Source of the DNA: Chloroflexota bacterium
Lineage (GTDB): Bacteria > Chloroflexota > Anaerolineae > B4-G1 > SLSP01
Length of the DNA: 64,000 nt
NCBI GenBank assembly: GCA_036845725.1
Contig: DAIUDK010000004.1
Location: 519-64,518 of the forward strand
Reading direction: 5' to 3'
A program made the translations under genes and the position numbers. The notes under the pieces are model-generated. The model was not told the origin of the DNA. It saw only the letters and a program-made list of their open reading frames with translations, and did no database searches. Numbering within the stretch: the stretch's first letter is position 1; every line of letters begins with the position of its first letter. Positions 1-64,000 of this stretch are shown here, one piece after another.

Positions 1-2
1 AA

Positions 3-3000
3 TTCAACGAAACCCTGGCCAATCAGGGCAAAGCCTTTGTCTTCTATGGCAACGCTTCCGGCTTGAACTTTGCGCCGGATTGGTCCAACGCCGGCAGCCA
101 GACCGGCGCGCGCTTCGGGGCAGCCGTAAGTTGCGCCGGCGACGTGGACGGCGACGGCTACCACGACATCCTCATCGGCGCGCCCGGCTACGACGACAAC
201 ACCACCCCCGATACCGGCGCGGCCTTCATCTATCACGGCAGCGCCGGCGGTATTGGCGCCGTCCCCGGTTGGCAAGTGCTCGGCAACAGTGCAAATGCTA
301 AGCTGGGCGCGTCCGTCAGCCTGGCGGGAGACGTGAACGGCAACGGCTACGGCGACGTGATCGTCGGCGCGCCCGGAACGAATAGCAACACCGGCGCCGC
401 CTACGTCTACCTGGGCGCGAGCGCGGGTTTGACGACGACGGTAGGCTGGAGCGTCACCGGCGCCATCAGCAACACGCAACTCGGCGCGGACGTAGCCCTG
501 GCCGGCGATGTGGACGGCGACGGCTACGCCGACGTGCTCGTCGGCGCGCCCGGCTTCACTGACGGCGAGACCGGCGAGGGCGAAGCGCAGCTCTATTCCG
601 GGTCGGCGAGCGGCCTGAGCGCCGCCGCGACCTGGACGCACTCACCCAACCAGGCCGGCGCGCAGTTCGGCGCGGCGGTGGCCGGCGCCGGCGACGTGAA
701 CGGCGACGGCTTCGGCGACGTGCTCATCGGCGCGCCCGGCTACAGCCACCCCGAAACGAACGAAGGCGGCGCATTTGCTTTCTACGGTGGGGTCAAGGCC
801 CTCAGCCAAACTCCCAACTGGACCATACTGTCCGCCCGTGCCATGAACACTGCCGGCGACGTCAACGGCGATGGTTATTCGGACGTCATCGTCGGGGACC
901 CGCTGTATGACACGGCGTTCGCCGATGCGGGGCGAATTTTCATCTACCTCGGCTCGGCCAACGGCCTGGCGACAACGGCCATCACCACCCGTGACGGGGA
1001 GTCAATATACGCCCGGTTCGGATATGCCGTGAGCACTGCCGGCGACGTGGATGGCGACGGCGACGACGAGATTCTCGTTGGCGCGCCCTACCACACCAAC
1101 GAGGAAGGCGAAGAAGGCCGCGCGTATGTATACTTCGGCCACCCCAACGGTCTTGAAGAACATCCTCGCTGGTATGCCGAAGGCAATCAAGACAGCGCCT
1201 GGATGGGGCGCTCGGTAGCCTGCGCCGGTGACGTGAATGGCGATGGTTACAGTGACGTGCTCGTCGGCGCGCCCGGATACAATGATGGGCGCGCTTTCAT
1301 CTGGCTGGGCAACGTCCAAGTCAGAATCGGCACCGGCGCCGGCGATCCCAGCAATGCAAATTGGACCGCCCAACCCGACCTGGCCGGGGCTTCATTGGGC
1401 GGTGCAGTGGCCGGCGCCGGCGACGTCAACGGCGATGGCTACAGCGACGTGCTCGTCGGCGCGCCCGGATACAGTGATGGGCAAGTTGCAGAAGGCGCAG
1501 CCTTCCTGTACCTGGGCAGCAGCGGCGCGATGAGCACGGCGCCTGTCTGGCAACAGGTTGAAATCAACCAGGTCAACGCATTTTATGGCAACGCGGTCAG
1601 CTCCGCCGGCGACGTCAACGGCGACGGGTTCAGCGATTTCCTCGTCGGCGCAGAATGGTTCAACAACGGGCAAACCCAGGAAGGCGCCGTTTTTGTCTAC
1701 CACGGAAGCGCTACAACGATCAATACCACGCCGGAGCGCATCCTTGAAATGAACGACCCCAGTGCACACTTTGGCACTGCGGCCAGTACTGCCGGCGACT
1801 TGAACGGCGACGGCTACGCCGATGTGGTGGTCGGCGCGCCGGATTACAGTGAGGAACTCGTCGATTGCGGCGCGGCGTTCGTCTACTATGGATCAAGCGC
1901 CGGCCTGGGCGCAACCCCCGATTGGAGTGTCCGCGGGCCAGACTCCAATTACGGACTCGGCCAAGTCGTCGGCGCGGCGGGCGACGTCAACGGCGACGGC
2001 CTCAACGACCTCATTGTCGGCAACGGCAACAGAGCTAACGTCTATTATGGCAACAACGGCAGCATGAGCCTGCGCCCACGGCAACTGCAACCCACCGGCG
2101 CCGCCTATCTAACGCCGCTGGGACGGACGAACGCGCCCGGCTCGGTGTTGCTAAACCTGAATGGCCAGACGCCGCTAGGCCACGAGCGCCTCAAGCTCGA
2201 ATGGCAAGTTACCCCGTTGGGGCAGCCCTTTGGCGGGCCGGGAACGACGAGCGGCGCTTCTGACGCCTGGACCGCGTCCGGCGCAACGTTCGCCCAGACC
2301 ATCACCGGCCTGGCGTCGAGCACGGCCTATCATTGGCGCGTGCGCCTGCGCTACCGGGCTGGCAACCCCCTGAACAGACCCACAAGCCGCTGGATCCACA
2401 TGCCCTGGAGCGGCTGGCTGGAAACCGACTTCCAGACCGCGCCCGGCGCGCTCTCCGTATCGGCGACCAACGACAGCCCGACGGCGCTCGGCAGCGCGAC
2501 CACGCTCACGGCGACCGCCAATGCCACCTACGTCACCTACGCCTGGGATTTCGGCGACAGCGCGACCGGCAGCGGCAAAGTCGTCACCCACACCTACGCC
2601 ACCGCCGGGACGTACACCGCTACCGTCACCGCCGGCAACGGCGTGAGCACCGCCGTCGCCTCCACCTACGTCTTCGTGGGCGACGAGCCGATTGCCGGGC
2701 TGGCGCTGGCGAACGACAGCCCCACCGCCGCCGGGCAGGCCACGCACTTCACGGCGACGGTGACGGCGGGCGGCGGGATCACCTACACCTGGGACTTCGA
2801 CGACGGCAGCCCGCTATTCGTCAGTGACGCGGACAATACCGTGGAACACGTTTACACCACGCCGGGGAACTACGTGGCGACGGTCACGGCGCGCAACCTC
2901 TTCGGGGCGGTCAGCGCCACGTCGCCGGTCGTCATCACCGACGCGCCGGTGAGCGGATTGAGCGCGGCGAACGACAGCCCGACGACATTGGGCCAGCCGA

Positions 3001-4478
3001 CGGCGTTCACAGCCACGATCACAGGCGGCGGCAACGTCAGCTACGCCTGGGCCTTCGGCGACGGGACGAGCGGCAGCGGGGCCAACGCCACGCACACCTA
3101 CGGCGCGGTGGGGACGTACACGGCCATCGTCACCGCCAGCAACGGCGTGAACAGCCTGACGGCGACCACGCCTGTGGCCATCACCGATGTGCCGGCCACA
3201 GGGTTGAGCGCAACGAACGACAGCCCCACGGCGTTGGGCCAGCCGACGGCGTTCGCGGCGACGGTGACGGGGGGCAGCAACGTCAGCTACGCCTGGGATT
3301 TCGGCGACAGCCAGACAGGCAGCGGAGCCAATCCCACGCACACCTACGCGGCGGGGGGCGTCTACCTGGCGACCGTCACCGCGAGTAACGGGACGAACGC
3401 GCTGCAGGCGACGACGTGCGTCACGGTGGAGACGCCGATCAGCGGGTTACAGGCCGCCAACGACAGTCCTGTGCCTGTCGGACAGCCGGTGGACTTCGCC
3501 GCGACTGTCGCCGGCGGCGACAATGTCGCCTACACCTGGTCATTCGGCGATGGTGCAACGGGCAGCGGGGCAAACCTTTCGCACGCCTACGCGGAAATGG
3601 GCGTCTACACGGCCATCGTCACGGCGACGAACCAGGTCAGCCAGTTGAGCGCGAGCACGCGCGTCACGATCACGGAAGTGCCGCTGGCAGGACTGGCGGC
3701 GGTCAACGACAGCCCCACGCCGCTGGACGACGCCACGACCTTCACGGCGACGGTCGCGGCGGGCAGCGGCGCGGTCTACACCTGGGCCTTCGGCGATGGG
3801 GCGACCGGCAGTGGGGCGGTGGTGCAGCACGTCTACCCGGCGGTGGGCGACTACACGGCGACGGTCACGGCGACCAACAGCGTCAACAGCCTGACGGTCA
3901 GCACTCAGGTGACCATCACCGGCGGGACGCCGGTGTCCGGCGTGCTGGCCTTCAACGACGGGCCGACGGCGCTGGGCAGCGCCACGACGCTCAGCGCGAC
4001 GGTGGAGAGCGGCAGCGGGGTGACGTACACGTGGGCCTTTGGGGATGGCGACTTCTTCATCCCGCAGAACTGGCCCGACAGCGGCAAAGTCGTCACGCAC
4101 ACGTATCCCGCCGTGGGGACGTACACCGCGACGGTGACGGCGACGAATCGTGCCGGGCAGACCAGCGCGACGACCGCCGTGCTCGTCGTGGATGCACCTA
4201 TCGCCGGATTGGCCGCGCACAACGACAGTCCCACCGGCCTGGGCGCGGCCACGACGTTGAGCGCAGCGGTGACGGCGGGCAGTAATATCAGTTTCGCCTG
4301 GGACTTAGGCGACGGGCAGAGCGCCAGCGGCGCGACGGTGACGCACACGTATTTGGACGTGGGCGTTTACACCGCCACCGTCACGGCGACGAATTCGATC
4401 AATTTTGCCACCGCGACCACTACCGTGACCATCGTGCCGGTGCAACATATCTTCCTGCCTTTGGTGATGCGGCAGTAA
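3..4478 (+). CDS. Large surface protein: FG-GAP (integrin-alpha beta-propeller) repeats, FN3-like domain, 8 PKD domains, C-terminal IFLPLVMRQ tail; 5'-truncated by the window edge
   Basis: Frame is open from base 3 (FNETLANQGKAFVFYG...), so the track start at 63 is not the real start. More than 10 AGDV(N/D)GDG(Y/F)xDxxxGAP repeats, then repeated NDSPTxLG...WxFGDG..GSG....HTY...GxYTAxVTAxN units. Confidence 0.9.
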   Translation, partial: FNETLANQGKAFVFYGNASGLNFAPDWSNAGSQTGARFGAAVSCAGDVDGDGYHDILIGAPGYDDNTTPDTGAAFIYHGSAGGIGAVPGWQVLGNSANAKLGASVSLAGDVNGNGYGDVIVGAPGTNSNTGAAYVYLGASAGLTTTVGWSVTGAISNTQLGADVALAGDVDGDGYADVLVGAPGFTDGETGEGEAQLYSGSASGLSAAATWTHSPNQAGAQFGAAVAGAGDVNGDGFGDVLIGAPGYSHPETNEGGAFAFYGGVKALSQTPNWTILSARAMNTAGDVNGDGYSDVIVGDPLYDTAFADAGRIFIYLGSANGLATTAITTRDGESIYARFGYAVSTAGDVDGDGDDEILVGAPYHTNEEGEEGRAYVYFGHPNGLEEHPRWYAEGNQDSAWMGRSVACAGDVNGDGYSDVLVGAPGYNDGRAFIWLGNVQVRIGTGAGDPSNANWTAQPDLAGASLGGAVAGAGDVNGDGYSDVLVGAPGYSDGQVAEGAAFLYLGSSGAMSTAPVWQQVEINQVNAFYGNAVSSAGDVNGDGFSDFLVGAEWFNNGQTQEGAVFVYHGSATTINTTPERILEMNDPSAHFGTAASTAGDLNGDGYADVVVGAPDYSEELVDCGAAFVYYGSSAGLGATPDWSVRGPDSNYGLGQVVGAAGDVNGDGLNDLIVGNGNRANVYYGNNGSMSLRPRQLQPTGAAYLTPLGRTNAPGSVLLNLNGQTPLGHERLKLEWQVTPLGQPFGGPGTTSGASDAWTASGATFAQTITGLASSTAYHWRVRLRYRAGNPLNRPTSRWIHMPWSGWLETDFQTAPGALSVSATNDSPTALGSATTLTATANATYVTYAWDFGDSATGSGKVVTHTYATAGTYTATVTAGNGVSTAVASTYVFVGDEPIAGLALANDSPTAAGQATHFTATVTAGGGITYTWDFDDGSPLFVSDADNTVEHVYTTPGNYVATVTARNLFGAVSATSPVVITDAPVSGLSAANDSPTTLGQPTAFTATITGGGNVSYAWAFGDGTSGSGANATHTYGAVGTYTAIVTASNGVNSLTATTPVAITDVPATGLSATNDSPTALGQPTAFAATVTGGSNVSYAWDFGDSQTGSGANPTHTYAAGGVYLATVTASNGTNALQATTCVTVETPISGLQAANDSPVPVGQPVDFAATVAGGDNVAYTWSFGDGATGSGANLSHAYAEMGVYTAIVTATNQVSQLSASTRVTITEVPLAGLAAVNDSPTPLDDATTFTATVAAGSGAVYTWAFGDGATGSGAVVQHVYPAVGDYTATVTATNSVNSLTVSTQVTITGGTPVSGVLAFNDGPTALGSATTLSATVESGSGVTYTWAFGDGDFFIPQNWPDSGKVVTHTYPAVGTYTATVTATNRAGQTSATTAVLVVDAPIAGLAAHNDSPTGLGAATTLSAAVTAGSNISFAWDLGDGQSASGATVTHTYLDVGVYTATVTATNSINFATATTTVTIVPVQHIFLPLVMRQ
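2455..4440 (+). repeat. Eight tandem PKD-domain repeats of about 80 aa (about 245 bp)
   Basis: Units start near 2460, 2690, 2940, 3185, 3430, 3675, 3930 and 4190, each with ND(S/G)P and W(A/D/S)(F/L)(G/D)D motifs. Confidence 0.85.
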
Positions 4479-4526
4479 GATAATGCTATTCACATATCAT
4501 TCGCGAATAAAATAGGAGGTAAGTCA

Positions 4527-7202
4527 ATGAAAACTCGACGTTTGTTATTCACAGTGACTCTGGCATTGGGGCTGACCCTGGCTTTGTTGTGGGCGTTGGG
4601 CGGGAACTCGCCTTACGTTCGCGCGGCCACTTTCCAGGTGACCAATACCGCATCCAGCGGTCCCGGCAGCTTGCGTCAAGCGATGCTGGACGCCGGCAGC
4701 AATCCAGGCGCAGATACCATCACCTTCGTCTCTGGCCTGGGAGGGACCATCGTTCTGACGGCCCCTCTACCGACCATTTCCGAGCTATTGACCATCAACG
4801 GGCCGGGGACGCAGTTGGCGGTGAGCGGAAACGATACCTACCGGATATTTAACATCCAGGGCAACCCGATTGTCATCATTACCGCGATAACCTTGCGCGA
4901 TGGCAGCGCCGATAATGGCGGCGGTATTTGGAGTTCCGGACGGTTGCATCTCCGTGGTGTGCAACTTATGGATAACACGGCTTCCGGGATGGGGGGCGGG
5001 CTGTATATCGCCGGGGGAACCGCGACGTTGAGCGGGACGCACGTGCTCAACAACGCAGCGCCTATCGGCGGCGGTCTATACATTTCTCACAGCACCTCAA
5101 CGAAGTTGAACAACGGGACGCAGGTGCTCAGCAACACGGCTTCCCAACATGGCGGTGGGGTGTACATCGCCAGTGCGGATGTGACGCTGGAAATGACCGG
5201 CGGGGCGATCAGCAACAACACAGCCAGTCTCAACGGCGGCGGTCTCTATGTCCAGCTAGGCAGTGCGACGCTTGACGGGACGCAAGTGACCAATAACCGG
5301 GTCTCTGAATCCGGTGGTGGAATCTATGTCGATGAGGACGGTGCGATGCTGGAGGTCAAAAATGGAGCGGTCAACGGCAATAGAGCCTCCGAAGGCGGCG
5401 GGATATACGTCTACGCCGGCACTGCGATACTGCGCTCGGCACAGGTTAACCTCAATTACGCAGGCTTTGAGGAAGCCGGAGCCGGAGGCGGACTGCTTAT
5501 ATGGAATGGCGCTGCATTTTTGCACGAGACACAGGTGGCTACCAACTCAACTGTCATGCTGGGTGGTGGGGTATATGTTGGTAATGAGGGCGCGACGCTA
5601 GATATGGTTGGTGGGGAAATCCGCAACAATTCGACCGAAGACGGCGGCGGTCTGTACATTTATAGCGGCGCTGCGACGCTGACCGGGACGCAGATGCTCT
5701 CGAACCGGGCTTATTCTGTCGGCGGGGCGGTATATGTCGACCGAGCCAATGCCACGCTAACGATAAGCGCCGGGGAGATCAACGACAACGAGTCCGACTA
5801 CGGCGGCGGGGTATACGTCAACTATGGTCGTGCGACGTTGAACGAGACGCACGTGCTCAGCAATACCGTGGACCAAACGGGTGGTGGGATGTACGTTGAC
5901 TATGGCAGTGTGACCCTGAACGAGACGCAGGTACGCGATAACCATGCTGATGTGGGCGGCGGGTTGTGTCTCGACTCTGGCAGCGCGACGTTGAATATAA
6001 CCGGCGGAGCGATCAACACTAACCACGCATTGTGGTATGGCGGTGGGTTGTACATTAGACAGGGCGACGCGACGTTGAACGGGACGCAGTTGCTCGACAA
6101 CGTCGTTTATGGCGTCGATGATTTCGCACCCGGCGGCGGGATTTATATCAGCGGGGGCGGCGCCACATTGGGCGATACGCAGATCGTCGCCAATGGGACG
6201 GATGAGGGCAGTGCGATCTATCAAGCCGGTGGTACGATCACCCCCACGACCCCGTTGACGATCACAGGTAATATCTATCTGTACGACGGGCTTTTTGCCG
6301 GCTCCAGTCACGACCTGCGGATCGAAGGCGCGCTGGCGTTGGCAGGTGGCAATTTCTACGCGCCATATGAACCCAATGTCTTCGTACTTACCGGCGCTTA
6401 TGTCCACACCGGCGGCACCTATCACCAGACCAAAGATGTCAACGGCAGTAGTGACGTCAGTTTTCCCAAGGAAGGCGGGTTGATCATCAATGCCAATGCT
6501 CAAGACTTGGGTAGTACCCATGTGGCGGACACGGCGAATGTGACTTGTGCCGGTATCACTCCTGGCAATGCTGTGAAACACTGCTATCTTATCACGCCCA
6601 CGATCAGCACCGGGCGGGATGCCACGATCACCTTTTACTATCGGAGCGATGAGATCCCTGCGGGGCAGAGTTGCGCCGCGATGGAAGCCTATCGTTGGAC
6701 CGGCGCGTGGAACGCGATGCTGACGCGGGACACAAGCTACGGCACCGACGGACGGATGTGCGGCAGCAATCCTTACTCGATTCGCGTGGTCGACGTGGAT
6801 GCTTTCTCGCCTTTTGTCATTCACGAGCCGAAGCCGGCAGACATCTCGGTTGTGCCTACCACCACCCTCGATTTTGGTGATCAGGTTGTGGATGCCGGGC
6901 CGACCGCACCGCAGACGGTGCTGATCACCAATGAAGGTGACTTCGATCTGCACATCACCTCCGTTACACTCTCCGGCGCCAGTGGTGAATTCAACCTGGT
7001 CGATAGCGGCGAGACTACCTTGCCCTTCGGCAGCACGCGCACAATTCAGATCACCTTTGATCCGACCAGTGTCGGCACAAAGGTCGCCCTCCTCAGAATC
7101 GAGTCGGATGATAGCGACGAACCAACTGTCGAGGTAGGGCTGAGTGGGCGAGGGATCATCGGGTATAAGGTCTTCCTGCCGCTGGTGCTCAGAGGTTCGT
7201 AG
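4527..7202 (+). CDS. Secreted right-handed beta-helix (Pmp/adhesin-like GGG repeat) protein with C-terminal Ig-like (choice-of-anchor D/ASH-type) domain and VFLPLVLRGS tail
   Basis: RBS AGGAGG upstream; signal peptide MKTRRLLFTVTLALGLTLALLWAL; many N(T/R)A..GGG(L/I/V)Y(V/I) repeats; final domain with ITNEGDFDLHITSVTLSG...FDPTSVG...IESDD. Confidence 0.85.
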   Translation: MKTRRLLFTVTLALGLTLALLWALGGNSPYVRAATFQVTNTASSGPGSLRQAMLDAGSNPGADTITFVSGLGGTIVLTAPLPTISELLTINGPGTQLAVSGNDTYRIFNIQGNPIVIITAITLRDGSADNGGGIWSSGRLHLRGVQLMDNTASGMGGGLYIAGGTATLSGTHVLNNAAPIGGGLYISHSTSTKLNNGTQVLSNTASQHGGGVYIASADVTLEMTGGAISNNTASLNGGGLYVQLGSATLDGTQVTNNRVSESGGGIYVDEDGAMLEVKNGAVNGNRASEGGGIYVYAGTAILRSAQVNLNYAGFEEAGAGGGLLIWNGAAFLHETQVATNSTVMLGGGVYVGNEGATLDMVGGEIRNNSTEDGGGLYIYSGAATLTGTQMLSNRAYSVGGAVYVDRANATLTISAGEINDNESDYGGGVYVNYGRATLNETHVLSNTVDQTGGGMYVDYGSVTLNETQVRDNHADVGGGLCLDSGSATLNITGGAINTNHALWYGGGLYIRQGDATLNGTQLLDNVVYGVDDFAPGGGIYISGGGATLGDTQIVANGTDEGSAIYQAGGTITPTTPLTITGNIYLYDGLFAGSSHDLRIEGALALAGGNFYAPYEPNVFVLTGAYVHTGGTYHQTKDVNGSSDVSFPKEGGLIINANAQDLGSTHVADTANVTCAGITPGNAVKHCYLITPTISTGRDATITFYYRSDEIPAGQSCAAMEAYRWTGAWNAMLTRDTSYGTDGRMCGSNPYSIRVVDVDAFSPFVIHEPKPADISVVPTTTLDFGDQVVDAGPTAPQTVLITNEGDFDLHITSVTLSGASGEFNLVDSGETTLPFGSTRTIQITFDPTSVGTKVALLRIESDDSDEPTVEVGLSGRGIIGYKVFLPLVLRGS

Positions 7203-7264
7203 GCCAAGCGGGCTCCGCTAGACCGCCGGTCAGTGAGGCGAGCCTGGAGGCGCATTGAAGACTA

Positions 7265-7501
7265 ACGGGGCGACCGGCAGTGGGGTAAACATCTCCACGC
7301 CTACGCGGAACAAGGCTTCTACACCGCCATCGTCACGGCGACCAACCGGGTCAGCACGCTCGCCACCACGCGCGTCACGATCACGGAAGTGCCGCTAGCG
7401 AGCCTGAGCGCGGTCAATGACAGCCCTACATCGCTTGGTGATGCGGCAGTAAGATAATGCTATTTACATATCATTCGCAAATAAAATAGGAGACAAAGTA
7501 A
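7265..7501 (+). pseudogene. PKD-gene relic fused to a copy of the 4461-4526 gene end and intergenic region
   Basis: About 7296-7453 reads HAYAEQGFYTAIVTATNRVSTLATTRVTITEVPLASLSAVNDSPTSLGDAAVR*, matching the PKD5/6 junction of the upstream gene (HAYAEMGVYTAIVTATNQVSQLSASTRVTITEVPLAGLAAVNDSPT). From 7435, ttggtgatgcggcagtaagataatgctatt is identical to 4461-4490. Confidence 0.85.
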
Positions 7502-10108
7502 ATGAAAACTCGACGTTTGTTATTCACAGTGACCCTGGCATTGGGGTTGACCCTGGCTTTGTTGTGGGCGTTGGGCGGGAATTCGCCTTACGTTCGCGCG
7601 GCCACTTATCAGGTGACCAACACTAACGCCAGCGGAGCCGGCAGTTTACTCCAGGCAATCCTGGATGCCAACAGCAGTCCGGGCCACGACACGATCACCT
7701 TTGGCTCTGGCATCAGTGGGATGATTGTTCTGACCGACTCCTTGCCTGCCATTATCAGTGATTTGACCATCAGCGGGTTAGGCGCGGAGCAGTTGGCTGT
7801 GAGCGGAGATGATAGTTACCGTGTGTTCTATATCGACAGCGGCGTTGCTGTGACGATCACCGGGCTAACCGTGCGCGACGGCAACCCGCCTCATGATTCT
7901 GGCGTCAGCACATCTGGGGGTGGCATCTGGAGCGCCGGCACGCTGTATCTTGAAAGCGTGCGGCTCGTGAACAACACCACCAGCGGTGACTTCGGCAAAG
8001 GCGGTGGGTTATATGTCCACGAAGGTAGTGCAATGTTGATCGGGACGCAGGTACTCGACAATGAGACCAGCTATTGTGGTGGTGGAATATATGTCGAGGC
8101 AGGTCACGCAACACTGAACGGGTCGCAGGTGTTTAACAATAAAGCTGCCCTGGGCGGTGGGGTATTTATCGAGAGAAGCGCGACGCTGAATGAGACGCAG
8201 GTATACAGCAACGTGTCCTCTTATGACGGCGGCGGGGTGTATGTTGACTATGGTGTTGTAACGTTAGACGAGACGCGGATATTCAGCAACACGGCTTCCC
8301 AAGATGGCGGCGGGGTGTTTGTGGCTGTTGACGACGCCGTGCTGGCTATGAGCGGTGGGAAAATCAACGACAACGTCGCGGACGCTCACGGCGGCGGGAT
8401 ATATATCTCCGAAGGTACTGCGATTCTGACCGAGACGCAGGTCGTCAACAACATAGCGCGCGCCGATACGGAGGGCGGAGGCGGCGGGGTATACGTCGAT
8501 CAACCGAGTGCGACGCTGGAAGTGCTCCGCGGCGAAATCAACGACAACACGGCCCTCTACGGCGGCGGTGTGTATATCTTTGAAGGTAGCGTGACACTGA
8601 CCTTTGCGCGGGTGCTCAGGAACACGGCTCCCGATAATAATGGCGGTGGGGTGTATATTGACCAAGCCACCGCACGATTACACGCAGGCGGAAGTCGTAT
8701 CGACGATAACATGGCCGGCTACGCCGGTGGGGGGGTGTGTATCAACGAGGGCAGTGCAATAATCGTCGGGACAAATATGGAACGCAACACGGCTTCCGGT
8801 TCAGGCGGTGGAATAAGCGTCTGGGGGGAAGGCAGTGTCCAGTTGCACGATGCAGAGGTTATCAGCAACACGGCTTCCGATGTAGGCGGTGGAGTGGAAA
8901 TCCGCTTGGGCAGTGCGACTTTGAACAACACGCAGGTGCTCCACAACACGGCTGACGGAGGCGGGGGAGTGTACCTTAGGGATACTGCAATGCTCAGCGT
9001 GAACAGGGGTGAGATCAGCCACAATACAGCCGGTTACGGCGGCGGAGTGTACTCGATAGGCCATCTGACGTTGAATGAGACGTACATCGCGCAGAACACT
9101 GCGTCTACCGGCAGCGCGATCCTCCAGGGCGGCGGCACAATTACTCCTACGACCGCGTTGACGGTTACAGGAAACGTCTACCAGGCCGGCGGGCTTTTTG
9201 CCGGCTCCAATCACGACCTGTGGATCGAAGGTGCATTGACGTTGGCGGGTGGCAATTTCTACGCGCCGTCCGAGCCCAATGTGTTCGAACTCACCGGCGC
9301 TTATGCCCACACCGGCGGCACCTATCACCAGACCAAATCTGTCAACGGCAGTAGCGACGTCAGTTTCCCCAAGGAGGGCGGGCTGATCCTCAATGCCAAT
9401 GGGCAGAATCTCGGCAGCACCCAGGTTGTGGATACGGCGAACGGTGTTTGCGCGGGCGTGACCCCCGGCGATGCCGTGCAGCATTGTTATCTCATCACCC
9501 CTACCCTTAGCACCGGACTGGACGCTACGATCACCTTCTACTATCGGAATGGCGAGATTCCCTCGGGCCAGAGCTGCACCTCGATGGAAGCTTACCGTTG
9601 GACCGGGGCGTGGGACACGATGCTGACGCGGGACTCGACTTATGGCACCGAAGGACGGATGTGCGGCGGCGATCCCTACTCGATTCGCGTGGTCGACGTG
9701 AATGCTTTTTCACCCTTTGCCATTCACGCGCCGAAGCTGGCAGATATCTCGGCAGAGCCTTCTGCCATTGACTTTGGCGAGTGGATTGTGGAGTTCGGAC
9801 CGACCGCATCACAGACGGTCACAATCACCAACGTTGGTGACTTTGACCTGCACATCAGCGGCGTTTCACTTTCCGGCGACGATGCCAACCAGTTCAGTCT
9901 GGTCGCCGATAGTGGCGAGAACACCTTGACGCCCGGCAGTATACGAACAGTTAAGGTTGCCTTCGATCCCACCAGCCTCGGGGCCAAGGTCGCGCGTCTC
10001 ACCATCGAATCCGATGACGGCGATGTAGAACCTGCTGAGGTAGGCTTGAGCGGGCGGGGGATCAGCGGGTATAAGATCTTCTTGCCGTTGGTGCTCAGAG
10101 GATTATAG
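7502..10108 (+). CDS. Second secreted beta-helix repeat protein, tandem paralog of 4527-7202, with IFLPLVLRGL tail
   Basis: First 35 aa identical to the paralog; same GGG repeats; closely similar C-terminal third (HDLxIEGAL...SFPKEGGLI...GRMCG...PYSIRVVDV). Confidence 0.85.
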   Translation: MKTRRLLFTVTLALGLTLALLWALGGNSPYVRAATYQVTNTNASGAGSLLQAILDANSSPGHDTITFGSGISGMIVLTDSLPAIISDLTISGLGAEQLAVSGDDSYRVFYIDSGVAVTITGLTVRDGNPPHDSGVSTSGGGIWSAGTLYLESVRLVNNTTSGDFGKGGGLYVHEGSAMLIGTQVLDNETSYCGGGIYVEAGHATLNGSQVFNNKAALGGGVFIERSATLNETQVYSNVSSYDGGGVYVDYGVVTLDETRIFSNTASQDGGGVFVAVDDAVLAMSGGKINDNVADAHGGGIYISEGTAILTETQVVNNIARADTEGGGGGVYVDQPSATLEVLRGEINDNTALYGGGVYIFEGSVTLTFARVLRNTAPDNNGGGVYIDQATARLHAGGSRIDDNMAGYAGGGVCINEGSAIIVGTNMERNTASGSGGGISVWGEGSVQLHDAEVISNTASDVGGGVEIRLGSATLNNTQVLHNTADGGGGVYLRDTAMLSVNRGEISHNTAGYGGGVYSIGHLTLNETYIAQNTASTGSAILQGGGTITPTTALTVTGNVYQAGGLFAGSNHDLWIEGALTLAGGNFYAPSEPNVFELTGAYAHTGGTYHQTKSVNGSSDVSFPKEGGLILNANGQNLGSTQVVDTANGVCAGVTPGDAVQHCYLITPTLSTGLDATITFYYRNGEIPSGQSCTSMEAYRWTGAWDTMLTRDSTYGTEGRMCGGDPYSIRVVDVNAFSPFAIHAPKLADISAEPSAIDFGEWIVEFGPTASQTVTITNVGDFDLHISGVSLSGDDANQFSLVADSGENTLTPGSIRTVKVAFDPTSLGAKVARLTIESDDGDVEPAEVGLSGRGISGYKIFLPLVLRGL

Positions 10109-10176
10109 TCGCGTTATTGGAAAGGCTGTGGTGAGCCACCAGCAAGCCAGGTGAGTTTGCGGGCGCACTGAAAACA

Positions 10177-10212
10177 AAAAGAGGGCTGTCGGACAGGCGA
10201 CGGCCCTCTTTT
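10177..10212. terminator. Bidirectional intrinsic terminator
   Basis: aaaagagggctgtcg-gacagg-cgacggccctctttt hairpin between convergent genes, with A and T tracts on either side. Confidence 0.75.
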
Positions 10213-10259
10213 CTGCATGCCGATGATCTGCGTGACTCAGAATTGACCAGGCCTTCGCT

Positions 10260-11306
10260 TCAGTAATGAATTGACACCGGTGTGCCGATTTCGGCCCAGG
10301 CGTAGATGAGGCTGGCTTCATACGTTCCTAGGACGATGCAGCCGTAGGAGACTGGCGAACCCAAATATCCGGCCCAGAGCGTCGTCCCGTTCGCCATCAC
10401 CGGCAGGGCGTGGATGCCATTTTCTGTCGAGCCAGCCCAGTAGATGCCGAGCCAATGCGGCATCCAGATATCCCAGGTGGAGCCATAGGCGTTGGGGAAC
10501 TTGCTTTGCACGCGGAATTCGCCCACGCGCGTGTAGTACGGTGCCGCCCCGCTGGAAGCCACGAAGGAATAGACCAATTGCTCCCCCTGGTAGGCGTAGA
10601 GGTGTTGCTCGGAGAGGTTGACCACGATGTACTTCCCGCCACCGGATGGAGCAGGCGCGGTCCCGGTGAGGCGCAGCACCTGCCCAACGTAGATGTTGGA
10701 CGGGTTGGCGATCCCGTTAAGATAGGCTAAGTCTGCGGGTGTCCTTCCGAAGCGCAGCGCAATCTGGATCAATGTGTCGCCGGGACGCACCACGTAGGTA
10801 TCGAGGTTACTTGTTTCTGGATCGGGCGTCTCCTCTACCGCAGCGCGTCCAGGGATGAGCAAGGATTGCCCTATGTAGATCGTGTGCCAGTCGGACAAAT
10901 CGTTGGTCTGGATCAAGGCCCATGCGGTGATCCCGTGCCGCAGAGCGATGCTGCTCACAGTATCGCCCGGCTGGACGACATAAGCGTCCGTGGAGGGTGT
11001 GGGCGGCGGCGGGGGGGCCGGTTCGCCGGAAGCGCCAGGGATGACCAGCTCCTGCCCAACGTAGATGTAGATACTGGTCAGCCCGTTTGCGGCCATAATT
11101 GCATCGACCGTCGTGCCGTAGCGCAGGGAGATGCGAAAGAGGTTCTCGCCAGGCTGCACCACGTGGATGATGGCTGTCTGCGCCTGTGCTGTGGCAGGAC
11201 GGAACAGCGCGCACAACAGCATCAGCGCGATGAGGATTCTTGTCAGTGAAGCTACACATTGCAGTACAGCCGAAATCCGGCGGTGTGGGGTGGGTAACAC
11301 ACGCAT
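10260..11306 (-). CDS. LysM x3 plus L,D-transpeptidase (YkuD) domain protein
   Basis: Three Y/HVVxPG(E/D)x(L/V)..I...(Y/H/F)G LysM units after a signal-like segment (ILIALMLLCALFRPATAQA); C-terminal IVVNLSEQHLYAY...GIH...SYGCIVL catalytic motif. Start uncertain: Met at 11306 chosen, ORF open to 11414. Confidence 0.85.
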   Translation of the reverse strand: MRVLPTPHRRISAVLQCVASLTRILIALMLLCALFRPATAQAQTAIIHVVQPGENLFRISLRYGTTVDAIMAANGLTSIYIYVGQELVIPGASGEPAPPPPPTPSTDAYVVQPGDTVSSIALRHGITAWALIQTNDLSDWHTIYIGQSLLIPGRAAVEETPDPETSNLDTYVVRPGDTLIQIALRFGRTPADLAYLNGIANPSNIYVGQVLRLTGTAPAPSGGGKYIVVNLSEQHLYAYQGEQLVYSFVASSGAAPYYTRVGEFRVQSKFPNAYGSTWDIWMPHWLGIYWAGSTENGIHALPVMANGTTLWAGYLGSPVSYGCIVLGTYEASLIYAWAEIGTPVSIHY

Positions 11307-11508
11307 ATTGCCCAAAGGTGAAAATGGCCGGTTGTTTCTCATCGGCCTGATTCTATCGCTGTTATGTTTTTCGTGCAAACAGCGGCGGGATTGCGTGCGA
11401 TGTGAGGCGCTCACTTCGACTTGCCCTCATTGTCAATTGTTCTATACTGCGAGCCAGCACGGCGATGTGCTCAGGGGACGCGCTCGCCGGATACCGACAG
11501 AGGTGACT

Positions 11509-13911
11509 ATGAGACAGAACTTATCGCTAATTCTCTCCCGCCGCACATTCCTAAAGGGATTTCTTACCGCTGCCAGTTTGATGGTTGTGGGTTGCAACCG
11601 CGACGAATCTCCCATGCCGACTGCGACCGCCACGACCTCTACGCAACCTACTCTCCCTCCCACGCCTTCCGCGACCTCTGCCCCTCCCTCTACGCCTTCT
11701 GCAACCCCTACTCCCCGCCCTACGCCCACCGCAACTGCTACCACGATCCCCGCACGGCCAGAAATCTACACCAATCCCGTTCTCTCTTTCGCAGAGCGGG
11801 TACGCGACCTGGTCAGCCAGATGACGATCGAAGAGAAGGTCTCGCAGATGGGGAGTCAATCGCCCGCGATTGAGCGCCTGGGCGTTCCCGCGTATAACTG
11901 GTGGAACGAAGCGCTGCACGGCGTGGCCCGCGCCGGCATTGCGACCGTCTTCCCGCAGGCCATTGGCCTGGCCAGCACCTGGAATCCTGACCTGATCTAT
12001 CGCATGGCCGAAGTGATCTCCGACGAAGGGCGCGCCAAACACCACGAAGTCGTTCGCAAATATCCGAGCGGCCAGTACGACGGTCTGACCTTCTGGAGCC
12101 CCAACATCAACATCTTCCGCGATCCGCGCTGGGGGCGCGGCCAGGAGACGTATGGCGAAGACCCTTATCTCACCTCCCGATTGGGGGTCAACTTTGTCCG
12201 GGGGATACAGGGCACGGACCCTCTCTATCTCAAAGCCGTCGCCACCCCCAAACATTACGCCGTCCATAGCGGCCCCGAGAAGGACCGCCATCGCTTCGAT
12301 GCCCAGGTCTCCCAGCGCGACCTGCGGATGACCTATCTGCCCGCCTTCGAAGCCTGTATGGTCGAGGGGCAAGCCGCTTCGATCATGGGTGCCTACAACC
12401 GGGTGAACGGCGAGGCCAGTTGCGCCAGCCCCACGCTGCTCCAGGACATTCTGCGCGATGAATGGGGGTTCGAGGGTTACGTCGTTTCCGATTGCGGGGC
12501 GATTGACGACATCTACACACGACACCGCCTGGTCAACACCGGGGCCGAGGCGGCTGCGTTGGCCGTCAAGAACGGCTGTGACCTGGAATGTGGCTGCACT
12601 TATAACATCGCCTGTCATTATCAACGCAGGCTTGTCGAAGCGGTCGAGAAGGGACTGTTGACTGACGAGGACTTGAACCGGTCGGTCGAGCGGTTGTTCA
12701 TGGCTCGCTTCCGTCTGGGGATGTTCGATCCCGACGATCAGGTGCCCTACGCGCAAATCCCCTTCAGCGTAGTCGATTCCGCGGAGCATCGGGAACTGGC
12801 GCTGGAAGTCGCGCGCCAATCGCTCGTCCTGCTCAAGAACCAGGATAGCCTGCTACCGCTGGATAAGGACACCCTCAAGTCTATCGCCGTCATCGGTCCC
12901 AACGCCGACGAAACGCTGGTCCTCGCCGGCAACTACTCGGGCACGCCCGCCGAGCCGGTTTCTGTGCTGGCGGGTATCCAGGCCCTGGTTCCTCCTGAAA
13001 CTGAAGTCATCTATGCCCGAGGTTGCGAAATCATCGATGCGGATCAAACCAGGTTTACGGAAGCCGTCGAGGCAGCGAGGAAATCGCAAGTGGCGGTGAT
13101 GGTGATGGGCCTCTCGCAGCAACTCGAGGGCGAAGAAGGTCAAACCGAGGGCAATCCGCCGGGGGTGCGCAGCCGCGGCGACCGCGAGGCGCTCGACTTG
13201 CCGCTTGTCCAGGAACAGCTCTTGCAGGCTGTTTACGAAACCGGAACACCCATTATCCTGGTGCTGATGAACGGCAGCGCCGTTTCTATCAACTGGGCCG
13301 CCGAGCGCGTCCCCGCTATCCTCGAAGCCTGGTACCCCGGCCAGGCGGGTGGGACCGCCGTGGCCGAGACGCTTTTTGGCCTGACCAATCCGGGTGGCAG
13401 ATTGCCGGTCACGTTCTACCGCGCCGTCTCGGACTTGCCGGCCTTCGACGATTACAGTATGGAAAACCGCACCTATCGCTACTTCACCGGCCAGCCGCTC
13501 TATGCGTTTGGTTACGGCCTGAGCTACACCACCTTCGCCTACCGTGACCTGCACATTGCACCGGAGCGTGTCAAGGCCGGCGATTTCGTCTCTGTCCAGG
13601 TAGAGGTCGAGAACACCGGCCAACGTCCGGGCGATGAGGTGGTGCAGCTTTACCTGAAGGACGTCGAAGCCTCATTGCCCGTTCCCTTGCTCCAGTTGCA
13701 GGGCTTCGCCCGCATTCACCTGTCGCCTGGGGAAAAACAAACTGTTCAGTTCACCATCACTGCCGCGCAAATGTCCTTTGCCGATGAGGACGGGAAGTGG
13801 GTGTTGGAACCGGGCGAGTTCCAGGTGTGGGTTGGCGGCCAACAACCAACTCCGGCGGTCAGCGCGCAGCTGGCCAATGTGCTGGCGGGACAGTTTGTTG
13901 TCGAGGTTTAG
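11509..13911 (+). CDS. Glycoside hydrolase family 3 (beta-glucosidase/xylosidase), Tat-exported lipoprotein with Pro/Thr linker and Fn3-like C-terminus
   Basis: ATG 11509 after AGAGGTGA; SRRTFLK twin-Arg motif and lipobox-like VVGC; WNEALHG, RDPRWGRGQETYGEDP, KHY, VVSDCGA nucleophile motif; DEVVQLY Fn3-like domain. Confidence 0.92.
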   Translation: MRQNLSLILSRRTFLKGFLTAASLMVVGCNRDESPMPTATATTSTQPTLPPTPSATSAPPSTPSATPTPRPTPTATATTIPARPEIYTNPVLSFAERVRDLVSQMTIEEKVSQMGSQSPAIERLGVPAYNWWNEALHGVARAGIATVFPQAIGLASTWNPDLIYRMAEVISDEGRAKHHEVVRKYPSGQYDGLTFWSPNINIFRDPRWGRGQETYGEDPYLTSRLGVNFVRGIQGTDPLYLKAVATPKHYAVHSGPEKDRHRFDAQVSQRDLRMTYLPAFEACMVEGQAASIMGAYNRVNGEASCASPTLLQDILRDEWGFEGYVVSDCGAIDDIYTRHRLVNTGAEAAALAVKNGCDLECGCTYNIACHYQRRLVEAVEKGLLTDEDLNRSVERLFMARFRLGMFDPDDQVPYAQIPFSVVDSAEHRELALEVARQSLVLLKNQDSLLPLDKDTLKSIAVIGPNADETLVLAGNYSGTPAEPVSVLAGIQALVPPETEVIYARGCEIIDADQTRFTEAVEAARKSQVAVMVMGLSQQLEGEEGQTEGNPPGVRSRGDREALDLPLVQEQLLQAVYETGTPIILVLMNGSAVSINWAAERVPAILEAWYPGQAGGTAVAETLFGLTNPGGRLPVTFYRAVSDLPAFDDYSMENRTYRYFTGQPLYAFGYGLSYTTFAYRDLHIAPERVKAGDFVSVQVEVENTGQRPGDEVVQLYLKDVEASLPVPLLQLQGFARIHLSPGEKQTVQFTITAAQMSFADEDGKWVLEPGEFQVWVGGQQPTPAVSAQLANVLAGQFVVEV

Positions 13912-13948
13912 CTGTGGGGTAGGTAGGGCAAAGTATCTATTGAACGAC

Positions 13949-13979
13949 AAAGGGCCGTCGCATGCGCGGCGGCCCTTTT
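13949..13979 (+). terminator. Intrinsic terminator after the GH3 gene
   Basis: aaagggccgtcgc-atgc-gcggcggccctttt hairpin. Confidence 0.7.
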
Positions 13980-14018
13980 CCTATCCTGAAAATCCTGTTA
14001 ATTCTGTCCAAATTCTCT

Positions 14019-14340
14019 TTATACCGGCGCCAGCGTCCCGGCGAAGATCTGCCAAGCCAGCAGCGTCTTGGCGACGAGGCTGAGAATGATGTACACCCGC
14101 TCGCCAAAGAGATAGTCCTTCCACTTGCCGACTTTCCTATATTGCAAGATCATGTTTAGAATCTATCCGAAAATTCACCGGACGCAGTATTTTGCGCCTA
14201 AAGGCGCGGGGAAAAAACGGCTTTAGCCGCCCATTCCGACGACAGCGTGAAACCGTCATAATTTTCGGATAGGTTCTTAATGCGAACCCGTTGAAAAAGA
14301 CGAAGATACTGGCGACGATGAAGTGGACGAAATTCCGAAA
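14019..14340 (-). pseudogene. Heliorhodopsin 3' fragment (helices F-G), interrupted by a MITE
   Basis: Removing 14159-14276 and one TTA gives NFVHFIVASIFVFFNGFALNMILQYRKVGKWKDYLFGERVYIILSLVAKTLLAWQIFAGTLAPV*, with the heliorhodopsin FFN.FA.N..LQY...G.W.DY..GE..YI.LSLVAK..LAWQ.F signature. No 5' part is recognisable before the AOR terminator. Confidence 0.85.
14159..14276. mobile_element. 118-bp non-autonomous MITE, IS5-family-like
   Basis: 17-bp terminal inverted repeats GAATCTATCCGAAAATT / GAACCTATCCGAAAATT (16/17 match); TTA target duplication at 14156-14158 and 14277-14279; no transposase. Confidence 0.85.
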
Positions 14341-14439
14341 AGTCGGTGTCATTTGTCTGGCGATGGCCCACGTGGAGGATTTGCTGGCACTGTGTGTAAG
14401 TCAGGCGCAGATTTTCGCGGATTCACGCAGATTGTTTTT

Positions 14440-14477
14440 AATAAAGAAGACGCCGGATGGAAATTTCCATCCGGCGT
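14440..14477 (-). terminator. Intrinsic terminator after the AOR gene
   Basis: acgccggatgg-aaattt-ccatccggcgt perfect stem followed on the minus strand by cttctttatt. Confidence 0.7.
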
Positions 14478-14507
14478 TTGTGTGAAACACAAAAGCTGAA
14501 TGTCGGC

Positions 14508-16265
14508 CTACATCTTGCCGTGAACGCTGTCGAAGACTTCGTCCGGCAGATCGTTGACAACGTTGTGCGGTGGCAGTTTCTCGTACTTCATAAACTCCGG
14601 CAGGCGGTCGTCCAGGTGCGTGAGGCCCGCGCCGATGTTGAAGGCGCGCTCGCGTTTGAGGACTTCGCCGCCCAGCGCCACAGCATCGTCGGCCGTCATA
14701 TTGAGGCCGAACATTGCGTTCACTTCCTGAACCAGGCCCTCGAAGCCACTGGCGATGTCGAGAATGGCGAAAGCGATAAAGAGGCAGTGCCCAGAGGAGT
14801 CGAGGAAGGCCGTCGTCATCTGGAACGCGCGGCTCAGATCGGCCTTGCCTGGCTCGGAGGCGAGCGGGTCGGACTTGCCACCGACGCCCGCGATTTCCGG
14901 CGCGATGGTGTACCCGGCGGTGTGATCGGCACCCATTGTGGTGGTGGCGTAGGTGACGCCGATGCCCTTGACCGCACGCGGCTCGTAGGCGGGCATACCC
15001 TGCCCCTTGACCGATGGCGAGCGCGGATTGCCGAATGCCTTGGCCGTGAAGCCTGTACCGCCGCCCAGGATGCGGCCGATTGCCGTGCCCTTGCCCATTT
15101 CGTGCAGCAGTGCGATTGCGCCGTCCAGGTCGCCGAACGGGAGATAGCCGGAATCCATCGCCACGGCGACACTATCACCGGCCTCGATCGTGTCCAGACC
15201 GTAGGCGTTGCACCAGTACACCATCCTGGCAATACCGTCCAGATTGTCGATGCCGCAGTTCGCACCCAACGCCCAGTCGGATTCGTACTCGATGCAGGAG
15301 ACGATCTCCGAGCCGTCTTCGGCGTGGTAAGTGTTCGAGCACTGGATCACACAACCGGGACTGCACGCGTGGTTGTAGAGTTCCTTGCCCAGGCGTCGCT
15401 TGTTGTTTTCGAAGATAGCCTCACCGGCGATCTTGGCCGCGCCTTCGAAGCGCCCGGTGCGGAAGTTGCGGGTGGGCAGGCCGCCGGCTTCGTTCAGGAT
15501 ATTGATCAGCACGGCGGTGCCGTAGGTGTTGAGACCGCCCTTGGGCTTGGTGAGCGCGTGCTCGCCCAACGCCTCGCGCAGTTTGCGCGCGCCTTCCATG
15601 AAGGCTTCCGGATCGGCGATCTCAACGCCCGGCGCGCCCTCGGCGTCGACCACGAGGAACTTCAGGCCCTTGCTGCCCATCACCGCGCCCAGGCCGCCGC
15701 GGCCGGAGTAGCGCGTGGGGCGCTGCTTCAGATCCTCGAAGACGATGCCGGAGTTGGCATAGCCGAATTCACCGGCGACGCCAATCCCCGCCACGTGCAC
15801 GCGCTTGCCGTATTTCTCGAACAGCACCGGGAACACGTCGTACAGGTTCTTGCCGACGTAGTCGCCAGCGCAGGAGAACTCGATGGCAGGCTTTTCGCCA
15901 TCCCAGAAGAGCTTGGCGACCCAGTAATCTTTTTCTGCCGGCATCCCTTCAACGATGAGGGCCTTGATGCGCATCCGCGCCACGGCAGGCGCCCAACCGG
16001 TTCCGGCGTTGGCTTCCTTGATGCCACCCGTCAGCGGGGACTTCGCGCCGACCGAGACACGCGACGACGTCGGGGCCGTCGTCCCGGTGACCATTCCAGG
16101 GGCAAAGACGAGCTTGTTGTTCGGCCCGAGGGGGTGGCTCATTGGATCCACTTCATCGTAGATGATGGTCGAGGTCAGCCCTCTCCCTCCCAGGTTCTTG
16201 TACCGTCCGGGTACTTCTTCCAATTTGTAAGACTGATCTGTCATATTGATGCGTACAATCCACAT
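14508..16265 (-). CDS. aor: Aldehyde:ferredoxin oxidoreductase family protein (W/Mo-pterin)
   Basis: KSPLTGGIKEANAG, GRGGLGAVMGSKGLK, C..C.I.C (CSPGCVIQC), GLDTIEAG, AYEPR, GADH motifs; RBS AAGGAG. Confidence 0.92.
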   Translation of the reverse strand: MWIVRINMTDQSYKLEEVPGRYKNLGGRGLTSTIIYDEVDPMSHPLGPNNKLVFAPGMVTGTTAPTSSRVSVGAKSPLTGGIKEANAGTGWAPAVARMRIKALIVEGMPAEKDYWVAKLFWDGEKPAIEFSCAGDYVGKNLYDVFPVLFEKYGKRVHVAGIGVAGEFGYANSGIVFEDLKQRPTRYSGRGGLGAVMGSKGLKFLVVDAEGAPGVEIADPEAFMEGARKLREALGEHALTKPKGGLNTYGTAVLINILNEAGGLPTRNFRTGRFEGAAKIAGEAIFENNKRRLGKELYNHACSPGCVIQCSNTYHAEDGSEIVSCIEYESDWALGANCGIDNLDGIARMVYWCNAYGLDTIEAGDSVAVAMDSGYLPFGDLDGAIALLHEMGKGTAIGRILGGGTGFTAKAFGNPRSPSVKGQGMPAYEPRAVKGIGVTYATTTMGADHTAGYTIAPEIAGVGGKSDPLASEPGKADLSRAFQMTTAFLDSSGHCLFIAFAILDIASGFEGLVQEVNAMFGLNMTADDAVALGGEVLKRERAFNIGAGLTHLDDRLPEFMKYEKLPPHNVVNDLPDEVFDSVHGKM

Positions 16266-16442
16266 AGTAAAACTCCTTTTTTAAGTTTGATTCCTGGATA
16301 TGTCAGCCCTATCCAGGTGCGAGAAACTGCCTGGCTGACTGGGTTATACAATATGTAGTTTTGACACCGGTAGGCGAGGGCGGTAGACCGTCCCGAGCCT
16401 GGTTTGTGACTTTGGCTCATCTTCAGCCCGGCCACTGGCAAC

Positions 16443-16484
16443 AAAAAAGAGGCAACCCTCTCCACGTTGGAGTAGGATTGCCTC
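16443..16484 (-). terminator. Leader attenuator terminator overlapping the riboswitch P1 stem
   Basis: Minus strand gaggcaatcct-actccaacgtggag-agggttgcctc-tttttt. Confidence 0.7.
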
Positions 16485-16590
16485 CTTTGCAAACACGGCA
16501 GGCGCAGGAATCGCTTCCTGTACCCTGGGAACCGGCTTTGCCGGATTCCACTTGCCCATCCGTCCTCGAGGGAGCGGTATGGGTCGGAGG
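16481..16590 (-). ncRNA. Moco (molybdenum/tungsten cofactor) RNA motif, riboswitch candidate
   Basis: Minus strand cctccgacccatacc...atggg-caagt-ggaatccggcaaagccggttcc-cagggta-caggaagcgattcctg-cgcctgccgtgtttgcaaaggagg: P1 cctcc/ggagg, P2 cccat/atggg, P3 hairpin, and CAGGG...GCCT.CCGT.TTTG.AAAGG 3' consensus; lies in the 5' leader of a pterin-dependent enzyme. Confidence 0.75.
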
Positions 16591-16658
16591 CGGTATTTAG
16601 GGGAAGGCCGACGTTCTCAAGCTCACGGCGTCTGTTTCCCCATAACACCTACACTTCT

Positions 16659-16687
16659 ATTATGGTTCAGCCTCGCAATTTTGTCAA
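16659..16687 (-). promoter_or_regulatory. Sigma70-type promoter for the aor leader
   Basis: TTGACA-17 bp-CATAAT on the minus strand, upstream of the aptamer. Confidence 0.65.
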
Positions 16688-16734
16688 CCCGATAGACGAC
16701 AAAAGTGCAGACGTCAAATGTCAGATAGATATGG

Positions 16735-17382
16735 TTACTTTTGTCTGGCCGGATGCTGCGACAGGCAGATGAGCGGCGGCTTGCGCTCGAAGATCGGCAG
16801 GAACCGTTCGGCGCGGTCCCGCAGCCGCTGGATATTGGGCCGCAGCGCCCACAGCGTGAGCAGCATCACGGGGACGCCCAGCAGAAGCGCGTTGAGCAGC
16901 TCGCCGCGCAGCGTAAAGATGAGCGGCAGCAGCACCGCCACAGTGATCGAGGCGACAGAGGCATGCCCTACCAACACGCCCACGATGACGCCCGCGATCA
17001 ACAGGATCGGCAGGAAGGGAAGCCACATCGCCGCAGCGAGACCAACGGTCGTCGCCGTGCCCGCGCCGCCGCGAAAACCGAGAAAGAGCGAGTAGTTGTG
17101 CCCGACCACCGCCAAGACACCGGCCATGGCAATTGCGGCTATGCCAAGTTCCATCGCTTCCGCGAGCCAGATCGCCGCTGCACCTTTCAGACCATCTGTG
17201 ATCGCCGTCAGCAGCGCGGGCAGGAAGCCTACCGACCGCCAAACGTTTGTACCGCCGGTGCGCCCGCTGCCGTGTTTACGGATGTCGATACGTCTGACGA
17301 TCCATCCCCAAATCATCCCTGACGGAATTGAACCAAGCACGTATGCCCCGGCCCATCCCACAATTGTCTTAACCCATTCCAT
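16735..17382 (-). CDS. plsY: Glycerol-3-phosphate acyltransferase PlsY
   Basis: YVLGSIPSG...DIRKHGSGRTGGTNVWR, DGLKG, VVGHNYSLFLGFRGGAG motifs; RBS GAGGAGGA before ATG 17382. Confidence 0.9.
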   Translation of the reverse strand: MEWVKTIVGWAGAYVLGSIPSGMIWGWIVRRIDIRKHGSGRTGGTNVWRSVGFLPALLTAITDGLKGAAAIWLAEAMELGIAAIAMAGVLAVVGHNYSLFLGFRGGAGTATTVGLAAAMWLPFLPILLIAGVIVGVLVGHASVASITVAVLLPLIFTLRGELLNALLLGVPVMLLTLWALRPNIQRLRDRAERFLPIFERKPPLICLSQHPARQK

Positions 17383-17414
17383 AAGTATACTTCTCCTCCT
17401 CAGGACACTGGTTG

Positions 17415-17939
17415 CTACCACGCAACGGGGACGCGCTGGCGGCGATATTGCCGGTCGTAGTACTGGACGTAGCGGTTTTGCTGCCCGAATTCATAGACGC
17501 GCCGGGTGACATCGACGTCTTGCTCGCAGTAGGCGAAAATCTCTTCGACGCGCCCCTCTTTCCACCACTGCACCGCTTGCAGGCCATCGGCGCTCTTGCC
17601 GGTACCCAACGTTGCCGACGCTACCGCATCCAGTCCAACGCGGAACCCCAACTGCCGTTGTAATTCTGCCATCATATCCACGGTGGGCAGCTTGGTCAAG
17701 TCGACGTTGGTGTAGCGCATAACGACGGGATAGTCAAAGCCGTACAGATTGAAGCCGACGACGAGGTCCGCCGCCTGCAACTCTTGGACGAGCGCGGGAA
17801 TGTCAGCCTCGGTGTAGCGGTGGAAGGCCTGATCCGTGGTATTGTAGGTCACAACGACGGAGATGCGCAACCGTTCCGGATAGTGACCGCCGACCTCTTG
17901 AAAAGAATTCTGTGTTTCAACATCAAAGAATACAGGCAT
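17415..17939 (-). CDS. RNase H-like DEDD 3'-5' exonuclease (YprB/RNase_H_2-like)
   Basis: FFDVETQ (Exo I), VVGFN..GFDYPV (Exo II), YCEQDV (Exo III); start taken at MPVFFD. Confidence 0.8.
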   Translation of the reverse strand: MPVFFDVETQNSFQEVGGHYPERLRISVVVTYNTTDQAFHRYTEADIPALVQELQAADLVVGFNLYGFDYPVVMRYTNVDLTKLPTVDMMAELQRQLGFRVGLDAVASATLGTGKSADGLQAVQWWKEGRVEEIFAYCEQDVDVTRRVYEFGQQNRYVQYYDRQYRRQRVPVAW

Positions 17940-18050
17940 GATCTGTGGCTCCTCTCTTTGACAGCAAGACAAATCTGGAAGTCGTTCTACATGCGTGACG
18001 CGTGTTTCGTGAAGCAAAAGTATCACGCGTCACGCAGCACGTGCCACGTC

Positions 18051-19589
18051 TTACGCTTCAGAGAGTATACCACGGACTTCGTAAATTGGTTCGGGGTGTT
18101 GTTGTCCTTTGATGTGGACCGGTGGCAGTTCTTGTGCTTCGAAGTGCTCTTTCACCAGTTGATAGGTGCGATGGCAGATCAGGATTTTGCTGGCGGGCGC
18201 GAGTTCCTGCAGCATGTGCGCTTTGTTGGTGGTTTGACCGACGACGGTGAAATTGACCAGATCGGGTGTGCCGACGTTGCCGACAACGGCCTCGCCGGTC
18301 GCAATGCCGATGCCAAAGCGCAGCCGTTGGTGGAGCGGGATCAGCTCGTGGGTTTGGCGCATGCCCTGCTGGATGCGCCAGGCCGCGCGTACGGCTCGCA
18401 GCGCGTAATCCTCTTGGGGCAACGGTGCATTGAAGAAGGCCATGACTTCATCGCCTAAGAACTTGTCCAGCGTCCCCTCCTCGGAAAGGATGACGCCTGC
18501 CGCCTGTGTGAGGTGCCTGTTCAGGATGGTGATGAGCGCCTCTGGCGAGGCATCGGCGCTGAAGGCCGTAAACTCCCGCAGGTCTGCAAAAAGTACGGAG
18601 ACGGTCTGCCACTGACCACCGGGTTGAACGTTGTGCGGATTCTGGAGAAGACGCTCTACGACAGCAGGTGAGACGTAGTGCTTGAAAAGCACCTGCAGTT
18701 CGCGGTTCTCACGCTCGAGCCGCGTTTCACTTTCCGCTAAAAGGCGGAAGTTTTCGATGGAGATGGCGGCATAGTCGGCCAACATCCGCAGCAGCCGGCG
18801 GTCTTCCTGGTTCAGCAACTCGCGGTTGCGTTTGTTGCTCACAGTCAGAGATCCCACCGTTTTGCCGCCGAACTGTAACGGTACATTCATCATCATGCCG
18901 GTGGAGTGCGTTTCGATGTCTAGCGGCTCTATGGGGGTATTGAACTGCCGTTCCCAGTGTTCGCGCAGGACCTGGGTGGTTGGGACGCCGGTACGTGGGT
19001 CCAGCAGGATTAACAGGCCGTCCCGCGCACCGGTGAGGTAGAGCGCGGCGTCGATGATGCGTTCCAGTAGTTGATCGCGCTCCTGCAGTGTCGTCACCGA
19101 TTTGCTGACGCGGTAGAGCGTGTCGAGTTGTTGCAGGCGATGGGTCAACTGCGCATTGGTGCGCTCCAGTTCGACGAACAGGGCATCGCGTTCCTGCTGT
19201 AACCGGGTCAATGTCAGCACGCGTTCGACGGCGGTGAGGATTTCTTGCACGGCGAAGGGTTTGGTAACGTAATCCCGCACGCCCAGCCGGAAGACATCCA
19301 CCGCCACCGATTCGGACCCGTGCGAGGTGATCAAAATCGCTGGGATGCTGGATGCTTGCTGTTGAAGTGCCTGCAGGACCTCGATACCGTTCATCCTTGG
19401 CATCTCATAATCCAACAGGATAAGGTCTGGATGGATCTCCAGGGCGAGGGCCAGCCCTTCCTCGCCATCCATGGCCACCGTCACGCGGAAACCGGCCGGC
19501 TCTAAAATGGCCTCTTTAAGGAACCCCAAAATCTCTACGTTGTCGTCAATGACCAGGATATGTGCATGATCAGTATGTATTTTGTCCAT
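18051..19589 (-). CDS. Class III adenylate/guanylate cyclase with N-terminal receiver and GAF domains
   Basis: ILVIDD...ILLDYEMP...KP receiver; VPLQFGGKTVGSL GAF; VLFADLREFT, DKFLGDEVMAFF, GIGIATGEAVVGNVG cyclase motifs. Confidence 0.88.
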   Translation of the reverse strand: MDKIHTDHAHILVIDDNVEILGFLKEAILEPAGFRVTVAMDGEEGLALALEIHPDLILLDYEMPRMNGIEVLQALQQQASSIPAILITSHGSESVAVDVFRLGVRDYVTKPFAVQEILTAVERVLTLTRLQQERDALFVELERTNAQLTHRLQQLDTLYRVSKSVTTLQERDQLLERIIDAALYLTGARDGLLILLDPRTGVPTTQVLREHWERQFNTPIEPLDIETHSTGMMMNVPLQFGGKTVGSLTVSNKRNRELLNQEDRRLLRMLADYAAISIENFRLLAESETRLERENRELQVLFKHYVSPAVVERLLQNPHNVQPGGQWQTVSVLFADLREFTAFSADASPEALITILNRHLTQAAGVILSEEGTLDKFLGDEVMAFFNAPLPQEDYALRAVRAAWRIQQGMRQTHELIPLHQRLRFGIGIATGEAVVGNVGTPDLVNFTVVGQTTNKAHMLQELAPASKILICHRTYQLVKEHFEAQELPPVHIKGQQHPEPIYEVRGILSEA

Positions 19590-19636
19590 GGCTTGACCTC
19601 TTTTGCAAAAACTATTAGTAACAATAATATGTACTT

Positions 19637-19664
19637 ATTATAACATTTTTATTGTAAAAATCAA
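19637..19664 (-). promoter_or_regulatory. Sigma70-type promoter for the cyclase-exonuclease-plsY unit
   Basis: TTGATT-16 bp-TATAAT with extended TG, in an AT-rich divergent intergenic region. Confidence 0.55.
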
Positions 19665-19709
19665 GTTAGAGAAGACGCTGAATGTGCGAAAATTACTGTA
19701 AGACCTGCC

Positions 19710-19738
19710 TTGACTTTTTTTTCGATTCACTCTACAAT
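19710..19738 (+). promoter_or_regulatory. Sigma70-type promoter
   Basis: TTGACT-17 bp-TACAAT. Confidence 0.6.
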
Positions 19739-19796
19739 GATATACGAAGTCTGATGAATGGCTGTATCATAAATCTAACAAAAAAGGAGTCGTATT

Positions 19797-20138
19797 ATGG
19801 TTCAGATGGATCCGCAAGTCCCAATGGATGTAACAGATGATGATAAGCTATGGTCTTTGTTAAGCTGGATTCTGGCGCCGATTGTGCCGATTATCGTGCT
19901 CTTGCTCGAGGACAAGAAGGTTCGTCCCTTCATCAAGTACAACGCAATCCAGGCGTTGGTGGTGAGTGTGGTTGGCTATGTAATCTCCTCGCTTTTGTCC
20001 TTCGTCGTTATTGGGTGCTTTGTCGGTGTCGCAGTTTTGATCTACATTATCTACCTGGCGATTCAGGCTTACCAGGGCAAGTGGGTAACAATCCCTGTTG
20101 TCACCGACTTCTGCAAGGGCCAGGGCTGGATCAGCTAA
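19797..20138 (+). CDS. Small membrane protein, DUF4870-like
   Basis: DDKLWSLLSWIL...FIKYNAIQAL...AIQAYQGKWVTIPV, three hydrophobic segments; RBS AAGGAG. Confidence 0.75.
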   Translation: MVQMDPQVPMDVTDDDKLWSLLSWILAPIVPIIVLLLEDKKVRPFIKYNAIQALVVSVVGYVISSLLSFVVIGCFVGVAVLIYIIYLAIQAYQGKWVTIPVVTDFCKGQGWIS

Positions 20139-20157
20139 ATTCCCACATATTTATCAG

Positions 20158-20192
20158 AAAAACGGCTTCCTCACGCGAGGAAGCCGTTTTTT
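20158..20192 (+). terminator. Intrinsic terminator
   Basis: aaaaacggcttcctc-acgc-gaggaagccgttttt perfect stem. Confidence 0.8.
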
Positions 20193-20218
20193 GACGTGTT
20201 TTTGCGCTATGGTATACT
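20191..20218 (+). promoter_or_regulatory. Sigma70-type promoter for the recJ operon
   Basis: TTGACG-16 bp-TATACT with extended TG. Confidence 0.5.
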
Positions 20219-20242
20219 ATCGTAATTCTTATTATGGAATGG

Positions 20243-20311
20243 CCGGGATTGGTGACTAGGGATTGGGGATTAGGTCTTCTAATCCCCAATCCTCAATCCC
20301 TAATCCCTGAT
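20243..20311. repeat. Inverted heptamer short tandem repeats (GGGATT(G/A)/(T/C)AATCCC) in the recJ leader
   Basis: gggattggtgactagggattggggattagg ... ctaatccccaatcctcaatccctaatccctga. Confidence 0.7.
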
Positions 20312-20332
20312 TACCGTTTTCAAGGAGAGTGT

Positions 20333-22054
20333 ATGGGGATTGGAACTCGCAAGCACTGGCGCATCGCACCACCGGCGCCGCCGACATTTTTCGCACAAAC
20401 GCCAGCGATTCCTCCCCTGGTGGCGCAAATTCTCTATAATCGCGGCATCGCTGTGCCGGATGACATCGACGCTTTTCTCCAGGGCGCGTTCCAGCCTGAC
20501 AATCCCTTCATGATGAAGGACATCTCTGTGGCCGTGAGTCTGCTGCGTCAGGCCATCGCGCGGCATGACCCCATCGTCATCTACGGCGATTATGACGTAG
20601 ATGGGGTGACGTCGGCGGCAATTTTGATCCAGACATTGCAATCGTTGGGCGCGCAAGTGAAGGGCTACATCCCCAAACGCCTCGATGAAGGGTATGGGCT
20701 GAACATCGACGCCATCACCGAGCTGGCGCAGGGCGGGGCGCGCGTCCTTATCACCGTGGACTGTGGCATTCGCTCGCTCGACGAAATCGCCGCTGCACGC
20801 CGTCTGGGCATGACGACGATTGTGACGGATCACCATCACGTGGGCGCAGCGTTGCCGCAGGCCGATGCCGTCATCAATCCACGCCGCACCGATTGCACCT
20901 ATCCCTTCAAAGACCTGGCCGGGGTGGGAGTGGCGTACAAGCTGGCTCAGGCGTTGCTGCGCGCGAACAGACAGGTGCCTTTGTCCACGACGCAATTTGT
21001 GCTGGATGAAGCGGATTTGCTCGACCTGGTTGCTCTGGGGACGATCGCGGATATGGCTCCGCTGTTGGGCGAGAATCACATGCTCGTCATCAAGGGGCTG
21101 GCCGCACTCAACGAGGCGCGCCGCCCGGGATTGAGCGCGTTGTTGGAACTGTCGGACGTTGCGCCGGGGAACGTGACCGCCAAATCCGTCGGGTTTGTGC
21201 TCGCGCCGCGTCTCAACGCCGCCGGGCGCATCCGTGAGGCGATGACGTCCCTGGACTTGCTGTTGGCCGCGGATATGCAGGCTGCGCTTCCGCTGGCGCA
21301 AGAGTTGAACAGCTTGAATGACGAACGCCGCAATCTCACAACCGAAGTGCAAGACCGCGCGCGAGAGATGGTGATGGCGCGCGGCGAAGCGCCGCCATTG
21401 CTGTTCGCCGCGTCGCCCGATTTCCCGCACGGGGTGGTGGGCCTGGCGGCCAGCCGGCTGCTGGACGAGTTCTACCGGCCCGCCGTCGTCGTCTCAATTG
21501 AGGACGACTGGAGCAAGGGGTCAGCGCGTTCGATCCCGGAATTTCACATCACCGAGGCGTTGGACACGATGAGCGATGTCCTGGCGCGCTATGGCGGGCA
21601 CTCGGCGGCGGCTGGGTTCACTGTGCCCACGGATCGCTTGCCTGAGGTGGAAGCCCGTCTGCTAGCACTGGCCCGCGAGCAGTTGGCCGGGATGTCTCTT
21701 GCGCCCACGCTCCAGGTCGATGCGGAGACGCCGTTGGAGGCGCTCTCGTGGGATCTCTACCACGCCATGGAACGCCTGGAGCCTTTTGGCTACGGCAATG
21801 CCACCCCGGTTCTCGTCAGTCGCAGCGCGCGGGTGGTCGAGGGGCGCGCGGTGGGCGCGGATGGCCGCCATCTCAAACTACGTCTGGCCGACGACCACGG
21901 CGTGGTCTGGGATGCCATCGCGTTCCGCCAGGGCGACTGGATTTGTCGCCTGCCACAGCGGATCGACCTCGCCTACATGTTGGAAGCCAACGTCTGGAAT
22001 GAGCGCGTCAACTTGCAGCTCAACGTGCAGGACATTCATTTTCCGGGGGAATAG
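20333..22054 (+). CDS. recJ: Single-stranded-DNA-specific exonuclease RecJ
   Basis: YGDYDVDG, LITVDCG, IVTDHH, DLVALGTIAD, PRLNAAGR, KGSARS, GGHSAAAG, LEPFGYGN; RBS AAGGAG before ATG 20333. Confidence 0.95.
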   Translation: MGIGTRKHWRIAPPAPPTFFAQTPAIPPLVAQILYNRGIAVPDDIDAFLQGAFQPDNPFMMKDISVAVSLLRQAIARHDPIVIYGDYDVDGVTSAAILIQTLQSLGAQVKGYIPKRLDEGYGLNIDAITELAQGGARVLITVDCGIRSLDEIAAARRLGMTTIVTDHHHVGAALPQADAVINPRRTDCTYPFKDLAGVGVAYKLAQALLRANRQVPLSTTQFVLDEADLLDLVALGTIADMAPLLGENHMLVIKGLAALNEARRPGLSALLELSDVAPGNVTAKSVGFVLAPRLNAAGRIREAMTSLDLLLAADMQAALPLAQELNSLNDERRNLTTEVQDRAREMVMARGEAPPLLFAASPDFPHGVVGLAASRLLDEFYRPAVVVSIEDDWSKGSARSIPEFHITEALDTMSDVLARYGGHSAAAGFTVPTDRLPEVEARLLALAREQLAGMSLAPTLQVDAETPLEALSWDLYHAMERLEPFGYGNATPVLVSRSARVVEGRAVGADGRHLKLRLADDHGVVWDAIAFRQGDWICRLPQRIDLAYMLEANVWNERVNLQLNVQDIHFPGE

Positions 22055-22118
22055 CGAGTTGCGAGTGATCTCATTTTTACATCACATTTCTAACTCCTAA
22101 CTCTTAACTCCCCCCCCT
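22052..22118. repeat. Heptamer repeats (GCGAGTT ... TAACTC(C/T)) in the recJ-epimerase spacer
   Basis: tagcgagttgcgagtg ... ctaactcctaactcttaactcc. Confidence 0.6.
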
Positions 22119-22132
22119 CAAAGGAGCACCCT

Positions 22133-23092
22133 ATGCACATTCTCGTGACCGGCGCGGCCGGATTCATCGGCAGCAACCTGGCGGAGGCGCTGCTGCAACG
22201 GGGCGATACCGTCGCCGGGCTGGACAACTTCAACGATTACTACAGCCCGGCGCGGAAGCGGGCCAACGTGGCGGCGCTGGCGGTGTATCCCAACTTCACG
22301 CTGTACGAGGCCGACCTGCGTGACGAAGCCACCGTCAAAGGTATCCTCGCCGGAGGACGCTTCGATGCGGTGGCGCATCTGGGCGCGATGGCGAACGTGC
22401 GCTATTCCATCGAGCGCGCGCCGCTCTACACCGACGTGAATATCCGTGGCACGGTGAACGTGCTCGAAGGCGCGCGCCTGGCAGGGACGCCGCACGTCGT
22501 CTTCGCCTCCACGTCGTCGGTCTACGGCAAGACGGAGCAAATCCCCTTCGTCGAGACCGACCCGCTCGGTCAGCCGCTCGCCCCCTATCCCGCCAGCAAA
22601 ATCGCCGGAGAGCTGATGGGCTACACGTACCACAACCTCTTCGGCCTCTCGTTCACGGCGGTGCGCTTCTTCAGCGTCTACGGCCCGCGCGGGCGTCCCG
22701 ATATGATGCCGTACATGATCACCGACAGCATCGTCCACGACAGGGCCTTCAAGCTGTACGACGCCGGGGAGATGTGGCGCGACTGGACCTACGTGGGCGA
22801 CATTGTGAAAGGCGTGATCGCCGCGCTGGAGACGCCCCTGGGTTACGAGCGCGTGAACCTGGGACGCGGCGAGCCGGTGCGCATGGCCGACTTCGTCGCG
22901 CTCGTTGAGCGCCTCGTGGGCAAACCCGCCCGCATGGACACTCCGCCCGCCCCCGCCAGCGAGCCGCCCATCACCTACGCCGACGTCACCAAAGCGCGAA
23001 CGCTGCTCGGTTACGATCCGCGAATCTCCGTCGAAGAGGGGATGACGCGATTTTGGGAATGGTACAAAAGCAACGTGATGGAGCAAGCATGA
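22133..23092 (+). CDS. NAD-dependent epimerase/dehydratase, UDP-glucuronate 4-epimerase-like
   Basis: GAAGFIG, LDNFNDYY, ASTSSVYG, YPASK (YxxxK), YGPRGRPDM, RDWTYVGD. Confidence 0.9.
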   Translation: MHILVTGAAGFIGSNLAEALLQRGDTVAGLDNFNDYYSPARKRANVAALAVYPNFTLYEADLRDEATVKGILAGGRFDAVAHLGAMANVRYSIERAPLYTDVNIRGTVNVLEGARLAGTPHVVFASTSSVYGKTEQIPFVETDPLGQPLAPYPASKIAGELMGYTYHNLFGLSFTAVRFFSVYGPRGRPDMMPYMITDSIVHDRAFKLYDAGEMWRDWTYVGDIVKGVIAALETPLGYERVNLGRGEPVRMADFVALVERLVGKPARMDTPPAPASEPPITYADVTKARTLLGYDPRISVEEGMTRFWEWYKSNVMEQA

Positions 23093-23514
23093 ACAAGTGC
23101 ATCTTCTGCAAAATCGCGAAAGGGGAGACCAAGTCCTGGAAAGTCTACGAGGATGACAGCGTCTATGCCTTTCTGGACGTCAATCCCGTCAACGAATACC
23201 ATACTTTAGTGATTCCCAAAACCCATTACGAGAACATTTTTGATGTCCCGGAAGACGAACTCTTCAAGGTGATGGCTGTAGTGAGAAAGCTGGCGCGCTT
23301 GTACCGAGACCAGTTGGGGATCAACAACGTTCAAATCACCAATAGCTCCGGCGCAGAAGCGCAACAGGATGTCTTTCATTTTCATTTCCACATCGTGCCC
23401 AGGCACGCGGGAGACGGTCAAGACGTGGTGAGGACGCCACATCCCGAGTGGCGAGAGAAGTTCGGTGCGCTGCTGGAACGGATAACATTGCCTGTCACGG
23501 CTGAGAACGAATAA
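23089..23514 (+). CDS. HIT family hydrolase
   Basis: CIFCKI N-terminus, AFLDVNP, HTLVIPKTH, HFHFHIV triad; ATGA overlap with the upstream stop. Confidence 0.92.
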   Translation: MNKCIFCKIAKGETKSWKVYEDDSVYAFLDVNPVNEYHTLVIPKTHYENIFDVPEDELFKVMAVVRKLARLYRDQLGINNVQITNSSGAEAQQDVFHFHFHIVPRHAGDGQDVVRTPHPEWREKFGALLERITLPVTAENE

Positions 23515-23526
23515 GTGAATGGGATA

Positions 23527-25068
23527 ATGGACAACACAGTCATCATCACTGGCGAACATCTGACGATGGAAGACGTCGCCGCCGTTGCGGCGGGGGCGCG
23601 GGCGACGCTCGCTCCTTACGCGGCGGAGGCGATGGCGCGGTCGTGGGAGGGCGTGCAGACGCTCCTGGCGAACGGCGAGATTGCCTATGGCATCACGACG
23701 GGCTTTGGGGCGTTCAAGGGGCGCATCATCCCGCCGCACGAGGTGGCGTCGTTGCAGCGCAATCTGGTGTTGAGTCACGCGGCGGGCGTCGGTCCGGCGT
23801 TGGATGCGGAGACGGTGCGCGCGGTGATCGCGGTGCGCGTCAACACGTTGGCGATGGGATACTCCGGCATTCGCCCGCAGGTGGCGGAGGCGCTGCTGGC
23901 GCTGTTGAACGCCGGCATCGTGCCGGTGATTCCCGCCTACGGCTCGCTCGGCGCGAGCGGCGATCTGGCCCCGCTGGCGCATCTGGCGTGCGTCCTCATC
24001 GGCGAGGGTGAGGCGTTCTACGACGGCGAACGGCTGCCCGGCGCGGAGGCGCTGCGGCGCGCCGGTCTCACGCCGGTCGCGCTCGGCGCGAAGGAGGGGC
24101 TGGCGCTCCTCAACGGCACGGCGGTCACGACGACGATTGGCACGTTGGTCACACTGCGCGCGGAGAACCTCGTCCGCGCCGCTGACATCGCGGGCGCGCT
24201 CTCGTTGGAGGCACTGCGCGGCACGGCAACGGCCTTCGATCCGCGCATCCACCTTGTCCGCCCGCACCCGCGCCAGGTGGACGCCGCCGCTTACGTCCGT
24301 CGCTTGTTGGAAGGCAGCACGTTCGTCCGCCCGCACGATCCCCGCGATATTCAAGATGCCTACAGCCTACGCTGCATCCCGCAAGTCCACGGGGCGGTGC
24401 GCGACACGGTCGCCTACGCGCGCTGGGCGCTGGAAATCGAATTGAACGCCGTCACCGATAACCCGCTCATCTTCTTCGAGCCGGACGGGCATCCGGTAGT
24501 GCTCTCCGGCGGAAATTTCCACGCGGAGCCGGTGGGGCTGGCGCTGGATTACCTCAAGCTGGGGCTGGTGGATTTGGGCAACATCAGCGAGCGGCGCACG
24601 GCGCGGCTGGTGGACGAGGCGTTGAGTAATGGCTTGCCGCCGTTCCTCACGCGCCACGGCGGGCTGGAGAGCGGCTTTATGATTGCGCAGTATACAGCGG
24701 CGGCGCTGGCCTCGGAGAACAAGGTGCTGGCGCATCCTTCGACTGCGGATACAATTCCTACATCGGCCAACACCGAGGATCACGTGAGCATGGCGACGAA
24801 CGCGGCGCACCACGCCCGCCAGGTGGTGGAGAACGTCGAGCGCATCATCGCTATCGAGCTGCTGGCGGCAGCGCAAGGCCTCGATTTCCGGCGCGCGCAA
24901 TTGGGCGCGTCTGCCCGTCTGGGGCAGGGCACGGCTGCGGCCTACGCGTCGATCCGTGAGCGCGTGCCCTTCCTGGAACATGACGCGCCGCTTTCCTCGC
25001 TCATCGAGGCGGTTCACGATCTGGTGGCAAGCGGGGCATTGGTGGCAGCGGTGGATTCTGGATTTTAG
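23527..25068 (+). CDS. hutH: Histidine ammonia-lyase
   Basis: YGITTGFG, LVLSHAAG (SH specificity pair of HAL), GASGD (MIO-forming ASG), KEGLALLNG, QDAYSLRC, GGNFH, EDHVSM. ORF is open from GTG 23515. Confidence 0.92.
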   Translation: MDNTVIITGEHLTMEDVAAVAAGARATLAPYAAEAMARSWEGVQTLLANGEIAYGITTGFGAFKGRIIPPHEVASLQRNLVLSHAAGVGPALDAETVRAVIAVRVNTLAMGYSGIRPQVAEALLALLNAGIVPVIPAYGSLGASGDLAPLAHLACVLIGEGEAFYDGERLPGAEALRRAGLTPVALGAKEGLALLNGTAVTTTIGTLVTLRAENLVRAADIAGALSLEALRGTATAFDPRIHLVRPHPRQVDAAAYVRRLLEGSTFVRPHDPRDIQDAYSLRCIPQVHGAVRDTVAYARWALEIELNAVTDNPLIFFEPDGHPVVLSGGNFHAEPVGLALDYLKLGLVDLGNISERRTARLVDEALSNGLPPFLTRHGGLESGFMIAQYTAAALASENKVLAHPSTADTIPTSANTEDHVSMATNAAHHARQVVENVERIIAIELLAAAQGLDFRRAQLGASARLGQGTAAAYASIRERVPFLEHDAPLSSLIEAVHDLVASGALVAAVDSGF

Positions 25069-25140
25069 ATTTTGGATTTTAGATGATCCGTTGGTGTATG
25101 TTGATTCGCTTATTCGCTCATTCGCTGATTCTTGATTCAT
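25053..25140. repeat. Heptamer repeats GATTTT(A/G) and ATTCGCT at the hutH end and spacer
   Basis: ggattctggattttagattttggattttagat ... gattcgcttattcgctcattcgctgattc. Confidence 0.6.
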
Positions 25141-25141
25141 T

Positions 25142-26125
25142 ATGCGTGCATTAGTCACTGGCGCTACCGGCTGCGTCGGCGCGAACATCGTCGAGGCGCT
25201 ACTGGCGCGTGGGTATGCTGTGCGGGCGCTGCGCCGGACTACCTCGGAGCTGGATGCGTTGGCGGGACTGGACCCGGAGTACGCGACTGGCGATGTGCTG
25301 GACGAGGCGTCGCTACGCGCGGCGATGGCGGGCTGCGAACTGGTCTTCCACGCGGCGGCGGTCTCGCAATACTGGCGTAACGGGCCGGAGGCGATCTACG
25401 CGGCGAACGTCGCGGGGACGCGCAACGTGCTGCGGGCGGCGCTGGCGCAGGGCGTGCAGCGCGTCGTCTTCACTAGCTCGGTGGCGGCGCTCGGCGTCCC
25501 TACGCGGCGCGGGCAAGTCTTGGATGAGACCGCCACGTTCAATTTACGCCCGGCGCAGTTCCACTACGGGCACAGCAAGGTGTTGGCCGAAGCGGAGGCG
25601 CAGCGTGCCGTGGCGGAGGGACTGGATGTGGTGATCGTCAACCCGGTGTCGGTGATTGGGCAGCGCGACGTTCACTTTGTGGGCGGCGAAATCCTGTGGA
25701 CGGCAAAGCGCGGGCTGCTCGTTGCCGCGCCGCCGGGCGGGATGGGTATCGTGTCGGCGCAGGCGACCGGCGAGGGGCATGTGTTGGCGGCGGAGCGGGG
25801 GCGCACCGGCGAGCGCTACATCCTCAACGGCGAGAACGTCTCACATCGCACGTTGATGGCGCTGGCGGCGAAGGTCGCGGGCGTGCGCCCGCCGTGTATC
25901 ACCATCCCGCGCGTGTTAATGACGCCGCTGGCCGCGTTGGTGGATGTACTGAACCGCGTCCGCCGTGCAACGCCGCTCGTGGATGGCAGCCAGTTGCACT
26001 TAAGTGCGCGTGACATGTATTTTGATGGCAGCAAAGCCGAACGCGAACTGGGCTTCGTTGGAGGTGCGGCGCAGGCATCGGTGGCAGAGGCCTGGGGGTG
26101 GTATTGTGAGCACGGTCTGCTATAA
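25142..26125 (+). CDS. NAD-dependent epimerase/dehydratase, dihydroflavonol reductase/HpnA-like SDR
   Basis: GATGCVG, VFHAAA, NVAGTRNV, FTSSVAA, YGHSK, GRTGERYIL. Confidence 0.85.
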   Translation: MRALVTGATGCVGANIVEALLARGYAVRALRRTTSELDALAGLDPEYATGDVLDEASLRAAMAGCELVFHAAAVSQYWRNGPEAIYAANVAGTRNVLRAALAQGVQRVVFTSSVAALGVPTRRGQVLDETATFNLRPAQFHYGHSKVLAEAEAQRAVAEGLDVVIVNPVSVIGQRDVHFVGGEILWTAKRGLLVAAPPGGMGIVSAQATGEGHVLAAERGRTGERYILNGENVSHRTLMALAAKVAGVRPPCITIPRVLMTPLAALVDVLNRVRRATPLVDGSQLHLSARDMYFDGSKAERELGFVGGAAQASVAEAWGWYCEHGLL

Positions 26126-26199
26126 GGTGAGTGCGTTGATGTATCTGAAATCTCCTTACCCGTTTGCTGTTTACCGTCTACCGATGAAGGGGTACGGTC

Positions 26200-27723
26200 T
26201 TGCATCTAAAATCCGACCGTGACCTGTACCGCCGCCGCAGACGCATCCCTTGGCTACGCCTGTTGATGCTGCTCGCGTTGATCGGGGCGGGCGTTTACGT
26301 GGTCAACACCATTATGGACGTGATGCAGGAGCGGCCTGGCGGAGGAGTGGCGTATGCGCCAACGCCCATACCCTCACCGACGCCCACACCCTCGCCTGCC
26401 ATTTACGTCGCCAGGGCTGAAGACGCTTACTGGGCCGGCGACGTGGAAACGGCCATCGACGCCTACCAACGCGCGTTGGACATCGAGCCGAACCAATTCG
26501 ACCTGTATGTGGCGTTGTCGCGATTGCTGACGTTTCAAGCGCAGCCAGAGCGCGGCCTGGATATGGCCCGCGAGGCGTTGCGTCGCCAGCCGGAAAGTGC
26601 CCAGGCATGGGCGGTGTTGTGCCTGGCCTACGATTGGATTGGAATGCCAAAGGATGCCGTGTCGGCGTGCGAGAAAGCCATCTCGTTCGATCCCACCCTG
26701 CCGGAGGCCTATGCCTATCTGGCCGAAGCCTATATCGACACCGGGAATTGGTATGCGGCGAATAGCACCATCGCTACGGCGGTGGAACTAGGCGAGAACA
26801 ACATCGATGTGCTGCGCAATCGCGCTTACGTGCTGGAGACGCAGGGAAATTACTACGGCGCGATTGGTGCGTACCGTGAGGCGTTGGAGCTTCACGATAA
26901 GTTGGTTCACCTGCACATGGCGATTGGCCGCAATGCCAACGCGCTTGGCAATTGGACGTTGGCCGTGCAGGCATATACCGATGCTGTGGAGGCCGATCCG
27001 AATCACGTTCCGGCCCTCGCGCGTCTGGGACTACTGCTTTTGCTTACCGGCGACTACAACAAGGCGGAGGCGCATCTCATCAAAGCGATCAAGCTTGATC
27101 CCACGTTTAGCGATGCCTACGCCCATTTGGGAACGCTCTATTTTCAGCAACGCAACTACGAGGACGCCATCGAGAATCTAAAACTCGCCGTTCGTTACGG
27201 CGAAGCGCGTTCTCGCCGGCGGACGGTTTACCTCGTCATCACGATGGAGGATACTAATGCAGTCGGGGCAGAGCCGGATGGAATGGAAGTGGCACGGGCG
27301 GAGTTCGTTCACCCGTTCGATTTCGAAGCACCGCTGCGCGGGATGATTGAGGGCGGTATGGTCGGGACCGACATCGCAGGGCAAATCCGCTTCGATGTGA
27401 TGAGTGGCCGGTATGCGATGGAGATGCAGGGATTGCCGCCAGCGCCTGCCGGAAAAATCTACGTGGGCTGGTTTCTGTCGTTACGCTCGTTGGAACGCCA
27501 ACTCGTGCGCACCGAGGCGCTATTCCCCGCGCCAAATGGGCGGTTGCAAGCCTCTGGGGATATTGGGCGGGTAGGTGGCCTGTCGATTGAGACATATTAC
27601 ACGCTGGCATTGTCCTACTATCTGTTGGATCAATGCAGCGAGGCGATGCCCTATATCGACGCTGCATTGCGCATTGACCCTGGAGATGCAAACGCGCTCC
27701 AGACGCGGCAACTGTGCCAGTAG
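26200..27723 (+). CDS. Membrane-anchored tetratricopeptide repeat protein
   Basis: N-terminal hydrophobic segment, PTP linker, many AxxxYxxALxxDP repeats; TTG start. Confidence 0.8.
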   Translation: MHLKSDRDLYRRRRRIPWLRLLMLLALIGAGVYVVNTIMDVMQERPGGGVAYAPTPIPSPTPTPSPAIYVARAEDAYWAGDVETAIDAYQRALDIEPNQFDLYVALSRLLTFQAQPERGLDMAREALRRQPESAQAWAVLCLAYDWIGMPKDAVSACEKAISFDPTLPEAYAYLAEAYIDTGNWYAANSTIATAVELGENNIDVLRNRAYVLETQGNYYGAIGAYREALELHDKLVHLHMAIGRNANALGNWTLAVQAYTDAVEADPNHVPALARLGLLLLLTGDYNKAEAHLIKAIKLDPTFSDAYAHLGTLYFQQRNYEDAIENLKLAVRYGEARSRRRTVYLVITMEDTNAVGAEPDGMEVARAEFVHPFDFEAPLRGMIEGGMVGTDIAGQIRFDVMSGRYAMEMQGLPPAPAGKIYVGWFLSLRSLERQLVRTEALFPAPNGRLQASGDIGRVGGLSIETYYTLALSYYLLDQCSEAMPYIDAALRIDPGDANALQTRQLCQ

Positions 27724-27736
27724 GGAATGGCGATTG

Positions 27737-30538
27737 ATGAGGATGCCTGTCACGAAGACGCAAAGACACGAAGTGGGCGTGCATTTTCCTCTGTGGCTTC
27801 GTGGCTTCATGGTTTATTCTTGGAGATACATACCATATCTCTTGATGCTATTCGGCGTGCTGTTCCTCTATCGCCGGTTGTTGGCCGGGTGGGTGTTGGC
27901 CGGCGGCGATTTGCAGACGTATTTCTTCCCCTATTGGACTGCTGCCGCGCGTGCTTTCCAGGCAGGGCGATTGCCGTTGTGGAATCCCGATCTGTTTGCG
28001 GGCGCGCCGCTGCTCGCCAACTCCCAGGCGGGCGTTTTCTATCCCCTCAACTGGCCGTTGTGGTTGCTCTCCGGTCCTTCCCTGGCGGGGATGGCGCGCA
28101 CCTTGCATGGGAGCGTGCTGTTGCACCTGGGTCTGGCTGCGGTGAATGCTGCCATCCTCGCGCGCCGTCTGGGGTTAAGCCCGTGGAGCGCGGCACTGAG
28201 CGGTTTGTTGTACGCCGGAAGCGGTTACCTGGGCGTCCACGTGGAACATCTCAACCAGTTGCAGGGATTGGCGTGGCTGCCGTTGGTTCTTTTGGTAGAC
28301 GGTAGACAGCAGACGGTAGACGGGGGGAGAGAGGGAGAGAGGGAGAGGGGAAGAATGGGGTGGCCTTCGCCGGTGAGCGTGGGGGCACTGGCGATGATTG
28401 TGCTGGCGGGACACACGCAGATGGCGTTTATAGCGGTGGTGGGCTTGGTGATGTGGGTTGTGGCGTGCGAGTTGCGAGTTAGCAGTCGGCAATCAGCGGT
28501 CAGCGGTCAGCAGTTAGAAGTTAGCAGTCAGAAACCAGAGGCGAGTATAGAGCATCCAGCATCACGCCGCCAATCGAATGTTGTTTCGCGTCTCGCCCCC
28601 TGTCTATTGTCTACCGTCTACCGTCTACTTCCCTTTGCTATCGCCGGCTTGATCGCGGCGGCGCAACTGCTGCCTACAATCGAACTATCACGCTATTCGA
28701 TGCGCAGCGGGGGATTGCCGTGGCGCGAAGCGGTCTCGTTCTCCGTGCGACCGTGGGAACTGCTGCGCGCGCTCGTTCCGCCGTATGTTACCGCGTTGTT
28801 GTTGCCTGAAGCCGTGGCCTACATCGGCCTGACCGGGATGGCGCTGGCGGTGTGGGGGGCGTGGCGCGTGTTGCGTGCTCGCGGAGCGTACAGCTTGGCT
28901 TTGATCCTGTTAGGCGGGGTGGGGATATTCTGCGCGTTGGGCGGCTTCAATCCGCTCTATCTGGCGGCAGTGCGACTGGGTGTACCGGGATTCGTCCACT
29001 TCCGCGCGCCGGTGCGCTTTCTCGCGCTGTATGTGCTCGCGGCGGCATTGCTGGCAGGCATAGGCCTTGATTCGCTATTCACCACAGAGACACAGGGAAG
29101 GACTGATAAAAATTCCCGTGTCCTTGTGATGAAACTTGCCCCGCTGGCATTGATCGGCCTGGTCTGCGCGGAACTGCTGTGGGCCGCCGAGCGGATGCCG
29201 CATGCCGACGCCACAGCACCCCGCGCCTACACCGATCTCCGCCCGGCGACGGCACATCTTGTCGCCGCGACGTCCGCTGCGAAAGCGCAGGGCGAACCGC
29301 CGGGACGCTTCCTCAGTATCACGCCCACGCTTTTCGAGGCGGGTGACGAGGCCGCCATAGAGGCGGTGTATGGCGCTACACTATCCCCTGATGCGCTCTG
29401 GGCCTACCAAGTGGCCGTCAAACAGCGGGAAGTGTTGGCGCCTAACCTGTCGCTGGCCTTCGAAGTCCCAGCCGTGGATGGCTACGACGGCGGCCTGCTT
29501 CCGCTGCGCCACTACGTCGCTTTCTCGCGGCTCTTTTTGCCTGAAGGGACGCTCGATGGCCGTTTGCGCGAGAACCTCACGGCGATTCCCGAAGGACGCT
29601 GGCTTTCGCTGCTTGGTGTGCGCTTTCTGATGACCGACAAAACTGGCGACCTCTGGGTCGATAGTGTGTTCTACGACCGCCAATTCCAGCCGTACCTGGA
29701 AGCCGGGAAGACATTTACCTTTGCCTGGCTGCCGGGAGATTTCGAGGCAGATACGCTCGGCTGGCTGTACACCGGGGAAGGGGAGGTGCAGGTCACATTC
29801 GCAGATGGCAACACGCGCAGATTTTCCTTGCCGCTGCAAGAGACTGCCGATGTTGCCTATCGCTTGTCGTTGGGGACAGCGTCGCCGCCGGGTGTGCTCA
29901 CCGTGCGAGCCGCCTCCGGTGGCCTGAAGTTGATCGGCGCGAGCCTGATCGATGGGCGCACTGGCGCGTTCTACCCCCTGGTGCTCTCTGAGGACTTTCG
30001 GTTGGTTCATTCTGGCGATGTCAAAGTCTACGAGAATCTGCAGGTTTTCCCGCGTGCCTTCCTGGTGCGGGACGTGCAGTGTGTCGCCTCGGACGATGCG
30101 GCGCTGGTTGTGTTGGCTGATCCGGCTTTCGACCCGGGGGCACAGGCTGTTATCACAGACTGCGTGGGCTGGGCAAAAGAGACGCCGGTGGACGCAGCGA
30201 CTGGTTCGGCAACTGTGGTGGAATACACACCGGAGCGCGTCGTCGTTGACGTGGTGGCCGATGCACCCGCGTTGATCGTCCTGGCGGATGTGTGGTATCC
30301 GGGGTGGCAGGCGACGGCTCAACCGCTGTCTCACGGGAACGGCGTCGCCGCGCGTACCAATGTGCTGCGCACCGACTTGCTTTTGCGGGGCGTGCGGGTG
30401 GAACCCGGATCGTGGCGTGTCATCTTCACCTATCGCTCGACGTTGCTGGCTGTGGGGATAGGACTGAGCGTATTAGGAATAATGGCACTAATTGTTTACA
30501 CTTATTCTAGTTGTGTTATTGTCCGTACAAGGATATAA
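27737..30538 (+). CDS. YfhO-like multi-pass membrane protein (putative GT-C glycosyltransferase)
   Basis: GDLQTYFFPYW, LPLWNPDLFAGAPLLANSQAGVFYPLNW, LAGHTQ, AAQLLP, DGYDGG, FPRAF, LADVWYPGWQA, VIFTYR. Start may instead be ATG 27809. Confidence 0.8.
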   Translation: MRMPVTKTQRHEVGVHFPLWLRGFMVYSWRYIPYLLMLFGVLFLYRRLLAGWVLAGGDLQTYFFPYWTAAARAFQAGRLPLWNPDLFAGAPLLANSQAGVFYPLNWPLWLLSGPSLAGMARTLHGSVLLHLGLAAVNAAILARRLGLSPWSAALSGLLYAGSGYLGVHVEHLNQLQGLAWLPLVLLVDGRQQTVDGGREGERERGRMGWPSPVSVGALAMIVLAGHTQMAFIAVVGLVMWVVACELRVSSRQSAVSGQQLEVSSQKPEASIEHPASRRQSNVVSRLAPCLLSTVYRLLPFAIAGLIAAAQLLPTIELSRYSMRSGGLPWREAVSFSVRPWELLRALVPPYVTALLLPEAVAYIGLTGMALAVWGAWRVLRARGAYSLALILLGGVGIFCALGGFNPLYLAAVRLGVPGFVHFRAPVRFLALYVLAAALLAGIGLDSLFTTETQGRTDKNSRVLVMKLAPLALIGLVCAELLWAAERMPHADATAPRAYTDLRPATAHLVAATSAAKAQGEPPGRFLSITPTLFEAGDEAAIEAVYGATLSPDALWAYQVAVKQREVLAPNLSLAFEVPAVDGYDGGLLPLRHYVAFSRLFLPEGTLDGRLRENLTAIPEGRWLSLLGVRFLMTDKTGDLWVDSVFYDRQFQPYLEAGKTFTFAWLPGDFEADTLGWLYTGEGEVQVTFADGNTRRFSLPLQETADVAYRLSLGTASPPGVLTVRAASGGLKLIGASLIDGRTGAFYPLVLSEDFRLVHSGDVKVYENLQVFPRAFLVRDVQCVASDDAALVVLADPAFDPGAQAVITDCVGWAKETPVDAATGSATVVEYTPERVVVDVVADAPALIVLADVWYPGWQATAQPLSHGNGVAARTNVLRTDLLLRGVRVEPGSWRVIFTYRSTLLAVGIGLSVLGIMALIVYTYSSCVIVRTRI

Positions 30539-30605
30539 TTGGATAAACAAATCTGTGTTGTAAGTTGTTGTGCTCTTTGCCATAAACATTATGTTGGTTG
30601 CACCG

Positions 30606-30680
30606 TTGGTTAACATTTTTCAAACATTAACCAAACGTTTATCATTGAAGTGACTTTATAAAACCCTTTCATGCTATAAT
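30606..30680 (+). promoter_or_regulatory. Promoter and operator region of the signalling operon
   Basis: Extended -10 TGCTATAAT at 30672-30680; TTGGTTAA-N13-TTAACCAA inverted repeat at 30606-30634; three 11-bp-period AAC(A/G)TT direct repeats at 30610-30642. Confidence 0.6.
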
Positions 30681-30708
30681 TAAGCAGTAACCATATACAG
30701 AGGTGGAC

Positions 30709-31086
30709 ATGGGTGCAAAAATTCTATATATTGAAGATAACCCCGGGAATCGTACATTAGTGCAGCGCATTCTTATGGTTGAAGACTATGACGTTTTTGA
30801 GGCTGAGGATGGGCCTACGGGGATCGAGATCGCTCTGCAGGAAAAGCCAGACCTTATTCTTATGGATATGAATCTTCCTGATTTGGATGGGTATGAACTG
30901 ACGCGGCGTATGCGGGCCATTCCCGAGTTGGCGCATATTCCCATCATCGCGATGACGGCCAATGTGATGCAGGGCGACCGTGAAAAGACCTTGGATGCTG
31001 GGTGCAGCGGCTACATTCCTAAGCCCATTGATGTTGACGAGCTTCCAGGTCAAATCGCGCGTTTTCTCAAGATGAAGGGAGTTTAG
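30709..31086 (+). CDS. Single-domain response regulator (DivK/CheY-like)
   Basis: ILYIEDN, LILMDMNLP, IIAMTA, YIPKP. Confidence 0.93.
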   Translation: MGAKILYIEDNPGNRTLVQRILMVEDYDVFEAEDGPTGIEIALQEKPDLILMDMNLPDLDGYELTRRMRAIPELAHIPIIAMTANVMQGDREKTLDAGCSGYIPKPIDVDELPGQIARFLKMKGV

Positions 31087-31115
31087 TCACTAGGCTAAAC
31101 CCTGAGAAATTAGTT

Positions 31116-31535
31116 ATGAAGTGGAAACCAATTCCCCCATCGAATGCCGTCATCCTGATTGTTGAGGATAACCTCAACAATTTTATCTTGATGACCCGAC
31201 TGTTGGCCTTTTTGGGTGTCAAGAAGTGTGAATGGAAGGCTTCGGGGTGGAAGGTGTTAGAGTTTGCCGAGACGTTGGGTAATATTGATTTGATCTTGAT
31301 GGACATTGCTTTACCTGATGCGGACGGTTTTGAATCCTTAGCCTCGTTGCGTTCGCATCCTCGTTTTCAAAATGTGCCGATTGTGGCGGTAACGGCTGAT
31401 ATATCGTTGAAGAATGTGGCCCGGGCGCGTGAAGCCGGGTTTGATGGTTTTATTGGCAAACCCCTGGATCCAGATCGTTTCCCTGAACAGGTCCGGCGGG
31501 TTTTACAGGGTGAGGAGGTATGGGAACGGGAATAG
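31116..31535 (+). CDS. Single-domain response regulator
   Basis: ILIVEDN, LILMDIALP, IVAVTA, FIGKP. Confidence 0.9.
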   Translation: MKWKPIPPSNAVILIVEDNLNNFILMTRLLAFLGVKKCEWKASGWKVLEFAETLGNIDLILMDIALPDADGFESLASLRSHPRFQNVPIVAVTADISLKNVARAREAGFDGFIGKPLDPDRFPEQVRRVLQGEEVWERE

Positions 31536-33949
31536 CGGCGGGTGTCCAGACGCCACGAGAGCCGCGCTCAATTCCAACAACCGGGATGCGCGGGGGATTG
31601 GGGCGAACCCTGCTGACTGCCTTTCTCCTCCTAACGATCCTCCCTTTAGCCCTGATCGGGGGCTATGCTGCGCAGAACAACCGCGACAGCCTGCAAAAGG
31701 AAGTCAAAAGCAAACTGCAGGCGGTGGCCACCCTGAAAGGCGAGGAATTGCGCCAGTGGCTTGCCCGCAACGGCCAGCGATTACAGCTATCTGCTCTTGA
31801 AAAAGAAAATCTCTCTGAAGCCCGGCGCGATGCCTGGTGGGCGGGGATCAGCGAGCAAAACTCCGACTTGCTCGGTGTGGCGTTCGTCGATTCAGCAGGG
31901 CGCGCCCTGTGGATGGTGGGCGAGTGTCGTAACATACCTTTGACGATGGCAGCGCCCAAGCGCGGGCCGACTTCTTCACTCACGGTTTCAGAGAAAGCGG
32001 CAAGTTCTCCTCAGGGACAGTTCGTTCTGTCACGTACAGATTCCAATTTGTGGTTACTGGTGGAGGAAACCGAGTCAAGAACGTTAGTTTTCTGTTTGAG
32101 CGGTGCGGGAATGGCGCGCACGATTCAGTACGATGTCTTGCTTGATGAAGCTTTGATCGGCAAGACCGGGAAAGTTTACTTGATCTTTAACTCATGGCTT
32201 TGGCCGGACGGCGTAGACGCGGTGATGCTCGCCGAAGATAGTGCGCCGCCGCGATTGACTGGGGATGGTGCATACGTGAATTACCTGGGTGTTCCGGTGA
32301 TCGGCGCATATTATCATGTGGCGGACTACGACATCGGCGTGCTCGTCGAACAGGCACAGTCCGAGACTCTGGAATCCACCAACCGCATTGCCGCGACGTT
32401 GATTGCCCTGGTGTTAGCCGTAGCTCTGGCGACGACGATTATCTCGGCGTTCGTCATCCGACAAATCACACGCCCGGTTATCCGCCTCACAGAGTCAGCG
32501 GTGGCGATGGCCGAAGGTGATCTGGCTCAGCATCTCGAAGTCACGTCACGTGACGAAATCGGCATCCTGACCTACGTCTTCAATGATATGGCGGCGGACC
32601 TCAAGTCATTGTACGAGGACCTGGAAGATAAAGTGGCCGAGCGCACCAAGCGATTGCAGCAGGCGAACTACCAGATTCAGCGGCGTGCACTGCACCTGCA
32701 GGCCAGTCAGGATGTTGGACAGGCGATCACGTCGGTCCGCGATCCGGCGTTGCTCCTTAACCGGGTAACGGACTTGATCCGCGAGTGTTTCGTGTACGCT
32801 TCGGTGGCGGTCTATATCGTGGAGCCTGGCGGCGGCGAAATTCGTCTGCGCGCGCTGAGTCCGGCGATGCGCAGCGATACCATCACCGATGTGGGTGATC
32901 AGGGCGGTTGGGGCGAGCGCGTCTATGCCGGCGATGGCTCGATCATTGAACGCGCTGTCCGTAAGCGTAAGCCACAAGTCGATCAACACCAGACGAATGA
33001 GGATGTGGAGTGGTACCGGCGCACGTTGAGCCGGGTGGCAATTCCGTTACGGATGGGCGACCGCATCACCGGTGTGCTGGCGGTCTTGAGTACCGAGCAC
33101 GAGGGCATCCAGGAGGACGAATTGGAAATCCTCGAATTGCTCGCCGGGCAGGTTGCCATTGCGCTGGAGAACGCTAGGGCATACGAACGCGAGCGTTTGG
33201 CGGCGCAGCAGTTGGAAGAGGCGGAGGTCTTCAAGGGGCGTTTTCTGGCGAATATGTCCCACGCGTTGCGCGAACCACTTAACACGATTATTGGTTTTTC
33301 ACGTCTGATGATCAAGGGCATTGATGGGGCAATGACGCCGCAACAGATTCAGGACCTGGAGCGCATCTACGACGACGGGCAGCGGCTTTTGTTCTTGATC
33401 AACGACATCCTCGCCATTTCGCAGATTCAGGCCGGGATGATGGAATTGCGTTTGCAGGAGGTCGCCTTGCCCGAGATCGTCGCCGGGATGATGCCCACCG
33501 CGAGCGCCCTGGTGCGCGGTAAGGAGATCGATTTGGTGCAGGAAATCCCGGAGGACCTGCCGGTATTGAATGCTGATCCGGCGCGATTACGGCACGTGCT
33601 CGTCCATCTCTTTAACAACGCGGCGAAATTTACGGAAAGCGGGCAGATTGCCATCAAAGCCTGGTGTAATGAAGATCAGGTTTACGTCAGCGTGAGTGAT
33701 ACCGGCGTGGGCATTCCGCCGGAGGACTTTGAGCGGTTGTTTATCCGCTTTGAAAAGGGAGTGGCACTAAAGCCGATGGACAAAGAAGGCCGTTGGCAAG
33801 CGGGTATTGGTTTGGGACTTGCGTTGAGCAAGGAGTTTATTGAAATGCATGGTGGTCAAATGTGGGTGACGAGTGAGTTGGGGAAAGGTAGTACGTTTAC
33901 CTTTTCCCTGCCTTGCCATGCTCCAACCTCACCAGCCCTTGAAGGATGA
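31520..33949 (+). CDS. Sensor histidine kinase: TM, extracytoplasmic (Cache-like), TM, HAMP, GAF, HisKA, HATPase
   Basis: GDLAQHLEVTSRDEIGIL HAMP; ANMSHALREPLN H-box; NNAAKFT, DTGVGI, GLGLALS boxes; RBS GAGGAGG. Confidence 0.93.
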   Translation: MGTGIAAGVQTPREPRSIPTTGMRGGLGRTLLTAFLLLTILPLALIGGYAAQNNRDSLQKEVKSKLQAVATLKGEELRQWLARNGQRLQLSALEKENLSEARRDAWWAGISEQNSDLLGVAFVDSAGRALWMVGECRNIPLTMAAPKRGPTSSLTVSEKAASSPQGQFVLSRTDSNLWLLVEETESRTLVFCLSGAGMARTIQYDVLLDEALIGKTGKVYLIFNSWLWPDGVDAVMLAEDSAPPRLTGDGAYVNYLGVPVIGAYYHVADYDIGVLVEQAQSETLESTNRIAATLIALVLAVALATTIISAFVIRQITRPVIRLTESAVAMAEGDLAQHLEVTSRDEIGILTYVFNDMAADLKSLYEDLEDKVAERTKRLQQANYQIQRRALHLQASQDVGQAITSVRDPALLLNRVTDLIRECFVYASVAVYIVEPGGGEIRLRALSPAMRSDTITDVGDQGGWGERVYAGDGSIIERAVRKRKPQVDQHQTNEDVEWYRRTLSRVAIPLRMGDRITGVLAVLSTEHEGIQEDELEILELLAGQVAIALENARAYERERLAAQQLEEAEVFKGRFLANMSHALREPLNTIIGFSRLMIKGIDGAMTPQQIQDLERIYDDGQRLLFLINDILAISQIQAGMMELRLQEVALPEIVAGMMPTASALVRGKEIDLVQEIPEDLPVLNADPARLRHVLVHLFNNAAKFTESGQIAIKAWCNEDQVYVSVSDTGVGIPPEDFERLFIRFEKGVALKPMDKEGRWQAGIGLGLALSKEFIEMHGGQMWVTSELGKGSTFTFSLPCHAPTSPALEG

Positions 33950-35892
33950 TGTTCGTCGCACGGGAGAAAAGCATGAAGAAAGAGGAGATCTCGAGTCAAG
34001 AGACGGTTGAAATATTGGAGCAGATGATACCGTGGCGACAGAGCCTGTTTGAACGTCTTCTGCGCGTGGTGGCAATTGTCGGTTTGCCGTTGGCGCTGGT
34101 CGGTGTGTACTACGCTCTGGCTGTCGAGCAAACCAGCTACTTGTTTCTGATGCTGATATCCTACTTGCTTATCGTCGCAGCCGCTTTTTTCCCGCGTGTT
34201 CCTTACGTCTGGCGCGTGTGGGGATTGCTCGGGGCGTTGAGCGTTCTGGCGACGGTTGATTTATGGTTCTATGGCTGGGGTGAGGACGGTCGAATTTATC
34301 TAATCACGGCCATTCTTTTTGCCACTCTTTTCCTGGGCGGACGTCATAGCTTGGCTATGTTGATTCTCTCCGTGGCGATTGTTGCCCTGTTTGTCGCATT
34401 GTTTGCTTTGGGTGTGGAGATGCCGCAGCCTTATCTGGCCACGCCCGCTACGTTGATGCCGTTGGTGAGTGGGCTAGTTGTCTTTACCGGGTGTGTGACG
34501 GCCTTGTTTATCTCCTTCAACAATCTTCTTCCGCGTATCTTTGCTAATCTACAGCGCAGCGCGCAGCTCTCCGCCGATTTGGAGGCACGCCAGGAAGAGC
34601 TGGCTGGGCGGATGCGCGTGTTGCAGGACTCCAACCTCGGTTTGCAGCGGCAGGCAATGTACATCGACGCTGGGGTGCAGGCGACGCGCGGCTTGATGCA
34701 ACACTTTGAGGTCGAACCGTTGTTGGAGCGGGCTGTGCAGCTTATCAGCCGGCATTTCGATTTCCCCCACGTCGCGATCTTCCTGCCAGATGAGACCGGC
34801 ACATCGCTTGTGTTGCGCGCGGCCTCTTCATCGGGCGGGCAGAAGCTGGTAGCTCAGGGGTATCGCCTCAAACGATCCGCTCAAAGTGCTCTGGGACGCG
34901 TCCTTGAAACACGGCAGCCCCATATTGCCGGGTTGAACATCGGGATGCTAGATGCCGATTTCGATGTCGCGCACCTGGCACAGCCTGGCTTGCCGCCCGC
35001 GCGTTCGGCAGCGTTGCTGCCGTTGGTCGTCGCGGGTGAGGCTTTGGGCGTCTTGGACATTCACAGCCACGAAGAAGCGCCTTTCGATCAAGATAACCTC
35101 CGGGCACTGGAGTCGGTGGCCTGGCAGGTCGCTGTAGCGCTCGACAACGCGCGGCGCTTGAGCGGCGAGGACTCCGTCCTGGCGATGGCGAATCCGTTTT
35201 TCCGTTTGACGCAGCAGGTGGGGATGGCGCACACTGCAGCGGAGGTGCACACCGCGATTTTGCGGTTTGTCCAGGCATTCTATCCAGGACACGCCTACAT
35301 CGTGGAGGAAACCGAAAGCAAGCGCGAAACCGCGTACCGCGTCACCGACTTGCGCGGGGAGTCGCTGCACGTGCAGCAGATCGCCGAGGACAGCGCCGCA
35401 GAGAACTTCGGCGCGGCCTGGGCGCTGGGGATGGCGCTGGAAACGCCGTTGTTTATCGCCGATGTCAGCGCCCCACCGGATTTGCCGGAAACCGGATGCG
35501 CCGATTTCTGCCGGCGTCTGGTCGAAGACCCGACGTTTGCCGGAGAACATCACAGCGTAGCCCTGATTCCGCTGCGCGCCGGCGAGACATTCTTTGGTTT
35601 GGTGACCATTTTCTACGACGCTGCACACCCCAGCACCCCCTTGGAAATGCAAATCTACCGCGCCATCGAGGATTTCGGCGGTGTGATGTTGGAAAGGATT
35701 GCGTTGCTGGATGAGACGCAGACACGATTGTCGCAGGAGCGCTGGTTGCGCGAGTTTAGCGAGCGCATGCTGCAAACATCGGATCTGGAAATGATGTTGG
35801 CGGAAGCCGCACGGTCGCTCCAGGATGTTGCATACGCTGATGGTGTGACTGCTGCGCTGACTCCGCCGGAAGCGCACACCGGAACCCGTTGA
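33946..35892 (+). CDS. Kinase-less receptor 1: multi-TM, GAF, second degenerate GAF, terminal half-GAF segment
   Basis: About 6 hydrophobic segments; LISRHFDFPHVAIFL...ALGVLDIHS GAF; ends ERWLREFSERMLQTSDLEMMLAEAARSL. Confidence 0.8.
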   Translation: MMFVAREKSMKKEEISSQETVEILEQMIPWRQSLFERLLRVVAIVGLPLALVGVYYALAVEQTSYLFLMLISYLLIVAAAFFPRVPYVWRVWGLLGALSVLATVDLWFYGWGEDGRIYLITAILFATLFLGGRHSLAMLILSVAIVALFVALFALGVEMPQPYLATPATLMPLVSGLVVFTGCVTALFISFNNLLPRIFANLQRSAQLSADLEARQEELAGRMRVLQDSNLGLQRQAMYIDAGVQATRGLMQHFEVEPLLERAVQLISRHFDFPHVAIFLPDETGTSLVLRAASSSGGQKLVAQGYRLKRSAQSALGRVLETRQPHIAGLNIGMLDADFDVAHLAQPGLPPARSAALLPLVVAGEALGVLDIHSHEEAPFDQDNLRALESVAWQVAVALDNARRLSGEDSVLAMANPFFRLTQQVGMAHTAAEVHTAILRFVQAFYPGHAYIVEETESKRETAYRVTDLRGESLHVQQIAEDSAAENFGAAWALGMALETPLFIADVSAPPDLPETGCADFCRRLVEDPTFAGEHHSVALIPLRAGETFFGLVTIFYDAAHPSTPLEMQIYRAIEDFGGVMLERIALLDETQTRLSQERWLREFSERMLQTSDLEMMLAEAARSLQDVAYADGVTAALTPPEAHTGTR

Positions 35893-35895
35893 GCA

Positions 35896-37620
35896 ATGGA
35901 TGGAAAAGCTATGAGTGAAAGACAAGAACGCATATATCCTGTAGAAGTCCGCCAATGGCAACGGCAGTTGCTTAACCAGGTCTTGCGGATCGTGTTTGTT
36001 ATCACTGTCCCGCTGTTGTTGATTGCGTCTTACTACGTGTGGAGAGATGGGCATGCCTGGCTCATTCCTTTCTATGGGGTCGGATTCCTGCTCGTGGTCG
36101 TTGTACGGTTCTGGAAGAAAGCCCCGTACACCTTGCAAACCGGCGTATTATTGACGATTGTCTACGGCCTGGCGGTGCTTGCGCTGTTGCGGGCCGGGTT
36201 GAGTAGCAATGCGTCGCTCTTCCTGCTGGGGTTCGCCTTCATGGCGACAATTTTCCTGGAACGACGCGCAGCACTGATCAGTATCGCTGTGGTGGTTATC
36301 ACTATGGGGATTGCCGGTTGGCTGTTCTCTGCCGGAGTCTTGACCATCCCTGACGATATTCAGTTGTTATCGGACAAACCGGCCGCCTGGCTCAGTTACA
36401 CGTTTACACTCTTGTTGGCCAGCACATTCTTTGTGGCCTCACAACTTTTCTTGTTTCCGCGCCTTGCCGAGGCGTTAGCCAAAAGCCAGGAGATGGCACG
36501 CGAAATTGCCGAGGATCGCGAGCAGGTGGTACGGGAGGCGGAAACCAAACATCATCGCGCGGAGCAGTTAGGCTGGGTTGCTAATCTGGGCAACGTGCTG
36601 GCTTCGTTGCGCCAGCGTGACGATTTGATTTGGCGGGTTGTACGCGAAATCGCACAGACCTTCGATGTCTATCAAACCAATTTGTTCCTGATGAATCGCT
36701 CTGGTGATGCGCTGCTGTTAGCGGCAACTGCCGGGCAACTCGGCGAGGACATATCCCGCTTAGGAACGGCGGCGGTGACCGACATCCCTGTCGGGGCGCG
36801 AATTGCACCGGGACGGGCGGCGCAGTTGGGGAAAGAGCAGATGGCGCTTCTGTCTGACTCAACGGCGTTGTCTGGACAACTGCCCCAGTTTCCTGATAGT
36901 AACGTGGAGATCAGTCTGCCATTGAGCGTGCTCGGCGAAATCTTGGGTGTGCTCGATATCCACAGCACACATACTGCTTTCTCTGATGACGAACTGCATA
37001 TTTTTCGCATCATCGCCAGCCAGGTGACGACCGCTCTCGATATGCTGCGTTCGTTGGAGGAGACGCGGGCGCAAATGCAAGAAATCCGCGCGCTGTATGC
37101 TCAACACACGTTGGCTTCCTGGCGCACCTTGCTGGAAGCGGCTCCTGTGCAATCCATTATGGGCACACAAATGGTCGGTCCGAAGGTACAGGCGCTGGCG
37201 CAGGAGACAATGCGGAAAAAGCAGCCACGTTCGACCTGGCTCGATGCTGAGGGTGTTTATCTGTTGACTGTGCCTCTGGTGTCGCACGATGTCGCAGTGG
37301 GATACCTGGCTTTTACGCGTGCCGCCGAAAAAGGCGATTGGGATGCCGTGACCCGCAATCTGATTGCGATGGCGGCGGAACGGCTGGCCGTGACGTTGGA
37401 CAACACCCGCCTGCTTATCGAGGCACGGCGGCAGGCGCTCTATGACGAGCAGCTTGGCCGGCTCGACGATCTGATTTGGCAGACGCCGAATCCCGAGGCC
37501 ATTATGGAGCGGAGTGTGCGGGAGTTGGGGCGCTTCCTGGGCGCGCATGAGGTACAGTTGTATTTGACCCCGTCTGCCGAGCAGGGCGAGAGCACGATCG
37601 AACGTGCGGGAGATGTCTGA
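35896..37620 (+). CDS. Kinase-less receptor 2: multi-TM, GAF, C-terminal module
   Basis: Membrane domain paralogous to those of 33946 and 62398; EILGVLDIHS GAF; ends NPEAIMERSVRELGRFLGAHEVQLYL. Confidence 0.8.
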   Translation: MDGKAMSERQERIYPVEVRQWQRQLLNQVLRIVFVITVPLLLIASYYVWRDGHAWLIPFYGVGFLLVVVVRFWKKAPYTLQTGVLLTIVYGLAVLALLRAGLSSNASLFLLGFAFMATIFLERRAALISIAVVVITMGIAGWLFSAGVLTIPDDIQLLSDKPAAWLSYTFTLLLASTFFVASQLFLFPRLAEALAKSQEMAREIAEDREQVVREAETKHHRAEQLGWVANLGNVLASLRQRDDLIWRVVREIAQTFDVYQTNLFLMNRSGDALLLAATAGQLGEDISRLGTAAVTDIPVGARIAPGRAAQLGKEQMALLSDSTALSGQLPQFPDSNVEISLPLSVLGEILGVLDIHSTHTAFSDDELHIFRIIASQVTTALDMLRSLEETRAQMQEIRALYAQHTLASWRTLLEAAPVQSIMGTQMVGPKVQALAQETMRKKQPRSTWLDAEGVYLLTVPLVSHDVAVGYLAFTRAAEKGDWDAVTRNLIAMAAERLAVTLDNTRLLIEARRQALYDEQLGRLDDLIWQTPNPEAIMERSVRELGRFLGAHEVQLYLTPSAEQGESTIERAGDV

Positions 37621-37660
37621 TTGATGGGGGCTTTCTCTTGAGTGGAGAGGGGCATTGCCG

Positions 37661-40246
37661 ATGAACTTATCTCCGGGAATCGATATTTTACAACTTATCA
37701 CCTGGCTGTTTGCGCTGATCGAGCTGATCCTGGCGGGATATACGCTGGCGCTCAACGCCCGCCACAGCGCCAACCGCCACGTCAGCGTCTTGTTGGTGCT
37801 GCTGGCGATAAATAATATTGCCATGGGGCTGCTTGTCGCCGCCGACAGTGCCGATCAAGCGTATATGCCGACCTATTTGTTTGCCGCTATCGTGTATCCT
37901 ATTCTGCCCGCCGCAGTGCTCGCCGCCGTCGCGTTGCTCAAACCGGCCTGGCTGACGGGACGGTGGCGCTGGTTCTGGCGGATGTGTTATGTGGTCCTCG
38001 TGCTCCCGTTGCTGGTCACAGCGATAGACATCGGATTGGGGCAGCGATTGTGGTACCTGGGTCTCGATCCGAAGACCTATACCGGCGGCTATGTGCCGAT
38101 GAAGGAGTATGTATCTCCGGTACTGTACCCGGTGGTTATCTTCCTTCATGGCTTTGTTATGGGCTTGCTGCCACTCGTCCCTGCGATTGCTACACTACGT
38201 GACAAACAGGCTGTGGATGAACCTCTAGCCCTTGCTAGACGCCGGTGGGCGTGGATGATCGTCGGAGCCACACTCATCGCCGCCACCGTGCAGGCTGTTT
38301 TGACCGAGATGTTGAACCCTATGCTCAGGACGGCTCTCGTTTCCCTCATTTACGCGGGTGTCTACGTATACATCGCCCTGGCGCAAATGTTTATGGAACG
38401 GCGCCTGCAACGCGGATTGTTACGCCACCGGCTGACCGCGTTGTTTCTGGCCATCGCGATGCCTGTGATGCTCCTTAGCGTGACGTTGGTGGGCTTGCAG
38501 GCGCGTACGCTGCTGCAACGCAGCGCCACACGACGTCTGAGCGCAATCGCCCACCTGCTGGCCAATGGGGTCAATTTGCAGGACGAACTGACAACACAGA
38601 CCCTGCAGGAATTGCTGCGCATGGCGGTGGTCGAATTGGGGGATACCGGCCAAATCTACGTTGTGGATCAGAACGATCGCGCAGTGGTGCATACGGACAT
38701 GGACTTCACGTTAGTTGCTGAGGACAGCGTTATGCGCGATTTCAGCCAGCAAGCGCCGGTCCAGGCGTTGCGTCGTGGACAGGCTAACCGGCTGCTCATT
38801 TTCACCGATAAGGAAGATATCCATTGGTGGGCGTATACGACGGGTATTGGGGGTCAGGGCTGGGCCGCTGTGGTCCAGCAGCATGAAACCGTCGTGGCAC
38901 AGGATATGCAGCGTTTTATGACATTGTCGTGGGTGATTATCGCTATTGGTGCAGCCCTCCTGTTTGTTGTGGGATTCCTCACCATCCAACAGGCTTTGCT
39001 GCCGATTGTATCTTTGACCGAGACCGCCAAGGCCATCGCCGCCGGCGACTCGACCCGCGTGGCCGTTGTCGAGAGTGAGGACGAAATCGGCATGCTGGCA
39101 GAGGCATTCACCGCAGTGACGGGGCGGTTGAATGAGTTGATCGGCAATCTGGAGACGCGGGTGGCCGAGCGCACGCAGGAGGTCGAGCGTCGTGCTGAAT
39201 ATCTGGCGACGACCGGCGGTCTCAGTCGGGTGGTAGCGTCGATTTTGGATGTGGAAACGTTGCTCGACCGTGTGGCGCATCTCATTTCAGAGCGGTTTGG
39301 CTTCTATCACACCGGCATCTTCTTGATCGACGGTGCTCGTGAGTGGGCCGTGCTGCACGCGGCCTCTTCGGAGGGGGGCATGCGTATGCTGGCGCGCGGA
39401 CATCGCCTGCGGGTCGGAGAGCAGGGCATCGTGGGGTACGTCTCAGGCTCGGGCCGCGCGCGCATCGCGCTAGACGTCGATGCGGATGTGGTGTGGGTGC
39501 GGAATCCCGACTTGCCCGACACACGCTCGGAAATGGCGCTCCCGTTGATCTTTGGGCAGGAGATTATCGGCGTGCTCGACGTGCAGAGTGAAGTTGAAGC
39601 GGCGTTTGGTCCTGAAGACATCGCCACGCTGCGCATCCTGGCTGACCAGATAGCAGTCGCGCTGCGCAACGCGCAGTTGTTCGCCGAAAGCCAGCGAATG
39701 TTGCGCGAACTACAGCGTTCGTATGATGAGGAAATCCAGCAGGGTTGGGCGCTGCGCGCGTCGCCCGTTGTTGGCTATCGCTACAGGCCCTCAGATGTTG
39801 CGCCGCTGACACGCGCCGCTGTGCCCCCGGCAGACGCAAGTGCGCTGGCAGCCTCGGCGCCTTACGTGGATGCGACCAATACGCTCTGCGCGCCGCTGCA
39901 ACTGGTCGGCGGTCAGAACTTCGGCCTGTTGCGTCTCTCTCGCGATCCGGCGCAGCCGTGGACCAGCTACGATGTGACGTTTGTATCGCGCGCTGTGCAG
40001 GACATCGCGCAGGCGCTGGAAGTAGCCCGGTTGCTTGAGGATAGCCGCCTGCGTGCGTTACGCGAGGCGCAAGTTGGCGAAATCGCGGACCTGTTTACGC
40101 GTGCGTTGGACGTCGATACGATTTTGCAAACTGCCGTGCGCGAATTGGGACGGTTGTCCGGCGTCGCCGAAGTCGCCGTACATCTCGACTTCCCTGAATC
40201 ACTTTCAGAGTTGGGCGCGACGGAGCGCACATTCCGGCCGGCATAG
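37661..40246 (+). CDS. Kinase-less receptor 3: 7TM (HisKA_7TM-like), Cache, HAMP, GAF, C-terminal module
   Basis: LNARHSANRHVS N-terminus; SEDEIGMLAEAF HAMP; ERFGFYHTGIFL...NPDLPDTRSEMALPL GAF; ends LDVDTILQTAVRELGRLSGVAEVAVHL. ORF is open from TTG 37655. Confidence 0.85.
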   Translation: MNLSPGIDILQLITWLFALIELILAGYTLALNARHSANRHVSVLLVLLAINNIAMGLLVAADSADQAYMPTYLFAAIVYPILPAAVLAAVALLKPAWLTGRWRWFWRMCYVVLVLPLLVTAIDIGLGQRLWYLGLDPKTYTGGYVPMKEYVSPVLYPVVIFLHGFVMGLLPLVPAIATLRDKQAVDEPLALARRRWAWMIVGATLIAATVQAVLTEMLNPMLRTALVSLIYAGVYVYIALAQMFMERRLQRGLLRHRLTALFLAIAMPVMLLSVTLVGLQARTLLQRSATRRLSAIAHLLANGVNLQDELTTQTLQELLRMAVVELGDTGQIYVVDQNDRAVVHTDMDFTLVAEDSVMRDFSQQAPVQALRRGQANRLLIFTDKEDIHWWAYTTGIGGQGWAAVVQQHETVVAQDMQRFMTLSWVIIAIGAALLFVVGFLTIQQALLPIVSLTETAKAIAAGDSTRVAVVESEDEIGMLAEAFTAVTGRLNELIGNLETRVAERTQEVERRAEYLATTGGLSRVVASILDVETLLDRVAHLISERFGFYHTGIFLIDGAREWAVLHAASSEGGMRMLARGHRLRVGEQGIVGYVSGSGRARIALDVDADVVWVRNPDLPDTRSEMALPLIFGQEIIGVLDVQSEVEAAFGPEDIATLRILADQIAVALRNAQLFAESQRMLRELQRSYDEEIQQGWALRASPVVGYRYRPSDVAPLTRAAVPPADASALAASAPYVDATNTLCAPLQLVGGQNFGLLRLSRDPAQPWTSYDVTFVSRAVQDIAQALEVARLLEDSRLRALREAQVGEIADLFTRALDVDTILQTAVRELGRLSGVAEVAVHLDFPESLSELGATERTFRPA

Positions 40247-40261
40247 CGTGGAGATATCATT

Positions 40262-42352
40262 ATGAACGATGACGAAGGGCAAGTGCTTACTCACAAAACT
40301 TCTACCTACCAGAAAGTTCGACCGGCTATAGGGATCGTGACCCATCGGATTTCCGGTGCGACGGCCTGGTGGCTCGGCGCAGCAGAGATGGCGCGGCAGC
40401 AGAACGCTGATGTGTTTATCCTGAATGCTGGCAATGTGGGTGCGGAGGGCGGCATCGCGGATGACCTCCCCGATGCAGTGCATCATCTGATCGATCCGGA
40501 GCGCCTCGACGGGCTGGTTTTGGTGCAATGGTGGCCCAGCCGCCAGATTTTTGAAACCTTCTACAATCGCTATTACCGTCCCTTGCCGGTGGTGAATCTG
40601 CACCGTAACTACGAAGGCTATCCCGGCGTTACGGTGGACAACTATCAAAGCATGATGACTCTGTTACGCCATCTGATCGAGGTGCATGGATACCGCCGCC
40701 TGGCCTTCATCGCTGGACCGCCAGATAATCCCTCTGCCGACATCCGGTATGCGGCCTATGTTGCGGTGTTGGCAGAATACAACATTCCCCTGGACGAAAA
40801 CCTGGTTCTCCCTGGGGATTTCTCGTCGCCAGCCGGCGCCAACGCTGTGCGCATGCTGCTGGATGAGCGCGGCATGCAGCCCACACGTGATTTTCAAGCC
40901 ATCGTCGCCGCGAATGACTATATGGCGTTGGCAGCGCTGGAGGAGTTGCATCGACGGGAGATTCGCGTGCCCCTGGATGTAGCGTTGGTGGGATTCGATG
41001 ATGTGGGCGAGGGCGCTTATACGATGCCGTCTGTTACCACCGTGCGTATGCCTAACTTTGCAATGGGCCGCATGGCAACTCAGACCTTGCTGGCAGTCAT
41101 CAAAGAGCAGCCAGTTGGCGATTATGTGATGGTGCCTGGCGAATTGGTGCTGCGCCAATCGTGTGGCTGTTTCGTGTCTCCGCTGGCCGATGTCGGTGAG
41201 GCGGCCCAGTTGCTTGGGCCTGGCGGCCCGCCCGCAGGTATGGCTGGCGGCCCGCCCGCAGGTATGGCCGGTGGTCCGCCCGCAGGTATGGCCGGTGGTC
41301 CGCCCGCTGTGCCTTCACCGGAACAACGTATGCGCGCTATCACCGAATTATCGAAGAGCGTGGAACCGGCAGGGCAAGTCCTTGGCGCTGATTGGGCTTC
41401 GAACATGGTTGAGGCCTTTACTACGGTGATCGCCGCCTCTCCGGATGACTCGAAAGCCCCAACTATGCGATTATTAGGTGAGCTTTACGAAATCCTGCGA
41501 CAATTGCACCTCAATGGCTACGATTTGCTTGCACTGGGGCGGAAAATCCTCTTCGTGCTGCGTCGTACGATGCAACCCACGTTGACCGGGATGCAACAGA
41601 TGCGACGCGCTGAATCTGTGTGGCAACAGGCAATGGCTTTTGTCACCGACGTAGCCCATCAAATGCAGTTCTCACAACAGTATTATGGTGCGAGTTACAT
41701 CGACCAGTTGCGCGTCATTGGTGAGCGCTTGATCACAACCTTTGAGTTGACCGGATTGCTTGATCTGATTGCGCGTGAATTGCCACGTTTGAATATTCCC
41801 GGTGTCTATATTGCGCTGTACACGGATTCCACACGACAACTCGCGCGGCTTGTGCTGGCCACAAATACAGATGGCCGCAATCCCCAGGGCGTTGAAGGTC
41901 AGGTTTTTCACGCGCGCCAACTGCTGCCAGATAGCTTGTTCGCACATACTCAGCCTACAGTGCGGCTGGTTGTCCCGCTGTACTTTCAGGAAACAGCCCT
42001 GGGTTTTACCCTTTTCGAGGTCGGGCCAGAGCAGGGCGAGATCTATGAAACGCTTGGACGCCAGATCAGCAGTGCGCTGATGGGAGCGTTGTTGGTGCAG
42101 CAGCAGGAGGAAGCGCAGCAGGATGCTGACATCGCGCGCCAGCGAGCGCAGGCAGCTTTGAGTGACCTGTTGACCACGCGCGCGATCAGTGACCGTGTAC
42201 GTCAGGCGACGGATACCGAGGCAATCCTGCGGCTGACGCTCGAATCGTTGAATCAGGCGCTCGGGGCCTCGGTCGGGATGGCGCGTTTGGGGACGCGTGA
42301 GCAACTGCTGGAAATAGCCGGCATCGCGCAGGGTGATGCCAGGTCGAGCTAG
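40262..42352 (+). CDS. Kinase-less receptor 4: HTH-less LacI-type ligand-binding domain, helical region, degenerate GAF, terminal half-GAF segment
   Basis: VDNY..M...HLIEVHGYRRLAFI, AANDYMA, VALVGFDD, LRQSCGC; ends AISDRVRQATDTEAILRLTLESLNQALG. Confidence 0.85.
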   Translation: MNDDEGQVLTHKTSTYQKVRPAIGIVTHRISGATAWWLGAAEMARQQNADVFILNAGNVGAEGGIADDLPDAVHHLIDPERLDGLVLVQWWPSRQIFETFYNRYYRPLPVVNLHRNYEGYPGVTVDNYQSMMTLLRHLIEVHGYRRLAFIAGPPDNPSADIRYAAYVAVLAEYNIPLDENLVLPGDFSSPAGANAVRMLLDERGMQPTRDFQAIVAANDYMALAALEELHRREIRVPLDVALVGFDDVGEGAYTMPSVTTVRMPNFAMGRMATQTLLAVIKEQPVGDYVMVPGELVLRQSCGCFVSPLADVGEAAQLLGPGGPPAGMAGGPPAGMAGGPPAGMAGGPPAVPSPEQRMRAITELSKSVEPAGQVLGADWASNMVEAFTTVIAASPDDSKAPTMRLLGELYEILRQLHLNGYDLLALGRKILFVLRRTMQPTLTGMQQMRRAESVWQQAMAFVTDVAHQMQFSQQYYGASYIDQLRVIGERLITTFELTGLLDLIARELPRLNIPGVYIALYTDSTRQLARLVLATNTDGRNPQGVEGQVFHARQLLPDSLFAHTQPTVRLVVPLYFQETALGFTLFEVGPEQGEIYETLGRQISSALMGALLVQQQEEAQQDADIARQRAQAALSDLLTTRAISDRVRQATDTEAILRLTLESLNQALGASVGMARLGTREQLLEIAGIAQGDARSS
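41222..41308 (+). repeat. 24-bp in-frame tandem repeat encoding GGPPAGMA x3.6
   Basis: gg(c/t)gg(c/t)ccgcccgcaggtatggc(t/c) at 41222, 41246 and 41270, partial at 41294. Confidence 0.9.
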
Positions 42353-42360
42353 GAGCAACT

Positions 42361-45300
42361 ATGGGCCGTCAGAAAAGAACACGCGAAATATCTTCTCCTG
42401 ACACCGCACGTGAGACGGACGCGCGTCCAGAGGCGAAGCGGCGTCCCACGATCGGACTGTTGGTTGGGGAAACCAATTCCTGGTGGGGGCAGTCGCTGTT
42501 GCAGGGTGTGACCGACGCAGCTGAAATGTTCGACGTTGACCTGATATGTTATGTGATCAGCTCACTGCGGGAGAAAGATGTCCCGCGTGGCAACGCGATC
42601 TACGCCTTAGTGAATGCCGATCTCCTGGATGGCGCTATTATCTCCGGTAACATTGCCTATGCGGTAAGACCTGATACATTTAGCGACTATGTCGATAGTC
42701 TGCGAACCACCATTCCTCTTATTGGGGTTGTGATGGCGCATGAGGGTGTGCCTTCGGTCCTGGTCGATGGCTACAGCGGCATGTATGATAACATCAAGCA
42801 CTTGATTGAAGTGCACGGCTGTCGTCGGTTAGCTTTTATTCGCGGTCCAGTAGGCAACTTCGACGCGGATGAACGTTATCGCGCCTATACCACGCTGCTC
42901 GAGGAATACGGGATCCCGTATAGCCCGGATTTTGTTGAGGTGAGCAACTTCTCTGCCGGTCGGACGGCGATGGAAACCTTGTGGGCGCGGATACAGGCTG
43001 TCCCGCGTGACGCGGAGGATACCTCGCCCTGGGCTGTTATCGCTGCCAACGACGATATGGCGGTACAGGCGATGACATTGCTGCGGGAGTACGACGTGCG
43101 TGTTCCCGAGGACATCATCGTCGTGGGGTTTGATGATTCCGTTGCCGCGCAGAACCTGGACGTTCCACTGACGACCGTGCGACAGCCGACTCAAGAGATT
43201 GGCCAGCGGGCCATGCAGATGGTGTTACAGCTTTTGCGGGGTGAACCGGTCGAAGAAATCGCGGAGGTGCCGGCGGAGTTGGTTGTGCGCCGGTCATGTG
43301 GTTGTCTGCCGGGGGCAGTGACGCAGATCCCCGTCGAGGCGCAGATCGAACTCATCGATAAACCCCTACCGGCTTTCCCTGGCGTCCCCGCGCCGATGTG
43401 GGAGGCGTTTCTTGCTGGTGTAAGAGGCTCGTCGGCTGACAATTTTCTGATACTTCTCGATCAAGCCCTGCGTGAAGCACGTAACACGGAGGGGCGCATC
43501 ACCAACTGGCATCACCTCCTCACCGAAATGCGCCGCCACACACTCACTTACCTGGGCGATCTCACTGCGCGCCATCGGGCTGAGGACTTGCTGCAACAGG
43601 CACGTTTGCTGGTAGGAGACGCAGAGCGGCGTCAGGAAGCATACCGGCGACAACTCATTCAACAACAGGAAACACTTCTAGGTCAGATCGACAACACCTT
43701 GAGCACCATTTTGCATTTGCAAGAGCTGGCGTTAGCCTTGAATGGGTTATTCCCGCGCATCGGCATTGATTGTTGTTTCGTGTCGTTGTATGAAAACGAA
43801 GACCCTCTGGCGGAAAATGCGCGCCTGCTATTCGAATATGATATTTATCGTCCCGGTGACAGCCCGAAGGTTGAACTCCATACGGAAAGTCCGTGGTTCT
43901 CTCCCCCGCAGTTGATTCCACGGCAAACCCTGTTCGAGGAACGCCGGCGAACCGTTCTGGTGCTACCGCTTACCTTGCAGACACACCAACTTGGCTTTGC
44001 GGTGGTGTGGGGGGGGCAGTATTGGCGACTCTACACCCGCCTGACGCAGCGTTTGAGTGACGTGATCTTCCGGGCGCTGCTGGCACTCGAACAAGAGCGC
44101 GCGCAGCGCGAAGCACAGGCCGCCGAACGCCGCGCAGAAGAGGCACTGCGGGATGTTCTGGTGGCGCAACGGCGCTACATCCAAGGCGCATGGCAAGAAC
44201 GTGCCGGGCTTGTGCCGGGGTTTGAATACTCTGACGAGAAGCGTGGCATCAGCGACACGGTTTGGATTCCCGAAATGGGCGTAGCTGTTCAACGGGGCGA
44301 TGTGGTGTTGGAACACGACCTTGATGGCGGGCAAACAATGGCCGTGCCGGTTATGCTGTATGGTGAGGAAATCGTCGGCGCTCTGGCTTTCAAGACCACG
44401 GATGCCATGCCCTGGACCGAGGATCACGTTACACTAGTGCGTACCATCGCTACGGAAATGGCCCTGGCGCTGGAGACACAGCGTCTGTTCTCGGACGTCC
44501 AGCGGCGCGCTTCGCGGCTCTTGGCGGCGGCGGAAATCTCGCGGGTAACGACGTCCATTCTCACGTTGGATGAACTGCTGCCGCAGGCTGTTGATTTGAT
44601 CCGCGAACGGTTCGACTTGTACTACGCCGGTATTTTCCTGGCCGACGACAGCCAGCGCTGGGCCATCCTGCGCGCCGGCACTGGCGAGGCCGGACGTGTG
44701 ATGCTGGCACGCAATCACCGGCTCGAAGTTGGCGGTAGTTCGATGATCGGCATGTGCGTGTCTCAAGGTGAGGCCCACATCACGTTCGATACCCGGCATG
44801 AAGCCCTGTACCGCCGGAATCCCTTGTTGCCGGATACCCGGTCGGAATTGGCACTGCCCCTGTTCAGCCGGGGCCGCGTGATTGGCGCAATGACCATCCA
44901 GGATACGCGACCGGGCGCTTTCACGCAGGAGGACATCACTACGCTCCAGACTATGGCCGACCAGCTTGCCAACGCGATTGAGAACGCCCGGCTACTGCGC
45001 CGTATGGAACAAGGTATGCACGAACTCGAACTGGCGACTGGGCAACTGACCCAGGAGTCTTGGCGGAATTTCCTCGAGAACTATCGTCAGTCCTTTGGCT
45101 ATCGCTATCGCCTCGTCGATGTGGAACCGGTAACCGATCCGTCGCCCGAGGCTCAGGTCGCTCTTCAACAACAAAAAACCGTTGCCACGACCGTCAGGCT
45201 GTCACCCACTGTAGAGGTCGACGAAGAGACTGGCCGGGTGCAGGGCGTGTTGAGTGTCCCTATCCGCGTGCGTAACGAGGTGCTCGGCGTGCTTAACTTG

Positions 45301-45603
45301 CGGTTTGATGAACCACAGGTTCCTGCAGAAGCCGTTGAACTGGTGGAACAGGTCGCAGCCCGTCTGGGGGCAGCATTGGAAAGCGCCCGCCTGTTGGAGG
45401 AATCGCGCCGTACCGCTACCCGTGAGCAGATTGCGGCCCAGGCCATCAGCGGGATGCGCGAGCGTCTGGACGTCGAGGCGGTGCTGCGGAACGCTGCGCG
45501 GGAACTGCGTGATGCGCTCGATCTGGCGCGGGTGTCGGTACGTCTCGCGCCGCGTTTCGAATCCGCCGATAAGCCGGGGAACGGCGACGCGCCCGTTGTG
45601 TAA
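42361..45603 (+). CDS. Kinase-less receptor 5: LacI-type domain, degenerate GAF, module, GAF, module
   Basis: RPTIGLL, AANDDMA, VRRSCGC; ERFDLYYAGIFL GAF; ends LDVEAVLRNAARELRDALDLARVSVRL. Confidence 0.87.
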   Translation: MGRQKRTREISSPDTARETDARPEAKRRPTIGLLVGETNSWWGQSLLQGVTDAAEMFDVDLICYVISSLREKDVPRGNAIYALVNADLLDGAIISGNIAYAVRPDTFSDYVDSLRTTIPLIGVVMAHEGVPSVLVDGYSGMYDNIKHLIEVHGCRRLAFIRGPVGNFDADERYRAYTTLLEEYGIPYSPDFVEVSNFSAGRTAMETLWARIQAVPRDAEDTSPWAVIAANDDMAVQAMTLLREYDVRVPEDIIVVGFDDSVAAQNLDVPLTTVRQPTQEIGQRAMQMVLQLLRGEPVEEIAEVPAELVVRRSCGCLPGAVTQIPVEAQIELIDKPLPAFPGVPAPMWEAFLAGVRGSSADNFLILLDQALREARNTEGRITNWHHLLTEMRRHTLTYLGDLTARHRAEDLLQQARLLVGDAERRQEAYRRQLIQQQETLLGQIDNTLSTILHLQELALALNGLFPRIGIDCCFVSLYENEDPLAENARLLFEYDIYRPGDSPKVELHTESPWFSPPQLIPRQTLFEERRRTVLVLPLTLQTHQLGFAVVWGGQYWRLYTRLTQRLSDVIFRALLALEQERAQREAQAAERRAEEALRDVLVAQRRYIQGAWQERAGLVPGFEYSDEKRGISDTVWIPEMGVAVQRGDVVLEHDLDGGQTMAVPVMLYGEEIVGALAFKTTDAMPWTEDHVTLVRTIATEMALALETQRLFSDVQRRASRLLAAAEISRVTTSILTLDELLPQAVDLIRERFDLYYAGIFLADDSQRWAILRAGTGEAGRVMLARNHRLEVGGSSMIGMCVSQGEAHITFDTRHEALYRRNPLLPDTRSELALPLFSRGRVIGAMTIQDTRPGAFTQEDITTLQTMADQLANAIENARLLRRMEQGMHELELATGQLTQESWRNFLENYRQSFGYRYRLVDVEPVTDPSPEAQVALQQQKTVATTVRLSPTVEVDEETGRVQGVLSVPIRVRNEVLGVLNLRFDEPQVPAEAVELVEQVAARLGAALESARLLEESRRTATREQIAAQAISGMRERLDVEAVLRNAARELRDALDLARVSVRLAPRFESADKPGNGDAPVV

Positions 45604-45683
45604 TGGCAGGAGAAGTTCGTAGGGTGAAGTATGAGGCGCAATGGATACGTTCGGCTCGTTGAGAATCGTTCGAAGGACAGAAA

Positions 45684-48062
45684 ATGATGACTGGCTTAAC
45701 TGCGCTACTCAAATTTAGAGAATGGCCCATTTTCTACAAGATCATGGTGTCGATCATGATCGTTGTGGCGTTGACGCTGGGGATTGCGACCTTTGTCCAT
45801 GCCGGTATATTGCGTGCCCGTGTGCAGGAGGAGGTCGGCGCCAAAGTGGTTGCCCTGGCGGATGGCCGGGTGGGATATATCGCCGATGCTCTGATTGAAA
45901 AACTCGCGTTGCTGCGGACGATGGCATTGGACGCTTCGTTGATCCTTGAGACGCAACTGGCCAATGGGAACTACAGCGGTAACGCGGCAGAAATTGAAAG
46001 TGCGTTGCTGGAGATCGACAGCCAGTGGCTCGTTACTCCTGATGACGACGAGCTGATCCAGACCAACATCAATCCGGGACTGAACCGGGCGGCTGCCCGG
46101 TTGGTGGCCTATGCCAGGACATCACCCGCTCACGCTGAAATCTTCATCACCGATCGCTATGGGGGCCTGGTTGCCGCAACCCGGCGGGTTAGCGACTATT
46201 ACCAGGCCGATGAGGCGTGGTGGCAGGCTGCTTACGACAGTGGGCTGGGCGCGTTCCACATTGGCCAGCCCGTGTATGATGAAAGTGCCGGGTACGTCGC
46301 TATCCCTGTGGCAGTGCCGGTTCGCTCACTCTTGGATGGTAAGGCAGTAGGTGTTTTGCGCTCCACGGTGAACATTGATTTCCTTTCTACTGCTTTCCAG
46401 ACGTTGGGCGAGGGGCAGATGGGTGTAACACTGGTCGACGAAGAAGGCATGATCCTGGCTGACTCGAACTCGCAGCATGTGGGGCAGACCGTGTCCTCAG
46501 CGTGGCTGGCAGACCTTACCCGTGTCGGTGCACTATGGTTCGAAGGTCGCGACACAGACGGGAAAAGAGTGGTGATTGGCCGGGCGGCTCTCGATGATGC
46601 GTTAATCTCCGAGGCCTCTATCGCCCAGGCCATTCATCGCCTGAACTGGTACCTGTTTGTCTATCAGCCGCAAACCGAAGCCTACACCCGCATTCGTGGC
46701 GGTACCTGGACTATGGCAGGTATGTTGGCGTTGCTCCTCCTCCTGGCGGCAGCAACGGCGTGGTGGTTGGCGCGATCTCTGAGTGCGCCACTCGTCAAAC
46801 TCCGCACGGGGATGCGCCGTTGGCTGGATGGCGACCGGACTCAACGTGTCCAAAGCCACTGGCCCGATGAAATCGGTGAGTTGGCCGAAGCGTTCAATGC
46901 GATGGCGGCGAATATCCAGGAACTGGACGAAGTGTTATCTCGGCGTGACAGCGAACGTGAACGCGAGGGGCGGCGCCGTACCCGCGAATTGGAGGCCACG
47001 ACCTCGGTTGGCGAGATCGCCTCCGTCGCGGCGGATGTGACATCGTTGGCGCAGAGCGTGGTGGACCTCTTGCGTGAGCGGTTCGACCTGTATTATGCCG
47101 GTTTGTTCTTGTTGGATGACGCCGGCAAGTGGTTGGTGCTCCATGCCGGTTCGGGTGAGCCTGCTCCGGCCATGATGGCGCAGGATTATCGGGCGGCCGT
47201 GGGCGAGAGGGTCGTCGGGCGTTGCGTGGCTGAAGAGAAACCGATCCTGGTGCGAGACACCGACGCCGACAGTGCGCGCCTGTTCGACCGGCTCCGGCTG
47301 CCTGCGACATCTGCCGCGGTGGCGATGCCGCTGCGCTCGCGCGGGCAGATCTTTGGCGCGATAGAGGTTCACAGTGATCAGGCTGATGGGTTGGATGCTG
47401 AAAGCGCCGTGGTGTTGCAGACGATTGCCGATCAGGTGGCAGTCGCCATCGACAGCGTGCGATTGTACGCCGAGCGCCAGGAGGCGATGGAGAGCCTCCA
47501 GCGTTCGTATGGCGCAGTGACGCGTGAGGCATGGGAGGCCCTGTTATCGGGACGCGCAGCCGGGTTGGAAGGTTATCAGGCAGAAACTCGGTACATCATG
47601 CCGTTGCCAGTAGCGCCTCCAGAGACGTGGCATCCTGCTGCACGCGTGGCCTGGTCCGAAGGACGTGTGGTGGTGGACGAAACTGCCGACGATCGAGCGC
47701 CTGATGGCGCGGCACCTTCCCTGGCGCTGCCCATCCGTCTGCGCGATGAAGTGCTTGGCGTCGTTGATGTGAGCAAGCGCGGGGATGCCGGCGAATGGAA
47801 GCCGGACGAGATTGCCCAGTTGGAACAGTTGGTCGGGCAGCTTGGTCTAACGTTGGAGGTTTCCCGCTTTTACCAGGAGTCACGGCGCGCGGCAGCGCAC
47901 GAGCAGCTCTTGCGCGAGGTCTCGGAGCGCATTCGTGCGGCCGTCGATGTCGACACGGTGATGCGCATCGCGGTCCAGGAAGTCGGGGAGGTGTTGAAAC
48001 GCCCAGTCTTTGTCTACCTGGAGAATAAGGCCGACGATAAGGGGAGAAACATCGATGAATAA
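45684..48062 (+). CDS. Kinase-less receptor 6: TM, dCache, TM, HAMP, GAF, C-terminal module
   Basis: EIFITDRYG...DYYQADEAWW...GQPVYD Cache; DEIGELAEAFN HAMP; ERFDLYYAGLFL GAF; ends VDVDTVMRIAVQEVGEVL. Confidence 0.87.
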   Translation: MMTGLTALLKFREWPIFYKIMVSIMIVVALTLGIATFVHAGILRARVQEEVGAKVVALADGRVGYIADALIEKLALLRTMALDASLILETQLANGNYSGNAAEIESALLEIDSQWLVTPDDDELIQTNINPGLNRAAARLVAYARTSPAHAEIFITDRYGGLVAATRRVSDYYQADEAWWQAAYDSGLGAFHIGQPVYDESAGYVAIPVAVPVRSLLDGKAVGVLRSTVNIDFLSTAFQTLGEGQMGVTLVDEEGMILADSNSQHVGQTVSSAWLADLTRVGALWFEGRDTDGKRVVIGRAALDDALISEASIAQAIHRLNWYLFVYQPQTEAYTRIRGGTWTMAGMLALLLLLAAATAWWLARSLSAPLVKLRTGMRRWLDGDRTQRVQSHWPDEIGELAEAFNAMAANIQELDEVLSRRDSEREREGRRRTRELEATTSVGEIASVAADVTSLAQSVVDLLRERFDLYYAGLFLLDDAGKWLVLHAGSGEPAPAMMAQDYRAAVGERVVGRCVAEEKPILVRDTDADSARLFDRLRLPATSAAVAMPLRSRGQIFGAIEVHSDQADGLDAESAVVLQTIADQVAVAIDSVRLYAERQEAMESLQRSYGAVTREAWEALLSGRAAGLEGYQAETRYIMPLPVAPPETWHPAARVAWSEGRVVVDETADDRAPDGAAPSLALPIRLRDEVLGVVDVSKRGDAGEWKPDEIAQLEQLVGQLGLTLEVSRFYQESRRAAAHEQLLREVSERIRAAVDVDTVMRIAVQEVGEVLKRPVFVYLENKADDKGRNIDE

Positions 48063-50937
48063 TCATAACACATACCACCCCGATGATGAGAATCGCGCGC
48101 GCGCGGAACGCCCTACGATTGGCTTGTTCACCTATGGCCTGATGGACACGATCGGCCAGGCGGTCTGGTTGGGAATGGAGGATGCGGCGCGCGCGCACGA
48201 GGCAAATTTGATCTGCTACTCTGGTGGAGCATTACACGTTGCTCCTGATGAAGTGGAGCCGGCGAATGCGCTCTATGACCTGACCGCTGCTGGCCGTGTG
48301 GATGGTCTTGTGATCTGGGCGGGAGTATTACATAATGTAGATATCGAGACCGCGTATGCTTTTTGCCGGCGCTACGCCCCACTGCCGACAGTGAGTCTCG
48401 GCTTGCAGGTCGAAGGCATTCCCGCTGTGTTGGCCGATAACTATGTCGGGATGTACAGCGCGGTCGAGCATCTCGTCGCGGTTCACGGGTACCACCGGAT
48501 CGCCTTTGTGCGTGGTCCGGAAGGGCACGAGGAGGCCGAGGATCGCTATCGCGCTTATCGGGATGTACTGGCCACGCACGACATCGAAGTGGATTTGTCT
48601 CTGGTTGCGCCGGGCAACAACCAACGCACTGCCGGTATACAGGCGATTAGCCTGTTGTGTGATGAACGAGGTCTGCGTCCGCACGACGATTTCGATGCGG
48701 TGGTCGCCGCCAATGACAATATGGCTTTCGGAGTTCTGGATGCGTTGCAAGCGCGCGGTATTCGTGTGCCGGAGGATGTGGCGGTCGTGGGCTTCGACGA
48801 TTTCGAAGAAGGCCGGCATACCAACCCGCCTCTCACCACCGTGCCGTGGCCTGGATACGCGCAGGGATATCAGGCGGCGGAATTGCTGCTGGCGTTGCTT
48901 GAACATTCTACGGTTCCTGATGTAACGCATGTGCCCACCGAACTGGTCATCCGCGAATCGTGCGGATGCGTGATTCCGGCCGTGCAGCAGGCCGGGGTTG
49001 CCATGGCGGCGCCCTCTGCGTCCAAGAAGGTGTCGCTTGCGACCCTGGCCGCCGAGCGCGATACCGTTCTGGATGAGCTGGCGCAGGCCATGCAAGACAC
49101 CGGTACGCAGTCAATGACGCTGGATCGCACAGTCCTGGAAGCATTGTGGGACCTTTATCTGACCGTGCTGGATCCGGCATCGAATGGCGATTGCCTGTCT
49201 ACTATGCTCGCATTGGTACGTCAGACCGCTGACGCGGGTGTCGATGCTAACGTGTGGCACACGGCTTTTTCTGTCCTGCGCTATCACATGCTGGCACGTG
49301 CTATCCCCGCAGCCGCACGTGCGCGTTTCGATAGCCTCTGTCACCAAGCACGCGTACTCGTCAGCTATGAAGTGCAGCGCACGCTGGCGCGCAGCGCCTG
49401 GCGGATAGAAAATCAGGCGGGACAATTGCGCGCTGTCCAACAGGCGTTGATGGTGGCCTCCGATCTGGAACATTTCGTCAGCGTGTTGCGCCAGCAGCTT
49501 CCCATATTGGGTATTCCTGGTTATGCCATCGCGCTTTACGAAGACCCTAGGGAGCCGGTACTGGCCCGCATCCTTGCGGCTTACGATGCGCGCGGACATG
49601 TGGGAGCGGACTCGCCGGCGTTTGCTTCGCAGATGTTGCTGCCGGAAACGTTCTGGCCACGAGATCGGCGCTTCAGCATGGTGCTAGAGTCGTTGTATGT
49701 GCGTCGTGAACGGTTGGGATACGTGTTGTTTGAGATTGGTCCCCACGATGGCGATTTGTACTGGGCGTTGCGGGATCACCTCAGCAGCGCGTTGCGTGCG
49801 GTGCGGCTGATCGAGGAAAATCGTCGCACGCAGGAATCGCTCGAACAATCTTACGCCGCCGTGGAACAGCAAGTGCAAGCGCGCACCGCCGAATTGCAGC
49901 GCGAAATCGCCAGCCGCGAGTCGTTGTACGAGCGGCGGGCGCTCCAGGTGCAGACCAGTACGCAGGTTTCGCAAGAAATTGCCGCTGTTCCCGCGTTGGA
50001 CGAACTGTATCGCCTGGTGGTTAGGTTGATTAAAGAGCGCTTCGACTACTACCACGCGCAAATCTTCCGCTACGATCCGGAAATCAACGCCGTTCGCCTG
50101 ATCGTTGGCTATGGCGAAGTGGGAGAAAAGATGCTGGCGGATGGACATCAGATTGAAATAGGGATAGGTGTGGTTGGGACGGCGGCAGAGACGGGCCAGC
50201 CCGTTCTGGCAACCGACGTGACCCGGGATCGAGAATGGCGTCCGAATCCCAATTTGCCGGAGACACAAGGTGAACTGGCCGTGCCAATCAGACTGCGCGA
50301 TCAGGTATTCGGCATCCTGGATGTGCAAAGCGATCGCGCGGGCGCGTTGACCCTGGACGATCAACTCCTGTTACAGCAATTGTGCGGGCAGATTGCGATT
50401 GCAATCGAGAACACGAGCCTGCGCGAGGAAATGCAGAGCCGTCTGGAAACCCTGAACTTGCTGCAACAGTCGATGTCGCACGAGGGATGGGAAGCCCTGC
50501 GCGAGCAGCGGCGTGGTCTCCAGGGATACATCTATGATAAGGGCATGGTGCATCCGTTGGTGCAGCCCCCGGAGGCGGAACGCGAGGTCTACGTGGCGCC
50601 GGTCGCCGTGCAGCAGGAGGTCATCGGGCGGCTGGCCGTACAGACCGATCCCGCGCACCCGCTTTCTGCCGAGGAGCAGATGTTGTTAGACTCGATCGCG
50701 GAGCAGGTGGCTTCGGCACTGGATAGGGCGCGGCTGTTCGAGGATACCCGGCGCAGCGCCGCGCGCGACCAGATCATCGGCGAACTGAGCACACAGATGC
50801 GGACCTCGTTGGATATCGACCAGGTGCTGCAGAACGCCGTGCGCGAAATGGTCAGCACCCTGAACTTTGCGCGCGTCGAGGTGCGGTTGAGCGGCGAAGA
50901 GCCGGAAGGGGCAAGCGCGGAGGAGGTCAACGTATGA
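48055..50937 (+). CDS. Kinase-less receptor 7: LacI-type domain, degenerate GAF, GAF, C-terminal module
   Basis: RPTIGLF, AANDNMA, IRESCGC; ERFDYYHAQIF...NPNLPETQGELAVP; ends LDIDQVLQNAVREMVSTLNFARVEVRL. Start at ATG 48055. Confidence 0.87.
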   Translation: MNNHNTYHPDDENRARAERPTIGLFTYGLMDTIGQAVWLGMEDAARAHEANLICYSGGALHVAPDEVEPANALYDLTAAGRVDGLVIWAGVLHNVDIETAYAFCRRYAPLPTVSLGLQVEGIPAVLADNYVGMYSAVEHLVAVHGYHRIAFVRGPEGHEEAEDRYRAYRDVLATHDIEVDLSLVAPGNNQRTAGIQAISLLCDERGLRPHDDFDAVVAANDNMAFGVLDALQARGIRVPEDVAVVGFDDFEEGRHTNPPLTTVPWPGYAQGYQAAELLLALLEHSTVPDVTHVPTELVIRESCGCVIPAVQQAGVAMAAPSASKKVSLATLAAERDTVLDELAQAMQDTGTQSMTLDRTVLEALWDLYLTVLDPASNGDCLSTMLALVRQTADAGVDANVWHTAFSVLRYHMLARAIPAAARARFDSLCHQARVLVSYEVQRTLARSAWRIENQAGQLRAVQQALMVASDLEHFVSVLRQQLPILGIPGYAIALYEDPREPVLARILAAYDARGHVGADSPAFASQMLLPETFWPRDRRFSMVLESLYVRRERLGYVLFEIGPHDGDLYWALRDHLSSALRAVRLIEENRRTQESLEQSYAAVEQQVQARTAELQREIASRESLYERRALQVQTSTQVSQEIAAVPALDELYRLVVRLIKERFDYYHAQIFRYDPEINAVRLIVGYGEVGEKMLADGHQIEIGIGVVGTAAETGQPVLATDVTRDREWRPNPNLPETQGELAVPIRLRDQVFGILDVQSDRAGALTLDDQLLLQQLCGQIAIAIENTSLREEMQSRLETLNLLQQSMSHEGWEALREQRRGLQGYIYDKGMVHPLVQPPEAEREVYVAPVAVQQEVIGRLAVQTDPAHPLSAEEQMLLDSIAEQVASALDRARLFEDTRRSAARDQIIGELSTQMRTSLDIDQVLQNAVREMVSTLNFARVEVRLSGEEPEGASAEEVNV

Positions 50938-53864
50938 ATGTCCTGTTGACGAACGAGGTATTGCAAGGCCTGGCATGGTTTGCCGGTTTGCTGGAGTTGA
51001 TTCTGGCTTTGTATGTGCTGATGCTCAATGCCCGGCACGTTGCCAACCGTCATGTCAGCCTCTTGCTTTTCATATTTGCCGTCAACAGTCTGGCTTTGGG
51101 GGTATTATTTGGCGCGAAACAGGCTGCTCAAGCTGTCGTGCCGACGTTGTTCCTGGCGGCAACGACAGAACCATCCATGGTGGCTTCGATTGTGGCAGCC
51201 ATAGTCTTGCTTAAACCGCGGTGGCTACAAGGACGTGGGCGGTGGTTATTGTGGCTGTTGTACGGGTTGCTCTTTTTGCCGATGGTGTTGACTGTTATTG
51301 ATGGCATCTGGCACACCGGGTTGTGGTACGGTGGCATCGAGGCTGTGAGTTATTCGGGCGGCTATATAGAGACTGGCGTGTATGAGACCGGCAGTGTCGC
51401 ACAAGTTATGCGACGGCTCTACCTGTATCTTCTCTCACTATTGCCGTTTGTGCCCGTGGTGTTGACCATTAGGAGTCGTGACACACTGCGTATAGCGCGC
51501 CGGTTGGCCTGGATGTTGCTGATTGTGCTGCTGCTCGCGGTGGGTGTGCAATTTGGGCTGCGGTCTACCCTCGGCTCCGGCGCTACATCGATTGTCACAA
51601 CGACACTCTATGCTATGGCCTATGCCTATATCGCCTTCCGGCAAATGATCTCCGAGCGTCGCGCCCAACGTGGGCGTCTGCGTTCGCGCCTGGTGGGCCT
51701 CACATTGATCGTCGCCCTGCCGATTCTGGTGGGGGTGATGACCTTTGTGCTGATCCAGTCGCTAGGGATGATGGAAACGCAAGCCTTCGAAAAGCTGGAA
51801 GCGACCAACAAACTTGTGGCGACCAATGTGCAACTATGGCTGGATTTCAACAGCCGTGCTTTGCAACAGCTGGTGACTTTGCCGCAGATACGCACTATGG
51901 ACCCGGAGCAGCAAAAACCTACCCTACAGGTCATGGAGACTGTCTATCCTTACATCTATCTGGTCAGCACCACCGATCTTAAAGGCATGAACGTCGCCCG
52001 CAGCGATGACGCGCCGTTGACCGACTACAGCGACCGCGAGTGGTTCAGGGAATCACGTCTCGATGTGGTGAATTATGAAGTGGTGATTGGGCGCACCAGT
52101 GGCCAGCCGGCACTGGTCGTCGCCACCCTCATTCGCGAGCGCGGCCCTGTTCCGATTGGCGCGGGGATGTTCGCGACTACGCTGGAGCAAATCTCCGACG
52201 ACATCACGGCAACCCGTTTTGGTGAGACGGGTATTGCTTATGTCGTAGATCCTCGGGATCGGATTGTCGTGCATTCCGATGCGGCGATAGCTAATCAGAT
52301 TTTGGACATCCACGATTCTCCGATCATCACTAAAATGCGTCTCGAAAGAGAAAACGAATTTAGCTTTGTCGATGCCGATGGCGTGCGCTGGCAGGTTTAC
52401 GCGCAGGTCTTGAACAATGGGTGGGGCGTCATCGTACAACAGGAGTGGGATGAGTTGCATCGCTCGTGGCTTGATATTGGCAGAATTGGCACAGTGGCGG
52501 CCATTGCTGGCGCTCTCCTGCTCGGCACGTTGATGTTTTTCACGATGCGCCAGGCTTTTGAACCAATCGATGAACTGACTGCAACCGCTGCCGCGATTAC
52601 AGAAGGCGATTTAACCCGGACTGCGTCAGTGGTGAGTGAGGACGAATTGGGCGTCCTGGCACGTACGTTCAACAGTATGACAGCGCAGTTGCGCACATCC
52701 ATCGATACGCTGGAACAGCGAGTGGTTTCCCGGACCGCCGATCTCGAACAACGCTCAGCTTATTTGCAAGCCTCGGCGGAAGTGAGCCAGGCGGCGGCTT
52801 CGATCCTGGAGCCTGATGTGCTGATCAACCAGGTCGTCGATTTGATTCTCGAACGTTTTGACCTGTACTACACCGGCCTGTTCCTGTTAGACGAAACCCG
52901 CGCGTGGGCCGTACTGCGTTCGGGCACAGGTGAGGCCGGGCAGGCGATGCTGGCGCGGCAGCACCGCATCCGCGTCGGTGAAGGGATGATCGGGTGGAGC
53001 GTTGCCCATGCGGAAGCCCGCGTGGCGTCGCACGCCGAAGTCGATGCGGTGCGCGTGACCAATCCGGAGCTGCCGGATACCCGTTCGGAGGCGGCCTTGC
53101 CTTTGCGCTCGCGGGGCGAGGTGCTTGGCGCGTTGAGCGTGCAGAGCACGCGACCAGACGCCTTCGATGCCGAGACGTTGACGGTGCTGCAAACCATGGT
53201 CGATCAAGTGGCGATTGCCATCGACAATGCGCGCTTGTTGGCGCAGGCTGAGGAATCCCTCGAGGCTGAGCGTCGGGCCTACGGTGTGCAAATGCGCCAG
53301 GACTGGGACCTGTTAGCCCGTACCCGCGCCACCACGGGATATGTCGGCGCGCGCGCTGTGACGGATTCGAAAGAGGTGAGCCTCTTCCCGGCGCAAGGCG
53401 AGTGGAGTCCCGAAATGCACGCCGCGCGTCGCACTCGCCAGAGCGTACGGGGATATACCGGCGGTATGCCGACGCTGGCTGTCCCAATCCTGGTGCGCGA
53501 CCAGGTGGTGGGGGTGCTTAATTTCAGCAAGAGCCAGGATGCGCCGGGCCTTTCGTCAAACGATACCTGGACCCATGAAGAAGTGACCCTGCTCGAAGCG
53601 TTGGCCGAGCAGATGGGGCAGGCGTTGGAAAGCGCGCGCCTTTACCGGCAGACGCAACTCCGCGCCGCCCGTGAAGGCGTGATCCGCGAAATCTCAGACC
53701 AGATGCAGCGCGCGACCGATCTATCGGCGTTAATGCGCGTCACCACCGAGGCGCTGAACAAGGCGCTTGGCGGGTCGCGCGTTTACGTGCGCTGGGGCGC
53801 TCAGACGCAAGGCGCGGCGGAAACCGGGCAGCCTGACGGAGGAAATAATGGCGAAGCAGAGTAG
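50934..53864 (+). CDS. Kinase-less receptor 8: 7TM, dCache, HAMP, GAF, C-terminal module
   Basis: LNARHVANRHVS N-terminus paralogous to that of 37661; YSDREWF...IGRTSG Cache; SEDELGVLARTFN HAMP; ERFDLYYTGLFL GAF. Confidence 0.87.
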   Translation: MNVLLTNEVLQGLAWFAGLLELILALYVLMLNARHVANRHVSLLLFIFAVNSLALGVLFGAKQAAQAVVPTLFLAATTEPSMVASIVAAIVLLKPRWLQGRGRWLLWLLYGLLFLPMVLTVIDGIWHTGLWYGGIEAVSYSGGYIETGVYETGSVAQVMRRLYLYLLSLLPFVPVVLTIRSRDTLRIARRLAWMLLIVLLLAVGVQFGLRSTLGSGATSIVTTTLYAMAYAYIAFRQMISERRAQRGRLRSRLVGLTLIVALPILVGVMTFVLIQSLGMMETQAFEKLEATNKLVATNVQLWLDFNSRALQQLVTLPQIRTMDPEQQKPTLQVMETVYPYIYLVSTTDLKGMNVARSDDAPLTDYSDREWFRESRLDVVNYEVVIGRTSGQPALVVATLIRERGPVPIGAGMFATTLEQISDDITATRFGETGIAYVVDPRDRIVVHSDAAIANQILDIHDSPIITKMRLERENEFSFVDADGVRWQVYAQVLNNGWGVIVQQEWDELHRSWLDIGRIGTVAAIAGALLLGTLMFFTMRQAFEPIDELTATAAAITEGDLTRTASVVSEDELGVLARTFNSMTAQLRTSIDTLEQRVVSRTADLEQRSAYLQASAEVSQAAASILEPDVLINQVVDLILERFDLYYTGLFLLDETRAWAVLRSGTGEAGQAMLARQHRIRVGEGMIGWSVAHAEARVASHAEVDAVRVTNPELPDTRSEAALPLRSRGEVLGALSVQSTRPDAFDAETLTVLQTMVDQVAIAIDNARLLAQAEESLEAERRAYGVQMRQDWDLLARTRATTGYVGARAVTDSKEVSLFPAQGEWSPEMHAARRTRQSVRGYTGGMPTLAVPILVRDQVVGVLNFSKSQDAPGLSSNDTWTHEEVTLLEALAEQMGQALESARLYRQTQLRAAREGVIREISDQMQRATDLSALMRVTTEALNKALGGSRVYVRWGAQTQGAAETGQPDGGNNGEAE

Positions 53865-56800
53865 ACGCGCGGGCGGCAGTTCGTCCCGAAAGAAAACGGC
53901 AGGCGCACCTGCCTCCACACAGCGCCGGCTGACACTTGGTTTCTTTGTCGACCGGCTCACAACGGGATACCACAATGCCATCTGGCAGGGCGTAGAGGCG
54001 CAAGCGCGCGTACGCGACGTGAACCTGCTCTGTTTCGTCGGTGGCAGTTTGCATAATCAACCACATTCCGATGATATGAACAACGTGCTCTATGGCCTGC
54101 CCGACAAAGCACTTCTCGATGGGTTGATCTTCGCCGCCGGATCGCTAGGCACGCGGGTGAACCAGGAGAAATTGCAAGCGTTTTGCGAGCGTTATCGGCC
54201 TTTGCCCATGGCCAGTATCGCCATGCCGTTGACCGATATCTCCAGTGTGCTCATCGATAATGATTACGGTATGCGCGAGATGATGCTTCATCTTGTGGAT
54301 GTGCATGGCTATCGGCGCATTGCCTTCTTCCACAGACAGGAAGGCCATCTGGAGAATGATGCGCGCTATGAGGCTTATGTCGCGGTGTTGGCTGAGCGTG
54401 GGATTGCAGTCGATCCTGACCTTGTCATCTCCGGCACCCACTACTCCACGCCTGAGACCGGCATTCGTTTGTTGTTCGACGAACGACAGTTGCGCCCGCG
54501 GATCGATGTCGAAGCTTTAGTTGCTCACGATGACAGGGTCGCGCTTGAGATATTGGGCATCCTGCAAGCGCGCGGCATCCGCGTCCCCGACGATGTGGCG
54601 GTCGTTGGTTTCGACGATATTGAGGACAGTCGCTACGCCATCCCCACGCTGACGACGGCACGCCAACCTTTGCGCGAGCAGGGCCGCCAGGCGGTGGAAC
54701 TGGTATTGGCTCAACTTCAAGGCGCAACTGTTCCGCCGCAGGTGAACTTACGCACGCAGTTGGTGGTACGCCAGTCGTGCGGTTGTCTGGATGCTACTGT
54801 GCTGCAAGCAGAATCACGGCTGCAGCCAGAGATGCCTGCCGAACCTTGCGCATCCTTCCCGGCGGCTATGGCCACGCGCCGCGAGGCGTTGCTGTCCGAT
54901 ATGGTCGGGGTGCTCGCCGCCGAGTCGTTATCCGACGACGCCAATGCGGCGATCAGGGCGCGTGTCGTGCGCCTGGTGGATGCTTTCGTTGAGGCCACGC
55001 AGGATGAGACTGTCGCTTCCGCCGAGGTCTTTTTGCGCGTGCTGGATGATCTCATGCGCCAGACGTTGCTGGAACAGGGTGACGTGTCCGCCTGGCAGAA
55101 CGGCCTCTCTGTTTTGCGCGCTCACGCACTTACTTGTGTGATGGAGGGGACATCAGCGCAGCGCATCGAGGGGCTGCTGCAGCAGGCGCGGGTACAGGTC
55201 GGCAGCGCGGCTCAACAAGCTCAGGCGCGTCAGCGACTCCAAACGGCCCAACGTGAAGGCGTCTTGCGTGAAATCGACCAGGTGTTTGTGTCTGCGGGCA
55301 TGCTCGATGATTTACTGAATGCCATGCTTTACGGCTTACCTCAGCTGGACATCCCTAGCTTTTACCTGTCGATGTATGCCGGCCTGGAAGCGTCCCAGGA
55401 GACGCCTACGCCTTCGACGCTGGCGCAGTTGGTGTTGGCCTTTGACCGCACCCGTGGATTGGAACAAAAGTCGAAACAGCGTTATCCCATGCGTGACGTG
55501 CTGCCTCCAGAAGTATTGCCTGGGGACCGGCGTTACAGTCTGGTGATCGAACTCTTGCATTTCAGGAACGAACATCTCGGTAAGGTTTGCTTTGAAGTCG
55601 GTCCGCGCGAAGGCGCGATCTACGACATGCTGCGTATGCAGATCAGCAGCGCGTTGCAGGGGGTGTTGACCACCGAACGGCTGGCTGGACGCGCGCTGCA
55701 ATTGCAGACCGCCGCCGAGGTCTCCCGCACTGCGAGCGCCTTGCTCGATACAGATGATCTGGTCCAACAGGTCGTGACACTGGTGCGCGATCGCTTCAGC
55801 CTCTATTACGTCGGCCTGTTCCTGGTAGAACCTGATCCGCAGGACCCGGCTGTACAATGGGCCGTTCTGAAAGCAGGCTCGGGCGAGGCCGGAAAGCGGA
55901 TGGTGGAAGAGGGACACCGTTTGCAGGTAGGTGGCACTTCGATGATCGGCTGGTGTGTTGCCAACCGGGAGGCGCGCATCGCGCTGGATGTGGACCGTGA
56001 CACTGTGCGTCGCCCGCATCTTCTGCTGCCCGACACGCGCTCGGAACTGGCGTTGCCCTTGATTAGCCGGGGAGACGTCGTCGGCGCGTTGACGATTCAG
56101 AGCACGCAGGAGGCGGCTTTTAGTCCCGAAGACATCAGCATCCTGCAAACGCTGGCGGATCAACTTGCCAACGCTATCACCAATGCGCGTTTGTATGAAG
56201 CTCTGGAATACGAGCAGTATTTGATGAACGTTCTAATGGACAATTTTCCGGATCAGATCTATTTCAAAGACCGGGAGAGCCGTTTCATCCGGGTCAGCCG
56301 TTCGCAAACCGAGCGTTTTGGGTTGAGCGACCCGGCGGACGCTATCGGCAAAACCGATTTCGATTTCTTCACCGAGGAACATGCTCGCCCGGCTTATGAG
56401 GATGAGCAGCGTATCATTCGCACCGGCGAGCCGCTTCTGAATCTTGAGGAACGGGAAACCTGGGAGGACCGCCCGGACACGTGGGTGACGACGACCAAAA
56501 TGCCTATGCGCGACCACAAGGGCAACATCTTTGGCACTTTTGGCATCTCGCGGGATATCACGGAGCGTAAAAACACGGAGATTCAGTTGTCGGCTGATCG
56601 CAACCTGTTACGTACCTTGATTGACAACCTGCCGAATTACGTTTACATCAAGGATCGCCAGAGCCGTTTCTTGATCAATAACATCGCGCATCTGGGCCTC
56701 CTAGGCGCAAGAACGCAGGAGGAAGTCATCGGCAAGTCCGACCTGGATATCTTCCCGCATGAGTTGGCATCGCAATACTATGCCGACGAGCAAGCGCTAA

Positions 56801-58101
56801 TGGCGTCGGGAGAAAGTGTCATCGACAAGGAAGAGGCGGCAGTTGATCAAACTACAGGCGAAAAGTTGTGGGTATCCACCACGAAGATTCCTCTGCGCGA
56901 TGAGGCTGGACATATCACCGGTTTTGTGGGGATGACCTACGATATTACAGATCGCAAGCGTACAGAAGTCGTACTGCGGCGGCGCGGCCGGCAACTCCAG
57001 GCGGTTGCCGATGTGGCACGGATCGCGACTGAGGTGTTGGATATTGACACCTTGCTTCAGCAGAGCGTAGAGCTGTTGCTTGAACAACTGGAATTGTATT
57101 ACGCAGGTCTGTTCCTGGTGGATATGACAGCCACCCCGGCCGAGTTTTCCAGTGCGGTGCAGCGGAAGCAGGCCGTGCTCCGCGCTGCAACGGGGCGGGC
57201 CGGTGCGGAAATGGTTGCGCGCCGGCATCGCCTGGAGGTCGGCGGCAGCTCGATTATTGGGCAGTGCATCGCGCAGGGGGAAGCGCGCATCGCGTTGGAT
57301 GTGGGCGTTGCCCCTGTGCGCTTCGAGAATCCGCTGTTGCCGGAGACGCGCTCAGAGCTGGCGCTGCCGCTTAAGAGTCGCAGTGGGGTCATCGGCGCGT
57401 TGACGCTCCAAAGCAGGGAATCCGCTGCATTTTCTCAGGAAGATGTCACGGTTCTTCAAGCGTTGGCCGATCAGTTAGCCAATGCCATCGAGAACATCCG
57501 TTTGTTTGAACAAACCCAGCGCGCCTTGCGTGACTTGGAGATGATCCAGCAGCAATATGTACGCGAGGCATGGAGTGGGCAGAAGGCATCGACGGTGCTC
57601 ACCGATTACGAGATGACACTCCCCGGTATAACGCCTTTACGCGATGCGCGTGGCATATGGGCTTCGTTGCCTGAAGTCCAGGAGGCGTTGACCCGGCAGA
57701 GCACCGTGGTTGTATCGGGGCGTGACGCGCGGGATGTGGATCACGCAGCTCTGGTTGCACCGATCCAATTGCGTGACCAGGTCATCGGCACATTGGGCAT
57801 CCACGATGAGGATCGAGCGCGGAAATGGACCGACGATGAGATCGCGCTGGTTGAAACGGTCGCCGAGCGCATGGGTATCGTCGCCGAAACGTTGCGCTTA
57901 CTCGAAGAGACCCAACACCGCGCCGCGCGCGAACGTCTGACGCGTGAGATCACCGATCAGATCCGCGGGGCGCTCACCGTCGATGAGGCGATACAACGTG
58001 CGTTGCAGCAATTAGGCCAGACGTTGGAGGCCGACATGCTGGCGCGTATCGATGTCGGACAGGGGAAGATTTCCGCTGCACCGGAAGGGAAGGAAAAATG
58101 A
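53848..58101 (+). CDS. Kinase-less receptor 9: LacI-type domain, degenerate GAF, GAF, PAS, PAS, GAF, C-terminal module
   Basis: VRQSCGC; two PAS domains ending ISRDITERK and MTYDITDRK; two copies of the conserved GAF. Start at ATG 53848. Confidence 0.88.
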   Translation: MAKQSRRAGGSSSRKKTAGAPASTQRRLTLGFFVDRLTTGYHNAIWQGVEAQARVRDVNLLCFVGGSLHNQPHSDDMNNVLYGLPDKALLDGLIFAAGSLGTRVNQEKLQAFCERYRPLPMASIAMPLTDISSVLIDNDYGMREMMLHLVDVHGYRRIAFFHRQEGHLENDARYEAYVAVLAERGIAVDPDLVISGTHYSTPETGIRLLFDERQLRPRIDVEALVAHDDRVALEILGILQARGIRVPDDVAVVGFDDIEDSRYAIPTLTTARQPLREQGRQAVELVLAQLQGATVPPQVNLRTQLVVRQSCGCLDATVLQAESRLQPEMPAEPCASFPAAMATRREALLSDMVGVLAAESLSDDANAAIRARVVRLVDAFVEATQDETVASAEVFLRVLDDLMRQTLLEQGDVSAWQNGLSVLRAHALTCVMEGTSAQRIEGLLQQARVQVGSAAQQAQARQRLQTAQREGVLREIDQVFVSAGMLDDLLNAMLYGLPQLDIPSFYLSMYAGLEASQETPTPSTLAQLVLAFDRTRGLEQKSKQRYPMRDVLPPEVLPGDRRYSLVIELLHFRNEHLGKVCFEVGPREGAIYDMLRMQISSALQGVLTTERLAGRALQLQTAAEVSRTASALLDTDDLVQQVVTLVRDRFSLYYVGLFLVEPDPQDPAVQWAVLKAGSGEAGKRMVEEGHRLQVGGTSMIGWCVANREARIALDVDRDTVRRPHLLLPDTRSELALPLISRGDVVGALTIQSTQEAAFSPEDISILQTLADQLANAITNARLYEALEYEQYLMNVLMDNFPDQIYFKDRESRFIRVSRSQTERFGLSDPADAIGKTDFDFFTEEHARPAYEDEQRIIRTGEPLLNLEERETWEDRPDTWVTTTKMPMRDHKGNIFGTFGISRDITERKNTEIQLSADRNLLRTLIDNLPNYVYIKDRQSRFLINNIAHLGLLGARTQEEVIGKSDLDIFPHELASQYYADEQALMASGESVIDKEEAAVDQTTGEKLWVSTTKIPLRDEAGHITGFVGMTYDITDRKRTEVVLRRRGRQLQAVADVARIATEVLDIDTLLQQSVELLLEQLELYYAGLFLVDMTATPAEFSSAVQRKQAVLRAATGRAGAEMVARRHRLEVGGSSIIGQCIAQGEARIALDVGVAPVRFENPLLPETRSELALPLKSRSGVIGALTLQSRESAAFSQEDVTVLQALADQLANAIENIRLFEQTQRALRDLEMIQQQYVREAWSGQKASTVLTDYEMTLPGITPLRDARGIWASLPEVQEALTRQSTVVVSGRDARDVDHAALVAPIQLRDQVIGTLGIHDEDRARKWTDDEIALVETVAERMGIVAETLRLLEETQHRAARERLTREITDQIRGALTVDEAIQRALQQLGQTLEADMLARIDVGQGKISAAPEGKEK

Positions 58102-59453
58102 TGAACAGGCAATCGTCACCGGTTGAGATAGATCAAGTCTTTGCCCGGCGTCTGCAGGTAGCGCGAGTCATCATGTGGGTTTCGGTGGCAGCAACAGCCT
58201 TGCCCCTGGTTGTTTTAGCAATCAGGCTGATCAGAGCGCCATATTCTGCAGATACTTATATCCTGTTGGCGATGGTTTTGTTGTTCCTGTTTCTTAGTAG
58301 CATCGGGCTAAGGTTGATCCGTCGCCAACAACTGTATCGCGCCATTATGGTTTACCTACCCGGGTTGGTCATGAGTCTGACAGTCATCCTCTATTTTCTT
58401 GGGGGTGTCACTGGACCAGTGACATTGGGATTTATCGTCGGGGGGGTGATTGTTGGATTGATTGGGGGAGTCAAACCCTTGCGTTACGCCTCGATCCTCA
58501 TGAGCGTTGTCTATTTGACGATGGCGGCTCTGGAGATTACCCAGATACTGCCCCCGCAGCCCATAGCCGATACCATGCGTTGGCCACTTGAAGTCTTTCT
58601 CTTCCTAAATGCACTGGGCGTGACAGCCGTGGTGTCAGGGGGATTCATTCTCCAGACCGAGCGGTCGATTGATGCAGAGCGGCAGCGTAGCTTTGAACTG
58701 GTCGAGGCCAGTCGTCAGGCCGAGCAGTTAGCGATAGCCGAGCGTGAATTACGTGAACGAGAAGCGTACTCAGCGGTGCATCTTCGTGAAACCGTGGCCG
58801 GATACGCGGATTATTTGTCTCGTGTGGCGGCCGGGGATTATACGGCGCGTTTGGATGTCGGCGTGTTGGAAGAGAATGTCGAAGGGGACAGCGAATTGCA
58901 CGCCCTGGGCGAGTACCTCAACACGACGGTGGATGCGCTGGTGGCGGCGCTGACTCAGTCTCAGGAAGTGCAGCGCCGCTATGCGGAGCAGAGCTGGCAA
59001 ACCGTCGTGCAGTCAGGCCGTGTGCAGCCGGGATTCGCCTACCGGCAAAATCAGATCACGCCGGAGGCGGAGTGGCTGCCGCAAATGACGCGAGCTGTGG
59101 ACAGTGGAGCACCAGTGGCCGAGGGTGAAGGCGCTGCTGTCCCGCTGGTCATTAACCGGCAGATCGTCGGCGCGATTGGTGGGCAGCATCCCGATGGCCG
59201 GCCCTGGACTGAGGAGGAACTATCCTTGATCGAGGCCATCACCGGGCAACTCGCGCAGACCATCGAGAGCTTGCGGCTGCTGGACGATGTGCAGCGGCGG
59301 GCGGTGCAAGAGCGATTGGTTGGCGAGGTCACCTCGCGAATGCGCGAGTCGCTCGATATGGAGACTGTGCTCAAGACGGCGGCTAAAGAAATGCGACACT
59401 CGCTTGGATTGGACAAAATCACCATCTATCTGGGAATGTCCTCAGAAGAGTGA
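58098..59453 (+). CDS. Kinase-less receptor 10: multi-TM, HAMP-like, C-terminal module (no canonical GAF)
   Basis: About 6 hydrophobic segments; VAAGDYTARL...LHALGEYLN HAMP-like; ends LDMETVLKTAAKEMRHSLGLDKITIYL. Confidence 0.8.
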   Translation: MMNRQSSPVEIDQVFARRLQVARVIMWVSVAATALPLVVLAIRLIRAPYSADTYILLAMVLLFLFLSSIGLRLIRRQQLYRAIMVYLPGLVMSLTVILYFLGGVTGPVTLGFIVGGVIVGLIGGVKPLRYASILMSVVYLTMAALEITQILPPQPIADTMRWPLEVFLFLNALGVTAVVSGGFILQTERSIDAERQRSFELVEASRQAEQLAIAERELREREAYSAVHLRETVAGYADYLSRVAAGDYTARLDVGVLEENVEGDSELHALGEYLNTTVDALVAALTQSQEVQRRYAEQSWQTVVQSGRVQPGFAYRQNQITPEAEWLPQMTRAVDSGAPVAEGEGAAVPLVINRQIVGAIGGQHPDGRPWTEEELSLIEAITGQLAQTIESLRLLDDVQRRAVQERLVGEVTSRMRESLDMETVLKTAAKEMRHSLGLDKITIYLGMSSEE

Positions 59454-59537
59454 TGGTGTGTGCGCAAATGTTCGCGCGTCTGTGAATAATCGCGCGTTCG
59501 CAATGTGGCGAAAAGGATTATAGGGAGAACGAATACT

Positions 59538-62381
59538 ATGGCAGAATCTCAACCAGCTGGACGTCCGCAGCGTAATAGGGCAGCCGATGGTCGTCTGACT
59601 ATTGGATACCTTGCGCCGGCTCTCCATGAAGACAGCCAACCACAATGGCTGGGTGTGGTAGATGCCGCCCAGGAACAGGACGTGAATTTGATTTGCTTTC
59701 CCGGCGCTACGCTGCGCACCTCACCCCGTTCCCCGGAGCAGGCTAATATCCTCTACGATTTGGTCGGTGCAACCAGTGTGGATGGTTTGGTGAGTTGGGC
59801 TTCTTCCATCGGCAACTCTGTGACTGCCGACGAGATTGAGGTCTTCCACAGACGTTATCATCCTCTTCCGGTGGTGGCGATTGGGCGAGCGTGGGAAGGA
59901 CTCCCGGGTTTGTCGATGGAGAGCTATCACGGCATGTATGAAGCGGTGACACACCTGATCGAGGTTCACAACTGTCGCCGGCTGGCGTTCATTCGCGGTC
60001 CAGAGAACCACGTACAGGCCCAGTCGCGCTATCAGGCCTATCTGGACGCGCTAAAGGCCCACAACCTGCCTGTCGATCCGCTCCTTATCACTCCACCATC
60101 AGAAAACTGGGCGCGTAGTTGGGGCCCAAAAGCGATATACCTCTTGCTTGATGAGCGCCAGTTGCATCCTCCGACTGACCTGGATGCAATCGTGGCTGCT
60201 AACGACGGCCTACTCCTGGGGGCGCTGCCTAGCCTGCACGCGCGGGGCATTGAGGTTCCCGACGACCTGGCTGTGGTCGGATTCGACGATTCGCTGCACA
60301 GTCGCGTCAACACCCCGTCATTAACGACCGTTGCCGCGCCCTATTACGCCCTGGGCCATCAGGCTGTAGAGGCAGTGTTGGCCTTGTTGGAAGGGCGGGA
60401 AGTTCCCCCGGAAACTTTGATGTCGGCCCAGATGGTTCTCCGCCAGTCGTGTGGTTGCCTGGATCCGGTGGTCGCGCAGGCTAAACTGGAATTAGGCGAA
60501 TCGGAAGATGCGACGCTGCTGTCCATTCTCAGTTCCCGCCGGGCTGGGATTGTCGCAGCCTTGGAGCAGGCCCTGAACAATACCAATGAGGCCGTTCGGG
60601 GTAGCATAGAACGGCTTTTGAACACTCTTGAGGGTGAGTTGACCGGCGAGACGCCGGGGCTTTTTATCCCCGAGCTGAACAGAGCCTTGCGTCAAACTGT
60701 GATGGCTGGCGAGGATGTAGCGGTTTGGCAGGGTGTGATATCGGCATTGCGGCATCAAATGCGTATGTGTGCGCACGAGCAGGCGTTCTTAGTGGCCGAC
60801 GACCTTTGCCAACAGGCGCGCATCGTCATTGGCGAGGCGTCACAACGCACACAGGCATACCGGCATGTGCAAATGGAGCAACGGGCGCTTGCCCTGCGTG
60901 AGATTGGTACGGAATTGCTCAATACCTTCAATGTTCAAGGTTTGATGGATGCATTAGCCCGGTCATTGCCCGATTTGAACATTCCGAGCTGCTATCTATC
61001 CTTGTATGAAGCCGCGCAACCATATCAATATCCTCAGTCTCCGCCCGAATGGGCCAGATTAGTGCTTGCCTACAATGAAAAGGGCTCTATCACTCTAGAT
61101 GCAGAGGGATATCGTTTTCCTGCGCGTCAACTGATGCCCGTTGAGATGTGGCCGTCGGGACGGCGTTACAGCTTTGTTGTCCAACCGCTCTTTTTTCAGA
61201 ACAGCCAGATCGGATTGGTATTGTTCGAGATGGGGCCGCGCGAAGCCGATGTCTACGACACCTTGCGTTTACAGATCAGCAGCGCGTTACAGGGAGCAAT
61301 GCTAATTGGCCGTGTGGAGAAGCGCGCGTTGCAGTTTCAGGCAATCACTCAGGTTTCACAGACCACCAGCAGTATCCTGGACCTCGATGCGTTGACTCAA
61401 CGGGTTGTAGACGTGATACAAGAGCGGTTCGATTTGTACTACGTTGGCCTGTTCTTGACCGACCAGACCGGTGAGGAGACGGATGTGTCGAGTCGCTGGG
61501 CTGTGCTGCGGGCTGGTACAGGTGAGGCCGGGCGTGAAATGATCGAGCGCGGACACCGGCTGGAGATTGGCGACACTTCTATGGTTGGTTGGGCCGTAGC
61601 TCACAAACAGGCTCGTATCGTACTGGACGTAGGACAGACAGGGGAGGTCGCGCGATTCGATAACCCGCTCTTACCAGACACGCGTTCAGAGATGGCGTTG
61701 CCACTCATCAGCCGTGGTACAGTTATCGGTGCGCTAGATGTGCAAAGTGTTCGTCCCGAAGCGTTTGGTGATGAAGACGTCGCTATTCTGCAAACTATGG
61801 CCGACCAGGTTGCGTTGGCAATTGGCAATGCATTGCTGTTCCAGCAAGTTCAGGATAGCCTGGAAGCGGAGCGCCGGGCATATGGCGAGTTAAGTCATGA
61901 AGCGTGGCGAACATTGCTGCAGACAGGATCGGGCATGAGTTATGTCTGTGACGAATATGGCCTCTCGCCGGCGGAGGCGCCCCCCGAGCCGCATATGTAC
62001 AAGGCCGTGCAGACAGGGACCTCTGTCATTGCTGCCGATGATGAGCAGGCTGTGGCTTTGCCGATCAAAGTGCGCGATCAGGTTATCGGCGTTATCAATG
62101 TTCATAAGCCACAAGAGGGACCATGGTCGAGAGAGCAAATCACACTTGTGGAGACCCTGACGGAACAACTGGGCGTGGCCCTGGAAAGCGCCCGGCTGTA
62201 TCAGGACACGCAACGCCGCGCGGCGCAAGAACAATTGATTGGACAGGTGACCGCGCGCGTGCGCGAATCGCTCGATGTCACCACGGTGCTGAAAACAGCT
62301 GCGCAGGAGATCGCTCGCTCGTTTGGGCTGGCGGCGCTCGATGTGCGGTTGACGCCACCGTCGTCAACGGAACAGTCGTGA
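59538..62381 (+). CDS. Kinase-less receptor 11: LacI-type domain, degenerate GAF, GAF, C-terminal module
   Basis: AANDGLL, LRQSCGC; ERFDLYYVGLFL GAF; ends LDVTTVLKTAAQEIARSFGLAALDVRL. Start at ATG 59538. Confidence 0.87.
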   Translation: MAESQPAGRPQRNRAADGRLTIGYLAPALHEDSQPQWLGVVDAAQEQDVNLICFPGATLRTSPRSPEQANILYDLVGATSVDGLVSWASSIGNSVTADEIEVFHRRYHPLPVVAIGRAWEGLPGLSMESYHGMYEAVTHLIEVHNCRRLAFIRGPENHVQAQSRYQAYLDALKAHNLPVDPLLITPPSENWARSWGPKAIYLLLDERQLHPPTDLDAIVAANDGLLLGALPSLHARGIEVPDDLAVVGFDDSLHSRVNTPSLTTVAAPYYALGHQAVEAVLALLEGREVPPETLMSAQMVLRQSCGCLDPVVAQAKLELGESEDATLLSILSSRRAGIVAALEQALNNTNEAVRGSIERLLNTLEGELTGETPGLFIPELNRALRQTVMAGEDVAVWQGVISALRHQMRMCAHEQAFLVADDLCQQARIVIGEASQRTQAYRHVQMEQRALALREIGTELLNTFNVQGLMDALARSLPDLNIPSCYLSLYEAAQPYQYPQSPPEWARLVLAYNEKGSITLDAEGYRFPARQLMPVEMWPSGRRYSFVVQPLFFQNSQIGLVLFEMGPREADVYDTLRLQISSALQGAMLIGRVEKRALQFQAITQVSQTTSSILDLDALTQRVVDVIQERFDLYYVGLFLTDQTGEETDVSSRWAVLRAGTGEAGREMIERGHRLEIGDTSMVGWAVAHKQARIVLDVGQTGEVARFDNPLLPDTRSEMALPLISRGTVIGALDVQSVRPEAFGDEDVAILQTMADQVALAIGNALLFQQVQDSLEAERRAYGELSHEAWRTLLQTGSGMSYVCDEYGLSPAEAPPEPHMYKAVQTGTSVIAADDEQAVALPIKVRDQVIGVINVHKPQEGPWSREQITLVETLTEQLGVALESARLYQDTQRRAAQEQLIGQVTARVRESLDVTTVLKTAAQEIARSFGLAALDVRLTPPSSTEQS

Positions 62382-62397
62382 CGGGTGTGGATAGGAG

Positions 62398-64000
62398 ATG
62401 ACTATGGAGCAAGAGCACATAACACAATCCAATAGACCGCCATCTTCCGGTAGACCGTCATCTTCCGGACAGAACACTGCCTCGGCAGCGCTGAGTGATA
62501 GTCTGGCGCTTTGGCGGAACGACCTTACCAAGACGGCGCTACGCGCCACTCTGGTAGTTGGACTGTTTGCCGTTTTGATGGGGAGTTATACAGCTTATCG
62601 GGTGGGCAATCTTATTGCGATCCCTCTCTACGTGGTTTTCTATTTGCTGGCGCTGGCTTTTACTTTTTGGCGCGGTATACCTTACGTACTACAAACCTGG
62701 CTGATCATTGGCTTGTTCTATGTTATCGGTGTCTTCGAGACGTTGAACACGGGGCGTACCGGCGATGGCCGTATTCTATTGCTGGCTTTTGCACTGATCG
62801 CTGCGTTGTTCTATGGACGCCGCGCCGGCTTGGTGGCGATTGGGTTAAATGTGTTGACGTTGTTTGCCTTTGGGATGGCATTTTCCAATGGCTGGCTGCG
62901 TGTCTTTTCGCTGGAGCGCCAGGCTGTTTCCATTGACTTTTTCCCGTGGGTTAGCAATGCCGGAGTCCAAACGATGGTGGGGGTTCTGTTGATTCTGGGC
63001 TATGATTTTTTGCTTACGCGGTTTTCTCAGAATATTGCGAACGGACAGGGGTTGATCGGCGAATTGCAGATGCAGACCCAGTTGTTGAAGTCTCGGGAAT
63101 TCGAATTGGCGCAGCGTAACATGCAGTTGCAAGCCGCGGCGCAAATTGCGCGCGAGACCACCGCCATCAGTAATGAAGAGCTACTGTTAACCAGGTCTGC
63201 GGACTTGATTGTAGAACGGTTTGGTTATGCCTACGTTGGTTTATACGTTCTAGGCTCGAACGGGGAGCACTCTAACATTGAACGCGCGACTTTGAGAGCT
63301 GTTGCTGGTGATCCGCAGTTACAGGTAACCGGGGAAGAGATGTTCAGTGAGGCGTCACTGGTGGGGCGTGCAATTCGTCAAATGACTGTGCAAACAGACA
63401 ATTCAGAGGATGCGGACGTGGTTTTGGCTGGGGAACGGGGGGCCGCAGCGCAATCCGACTTGTACGCGGGGATCGCTCTGCCCATGGTGATCCAAAGCCA
63501 TGTCATTGGGGCTTTGGAGGCACGTGTGGCCGGGCGACGGGCGTTTTCGGCAGATGAAATTGAGGCCTTGCAGACGTTAGTGGATCAGATTGCTGTTGCC
63601 CTTAGCAATGCGCGTCTGCTTACGCAGGTTCAGGCAAATCTGGATGCAGTGCGACAGACCGTGGGAGAAACCAGTAGTCGCGCCTGGCAGGAGTTTTTGA
63701 TCGCCCAGACTGGATTGGCTGAACGGTATGATCCTGACCGACTATTGCCTCCCGTTGACCAATGGCTGCCGGAACTCGACCTGGCGATACAAAAGAGGAC
63801 GCCACTTATCAACCAGGATGAGACTTCGGCACAACTGGTGGTTCCTATTCAGGTACGCGGGCAGGCTATTGGGGCAATTGATGCTCGCAAACTGACAGGA
63901 GGGGAGTGGACCTCGACGGAGATTGAAACCATGCAGACCCTGGTGGATCAGTTGGGTGTGGCTTTGGAAAGCGCCCGGCTGTATCAGGACACGCAACGTC
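62398..64000 (+). CDS. Kinase-less receptor 12 (3'-truncated by the window edge; absent from the ORF track): multi-TM, GAF, C-terminal module
   Basis: Manual translation from ATG 62398 (RBS AGGAG): MTMEQEHIT...WRNDLTKTALR...GIPYVLQTW...GDGRILLL...ERFGYAYVGLY...AWQEFL...VVPIQVRGQAIG...LGVALESARLYQDTQR; no stop seen in the translated stretches. Confidence 0.85.
   Translation, partial: MTMEQEHITQSNRPPSSGRPSSSGQNTASAALSDSLALWRNDLTKTALRATLVVGLFAVLMGSYTAYRVGNLIAIPLYVVFYLLALAFTFWRGIPYVLQTWLIIGLFYVIGVFETLNTGRTGDGRILLLAFALIAALFYGRRAGLVAIGLNVLTLFAFGMAFSNGWLRVFSLERQAVSIDFFPWVSNAGVQTMVGVLLILGYDFLLTRFSQNIANGQGLIGELQMQTQLLKSREFELAQRNMQLQAAAQIARETTAISNEELLLTRSADLIVERFGYAYVGLYVLGSNGEHSNIERATLRAVAGDPQLQVTGEEMFSEASLVGRAIRQMTVQTDNSEDADVVLAGERGAAAQSDLYAGIALPMVIQSHVIGALEARVAGRRAFSADEIEALQTLVDQIAVALSNARLLTQVQANLDAVRQTVGETSSRAWQEFLIAQTGLAERYDPDRLLPPVDQWLPELDLAIQKRTPLINQDETSAQLVVPIQVRGQAIGAIDARKLTGGEWTSTEIETMQTLVDQLGVALESARLYQDTQR

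Follow-up and report, generated by a model that had tools for sequence, protein, structure and literature searches.

What do a dozen sensor proteins without an output of their own do behind a single kinase and two receivers? The question is raised by a stretch of 64,000 nucleotides from a Chloroflexota bacterium (the window), in which 15 genes on the + strand (g01-g15) run from 30703 to 64000 and encode two single-domain receivers, a HAMP-GAF histidine kinase and then 12 sensor proteins (Table 1). The ORF listing bore out an earlier sequence-only reading, in which these genes were co-oriented with overlapping or nearly abutting ends; the three ATGA overlaps that it named (33946, 50934 and 58098) were confirmed, and the largest gaps are indeed near 80 nt (80 nt between g08 and g09, 51-84 nt between g13 and g14). 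The claim of no obvious internal terminator also held, terminator-like sites being no commoner than in shuffled sequence and none falling within an intergenic gap. Promoter matches across the region did not differ from shuffles; the 165-nt gap upstream of g01 contained two sigma-70-like matches, identified by consensus only. A REC-GAF-adenylate/guanylate cyclase gene was observed 11 kb upstream.

The gene run continues past position 64000. Identical JGI contigs (L001, L002) made a further 5.4 kb readable, containing two more receptors, an ABC_sub_bind gene and a dCache-HAMP-GAF receptor. A metagenome scan with the N-terminal fragment of this last receptor as the query retrieved a relative with 84% identity across the query, in which five further complete receptor genes were followed by a PAS-containing gene cut by the end of the locus. 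Genes g01-g03 form the head, and g04-g15 the opening 12 receptor genes, of a very long sensory array whose genes all point the same way.

Table 1. Genes and other features of the array head and first receptors, in window coordinates.
Feature	Position	Strand	Evidence or remark
Two sigma-70-like promoter matches	30495-30522, 30617-30645	+	Consensus match only
g01, single-domain receiver (REC), canonical D/D/T/K	30703..31086	+	Pfam Response_reg 7e-28
g02, second single-domain receiver	31116..31535	+	Pfam; 35% identical to g01
g03, membrane histidine kinase	31520..33949	+	Pfam, TM prediction
g04, MASE11 (6TM) - GAF-A - diverged GAF-B + stub	33946..35892	+	Pfam; module HMM 41 bits; stub HMM 23.6 bits
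g05, MASE11 - GAF-A - C-terminal module	35896..37620	+	Pfam; module HMM 202 bits
g06, ~8 TM with outside loop - HAMP - GAF-A - module	37655..40246	+	Pfam, module HMM
g07, cytoplasmic LacI-type domain without HTH - GGPPAGMA repeat - weakly GAF-like middle domain - diverged stub	40262..42352	+	Middle domain hhalign E 5.5e-4; stub 24.5 bits
GGPPAGMA tandem repeat in g07	41217-41307
g08, LacI-type domain - middle domain - extra GAF-B-like unit - GAF-A - module	42361..45603	+	Pfam, module HMM
g09, TM - dCache_1 - TM - HAMP - GAF-A - module	45684..48062	+	Pfam, module HMM
g10, LacI-type domain - middle domain - GAF-A - module	48055..50937	+	Pfam, module HMM; start fixed by JGI call of 960 aa, longest ORF begins 48010
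g11, 7TM - dCache_1 - TM - HAMP - GAF-A - module	50934..53864	+	Pfam, module HMM
g12, LacI-type domain - GAF-A - PAS - PAS - GAF-A - module	53848..58101	+	Pfam, module HMM; longest ORF begins 53767; orthologues in L008, L075
g13, minimal member: 6-7 TM - helical linker - module, without GAF-A	58098..59453	+	Pfam, module HMM
g14, LacI-type domain - middle domain - GAF-A - module	59505 or 59538 (JGI start) to 62381	+	Pfam, module HMM
Example C-terminal module in g14: small GAF-B, 46-residue helix, stub (~62199-62351)	61824..62378	+
g15, MASE11 - GAF-A - module	62404..64000	+	Cut by window end ~50 residues before stop

Pfam assigned the first three genes as REC, REC and TM-HAMP-GAF-HisKA-HATPase_c, in agreement with the complete kinase read from the sequence alone. 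The acceptor aspartate and the D/D/T/K residues were visible in both g01 and g02, and g03 comprised a TM segment, an outside domain of about 250 aa, a second TM segment, HAMP, GAF, HisKA and HATPase_c, with H, N and G boxes readable. Orthologues of g01 were found in L064 (75%), L052 (66%) and L080 (64%), and those of g02 in L064 (76%) and in L052 and L080 (59% each). The REC-REC-HK head as a whole recurred in L052 and L064, and across genomes the array head consisted of receivers with or without a kinase. The head kinase of L064 was 56% identical to g03 over 802 aa, and the g03 kinase core was 46% identical to that of the hybrid kinase at the tail of L080. The HAMP-GAF part of g03 was paralogous to the receptors (27-33%).

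In the receptors, Pfam identified MASE11 three times (g04, g05, g15), dCache-HAMP in g09 and g11, HAMP in g06, Peripla_BP_1/3 five times (g07, g08, g10, g12, g14) and a PAS-PAS pair in g12. The input domains listed in the sequence-only reading were thus recovered for the three 6TM proteins, the five LacI-type proteins and PAS-PAS, while g06 had no detectable Cache and g13 no HAMP match. The LacI HTH was absent from all five LacI-type proteins, which matched Peripla_BP_1/3/4 only, and the NCBIfam matches of g07 began at about residue 67-124, within repressor cores. There were no Pfam matches in g04-g15 to HisKA, HATPase, GGDEF, EAL, SpoIIE, cyclase, HTH or MCPsignal. More generally, no catalytic or DNA-binding output was detectable in the receptors by Pfam or NCBIfam, the latter giving no specific family and only sub-threshold matches in the GAF regions, so that the description of all 12 as output-less stands.

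What the receptors share is one cassette, in the order GAF-A, long helix, small GAF-B, long helix and a stub of about 50 residues. A GAF stalk and C-terminal module common to all 12 had been proposed, which was correct overall with three exceptions: the C-terminal module of g04 is diverged, g13 lacks a full GAF-A and g07 has no canonical GAF by Pfam. Cassette elements include the ALESARLYQDTQRRAARE helix and the stub, and the strongest consensus block reads ALESARLYQDTQRRAARERLxGEVTxRMRETLD..VL.TA..EL..ALGL..V.VRL. The C-terminal module is no novel signalling tip; it proved to be a small second GAF followed by the truncated start of a third. An AF2 model of g14 residues 600-958 (pLDDT 87) ran from a GAF through a 52-aa helix to a small GAF and then a 46-aa helix, i.e. 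two GAF folds joined by a long helix, and its best Foldseek matches were the PDE5A/PDE2A tandem GAFs, CyaB2 and phytochrome GAF-PHY (E 1e-9 to 1e-11). As modelled, the cassette is of the tandem-GAF, long-helix type of dimeric regulatory modules. It resembles the modules of PDE2/5/6, the CyaB cyclases and phytochromes or cyanobacteriochromes in fold and connectivity, with two GAFs and then long helices, but those never lack a fused catalytic or MCP output, whereas here the chain stops within the next GAF.

The stub corresponds to the first helix and first strand of that further GAF, after which about 14 residues lead to the stop codon; of 393 genes, 95% had the stub at the C-terminus, and the median number of residues beyond it was 14. 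By both the stub HMM and a PDB profile search, the stub is homologous to the N-terminal part of ordinary GAF domains (linker, helix 1 and strand 1), and in the PDB profile search the linker and stub matched the N-termini of cyanobacteriochrome GAF domains. We also considered the stub as a decayed DHp/H-box, which would make the receptors pseudo-kinases, and ruled this out: the stub HMM found GAF N-termini and never HisKA, and in kinases fused to the cassette in cis the register to the H-box differed. If the stub tracked a common partner, it should co-vary by lineage; no such signal was seen, identity within genomes equalling that between genomes in all four regions.

A conserved half domain that is almost always terminal could be completed in trans, by the beta-hairpin and helix of another receptor or of a poly-GAF kinase, and so serve for docking or chaining. 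In P0001 the stub is in fact followed in cis by a hairpin and helix, and the AF2 model of that protein has helix, strand, hairpin and helix in succession (pLDDT 73-88, with an overall pTM of only 0.36). We nevertheless consider such complementation improbable: no array protein was found that begins with the complementary half, and a simpler possibility is that the stub packs against its own GAF-B (pLDDT ~80 in the g14 AF2 model).

Conservation was not confined to the C-terminus. GAF-A was 35-55% identical among the window paralogues, the GAF of g03 being more distant, and its conservation at least equalled that of the C-terminal module, so that what the cassette recognises may be a shared small ligand and not a shared protein. 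The receptors would then be independent sensors whose cassette binds or buffers a shared second messenger, such as a cyclic nucleotide, next to a separate, merely co-located two-component system of kinases and receivers. Binding of cyclic nucleotides is a classic role of GAF domains, the cassette is nearest in fold to the PDE tandem GAFs, and the cyclase gene upstream would suit this reading, as would the identity among GAF-A domains. However, synteny with kinases and receivers is conserved from one genome to the next, start and stop codons overlapping, the same type of cassette occurs fused in cis to kinase cores, and a sensor that only binds a messenger has no obvious route for passing on its own input. 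We therefore regard a second-messenger role as rather unlikely.

The sequence-only reading had suggested a partner encoded beyond the window, and relatives with orthologous head receivers bear this out: their arrays also contain genes for solute-binding proteins (SBPs), often a dedicated ParA-like ATPase, and a tail of kinase and enzyme genes. SBP genes, from five different families in one array, lay directly upstream of receptors without transporter genes, and all 40 receptors directly following an SBP gene had a large extracytoplasmic domain compared with 108 of 308 others (Fisher p = 4e-17). The arrangement resembles that of LuxP-LuxQ and TorT-TorS, in which binding-protein genes likewise accompany receptors of this build, with the differences that the partner here is a kinase-less GAF receptor and that an array holds five binding-protein families.

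The tail consisted of a poly-GAF hybrid kinase and a translationally coupled, threonine-synthase-like PLP enzyme with a C-terminal receiver (ThrC-REC), which was the last gene, after the hybrid kinase, in seven genomes. Its enzyme part matched PALP (2e-57) and has the PLP-lysine motif as SSFKDRQ, and its best PDB relatives were threonine synthases; the match to PRK08197 was split in two and, at 246 bits, below the cutoff of 303. Kinases with the GAF-A/GAF-B cassette fused in cis occurred in L033, L068, L070 and L080, the tail hybrid kinase joining it to HisKA-HATPase-REC, and the tail kinases of L082-L084 had GAF domains as their only input. Because its head receivers are orthologous to those of tail-bearing arrays, the window's own organism probably also encodes such a tail of ParA, hybrid kinase and ThrC-REC.

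A ParA-like gene was observed inside the arrays of seven GTDB loci and of L080. In L014 and six other loci it carries a deviant Walker A motif (KGGxxK[ST]) and matches AAA_31/CbiA; against the ParA_partition model it scored 94 bits, below the cutoff of 180. The gene that follows always opens with M(S)DxxLxxxLxxLFSxI and then an acidic stretch. ParA-type ATPases such as PpfA and ParC position chemoreceptor clusters, which the ParA-like gene and the adjacent motif recall. The receptors might assemble through their cassettes into mixed clusters, positioned by ParA and read cooperatively by a sensor-poor hybrid kinase in the way that CheA reads MCPs. Many inputs on one conserved cassette, the embedded ParA-like gene with its neighbour, and the GAF-only tail kinases of L082-L084 all point in this direction. 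On the other side, there is no MCP, CheW or CheA homology, the ParA-adjacent proteins are themselves membrane-anchored, and no ParA gene was present in the window or elsewhere in the readable 39 kb of this organism's array. A lattice of this kind is unlikely, and the same judgement applies to the full Che-independent system in which dozens of co-assembled, ParA-positioned GAF receptors, some of them supplied by SBPs of their own, would jointly control the poly-GAF hybrid kinase and, through it, the receivers and the threonine-synthase-like enzyme. Were it true, it would represent a second, independently evolved form of many-to-one sensory integration in bacteria.

The array is not a Che system. 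No match to the MCP signalling domain (PF00015) was obtained in g04-g15 at E<0.01, and CheA and CheW were absent from the window, from the Pfam lists of L001, L080 and L082-L084, and from the recurrent neighbour families. Among the co-occurring genes that had been proposed for a search, histidine kinases and receivers were recurrent in the arrays, while roadblock/MglB, small GTPases and CheW were not. Neither CheR nor CheB was found in the arrays. Generic SAM methyltransferases occurred in some of them (Methyltransf_11/25 in L010, Methyltransf_19 in L082). The likeness to chemosensory arrays lies in varied membrane and cytoplasmic receptors with one conserved signalling end, encoded with a kinase and single-domain receivers. 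They differ in that the conserved part here is a tandem GAF stalk instead of an MCP hairpin, the kinases are of the HisKA type, and the array in relatives ends in a gene for a PLP enzyme fused to a receiver rather than in a CheY pathway that acts on a motor. Since there are no Che genes and the module consists of GAFs and not a tip, the earlier label of a chemoreceptor-like system survives as an analogy of logic (many inputs, one conserved part, kinase and receivers), not of family. The stressosome (RsbR paralogues, RsbS and RsbT) invites a further comparison: its paralogues vary at the sensor end, keep one C-terminal domain and are believed to assemble together and control a kinase. The window paralogues share this variable-sensor, conserved-C-terminus design but lack STAS (no Pfam match in the window receptors) and an RsbT-type kinase, and are mostly membrane proteins.

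The best explanation, which we favour tentatively and at slightly less than an even chance, is that the window contains the array head and the first 12 kinase-less accessory sensors, which contact the array kinases through the cassette. Each receptor would bind its own ligand, periplasmic ligands via partner binding proteins or Cache domains and cytoplasmic sugars via LacI-type domains. A conformational change would travel down the GAF/coiled-coil stalk, and the conserved C-terminal cassette would touch the head kinase g03, the tail hybrid kinase or both, modulating autophosphorylation. The two single-domain receivers would then take up the phosphoryl groups, as would the receiver-gated PLP enzyme in relatives. 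Such many-to-one, contact-based signalling would fit the anatomy of the array. Counting against it, g03 has its own sensor domain and neither GAF-B nor stub, and no Hpt protein was seen.

Control of a kinase by direct contact with sensor proteins has a precedent in RetS-GacS (PMC8498467) and a second in LadS (PMC4866733). There too, additional sensors with inputs of their own act on one kinase by contact and not via a response regulator of their own, as we infer here; RetS and LadS, however, are hybrid kinases themselves, and such sensors are few and their genes dispersed, whereas the sensors described here have no kinase domain and lie by the dozen in one array. The individual domains (GAF, HAMP, Cache, PAS, REC, HisKA) are all familiar, and the novelty is in the system-level design, which looks like an undescribed route for funnelling many signals into one pathway. 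If the receptors do act on kinases by contact, the array would offer a tractable, Che-independent model for many inputs converging on one phosphorylation output. A receiver-gated threonine-synthase-like enzyme would be an unusually direct link from sensing to amino-acid metabolism. We found no description of the arrays, the receptor family or the ThrC-REC fusions in the literature searched, the coverage of which is incomplete.

Receptors without outputs that end in a truncated domain could, finally, be decayed relics of former kinases or a mis-assembled repeat. This is very improbable. Relaxed selection was not observed: dN/dS was 0.1-0.25 for the receptors and lay within 0.07-0.37 in every domain, which indicates purifying selection. 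Single orthologues and their order can be followed from genome to genome, with amino-acid identities of 62-86%; the system is present in the closed 5.35-Mb genome CP070811.1; and six independent JGI contigs carry the identical locus. Of nine JGI contigs read, at least six encode an identical g13.

Long co-directional receptor arrays are characteristic of Anaerolineae and Thermoflexia within the Chloroflexota. We examined 67 loci from 58 Chloroflexota assemblies, found with a close alignment (A2) and biased towards the ESARLYQDT subfamily, and all 407 module genes in them were co-oriented. The arrays are one-directional and span tens of kilobases, at a density of about 8-10 receptor genes per 20 kb. 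Anaerolineae are abundant in digesters, sediments and wastewater, and contact with shared kinases, if correct, would explain a large share of the proteins annotated there as 'GAF domain-containing protein'. The receptor family itself comprises at least about 11,700 clusters at 50% identity (E<=1e-30).

From position 30703 to the window end, the ORF listing gave 15 genes on the forward strand, comprising two receivers (g01, g02), a membrane kinase (g03) and twelve receptors (g04-g15). Three junctions are ATGA overlaps (33946, 50934 and 58098) and the remaining genes overlap by 8-17 nt or are separated by 3-34 nt, apart from the widest gaps, before g09 (80 nt) and g14 (51-84 nt). Terminator-like hairpins occurred as often as in shuffles, every one within coding regions; promoter-like matches were observed 5' of g01 and in the gap preceding g09. 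Catalytic, DNA-binding and MCP domains were all absent from g04-g15 by Pfam, and NCBIfam added no specific family for the array proteins. ORFs and Pfam confirmed the gene run of the sequence-only reading, with its three ATGA overlaps and its receptors without detectable output. Most of its domain calls also stood, excepting a Cache domain in g06, where none was detectable, and a HAMP in g13, which gave no HAMP match.

The C-terminal module that had been proposed for all receptors was found in the alignment of their last ~200 residues, but is diverged in g04 and g07, including their stubs (the last ~50 residues) by stub HMM. It consists of a helix with a terminal ExW, a GY.Y strand, a P-rich loop and 'LAvPIkVRgQVIGVl', continuing with 'W..EE..L.E.L.EQLGvALESARLYQDTQRRAARE.L.gEvT.RmREtLD.etVL.TA..El..ALGL..v.VRL' and a short tail. 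In the AlphaFold2 model of g14 residues 600-958 (pLDDT 87), a 52-residue helix connects a full GAF domain (GAF-A) to a small GAF-like one (GAF-B), after which come a 46-residue helix, a short helix and a loose terminus. The model's top Foldseek matches were the PDE5A and PDE2A tandem GAFs and phytochrome GAF-PHY modules. Structurally, this cassette is a tandem-GAF regulatory module without its enzyme. The middle domain of the LacI-type receptors aligned with GAF-A weakly but end to end.

The stub HMM matched not only family C-termini but also the linker, first helix and first strand of ordinary GAF-A domains, and the stub profile matched cyanobacteriochrome GAF N-termini in the PDB, so the proteins stop just past the beginning of another GAF. 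These matches ruled out a decayed DHp domain. Of 393 complete genes, 95% have the stub at the C-terminus, with a median of 14 residues beyond it. In a test for co-variation of the stub by lineage, identity was equal within and between genomes in all four regions. In one fragment (P0001) a hairpin and a helix trail the stub in cis, and its AF2 model (low pTM) gave successive helix, strand, hairpin and helix, as would be expected for one small unit. Formally, the stub of the window proteins would then be half a unit; docking through its completion is a very unlikely mode of action.

REC-REC-HK heads were also observed in L052 and L064, and a kinase could be made out at the start of both L014 and L021. 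Specific orthologues of both receivers occur in L052, L064 and L080, at 64-75% (g01) and 59-76% (g02) identity versus 35-41% for the other receiver. The last two array genes in seven genomes (L033, L068, L070, L080, L082, L083, L084) encode a hybrid kinase, whose HisKA-HATPase-REC(-REC) part is joined in cis to GAF-A plus one to three copies of GAF-B, and ThrC-REC, whose gene overlaps or abuts that of the kinase. ThrC-REC (~560-590 residues) combines a Zn-ribbon and a threonine-synthase-like PALP domain, the latter bearing the SFKDR lysine motif, with a receiver at the C-terminus; it was represented by more than 120 clusters at at least 61% identity, with PALP and Response_reg in all, among the matches listed. 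It was the final gene behind a poly-GAF hybrid kinase in every context examined, and the content 3' of it varies by genome, which places the array end there. The tail is known from the genomes of relatives. In L080 the entire system occupies 16 kb (three receivers, four receptors, ParA, hybrid kinase and ThrC-REC).

Of 1.84 billion cluster representatives, the module profile matched 94,738 at E<=1e-3, and 11,730 of these reached E<=1e-30; the best matches were giant poly-GAF proteins without output. Among these best matches, P0121-P0135 of the representative library have 2,000-3,950 residues and 10-21 module-profile matches each; the two largest scanned (P0123, P0127) contain 10-12 Pfam GAF domains, with output not detected. 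Scanning a single genome for each GTDB species gave 146 confirmed sites, and the 67 loci kept were labelled with purpose-built HMMs. All 67 were from Chloroflexota MAGs (Anaerolineae, Anaerolineales, Thermoflexales/Thermoflexia, Thermoflexus), and every one held an array, with 407 module genes, all same-strand, at 8-10 per 20 kb and a nearly empty opposite strand.

Identical copies of the window locus were found on six JGI metagenome contigs, which continue beyond 64000 with g16, g17, an ABC_sub_bind gene and a dCache-HAMP-GAF receptor. A relative (L075, 84% identical over the query protein) contained five further complete receptor genes and a PAS-containing gene cut at the locus end. Compared with the window and its JGI contig L001, it lacks g14-g16 equivalents and keeps g11-g13 and g17-g19 in order, so gene content turns over among close relatives; receptor genes are quickly gained and lost inside a conserved frame. 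For orthologue pairs (window versus L075 or L008), dN/dS was 0.07-0.37 in every domain, typically 0.1-0.2. Module identity among window paralogues is only 16-40%, versus 62-86% overall for orthologues, indicating that the paralogues are old and each individually maintained. These values exclude relaxed selection, and we give next to no credence to the genes being relics or an artefact.

In the receptors, many distinct inputs share a single conserved GAF stalk of the dimer type that lacks an output. Their genes are conserved in co-location with kinase and receiver genes and in translational coupling to them, the tail kinases carry the receptor-type cassette in cis with the kinase core, and binding-protein/receptor gene pairs recur. 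We infer, at somewhat less than even confidence, that the kinase-less receptors would be accessory sensors that touch the array's kinases via the cassette and so act on them, with phosphoryl output passing to the single-domain receivers and the receiver-gated PLP enzyme. The arrays resemble chemosensory arrays in logic but have no MCP, CheA or CheW, and share with multikinase networks (RetS/LadS-GacS; PMC8498467, PMC4866733) the idea of contact-acting sensors on a kinase, although the sensors here have no kinase domain; the system belongs to neither. Its head is an ordinary two-component set, and the whole would be two-component signalling with an exceptionally large kinase-less accessory receptor set. 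No description of the arrays, the receptor family or ThrC-REC fusions was found in the literature searched, databases giving only the names 'GAF domain-containing protein', 'ParA family protein' and 'threonine synthase', and there is a real chance that this is a new kind of receptor-array system.

Array genes without the module were clustered and then assigned by Pfam. They included solute-binding proteins (SBPs) of five families (NMT1, ABC_sub_bind, Peripla_BP_6, SBP_bac_5, PBP_like_2), with no accompanying permease or ATPase genes. A large extracytoplasmic domain was present in 40 of 40 receptors immediately 3' of an SBP gene versus 108 of 308 other receptors (Fisher p = 4e-17), which points to binding-protein/receptor pairs. 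A highly conserved ParA-like ATPase was observed within arrays at seven GTDB loci and in the closed genome CP070811.1. The protein encoded 3' of it always starts with M(S)DxxLxxxLxxLFSxI, possibly a peptide for interaction with ParA. An acidic stretch comes next and then, in most, a short hydrophobic region (not detected in L068). A stronger version of cassette contact, a lattice with ParA positioning, is unlikely. Some arrays also have a recurrent gene pair for a VTT/DedA-type membrane protein and a SAM methyltransferase (Methyltransf_11/25), and the occasional nuclease genes in arrays are probably selfish insertions.

Features of the window and of related arrays
Feature	Locus	Position (strand)	Content
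g01, g02	window	(+)	REC (Pfam)
g03	window	(+)	membrane kinase, HAMP-GAF-HisKA-HATPase_c (Pfam)
g04, g05, g15	window	(+)	MASE11-GAF (Pfam)
g06	window	(+)	polytopic HAMP-GAF (Pfam)
g07, g08, g10, g12, g14	window	(+)	cytoplasmic, N-terminal LacI-type Peripla_BP_1/3 without LacI HTH; g12 adds PAS-PAS and a second GAF (Pfam)
g07 linker, LacI-type to middle domain	window	41217-41307	24-nt tandem repeat, 3.8 copies, encoding GGPPAGMA x4
g09	window	(+)	dCache_1-HAMP-GAF (Pfam)
g11	window	(+)	dCache_1-HAMP-GAF, seven extra TM helices
g13	window	(+)	minimal, 6-7TM
ThrC-REC	L080	14489-16240
ThrC-REC	L082, L083, L084	from 10001
ThrC-REC	L033	16864-17799
ThrC-REC	L068	19533-20300
ParA-like	L014	12844-13602	next gene 13595-15451; likewise L016, L028, L031, L066, L068, L080
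VTT/DedA-methyltransferase pair	L010	4370-5592	also L035, L044
Nuclease genes	L033; L052	12139-12753; 3553-4572	Uma2-type and PD-(D/E)XK/DUF3782
PKD/FG-GAP and HYDIN/ASH-type proteins	window	63-10108 (+)
633-aa ORF	window	14457-16358 (+)
Oxidoreductase gene	window	14508-16265 (-)	AFOR_N + AFOR_C
Riboswitch	window	16466-16601 (-)	Rfam RF01055, 43.5 bits
Response regulator	window	18051-19589 (-)	REC, partial GAF, adenylate/guanylate cyclase
987-aa ORF	window	27575-30538 (+)

The genes 5' of 30703 are unrelated to the array (PKD/FG-GAP surface proteins, GH3, RecJ, histidine ammonia-lyase, epimerases, a TPR protein and a 987-aa protein). The last lies on the array strand, 165 nt 5' of g01, and matched no Pfam or NCBIfam family, with only a faint YfhO-like match. 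The response regulator with a cyclase domain, encoded 11 kb 5' of the array, might supply cyclic nucleotide to GAF domains and would favor a common small-molecule link via GAF pockets, which we consider quite improbable. The Moco/tungsten-cofactor riboswitch exceeds its gathering score and lies immediately 5' of an aldehyde:ferredoxin oxidoreductase gene; the 633-aa ORF is probably spurious. At the window start, two paralogous proteins of ~870-890 aa, each with a HYDIN/ASH-type Ig-like domain at the C-terminus, are encoded after a 1471-aa PKD/FG-GAP protein.

Follow-up and report, generated by a model that had tools for sequence, protein, structure and literature searches.

Receptors encoded in a gene array of a Chloroflexota bacterium (Anaerolineae-type) share a C-terminal module whose last ~45 amino acids, here called the tip, are by homology a truncated GAF domain that retains only the α1-α2-β1 start of phytochrome- and cyanobacteriochrome-type GAFs. 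The tip probably serves these receptors as their output, for dimerisation and protein contact, because it occupies the slot of a transmitter domain and shows the highest conservation among otherwise diverse proteins. The routes by which output-less sensors transfer their signals are poorly understood, and hundreds of such sensors, from a widespread, little studied phylum and encoded in long arrays behind a single kinase, here share one conserved GAF-derived C-terminal element. If the tip is a contact surface, it would be a new interaction module, some 45 aa long and derived from a GAF, and would define an architecture of many inputs and one kinase. The array lies in a 64,000-nucleotide stretch of DNA (the window), and all array features described below are on its plus strand.

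Organization of the array and of related loci

Two single-domain response regulators and a histidine kinase head the array, and 12 co-directional receptor genes (R1 to R12) follow them, from 33946 to the window edge. The first regulator, RRa (30703..31086; Pfam Response_reg, 97 bits), is spaced 29 nt from the second, RRb (31116..31535; Response_reg, 72 bits), and both are REC-only according to Pfam. The 3' end of RRb overlaps by 16 nt the start of the kinase (31520..33949), which has a TM-sensor-TM-HAMP-GAF-HisKA-HATPase architecture (Pfam) and is the sole enzymatic signalling protein in the array. The original prediction, which set the array at 35700-64000, was right about its existence, but the start lies further upstream, with these three genes. 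Intergenic gaps range from -17 to +80 nt throughout, from the regulators and the kinase to the 12 or more receptors. None of the 12 receptors has an output domain recognised by Pfam, no PF00015 match was found in any of them, and the window ORFs scanned include no CheA or CheW. Downstream receptors begin with PBP, MASE11 or multi-pass membrane regions, and R6 has a single TM segment followed by dCache.

All 69 related loci, from Anaerolineae and Thermoflexales, are likewise arrays of tip-ending receptors. The two-component arrangement of a HisKA-HATPase kinase with adjacent REC regulators is kept among them: a REC-(REC)-HK-R1-type head is present in L045, L048, L064 and L065, and partial heads consist of the kinase and then an R1-type receptor (L006, L023 and L049) or of two REC genes and then an R1-type receptor (L008). 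In these loci, the first gene after the kinase is always an R1-type receptor. Conserved gene order and tight spacing suggest that the receptors may feed into the co-encoded kinase.

A conserved module ending in a truncated GAF domain

Nine complete receptors carry the whole module, in the order of a helix with an invariant Trp, a reduced GAF domain ('mini-GAF') and the tip, while R12 carries the Trp helix and mini-GAF up to the window edge. Every element that had been predicted for this shared module was found. The Trp motifs are LASW (R2), QQGW (R3), QESW (R5), REAW (R6), HEGW (R7), RQDW (R8), REAW (R9), EQSW (R10), HEAW (R11) and SRAW (R12), REAW occurring twice so that the nine complete receptors show eight distinct motifs, and the Trp is the sole invariant column in a 124-sequence alignment that includes homologues. 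There follow an aromatic strand (GYRY in R3 and R5, GFAY in R10, GYIY in R7), a VPI..R..V.G.L hairpin, a W..EE..L.E....Q...ALE.ARL helix and, as the module end, RR.A.RE...R.SLD....L..A..E....L....V.V.L. The predicted order of hairpin and helix stands, except that the Trp module has to be read as a reduced GAF in its own right.

The tails were delimited with a tail HMM. R2 has its tail at 37057..37617 (gene 35896-37620, tip 37411-37617; alignment, and HMM positions 14-191, 101 bits), R3 at 39644..40243 (gene 37655-40246, tip 40031-40243; HMM 1-188, 153 bits), R6 at 47430..48059 (gene 45684-48062, tip 47868-48059; HMM 1-190, 168 bits), R7 at 50389..50934 (gene about 48052-50937, tip 50734-50934; HMM 2-189, 142 bits), R8 at 53202..53861 (gene 50934-53864, tip 53640-53861; HMM 1-189, 194 bits) and R9 at 57469..58098 (gene about 53848-58101, tip 57898-58098; HMM 1-179, 138 bits). 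The minimal receptor is R10, with six TM segments and the module (tail 58947..59450, gene 58098-59453, tip 59277-59450; HMM 162 bits). The tail of R11 (61803..62378, gene 59505-62381, tip 62196-62378) was modelled with AF2 (model m3e0e0eee5858, pLDDT 86) and provides the reference numbering, 1-192. R5 (gene 42361-45603) contains the Trp mini-GAF twice: the internal copy (44131..44652; HMM 15-187, 86 bits) runs on at the tip position into a complete GAF, with 316 more residues after the HMM match, and the terminal copy (44959..45600; HMM 1-189, 146 bits) ends in a tip at 45391-45600. The Trp mini-GAF of R12 lies at 63583..63999 (HMM 1-138, 154 bits) in a gene that begins at 62398 and extends beyond the window, whose edge cuts it at the junction preceding the tip.

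As predicted, R1 and R4 have the tip without the Trp module, directly behind a GAF-like domain. R1 (gene 33946..35892, tip 35704-35889) has a MASE11-GAF-second GAF-like domain-tip order (Pfam), and positions 79-189 of the tail HMM match it at 35545-35877; in R4 (gene 40262-42352) the alignment places the tip at 42140..42349, straight after the GAF-like sensor domain, with a slightly longer remnant (…ARLGTREQLL…). In the kinase, also as anticipated, Pfam places HisKA after the GAF, where the receptors carry the module.

The predicted resemblance of the last ~50 aa to the first helix-helix-strand of a GAF is borne out by profile comparisons. With hhalign, tip columns 19-57 pair with columns 6-44 of the GAFs encoded in the window itself (E = 8e-5), and in a profile search of the PDB the tip aligns with the helix-helix-strand that opens the GAFs of 8w26 (SyB-Cph1 GAF-PHY, residues 11-54) and 6oap (a dual-sensor histidine kinase, residues 100-182). 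These phytochrome and cyanobacteriochrome GAF N-termini share with the tip a …RA.RE.L…I…IR.SLD.E.IL.T.V.E.R..L…V.VY motif (31.6-44 bits), and phytochrome-type GAFs also have the preceding hairpin and W..EE…ALE.A.LY helix, with α5 running into the next α1. Unlike in those GAFs, the chain ends about 8-14 residues past β1 (medians), in a disordered acidic tail, so that the ligand-binding sheet is absent, and the terminal tip forms a distinct, tightly conserved sequence class. Pfam alone misses the tip, matching 2 of the 11 at E = 0.022.

Across 70 sources (the related loci and the window) we counted 434 tips. In 394 Trp+tip modules from ORFs closed by a stop codon, the stop lies a median of 8 aa beyond HMM position 183 (95th percentile 38 aa), and for ~97% of the modules no more than a few dozen residues remain before it. 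The tip also follows a full GAF, without the Trp module, in 48 further proteins, in agreement with the original view that it is the invariant element; in about nine exceptional proteins, as in R5, the tip position runs on into a full GAF. Similar junction sequences also occur internally in giant tandem-GAF proteins.

Conservation of the module is far beyond chance as judged from sequence comparison, since the R11 tail retrieves 306 homologues (best E = 8e-78) and an HMM of the tip alone gives bimodal scores, with medians of 69.6 bits at terminal tips (n = 434) and 5.4 bits at internal GAF N-termini of the same ORF set (n = 123). Information content is 2.5-3.0 bits per column in the junction and tip helices, 1.67 in the mini-GAF core and 0.58 in the tail. 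Neither an ordinary self-contained GAF fold without an exposed conserved surface nor poor conservation, either of which would have spoken against the original prediction, was found at the tip, which is strongly conserved among homologues. Current domain libraries, Pfam among them, overlook the tip as well as the reduced GAF, and the proteins are therefore annotated merely as 'GAF domain-containing'; NCBIfam has no family for the receptor tail. We found no description of the module in the literature on GAF circular permutation, MASE11, Anaerolineae/Chloroflexi GAF proteins or output-less sensors.

Fold and covariation of the mini-GAF and tip

In the AF2 monomer of the R11 tail, the mini-GAF has the GAF fold, a five-strand sheet with flanking helices. 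The 50 best Foldseek matches in the PDB are all GAF domains, with a probability of about 1.0 for the top matches, although their E-values reach only about 4e-3 and their TM-scores 0.3-0.48. Consistent with this fold, R10 residues 346-389 match positions 91-133 of the Pfam GAF profile (PF01590/PF13185) at 34.0 bits versus a cut-off of 22.4, covering the C-terminal third of the profile only. At ~100 aa, the modelled mini-GAF is without the full GAF complement: it has no lid region and no α2, because the Trp helix runs directly into a short β1-β2 hairpin. It has a β1 of its own. The tip is modelled as a helical hairpin at the end of a 47-residue helix (residues 110-156), which directly prolongs the C-terminal signalling helix of the sensor; a second helix (159-174) is followed by an extended end that has no hydrogen-bond partner and where pLDDT drops to 65 and then 45, so that a strand from an outside partner may pair there. 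This monomer, a model that the original prediction had proposed to obtain, contains α1-α2-β1 alone, without the β-sheet and ligand pocket of a complete domain. In a model of the R4 tail, with its full GAF-like domain and tip, the tip has a pLDDT of 44-62 from an alignment of only eight sequences.

The top-ranked covarying pair, C49-V100, fits the pairing of β1 with β5 inside the mini-GAF. Among the top 100 pairs, 58 are tip-tip and one connects the tip to the mini-GAF; adding the upstream full GAF gives 47 tip-tip pairs and one between the tip and that GAF, and none of the top 100 joins the terminal strand to its strands. Internal pairs of the tip dominate the ranking, between α2 and β1 (168-177, 170-180, 171-176, 166-178), α1 and β1 (154-176, 157-179) and α1 and α2 (151/153-162). 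The dense tip-tip signal is perhaps inflated by subfamily structure, but the main couplings (α2-β1, 154-176 and 153-162) survive restriction to a single subfamily. Between the terminal strand and any strand of the mini-GAF, the best coupling comes at rank 116 of 16471 when all sequences are used and at rank 188 when a single subfamily is. One pair, R91-E143, misfits the straight-helix monomer model. The tip co-evolves with itself and not with either GAF sheet, in an analysis that reads covariation within the family and is blind to a different partner protein.

Possible roles of the tip

Various explanations can be proposed for the existence of a GAF remnant at the end of so many sensors. The original prediction held that the half-GAF is completed in trans, with another subunit or a dedicated partner supplying the remaining GAF elements and the terminal strand entering a foreign β-sheet to give oligomers or a docked complex, and the tip is indeed α1-α2-β1 alone of a GAF, with an amphipathic strand left unpaired in the monomer model and an α2 that in the consensus retains a broad hydrophobic face, as in a full GAF. 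Nevertheless, no GAF without α1-α2-β1 was seen in any window protein, the downstream N-termini are not GAF remainders, and completion by a sister GAF is left unsupported because the tip covaries with itself, its strand with its own helices, and the mini-GAF already has a β1 in that slot; we regard this reading as improbable. Completion in cis would have the folded-back tip supply the N-terminal elements to a circularly permuted GAF, the Trp module. The partial profile match in R10, the missing α2 and weak couplings found only within a subfamily (L119-F174 and R110-L145) could be taken in its favour, yet the occupied β1 slot, the straight helix that carries the tip off the mini-GAF, the single tip to mini-GAF pair in the top 100 and the presence of this tip behind complete GAF-like domains (R1, R4 and another 48 proteins) make it very improbable. 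It is scarcely credible that the tip is a gene-calling artefact or a left-over of tandem-GAF recombination that has no function. Such an origin would suit tandem paralogues made of repeated GAF units, and the giant tandem-GAF proteins hold similar internal junctions, but the tips from all 70 sources share the same truncation point and a high information content, their conservation already points to purifying selection, and the next gene lies within -17 to +80 nt of the stop codons, too close for the missing ~100 aa to be encoded there in whatever frame.

A less remote alternative, though still unlikely, is that the tip merely ends or stabilises the last signalling helix or dimer and has no role in output, the receptors signalling in other ways, such as heterodimer formation with the kinase via HAMP/GAF or ligand sequestering. 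That the tip is a self-contained covarying unit agrees with such a passive cap, and its conserved residues are largely those also conserved in phytochrome-type GAF N-termini, so that its conservation could be structural. Against this, the tip is conserved more than the adjoining sensor core, forms a sequence class sharply apart from internal GAF N-termini and lies exactly at the transmitter-domain position of homologues, in receptors where no second candidate for an output is seen. At this position, the R4 sensor domain is followed in its homologues by an MCP signalling domain (P0276, the one distant homologue with PF00015) or by HisKA-HATPase (P0277).

With moderate confidence, we favour the view that the tip is a GAF-derived two-helix cap, a dimerisation or protein-contact output that couples many sensors to one kinase. 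The tip itself is a vestigial phytochrome-type GAF of which the N-terminal hairpin (α1 and α2) and strand β1 are left over. Its α1 and the α5 of the final GAF or mini-GAF make up a single long helix, α2 folds back onto α1, and the short amphipathic β1 segment sits in the α1/α2 groove, followed by the acidic tail; so folded, the tip looks like a small self-contained α-α-β unit and not a half-domain awaiting a sister GAF. We infer that in the parallel dimer usual for GAF sensors two tips form a four-helix cap. The tip fills the slot held by HisKA or the MCP signalling domain in related sensors, and twelve or more sensors from one operon, membrane-bound as well as cytoplasmic, may act via it on the single kinase and/or the two CheY-like regulators. 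A docking or oligomerisation role for the tip is plausible. More tentatively, and with considerable doubt, it may be the common docking element of an undescribed multi-receptor system of Anaerolineae/Thermoflexales in which output-less sensors jointly control the kinase and both regulators; membrane receptors with dCache, MASE11 or 7TM sensors and cytoplasmic ones of a LacI-like sugar-binding kind would assemble via their tips, following chemoreceptor-array logic built from GAF parts without Che proteins.

Candidates that were rejected include, at the sequence level, a degenerate DHp/HisKA, suggested by the H-box-like 'RMRETLD': hhalign against the DHp of nine array kinases aligned only the preceding end of α5, and the tip has no Pfam HisKA match and no conserved His in its consensus. 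The rest of a GAF could be found neither through frameshift or readthrough nor in the N-terminus of the next gene, given the short gaps and the PBP, MASE11 or TM starts. An RR-GAF-adenylate cyclase encoded at 18051-19589 was dismissed as an acceptor of the truncated GAF, its short GAF having its own α1-α2-β1 and no cyclase being present in the related loci.

The favoured role of the tip as a two-helix output has parallels in known systems. The RpBphP1 dimer contains a four-helix bundle built by its HOS helix-turn-helix, which binds RpPpsR2 once released (PMC6899989). Like the tip, HOS is a C-terminal element replacing the kinase transmitter in a GAF-containing sensor, and the dimer bundle and partner surface of the tip would have their counterpart there. 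The likeness is one of analogy only: HOS is distantly homologous to DHp, but the tip, a GAF N-terminus, has no DHp similarity by hhalign and carries an additional strand. The DHp (HisKA) is also a helical hairpin and takes the same position after GAF α5 in the co-encoded kinase, but the tip lacks its conserved His, profile similarity and CA domain. As in the MCP system with CheA, CheW and CheY, many diverse sensors share one highly conserved distal helical hairpin and are encoded beside one kinase and CheY-like single-domain regulators; in contrast to that system, PF00015, CheA and CheW were not found in the window proteins scanned, the hairpin is about 35 residues long versus a ~200-residue coiled coil, and the kinase is a classical membrane HisKA kinase. 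One related locus (L061) encodes a protein in which the Trp mini-GAF is followed by a GAF and then by HisKA-HATPase-REC.

A receptor array behind a single histidine kinase

From 30.7 kb to its edge, the forward strand of the window is taken up by a single compact array of genes spaced -17 to +80 nt apart. Two REC-only response regulators, RRa (30703-31086) and RRb (31116-31535), head the array, followed by a membrane histidine kinase with a HAMP-GAF-HisKA-HATPase architecture (31520-33949) and by twelve receptors, R1 to R12, that run from 33946 to beyond 64000, all on the forward strand. The receptors are diverse at their N-termini, with MASE11 in R1, R2 and R12, multiple transmembrane segments plus HAMP in R3, dCache-HAMP in R6 and R8, six transmembrane segments only in R10, and a cytoplasmic LacI-type binding core without a helix-turn-helix in R4, R5, R7, R9 and R11. 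GAF domains follow in all twelve, with additional PAS domains in R9, and Pfam and NCBIfam identified a kinase, cyclase, GGDEF/EAL, HD-GYP, MCP or DNA-binding output in none of them. In R5 (42361-45603), R7 (48052-50937), R9 (53848-58101) and R11 (59505-62381), roughly 300 residues between the end of the LacI-type core (about residue 315) and the first GAF (about residue 625) have neither a Pfam match nor a transmembrane segment, and may form an undescribed linker or sensor domain.

The shared receptor tail

Alignment of the window's receptor tails bore out the common C-terminal order proposed in the original prediction. In nine complete receptors (R2, R3, R5-R11), and in R12 as far as the window edge, a long helix that closes with Trp is followed by a short aromatic strand, a VPI..R..V.G.L hairpin, a W..EE…ALE.ARL helix, and a final RR.A.RE…R.SLD….L..A..E….L….V.V.L segment, hereafter the tip. 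As had also been noticed, R1 and R4 carry the final segment alone after a GAF-like domain, without the preceding Trp module, and HisKA follows the GAF of the kinase at the place corresponding to the receptor module. Across an alignment of 124 sequences including homologues, the Trp is the sole invariant column.

The Trp module is a reduced GAF. An AlphaFold2 model of the last 192 residues of R11 (residues 767-958; 61803-62378, forward strand), built from the 124-sequence alignment (pLDDT 86), has a helix at 2-41, strands at 47-50 and 53-56, a helix at 63-71 and strands at 83-90 and 93-101, followed distally by helices at 110-156 and 159-174 and an extended end where confidence drops. GAF domains make up all of the 50 top-ranked PDB structures found for it by Foldseek. 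The module thus possesses a β1-β2 hairpin of its own, and α2 and the lid are the only elements missing. The Pfam GAF match in the Trp module of R10 is limited to profile positions 91-133.

The tip is the N-terminal part of a GAF domain, truncated and strongly conserved, at the very end of the protein. The earlier suggestion that the last 50 or so residues resemble only the start of a GAF is upheld by hhalign, which pairs tip columns 19-57 with columns 6-44 of the GAFs encoded in the window itself (E = 8e-5), and by a PDB profile search that aligns the tip with the N-terminal helix-helix-strand of phytochrome/cyanobacteriochrome-type GAFs (8w26 and 6oap). Exceptions are R5 and about nine proteins of related loci, where the Trp mini-GAF precedes tip-like sequence running on into a complete GAF and, in one of those nine or so, into GAF-HisKA-HATPase-REC. 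Elsewhere in the window, a response regulator-GAF-adenylate/guanylate cyclase gene (18051-19589, reverse strand) encodes a very short GAF of about 125 residues, covered by Pfam only at profile positions 78-133, in which α1-α2-β1 is kept and the middle of the domain is absent.

A tail HMM searched against six-frame ORFs from the window and 70 retrieved loci found tip-ending ORFs in 70 of these 71 sources and a total of 396 full Trp-plus-tip modules; 48 further proteins end in a tip directly after a full GAF. In the 394 modules whose ORF terminates at a stop codon, a median of 8 residues (95th percentile, 38) follow HMM position 183, and the segment past β1, a median of 14 residues long, has an acidic composition with abundant Gly, Pro and Ser. 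Information content over 361 non-redundant tails reaches 2.5-3.0 bits per column at the junction and tip helices, against 1.67 in the mini-GAF core and 0.58 after the tip, which, together with its occurrence after full GAFs, agrees with the view of the tip as the invariant element. A tip-only HMM gives terminal tips a median of 69.6 bits (n = 434) and internal GAF N-termini from the same set of ORFs 5.4 bits (n = 123). In a representative library of 1.84 billion proteins the tip profile matched 10,889 proteins; the best matches are giant tandem-GAF proteins with a weak match at each inter-GAF junction, and where a protein has a single high-scoring match, it is C-terminal. These results mark the tip as a terminal variant of a common junction motif, one that is distinct and under selection.

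The most specific name among all 306 homologues of the R11 tail is "GAF domain-containing protein", and no description of the module was found in the domain libraries or literature searched. A pattern scan in which each GTDB species was represented by one genome returned 368 coding stretches, those listed all belonging to Anaerolineae, Thermoflexales or other Chloroflexota metagenome-assembled genomes. On two independent contigs of a related genome (L001, 9125-10822; L002, 133-1830), one receptor is divided into a 260-residue MASE11 ORF and a 273-residue GAF-Trp-tip ORF, as the result of either a natural division of the gene or a frameshift common to both contigs.

Covariation and completion of the GAF fold

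The original prediction held that the half-GAF is completed in trans, with its terminal strand inserting into a neighbouring GAF sheet. Mean-field direct coupling analysis of 485 tails (Meff 422) recovered the β1-β5 pairing that a GAF should show, its top pair, C49-V100, being a contact of the mini-GAF sheet. Among the 100 top-ranked pairs, the tip accounts for 58 internal pairs and the mini-GAF for 27, and a single pair (R91-E143) connects the two. The terminal strand couples with α2 (168-177, 170-180, 171-176, 166-178) and α1 (154-176, 157-179), and the highest-placed coupling between it and a mini-GAF strand comes 116th of 16471. The pattern was unchanged within a single subfamily, and inclusion of the upstream complete GAF gave 47 tip-tip, 33 GAF-GAF and one GAF-tip pairs. 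Covariation does not tell intra-chain from inter-chain contacts, and the result is therefore evidence against strand insertion into a sister GAF both in cis and in homo-oligomers; the argument covers sister GAF sheets and is silent on an unrelated partner protein. A circular permutation of the Trp module is contradicted by the straight 47-residue helix of the model and by tips that follow complete GAFs. Rather than completing a sister GAF, the tip behaves as an independent α-α-β unit at the end of the last signalling helix. A second structure model, that of the R4 tail, drew on too few homologues to inform the question.

The R91-E143 pair joins an Arg in the turn of the mini-GAF's β4-β5 hairpin to a Glu in tip α1 (R11 tail, 61803-62378). 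The straight-helix monomer model offers no explanation for this strong covariation, for which a kinked junction or a contact between chains may be responsible.

The output slot and neighbouring genes

Each of the related 20-kb loci is packed with 5-10 receptors that end in the tip and are transcribed in one direction. Where the start of an array is captured, tip-ending, output-less receptors stand behind one kinase, in the order REC-(REC)-HK-R1-type receptor and then more receptors; the full head is present in the window and in loci L045, L048, L064 and L065, and a partial head in L006, L023, L049 and L008. In proteins homologous to R4 over its sensor domain, an MCP signalling domain (P0276) or HisKA-HATPase (P0277) stands exactly at the position of the R4 tip, which places the tip in the output slot. 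This GAF-like sensor domain (41645-42349) has no Pfam match, and its recurrence in both proteins marks it as a mobile sensor module.

The N-terminal helices of phytochrome-type GAFs form, together with α5, a helical bundle at the dimer interface. A tip that keeps just these helices would be well suited to cap a parallel dimer with a bundle of four helices, and we infer that it likely serves in interaction, as the protein-contact output of the receptors. Functionally, its closest precedent is the HOS domain of RpBphP1, a C-terminal helix-turn-helix that forms a four-helix bundle in the dimer and, once released, binds the repressor RpPpsR2 (PMC6899989). Unlike HOS, which is a DHp homologue, the tip has no DHp homology by hhalign. 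Many sensors with one kinase and CheY-like regulators recall chemoreceptor arrays, but no MCP, CheA or CheW homology was found among the window ORFs scanned.

Genes for ABC-type substrate-binding proteins are scattered within some arrays. ORFs of about 310-355 residues lie among the receptors in L001 (11039-13175), L023 (16105-18254) and L045 (3468-4422 and 6479-7535); the two in L001, to which annotation was limited, are ABC_sub_bind proteins (PF04392) and may be ligand-presenting partners of the adjacent receptors.

Upstream of the array, a 987-residue ORF (27575-30538) appears to be a multi-pass membrane protein and has no Pfam match. A 633-residue ORF (14457-16358), also without a Pfam match, is of uncertain reality as a gene because a 585-residue ORF mirrors it on the opposite strand. 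A 1471-residue protein with 11 FG-GAP and 8 PKD repeats (63-4478) and, after it, two proteins of about 870-890 residues that are paralogous to each other and have a C-terminal HYDIN/ASH-type Ig-like domain (4527-7202 and 7502-10108) probably constitute a cell-surface gene cluster.
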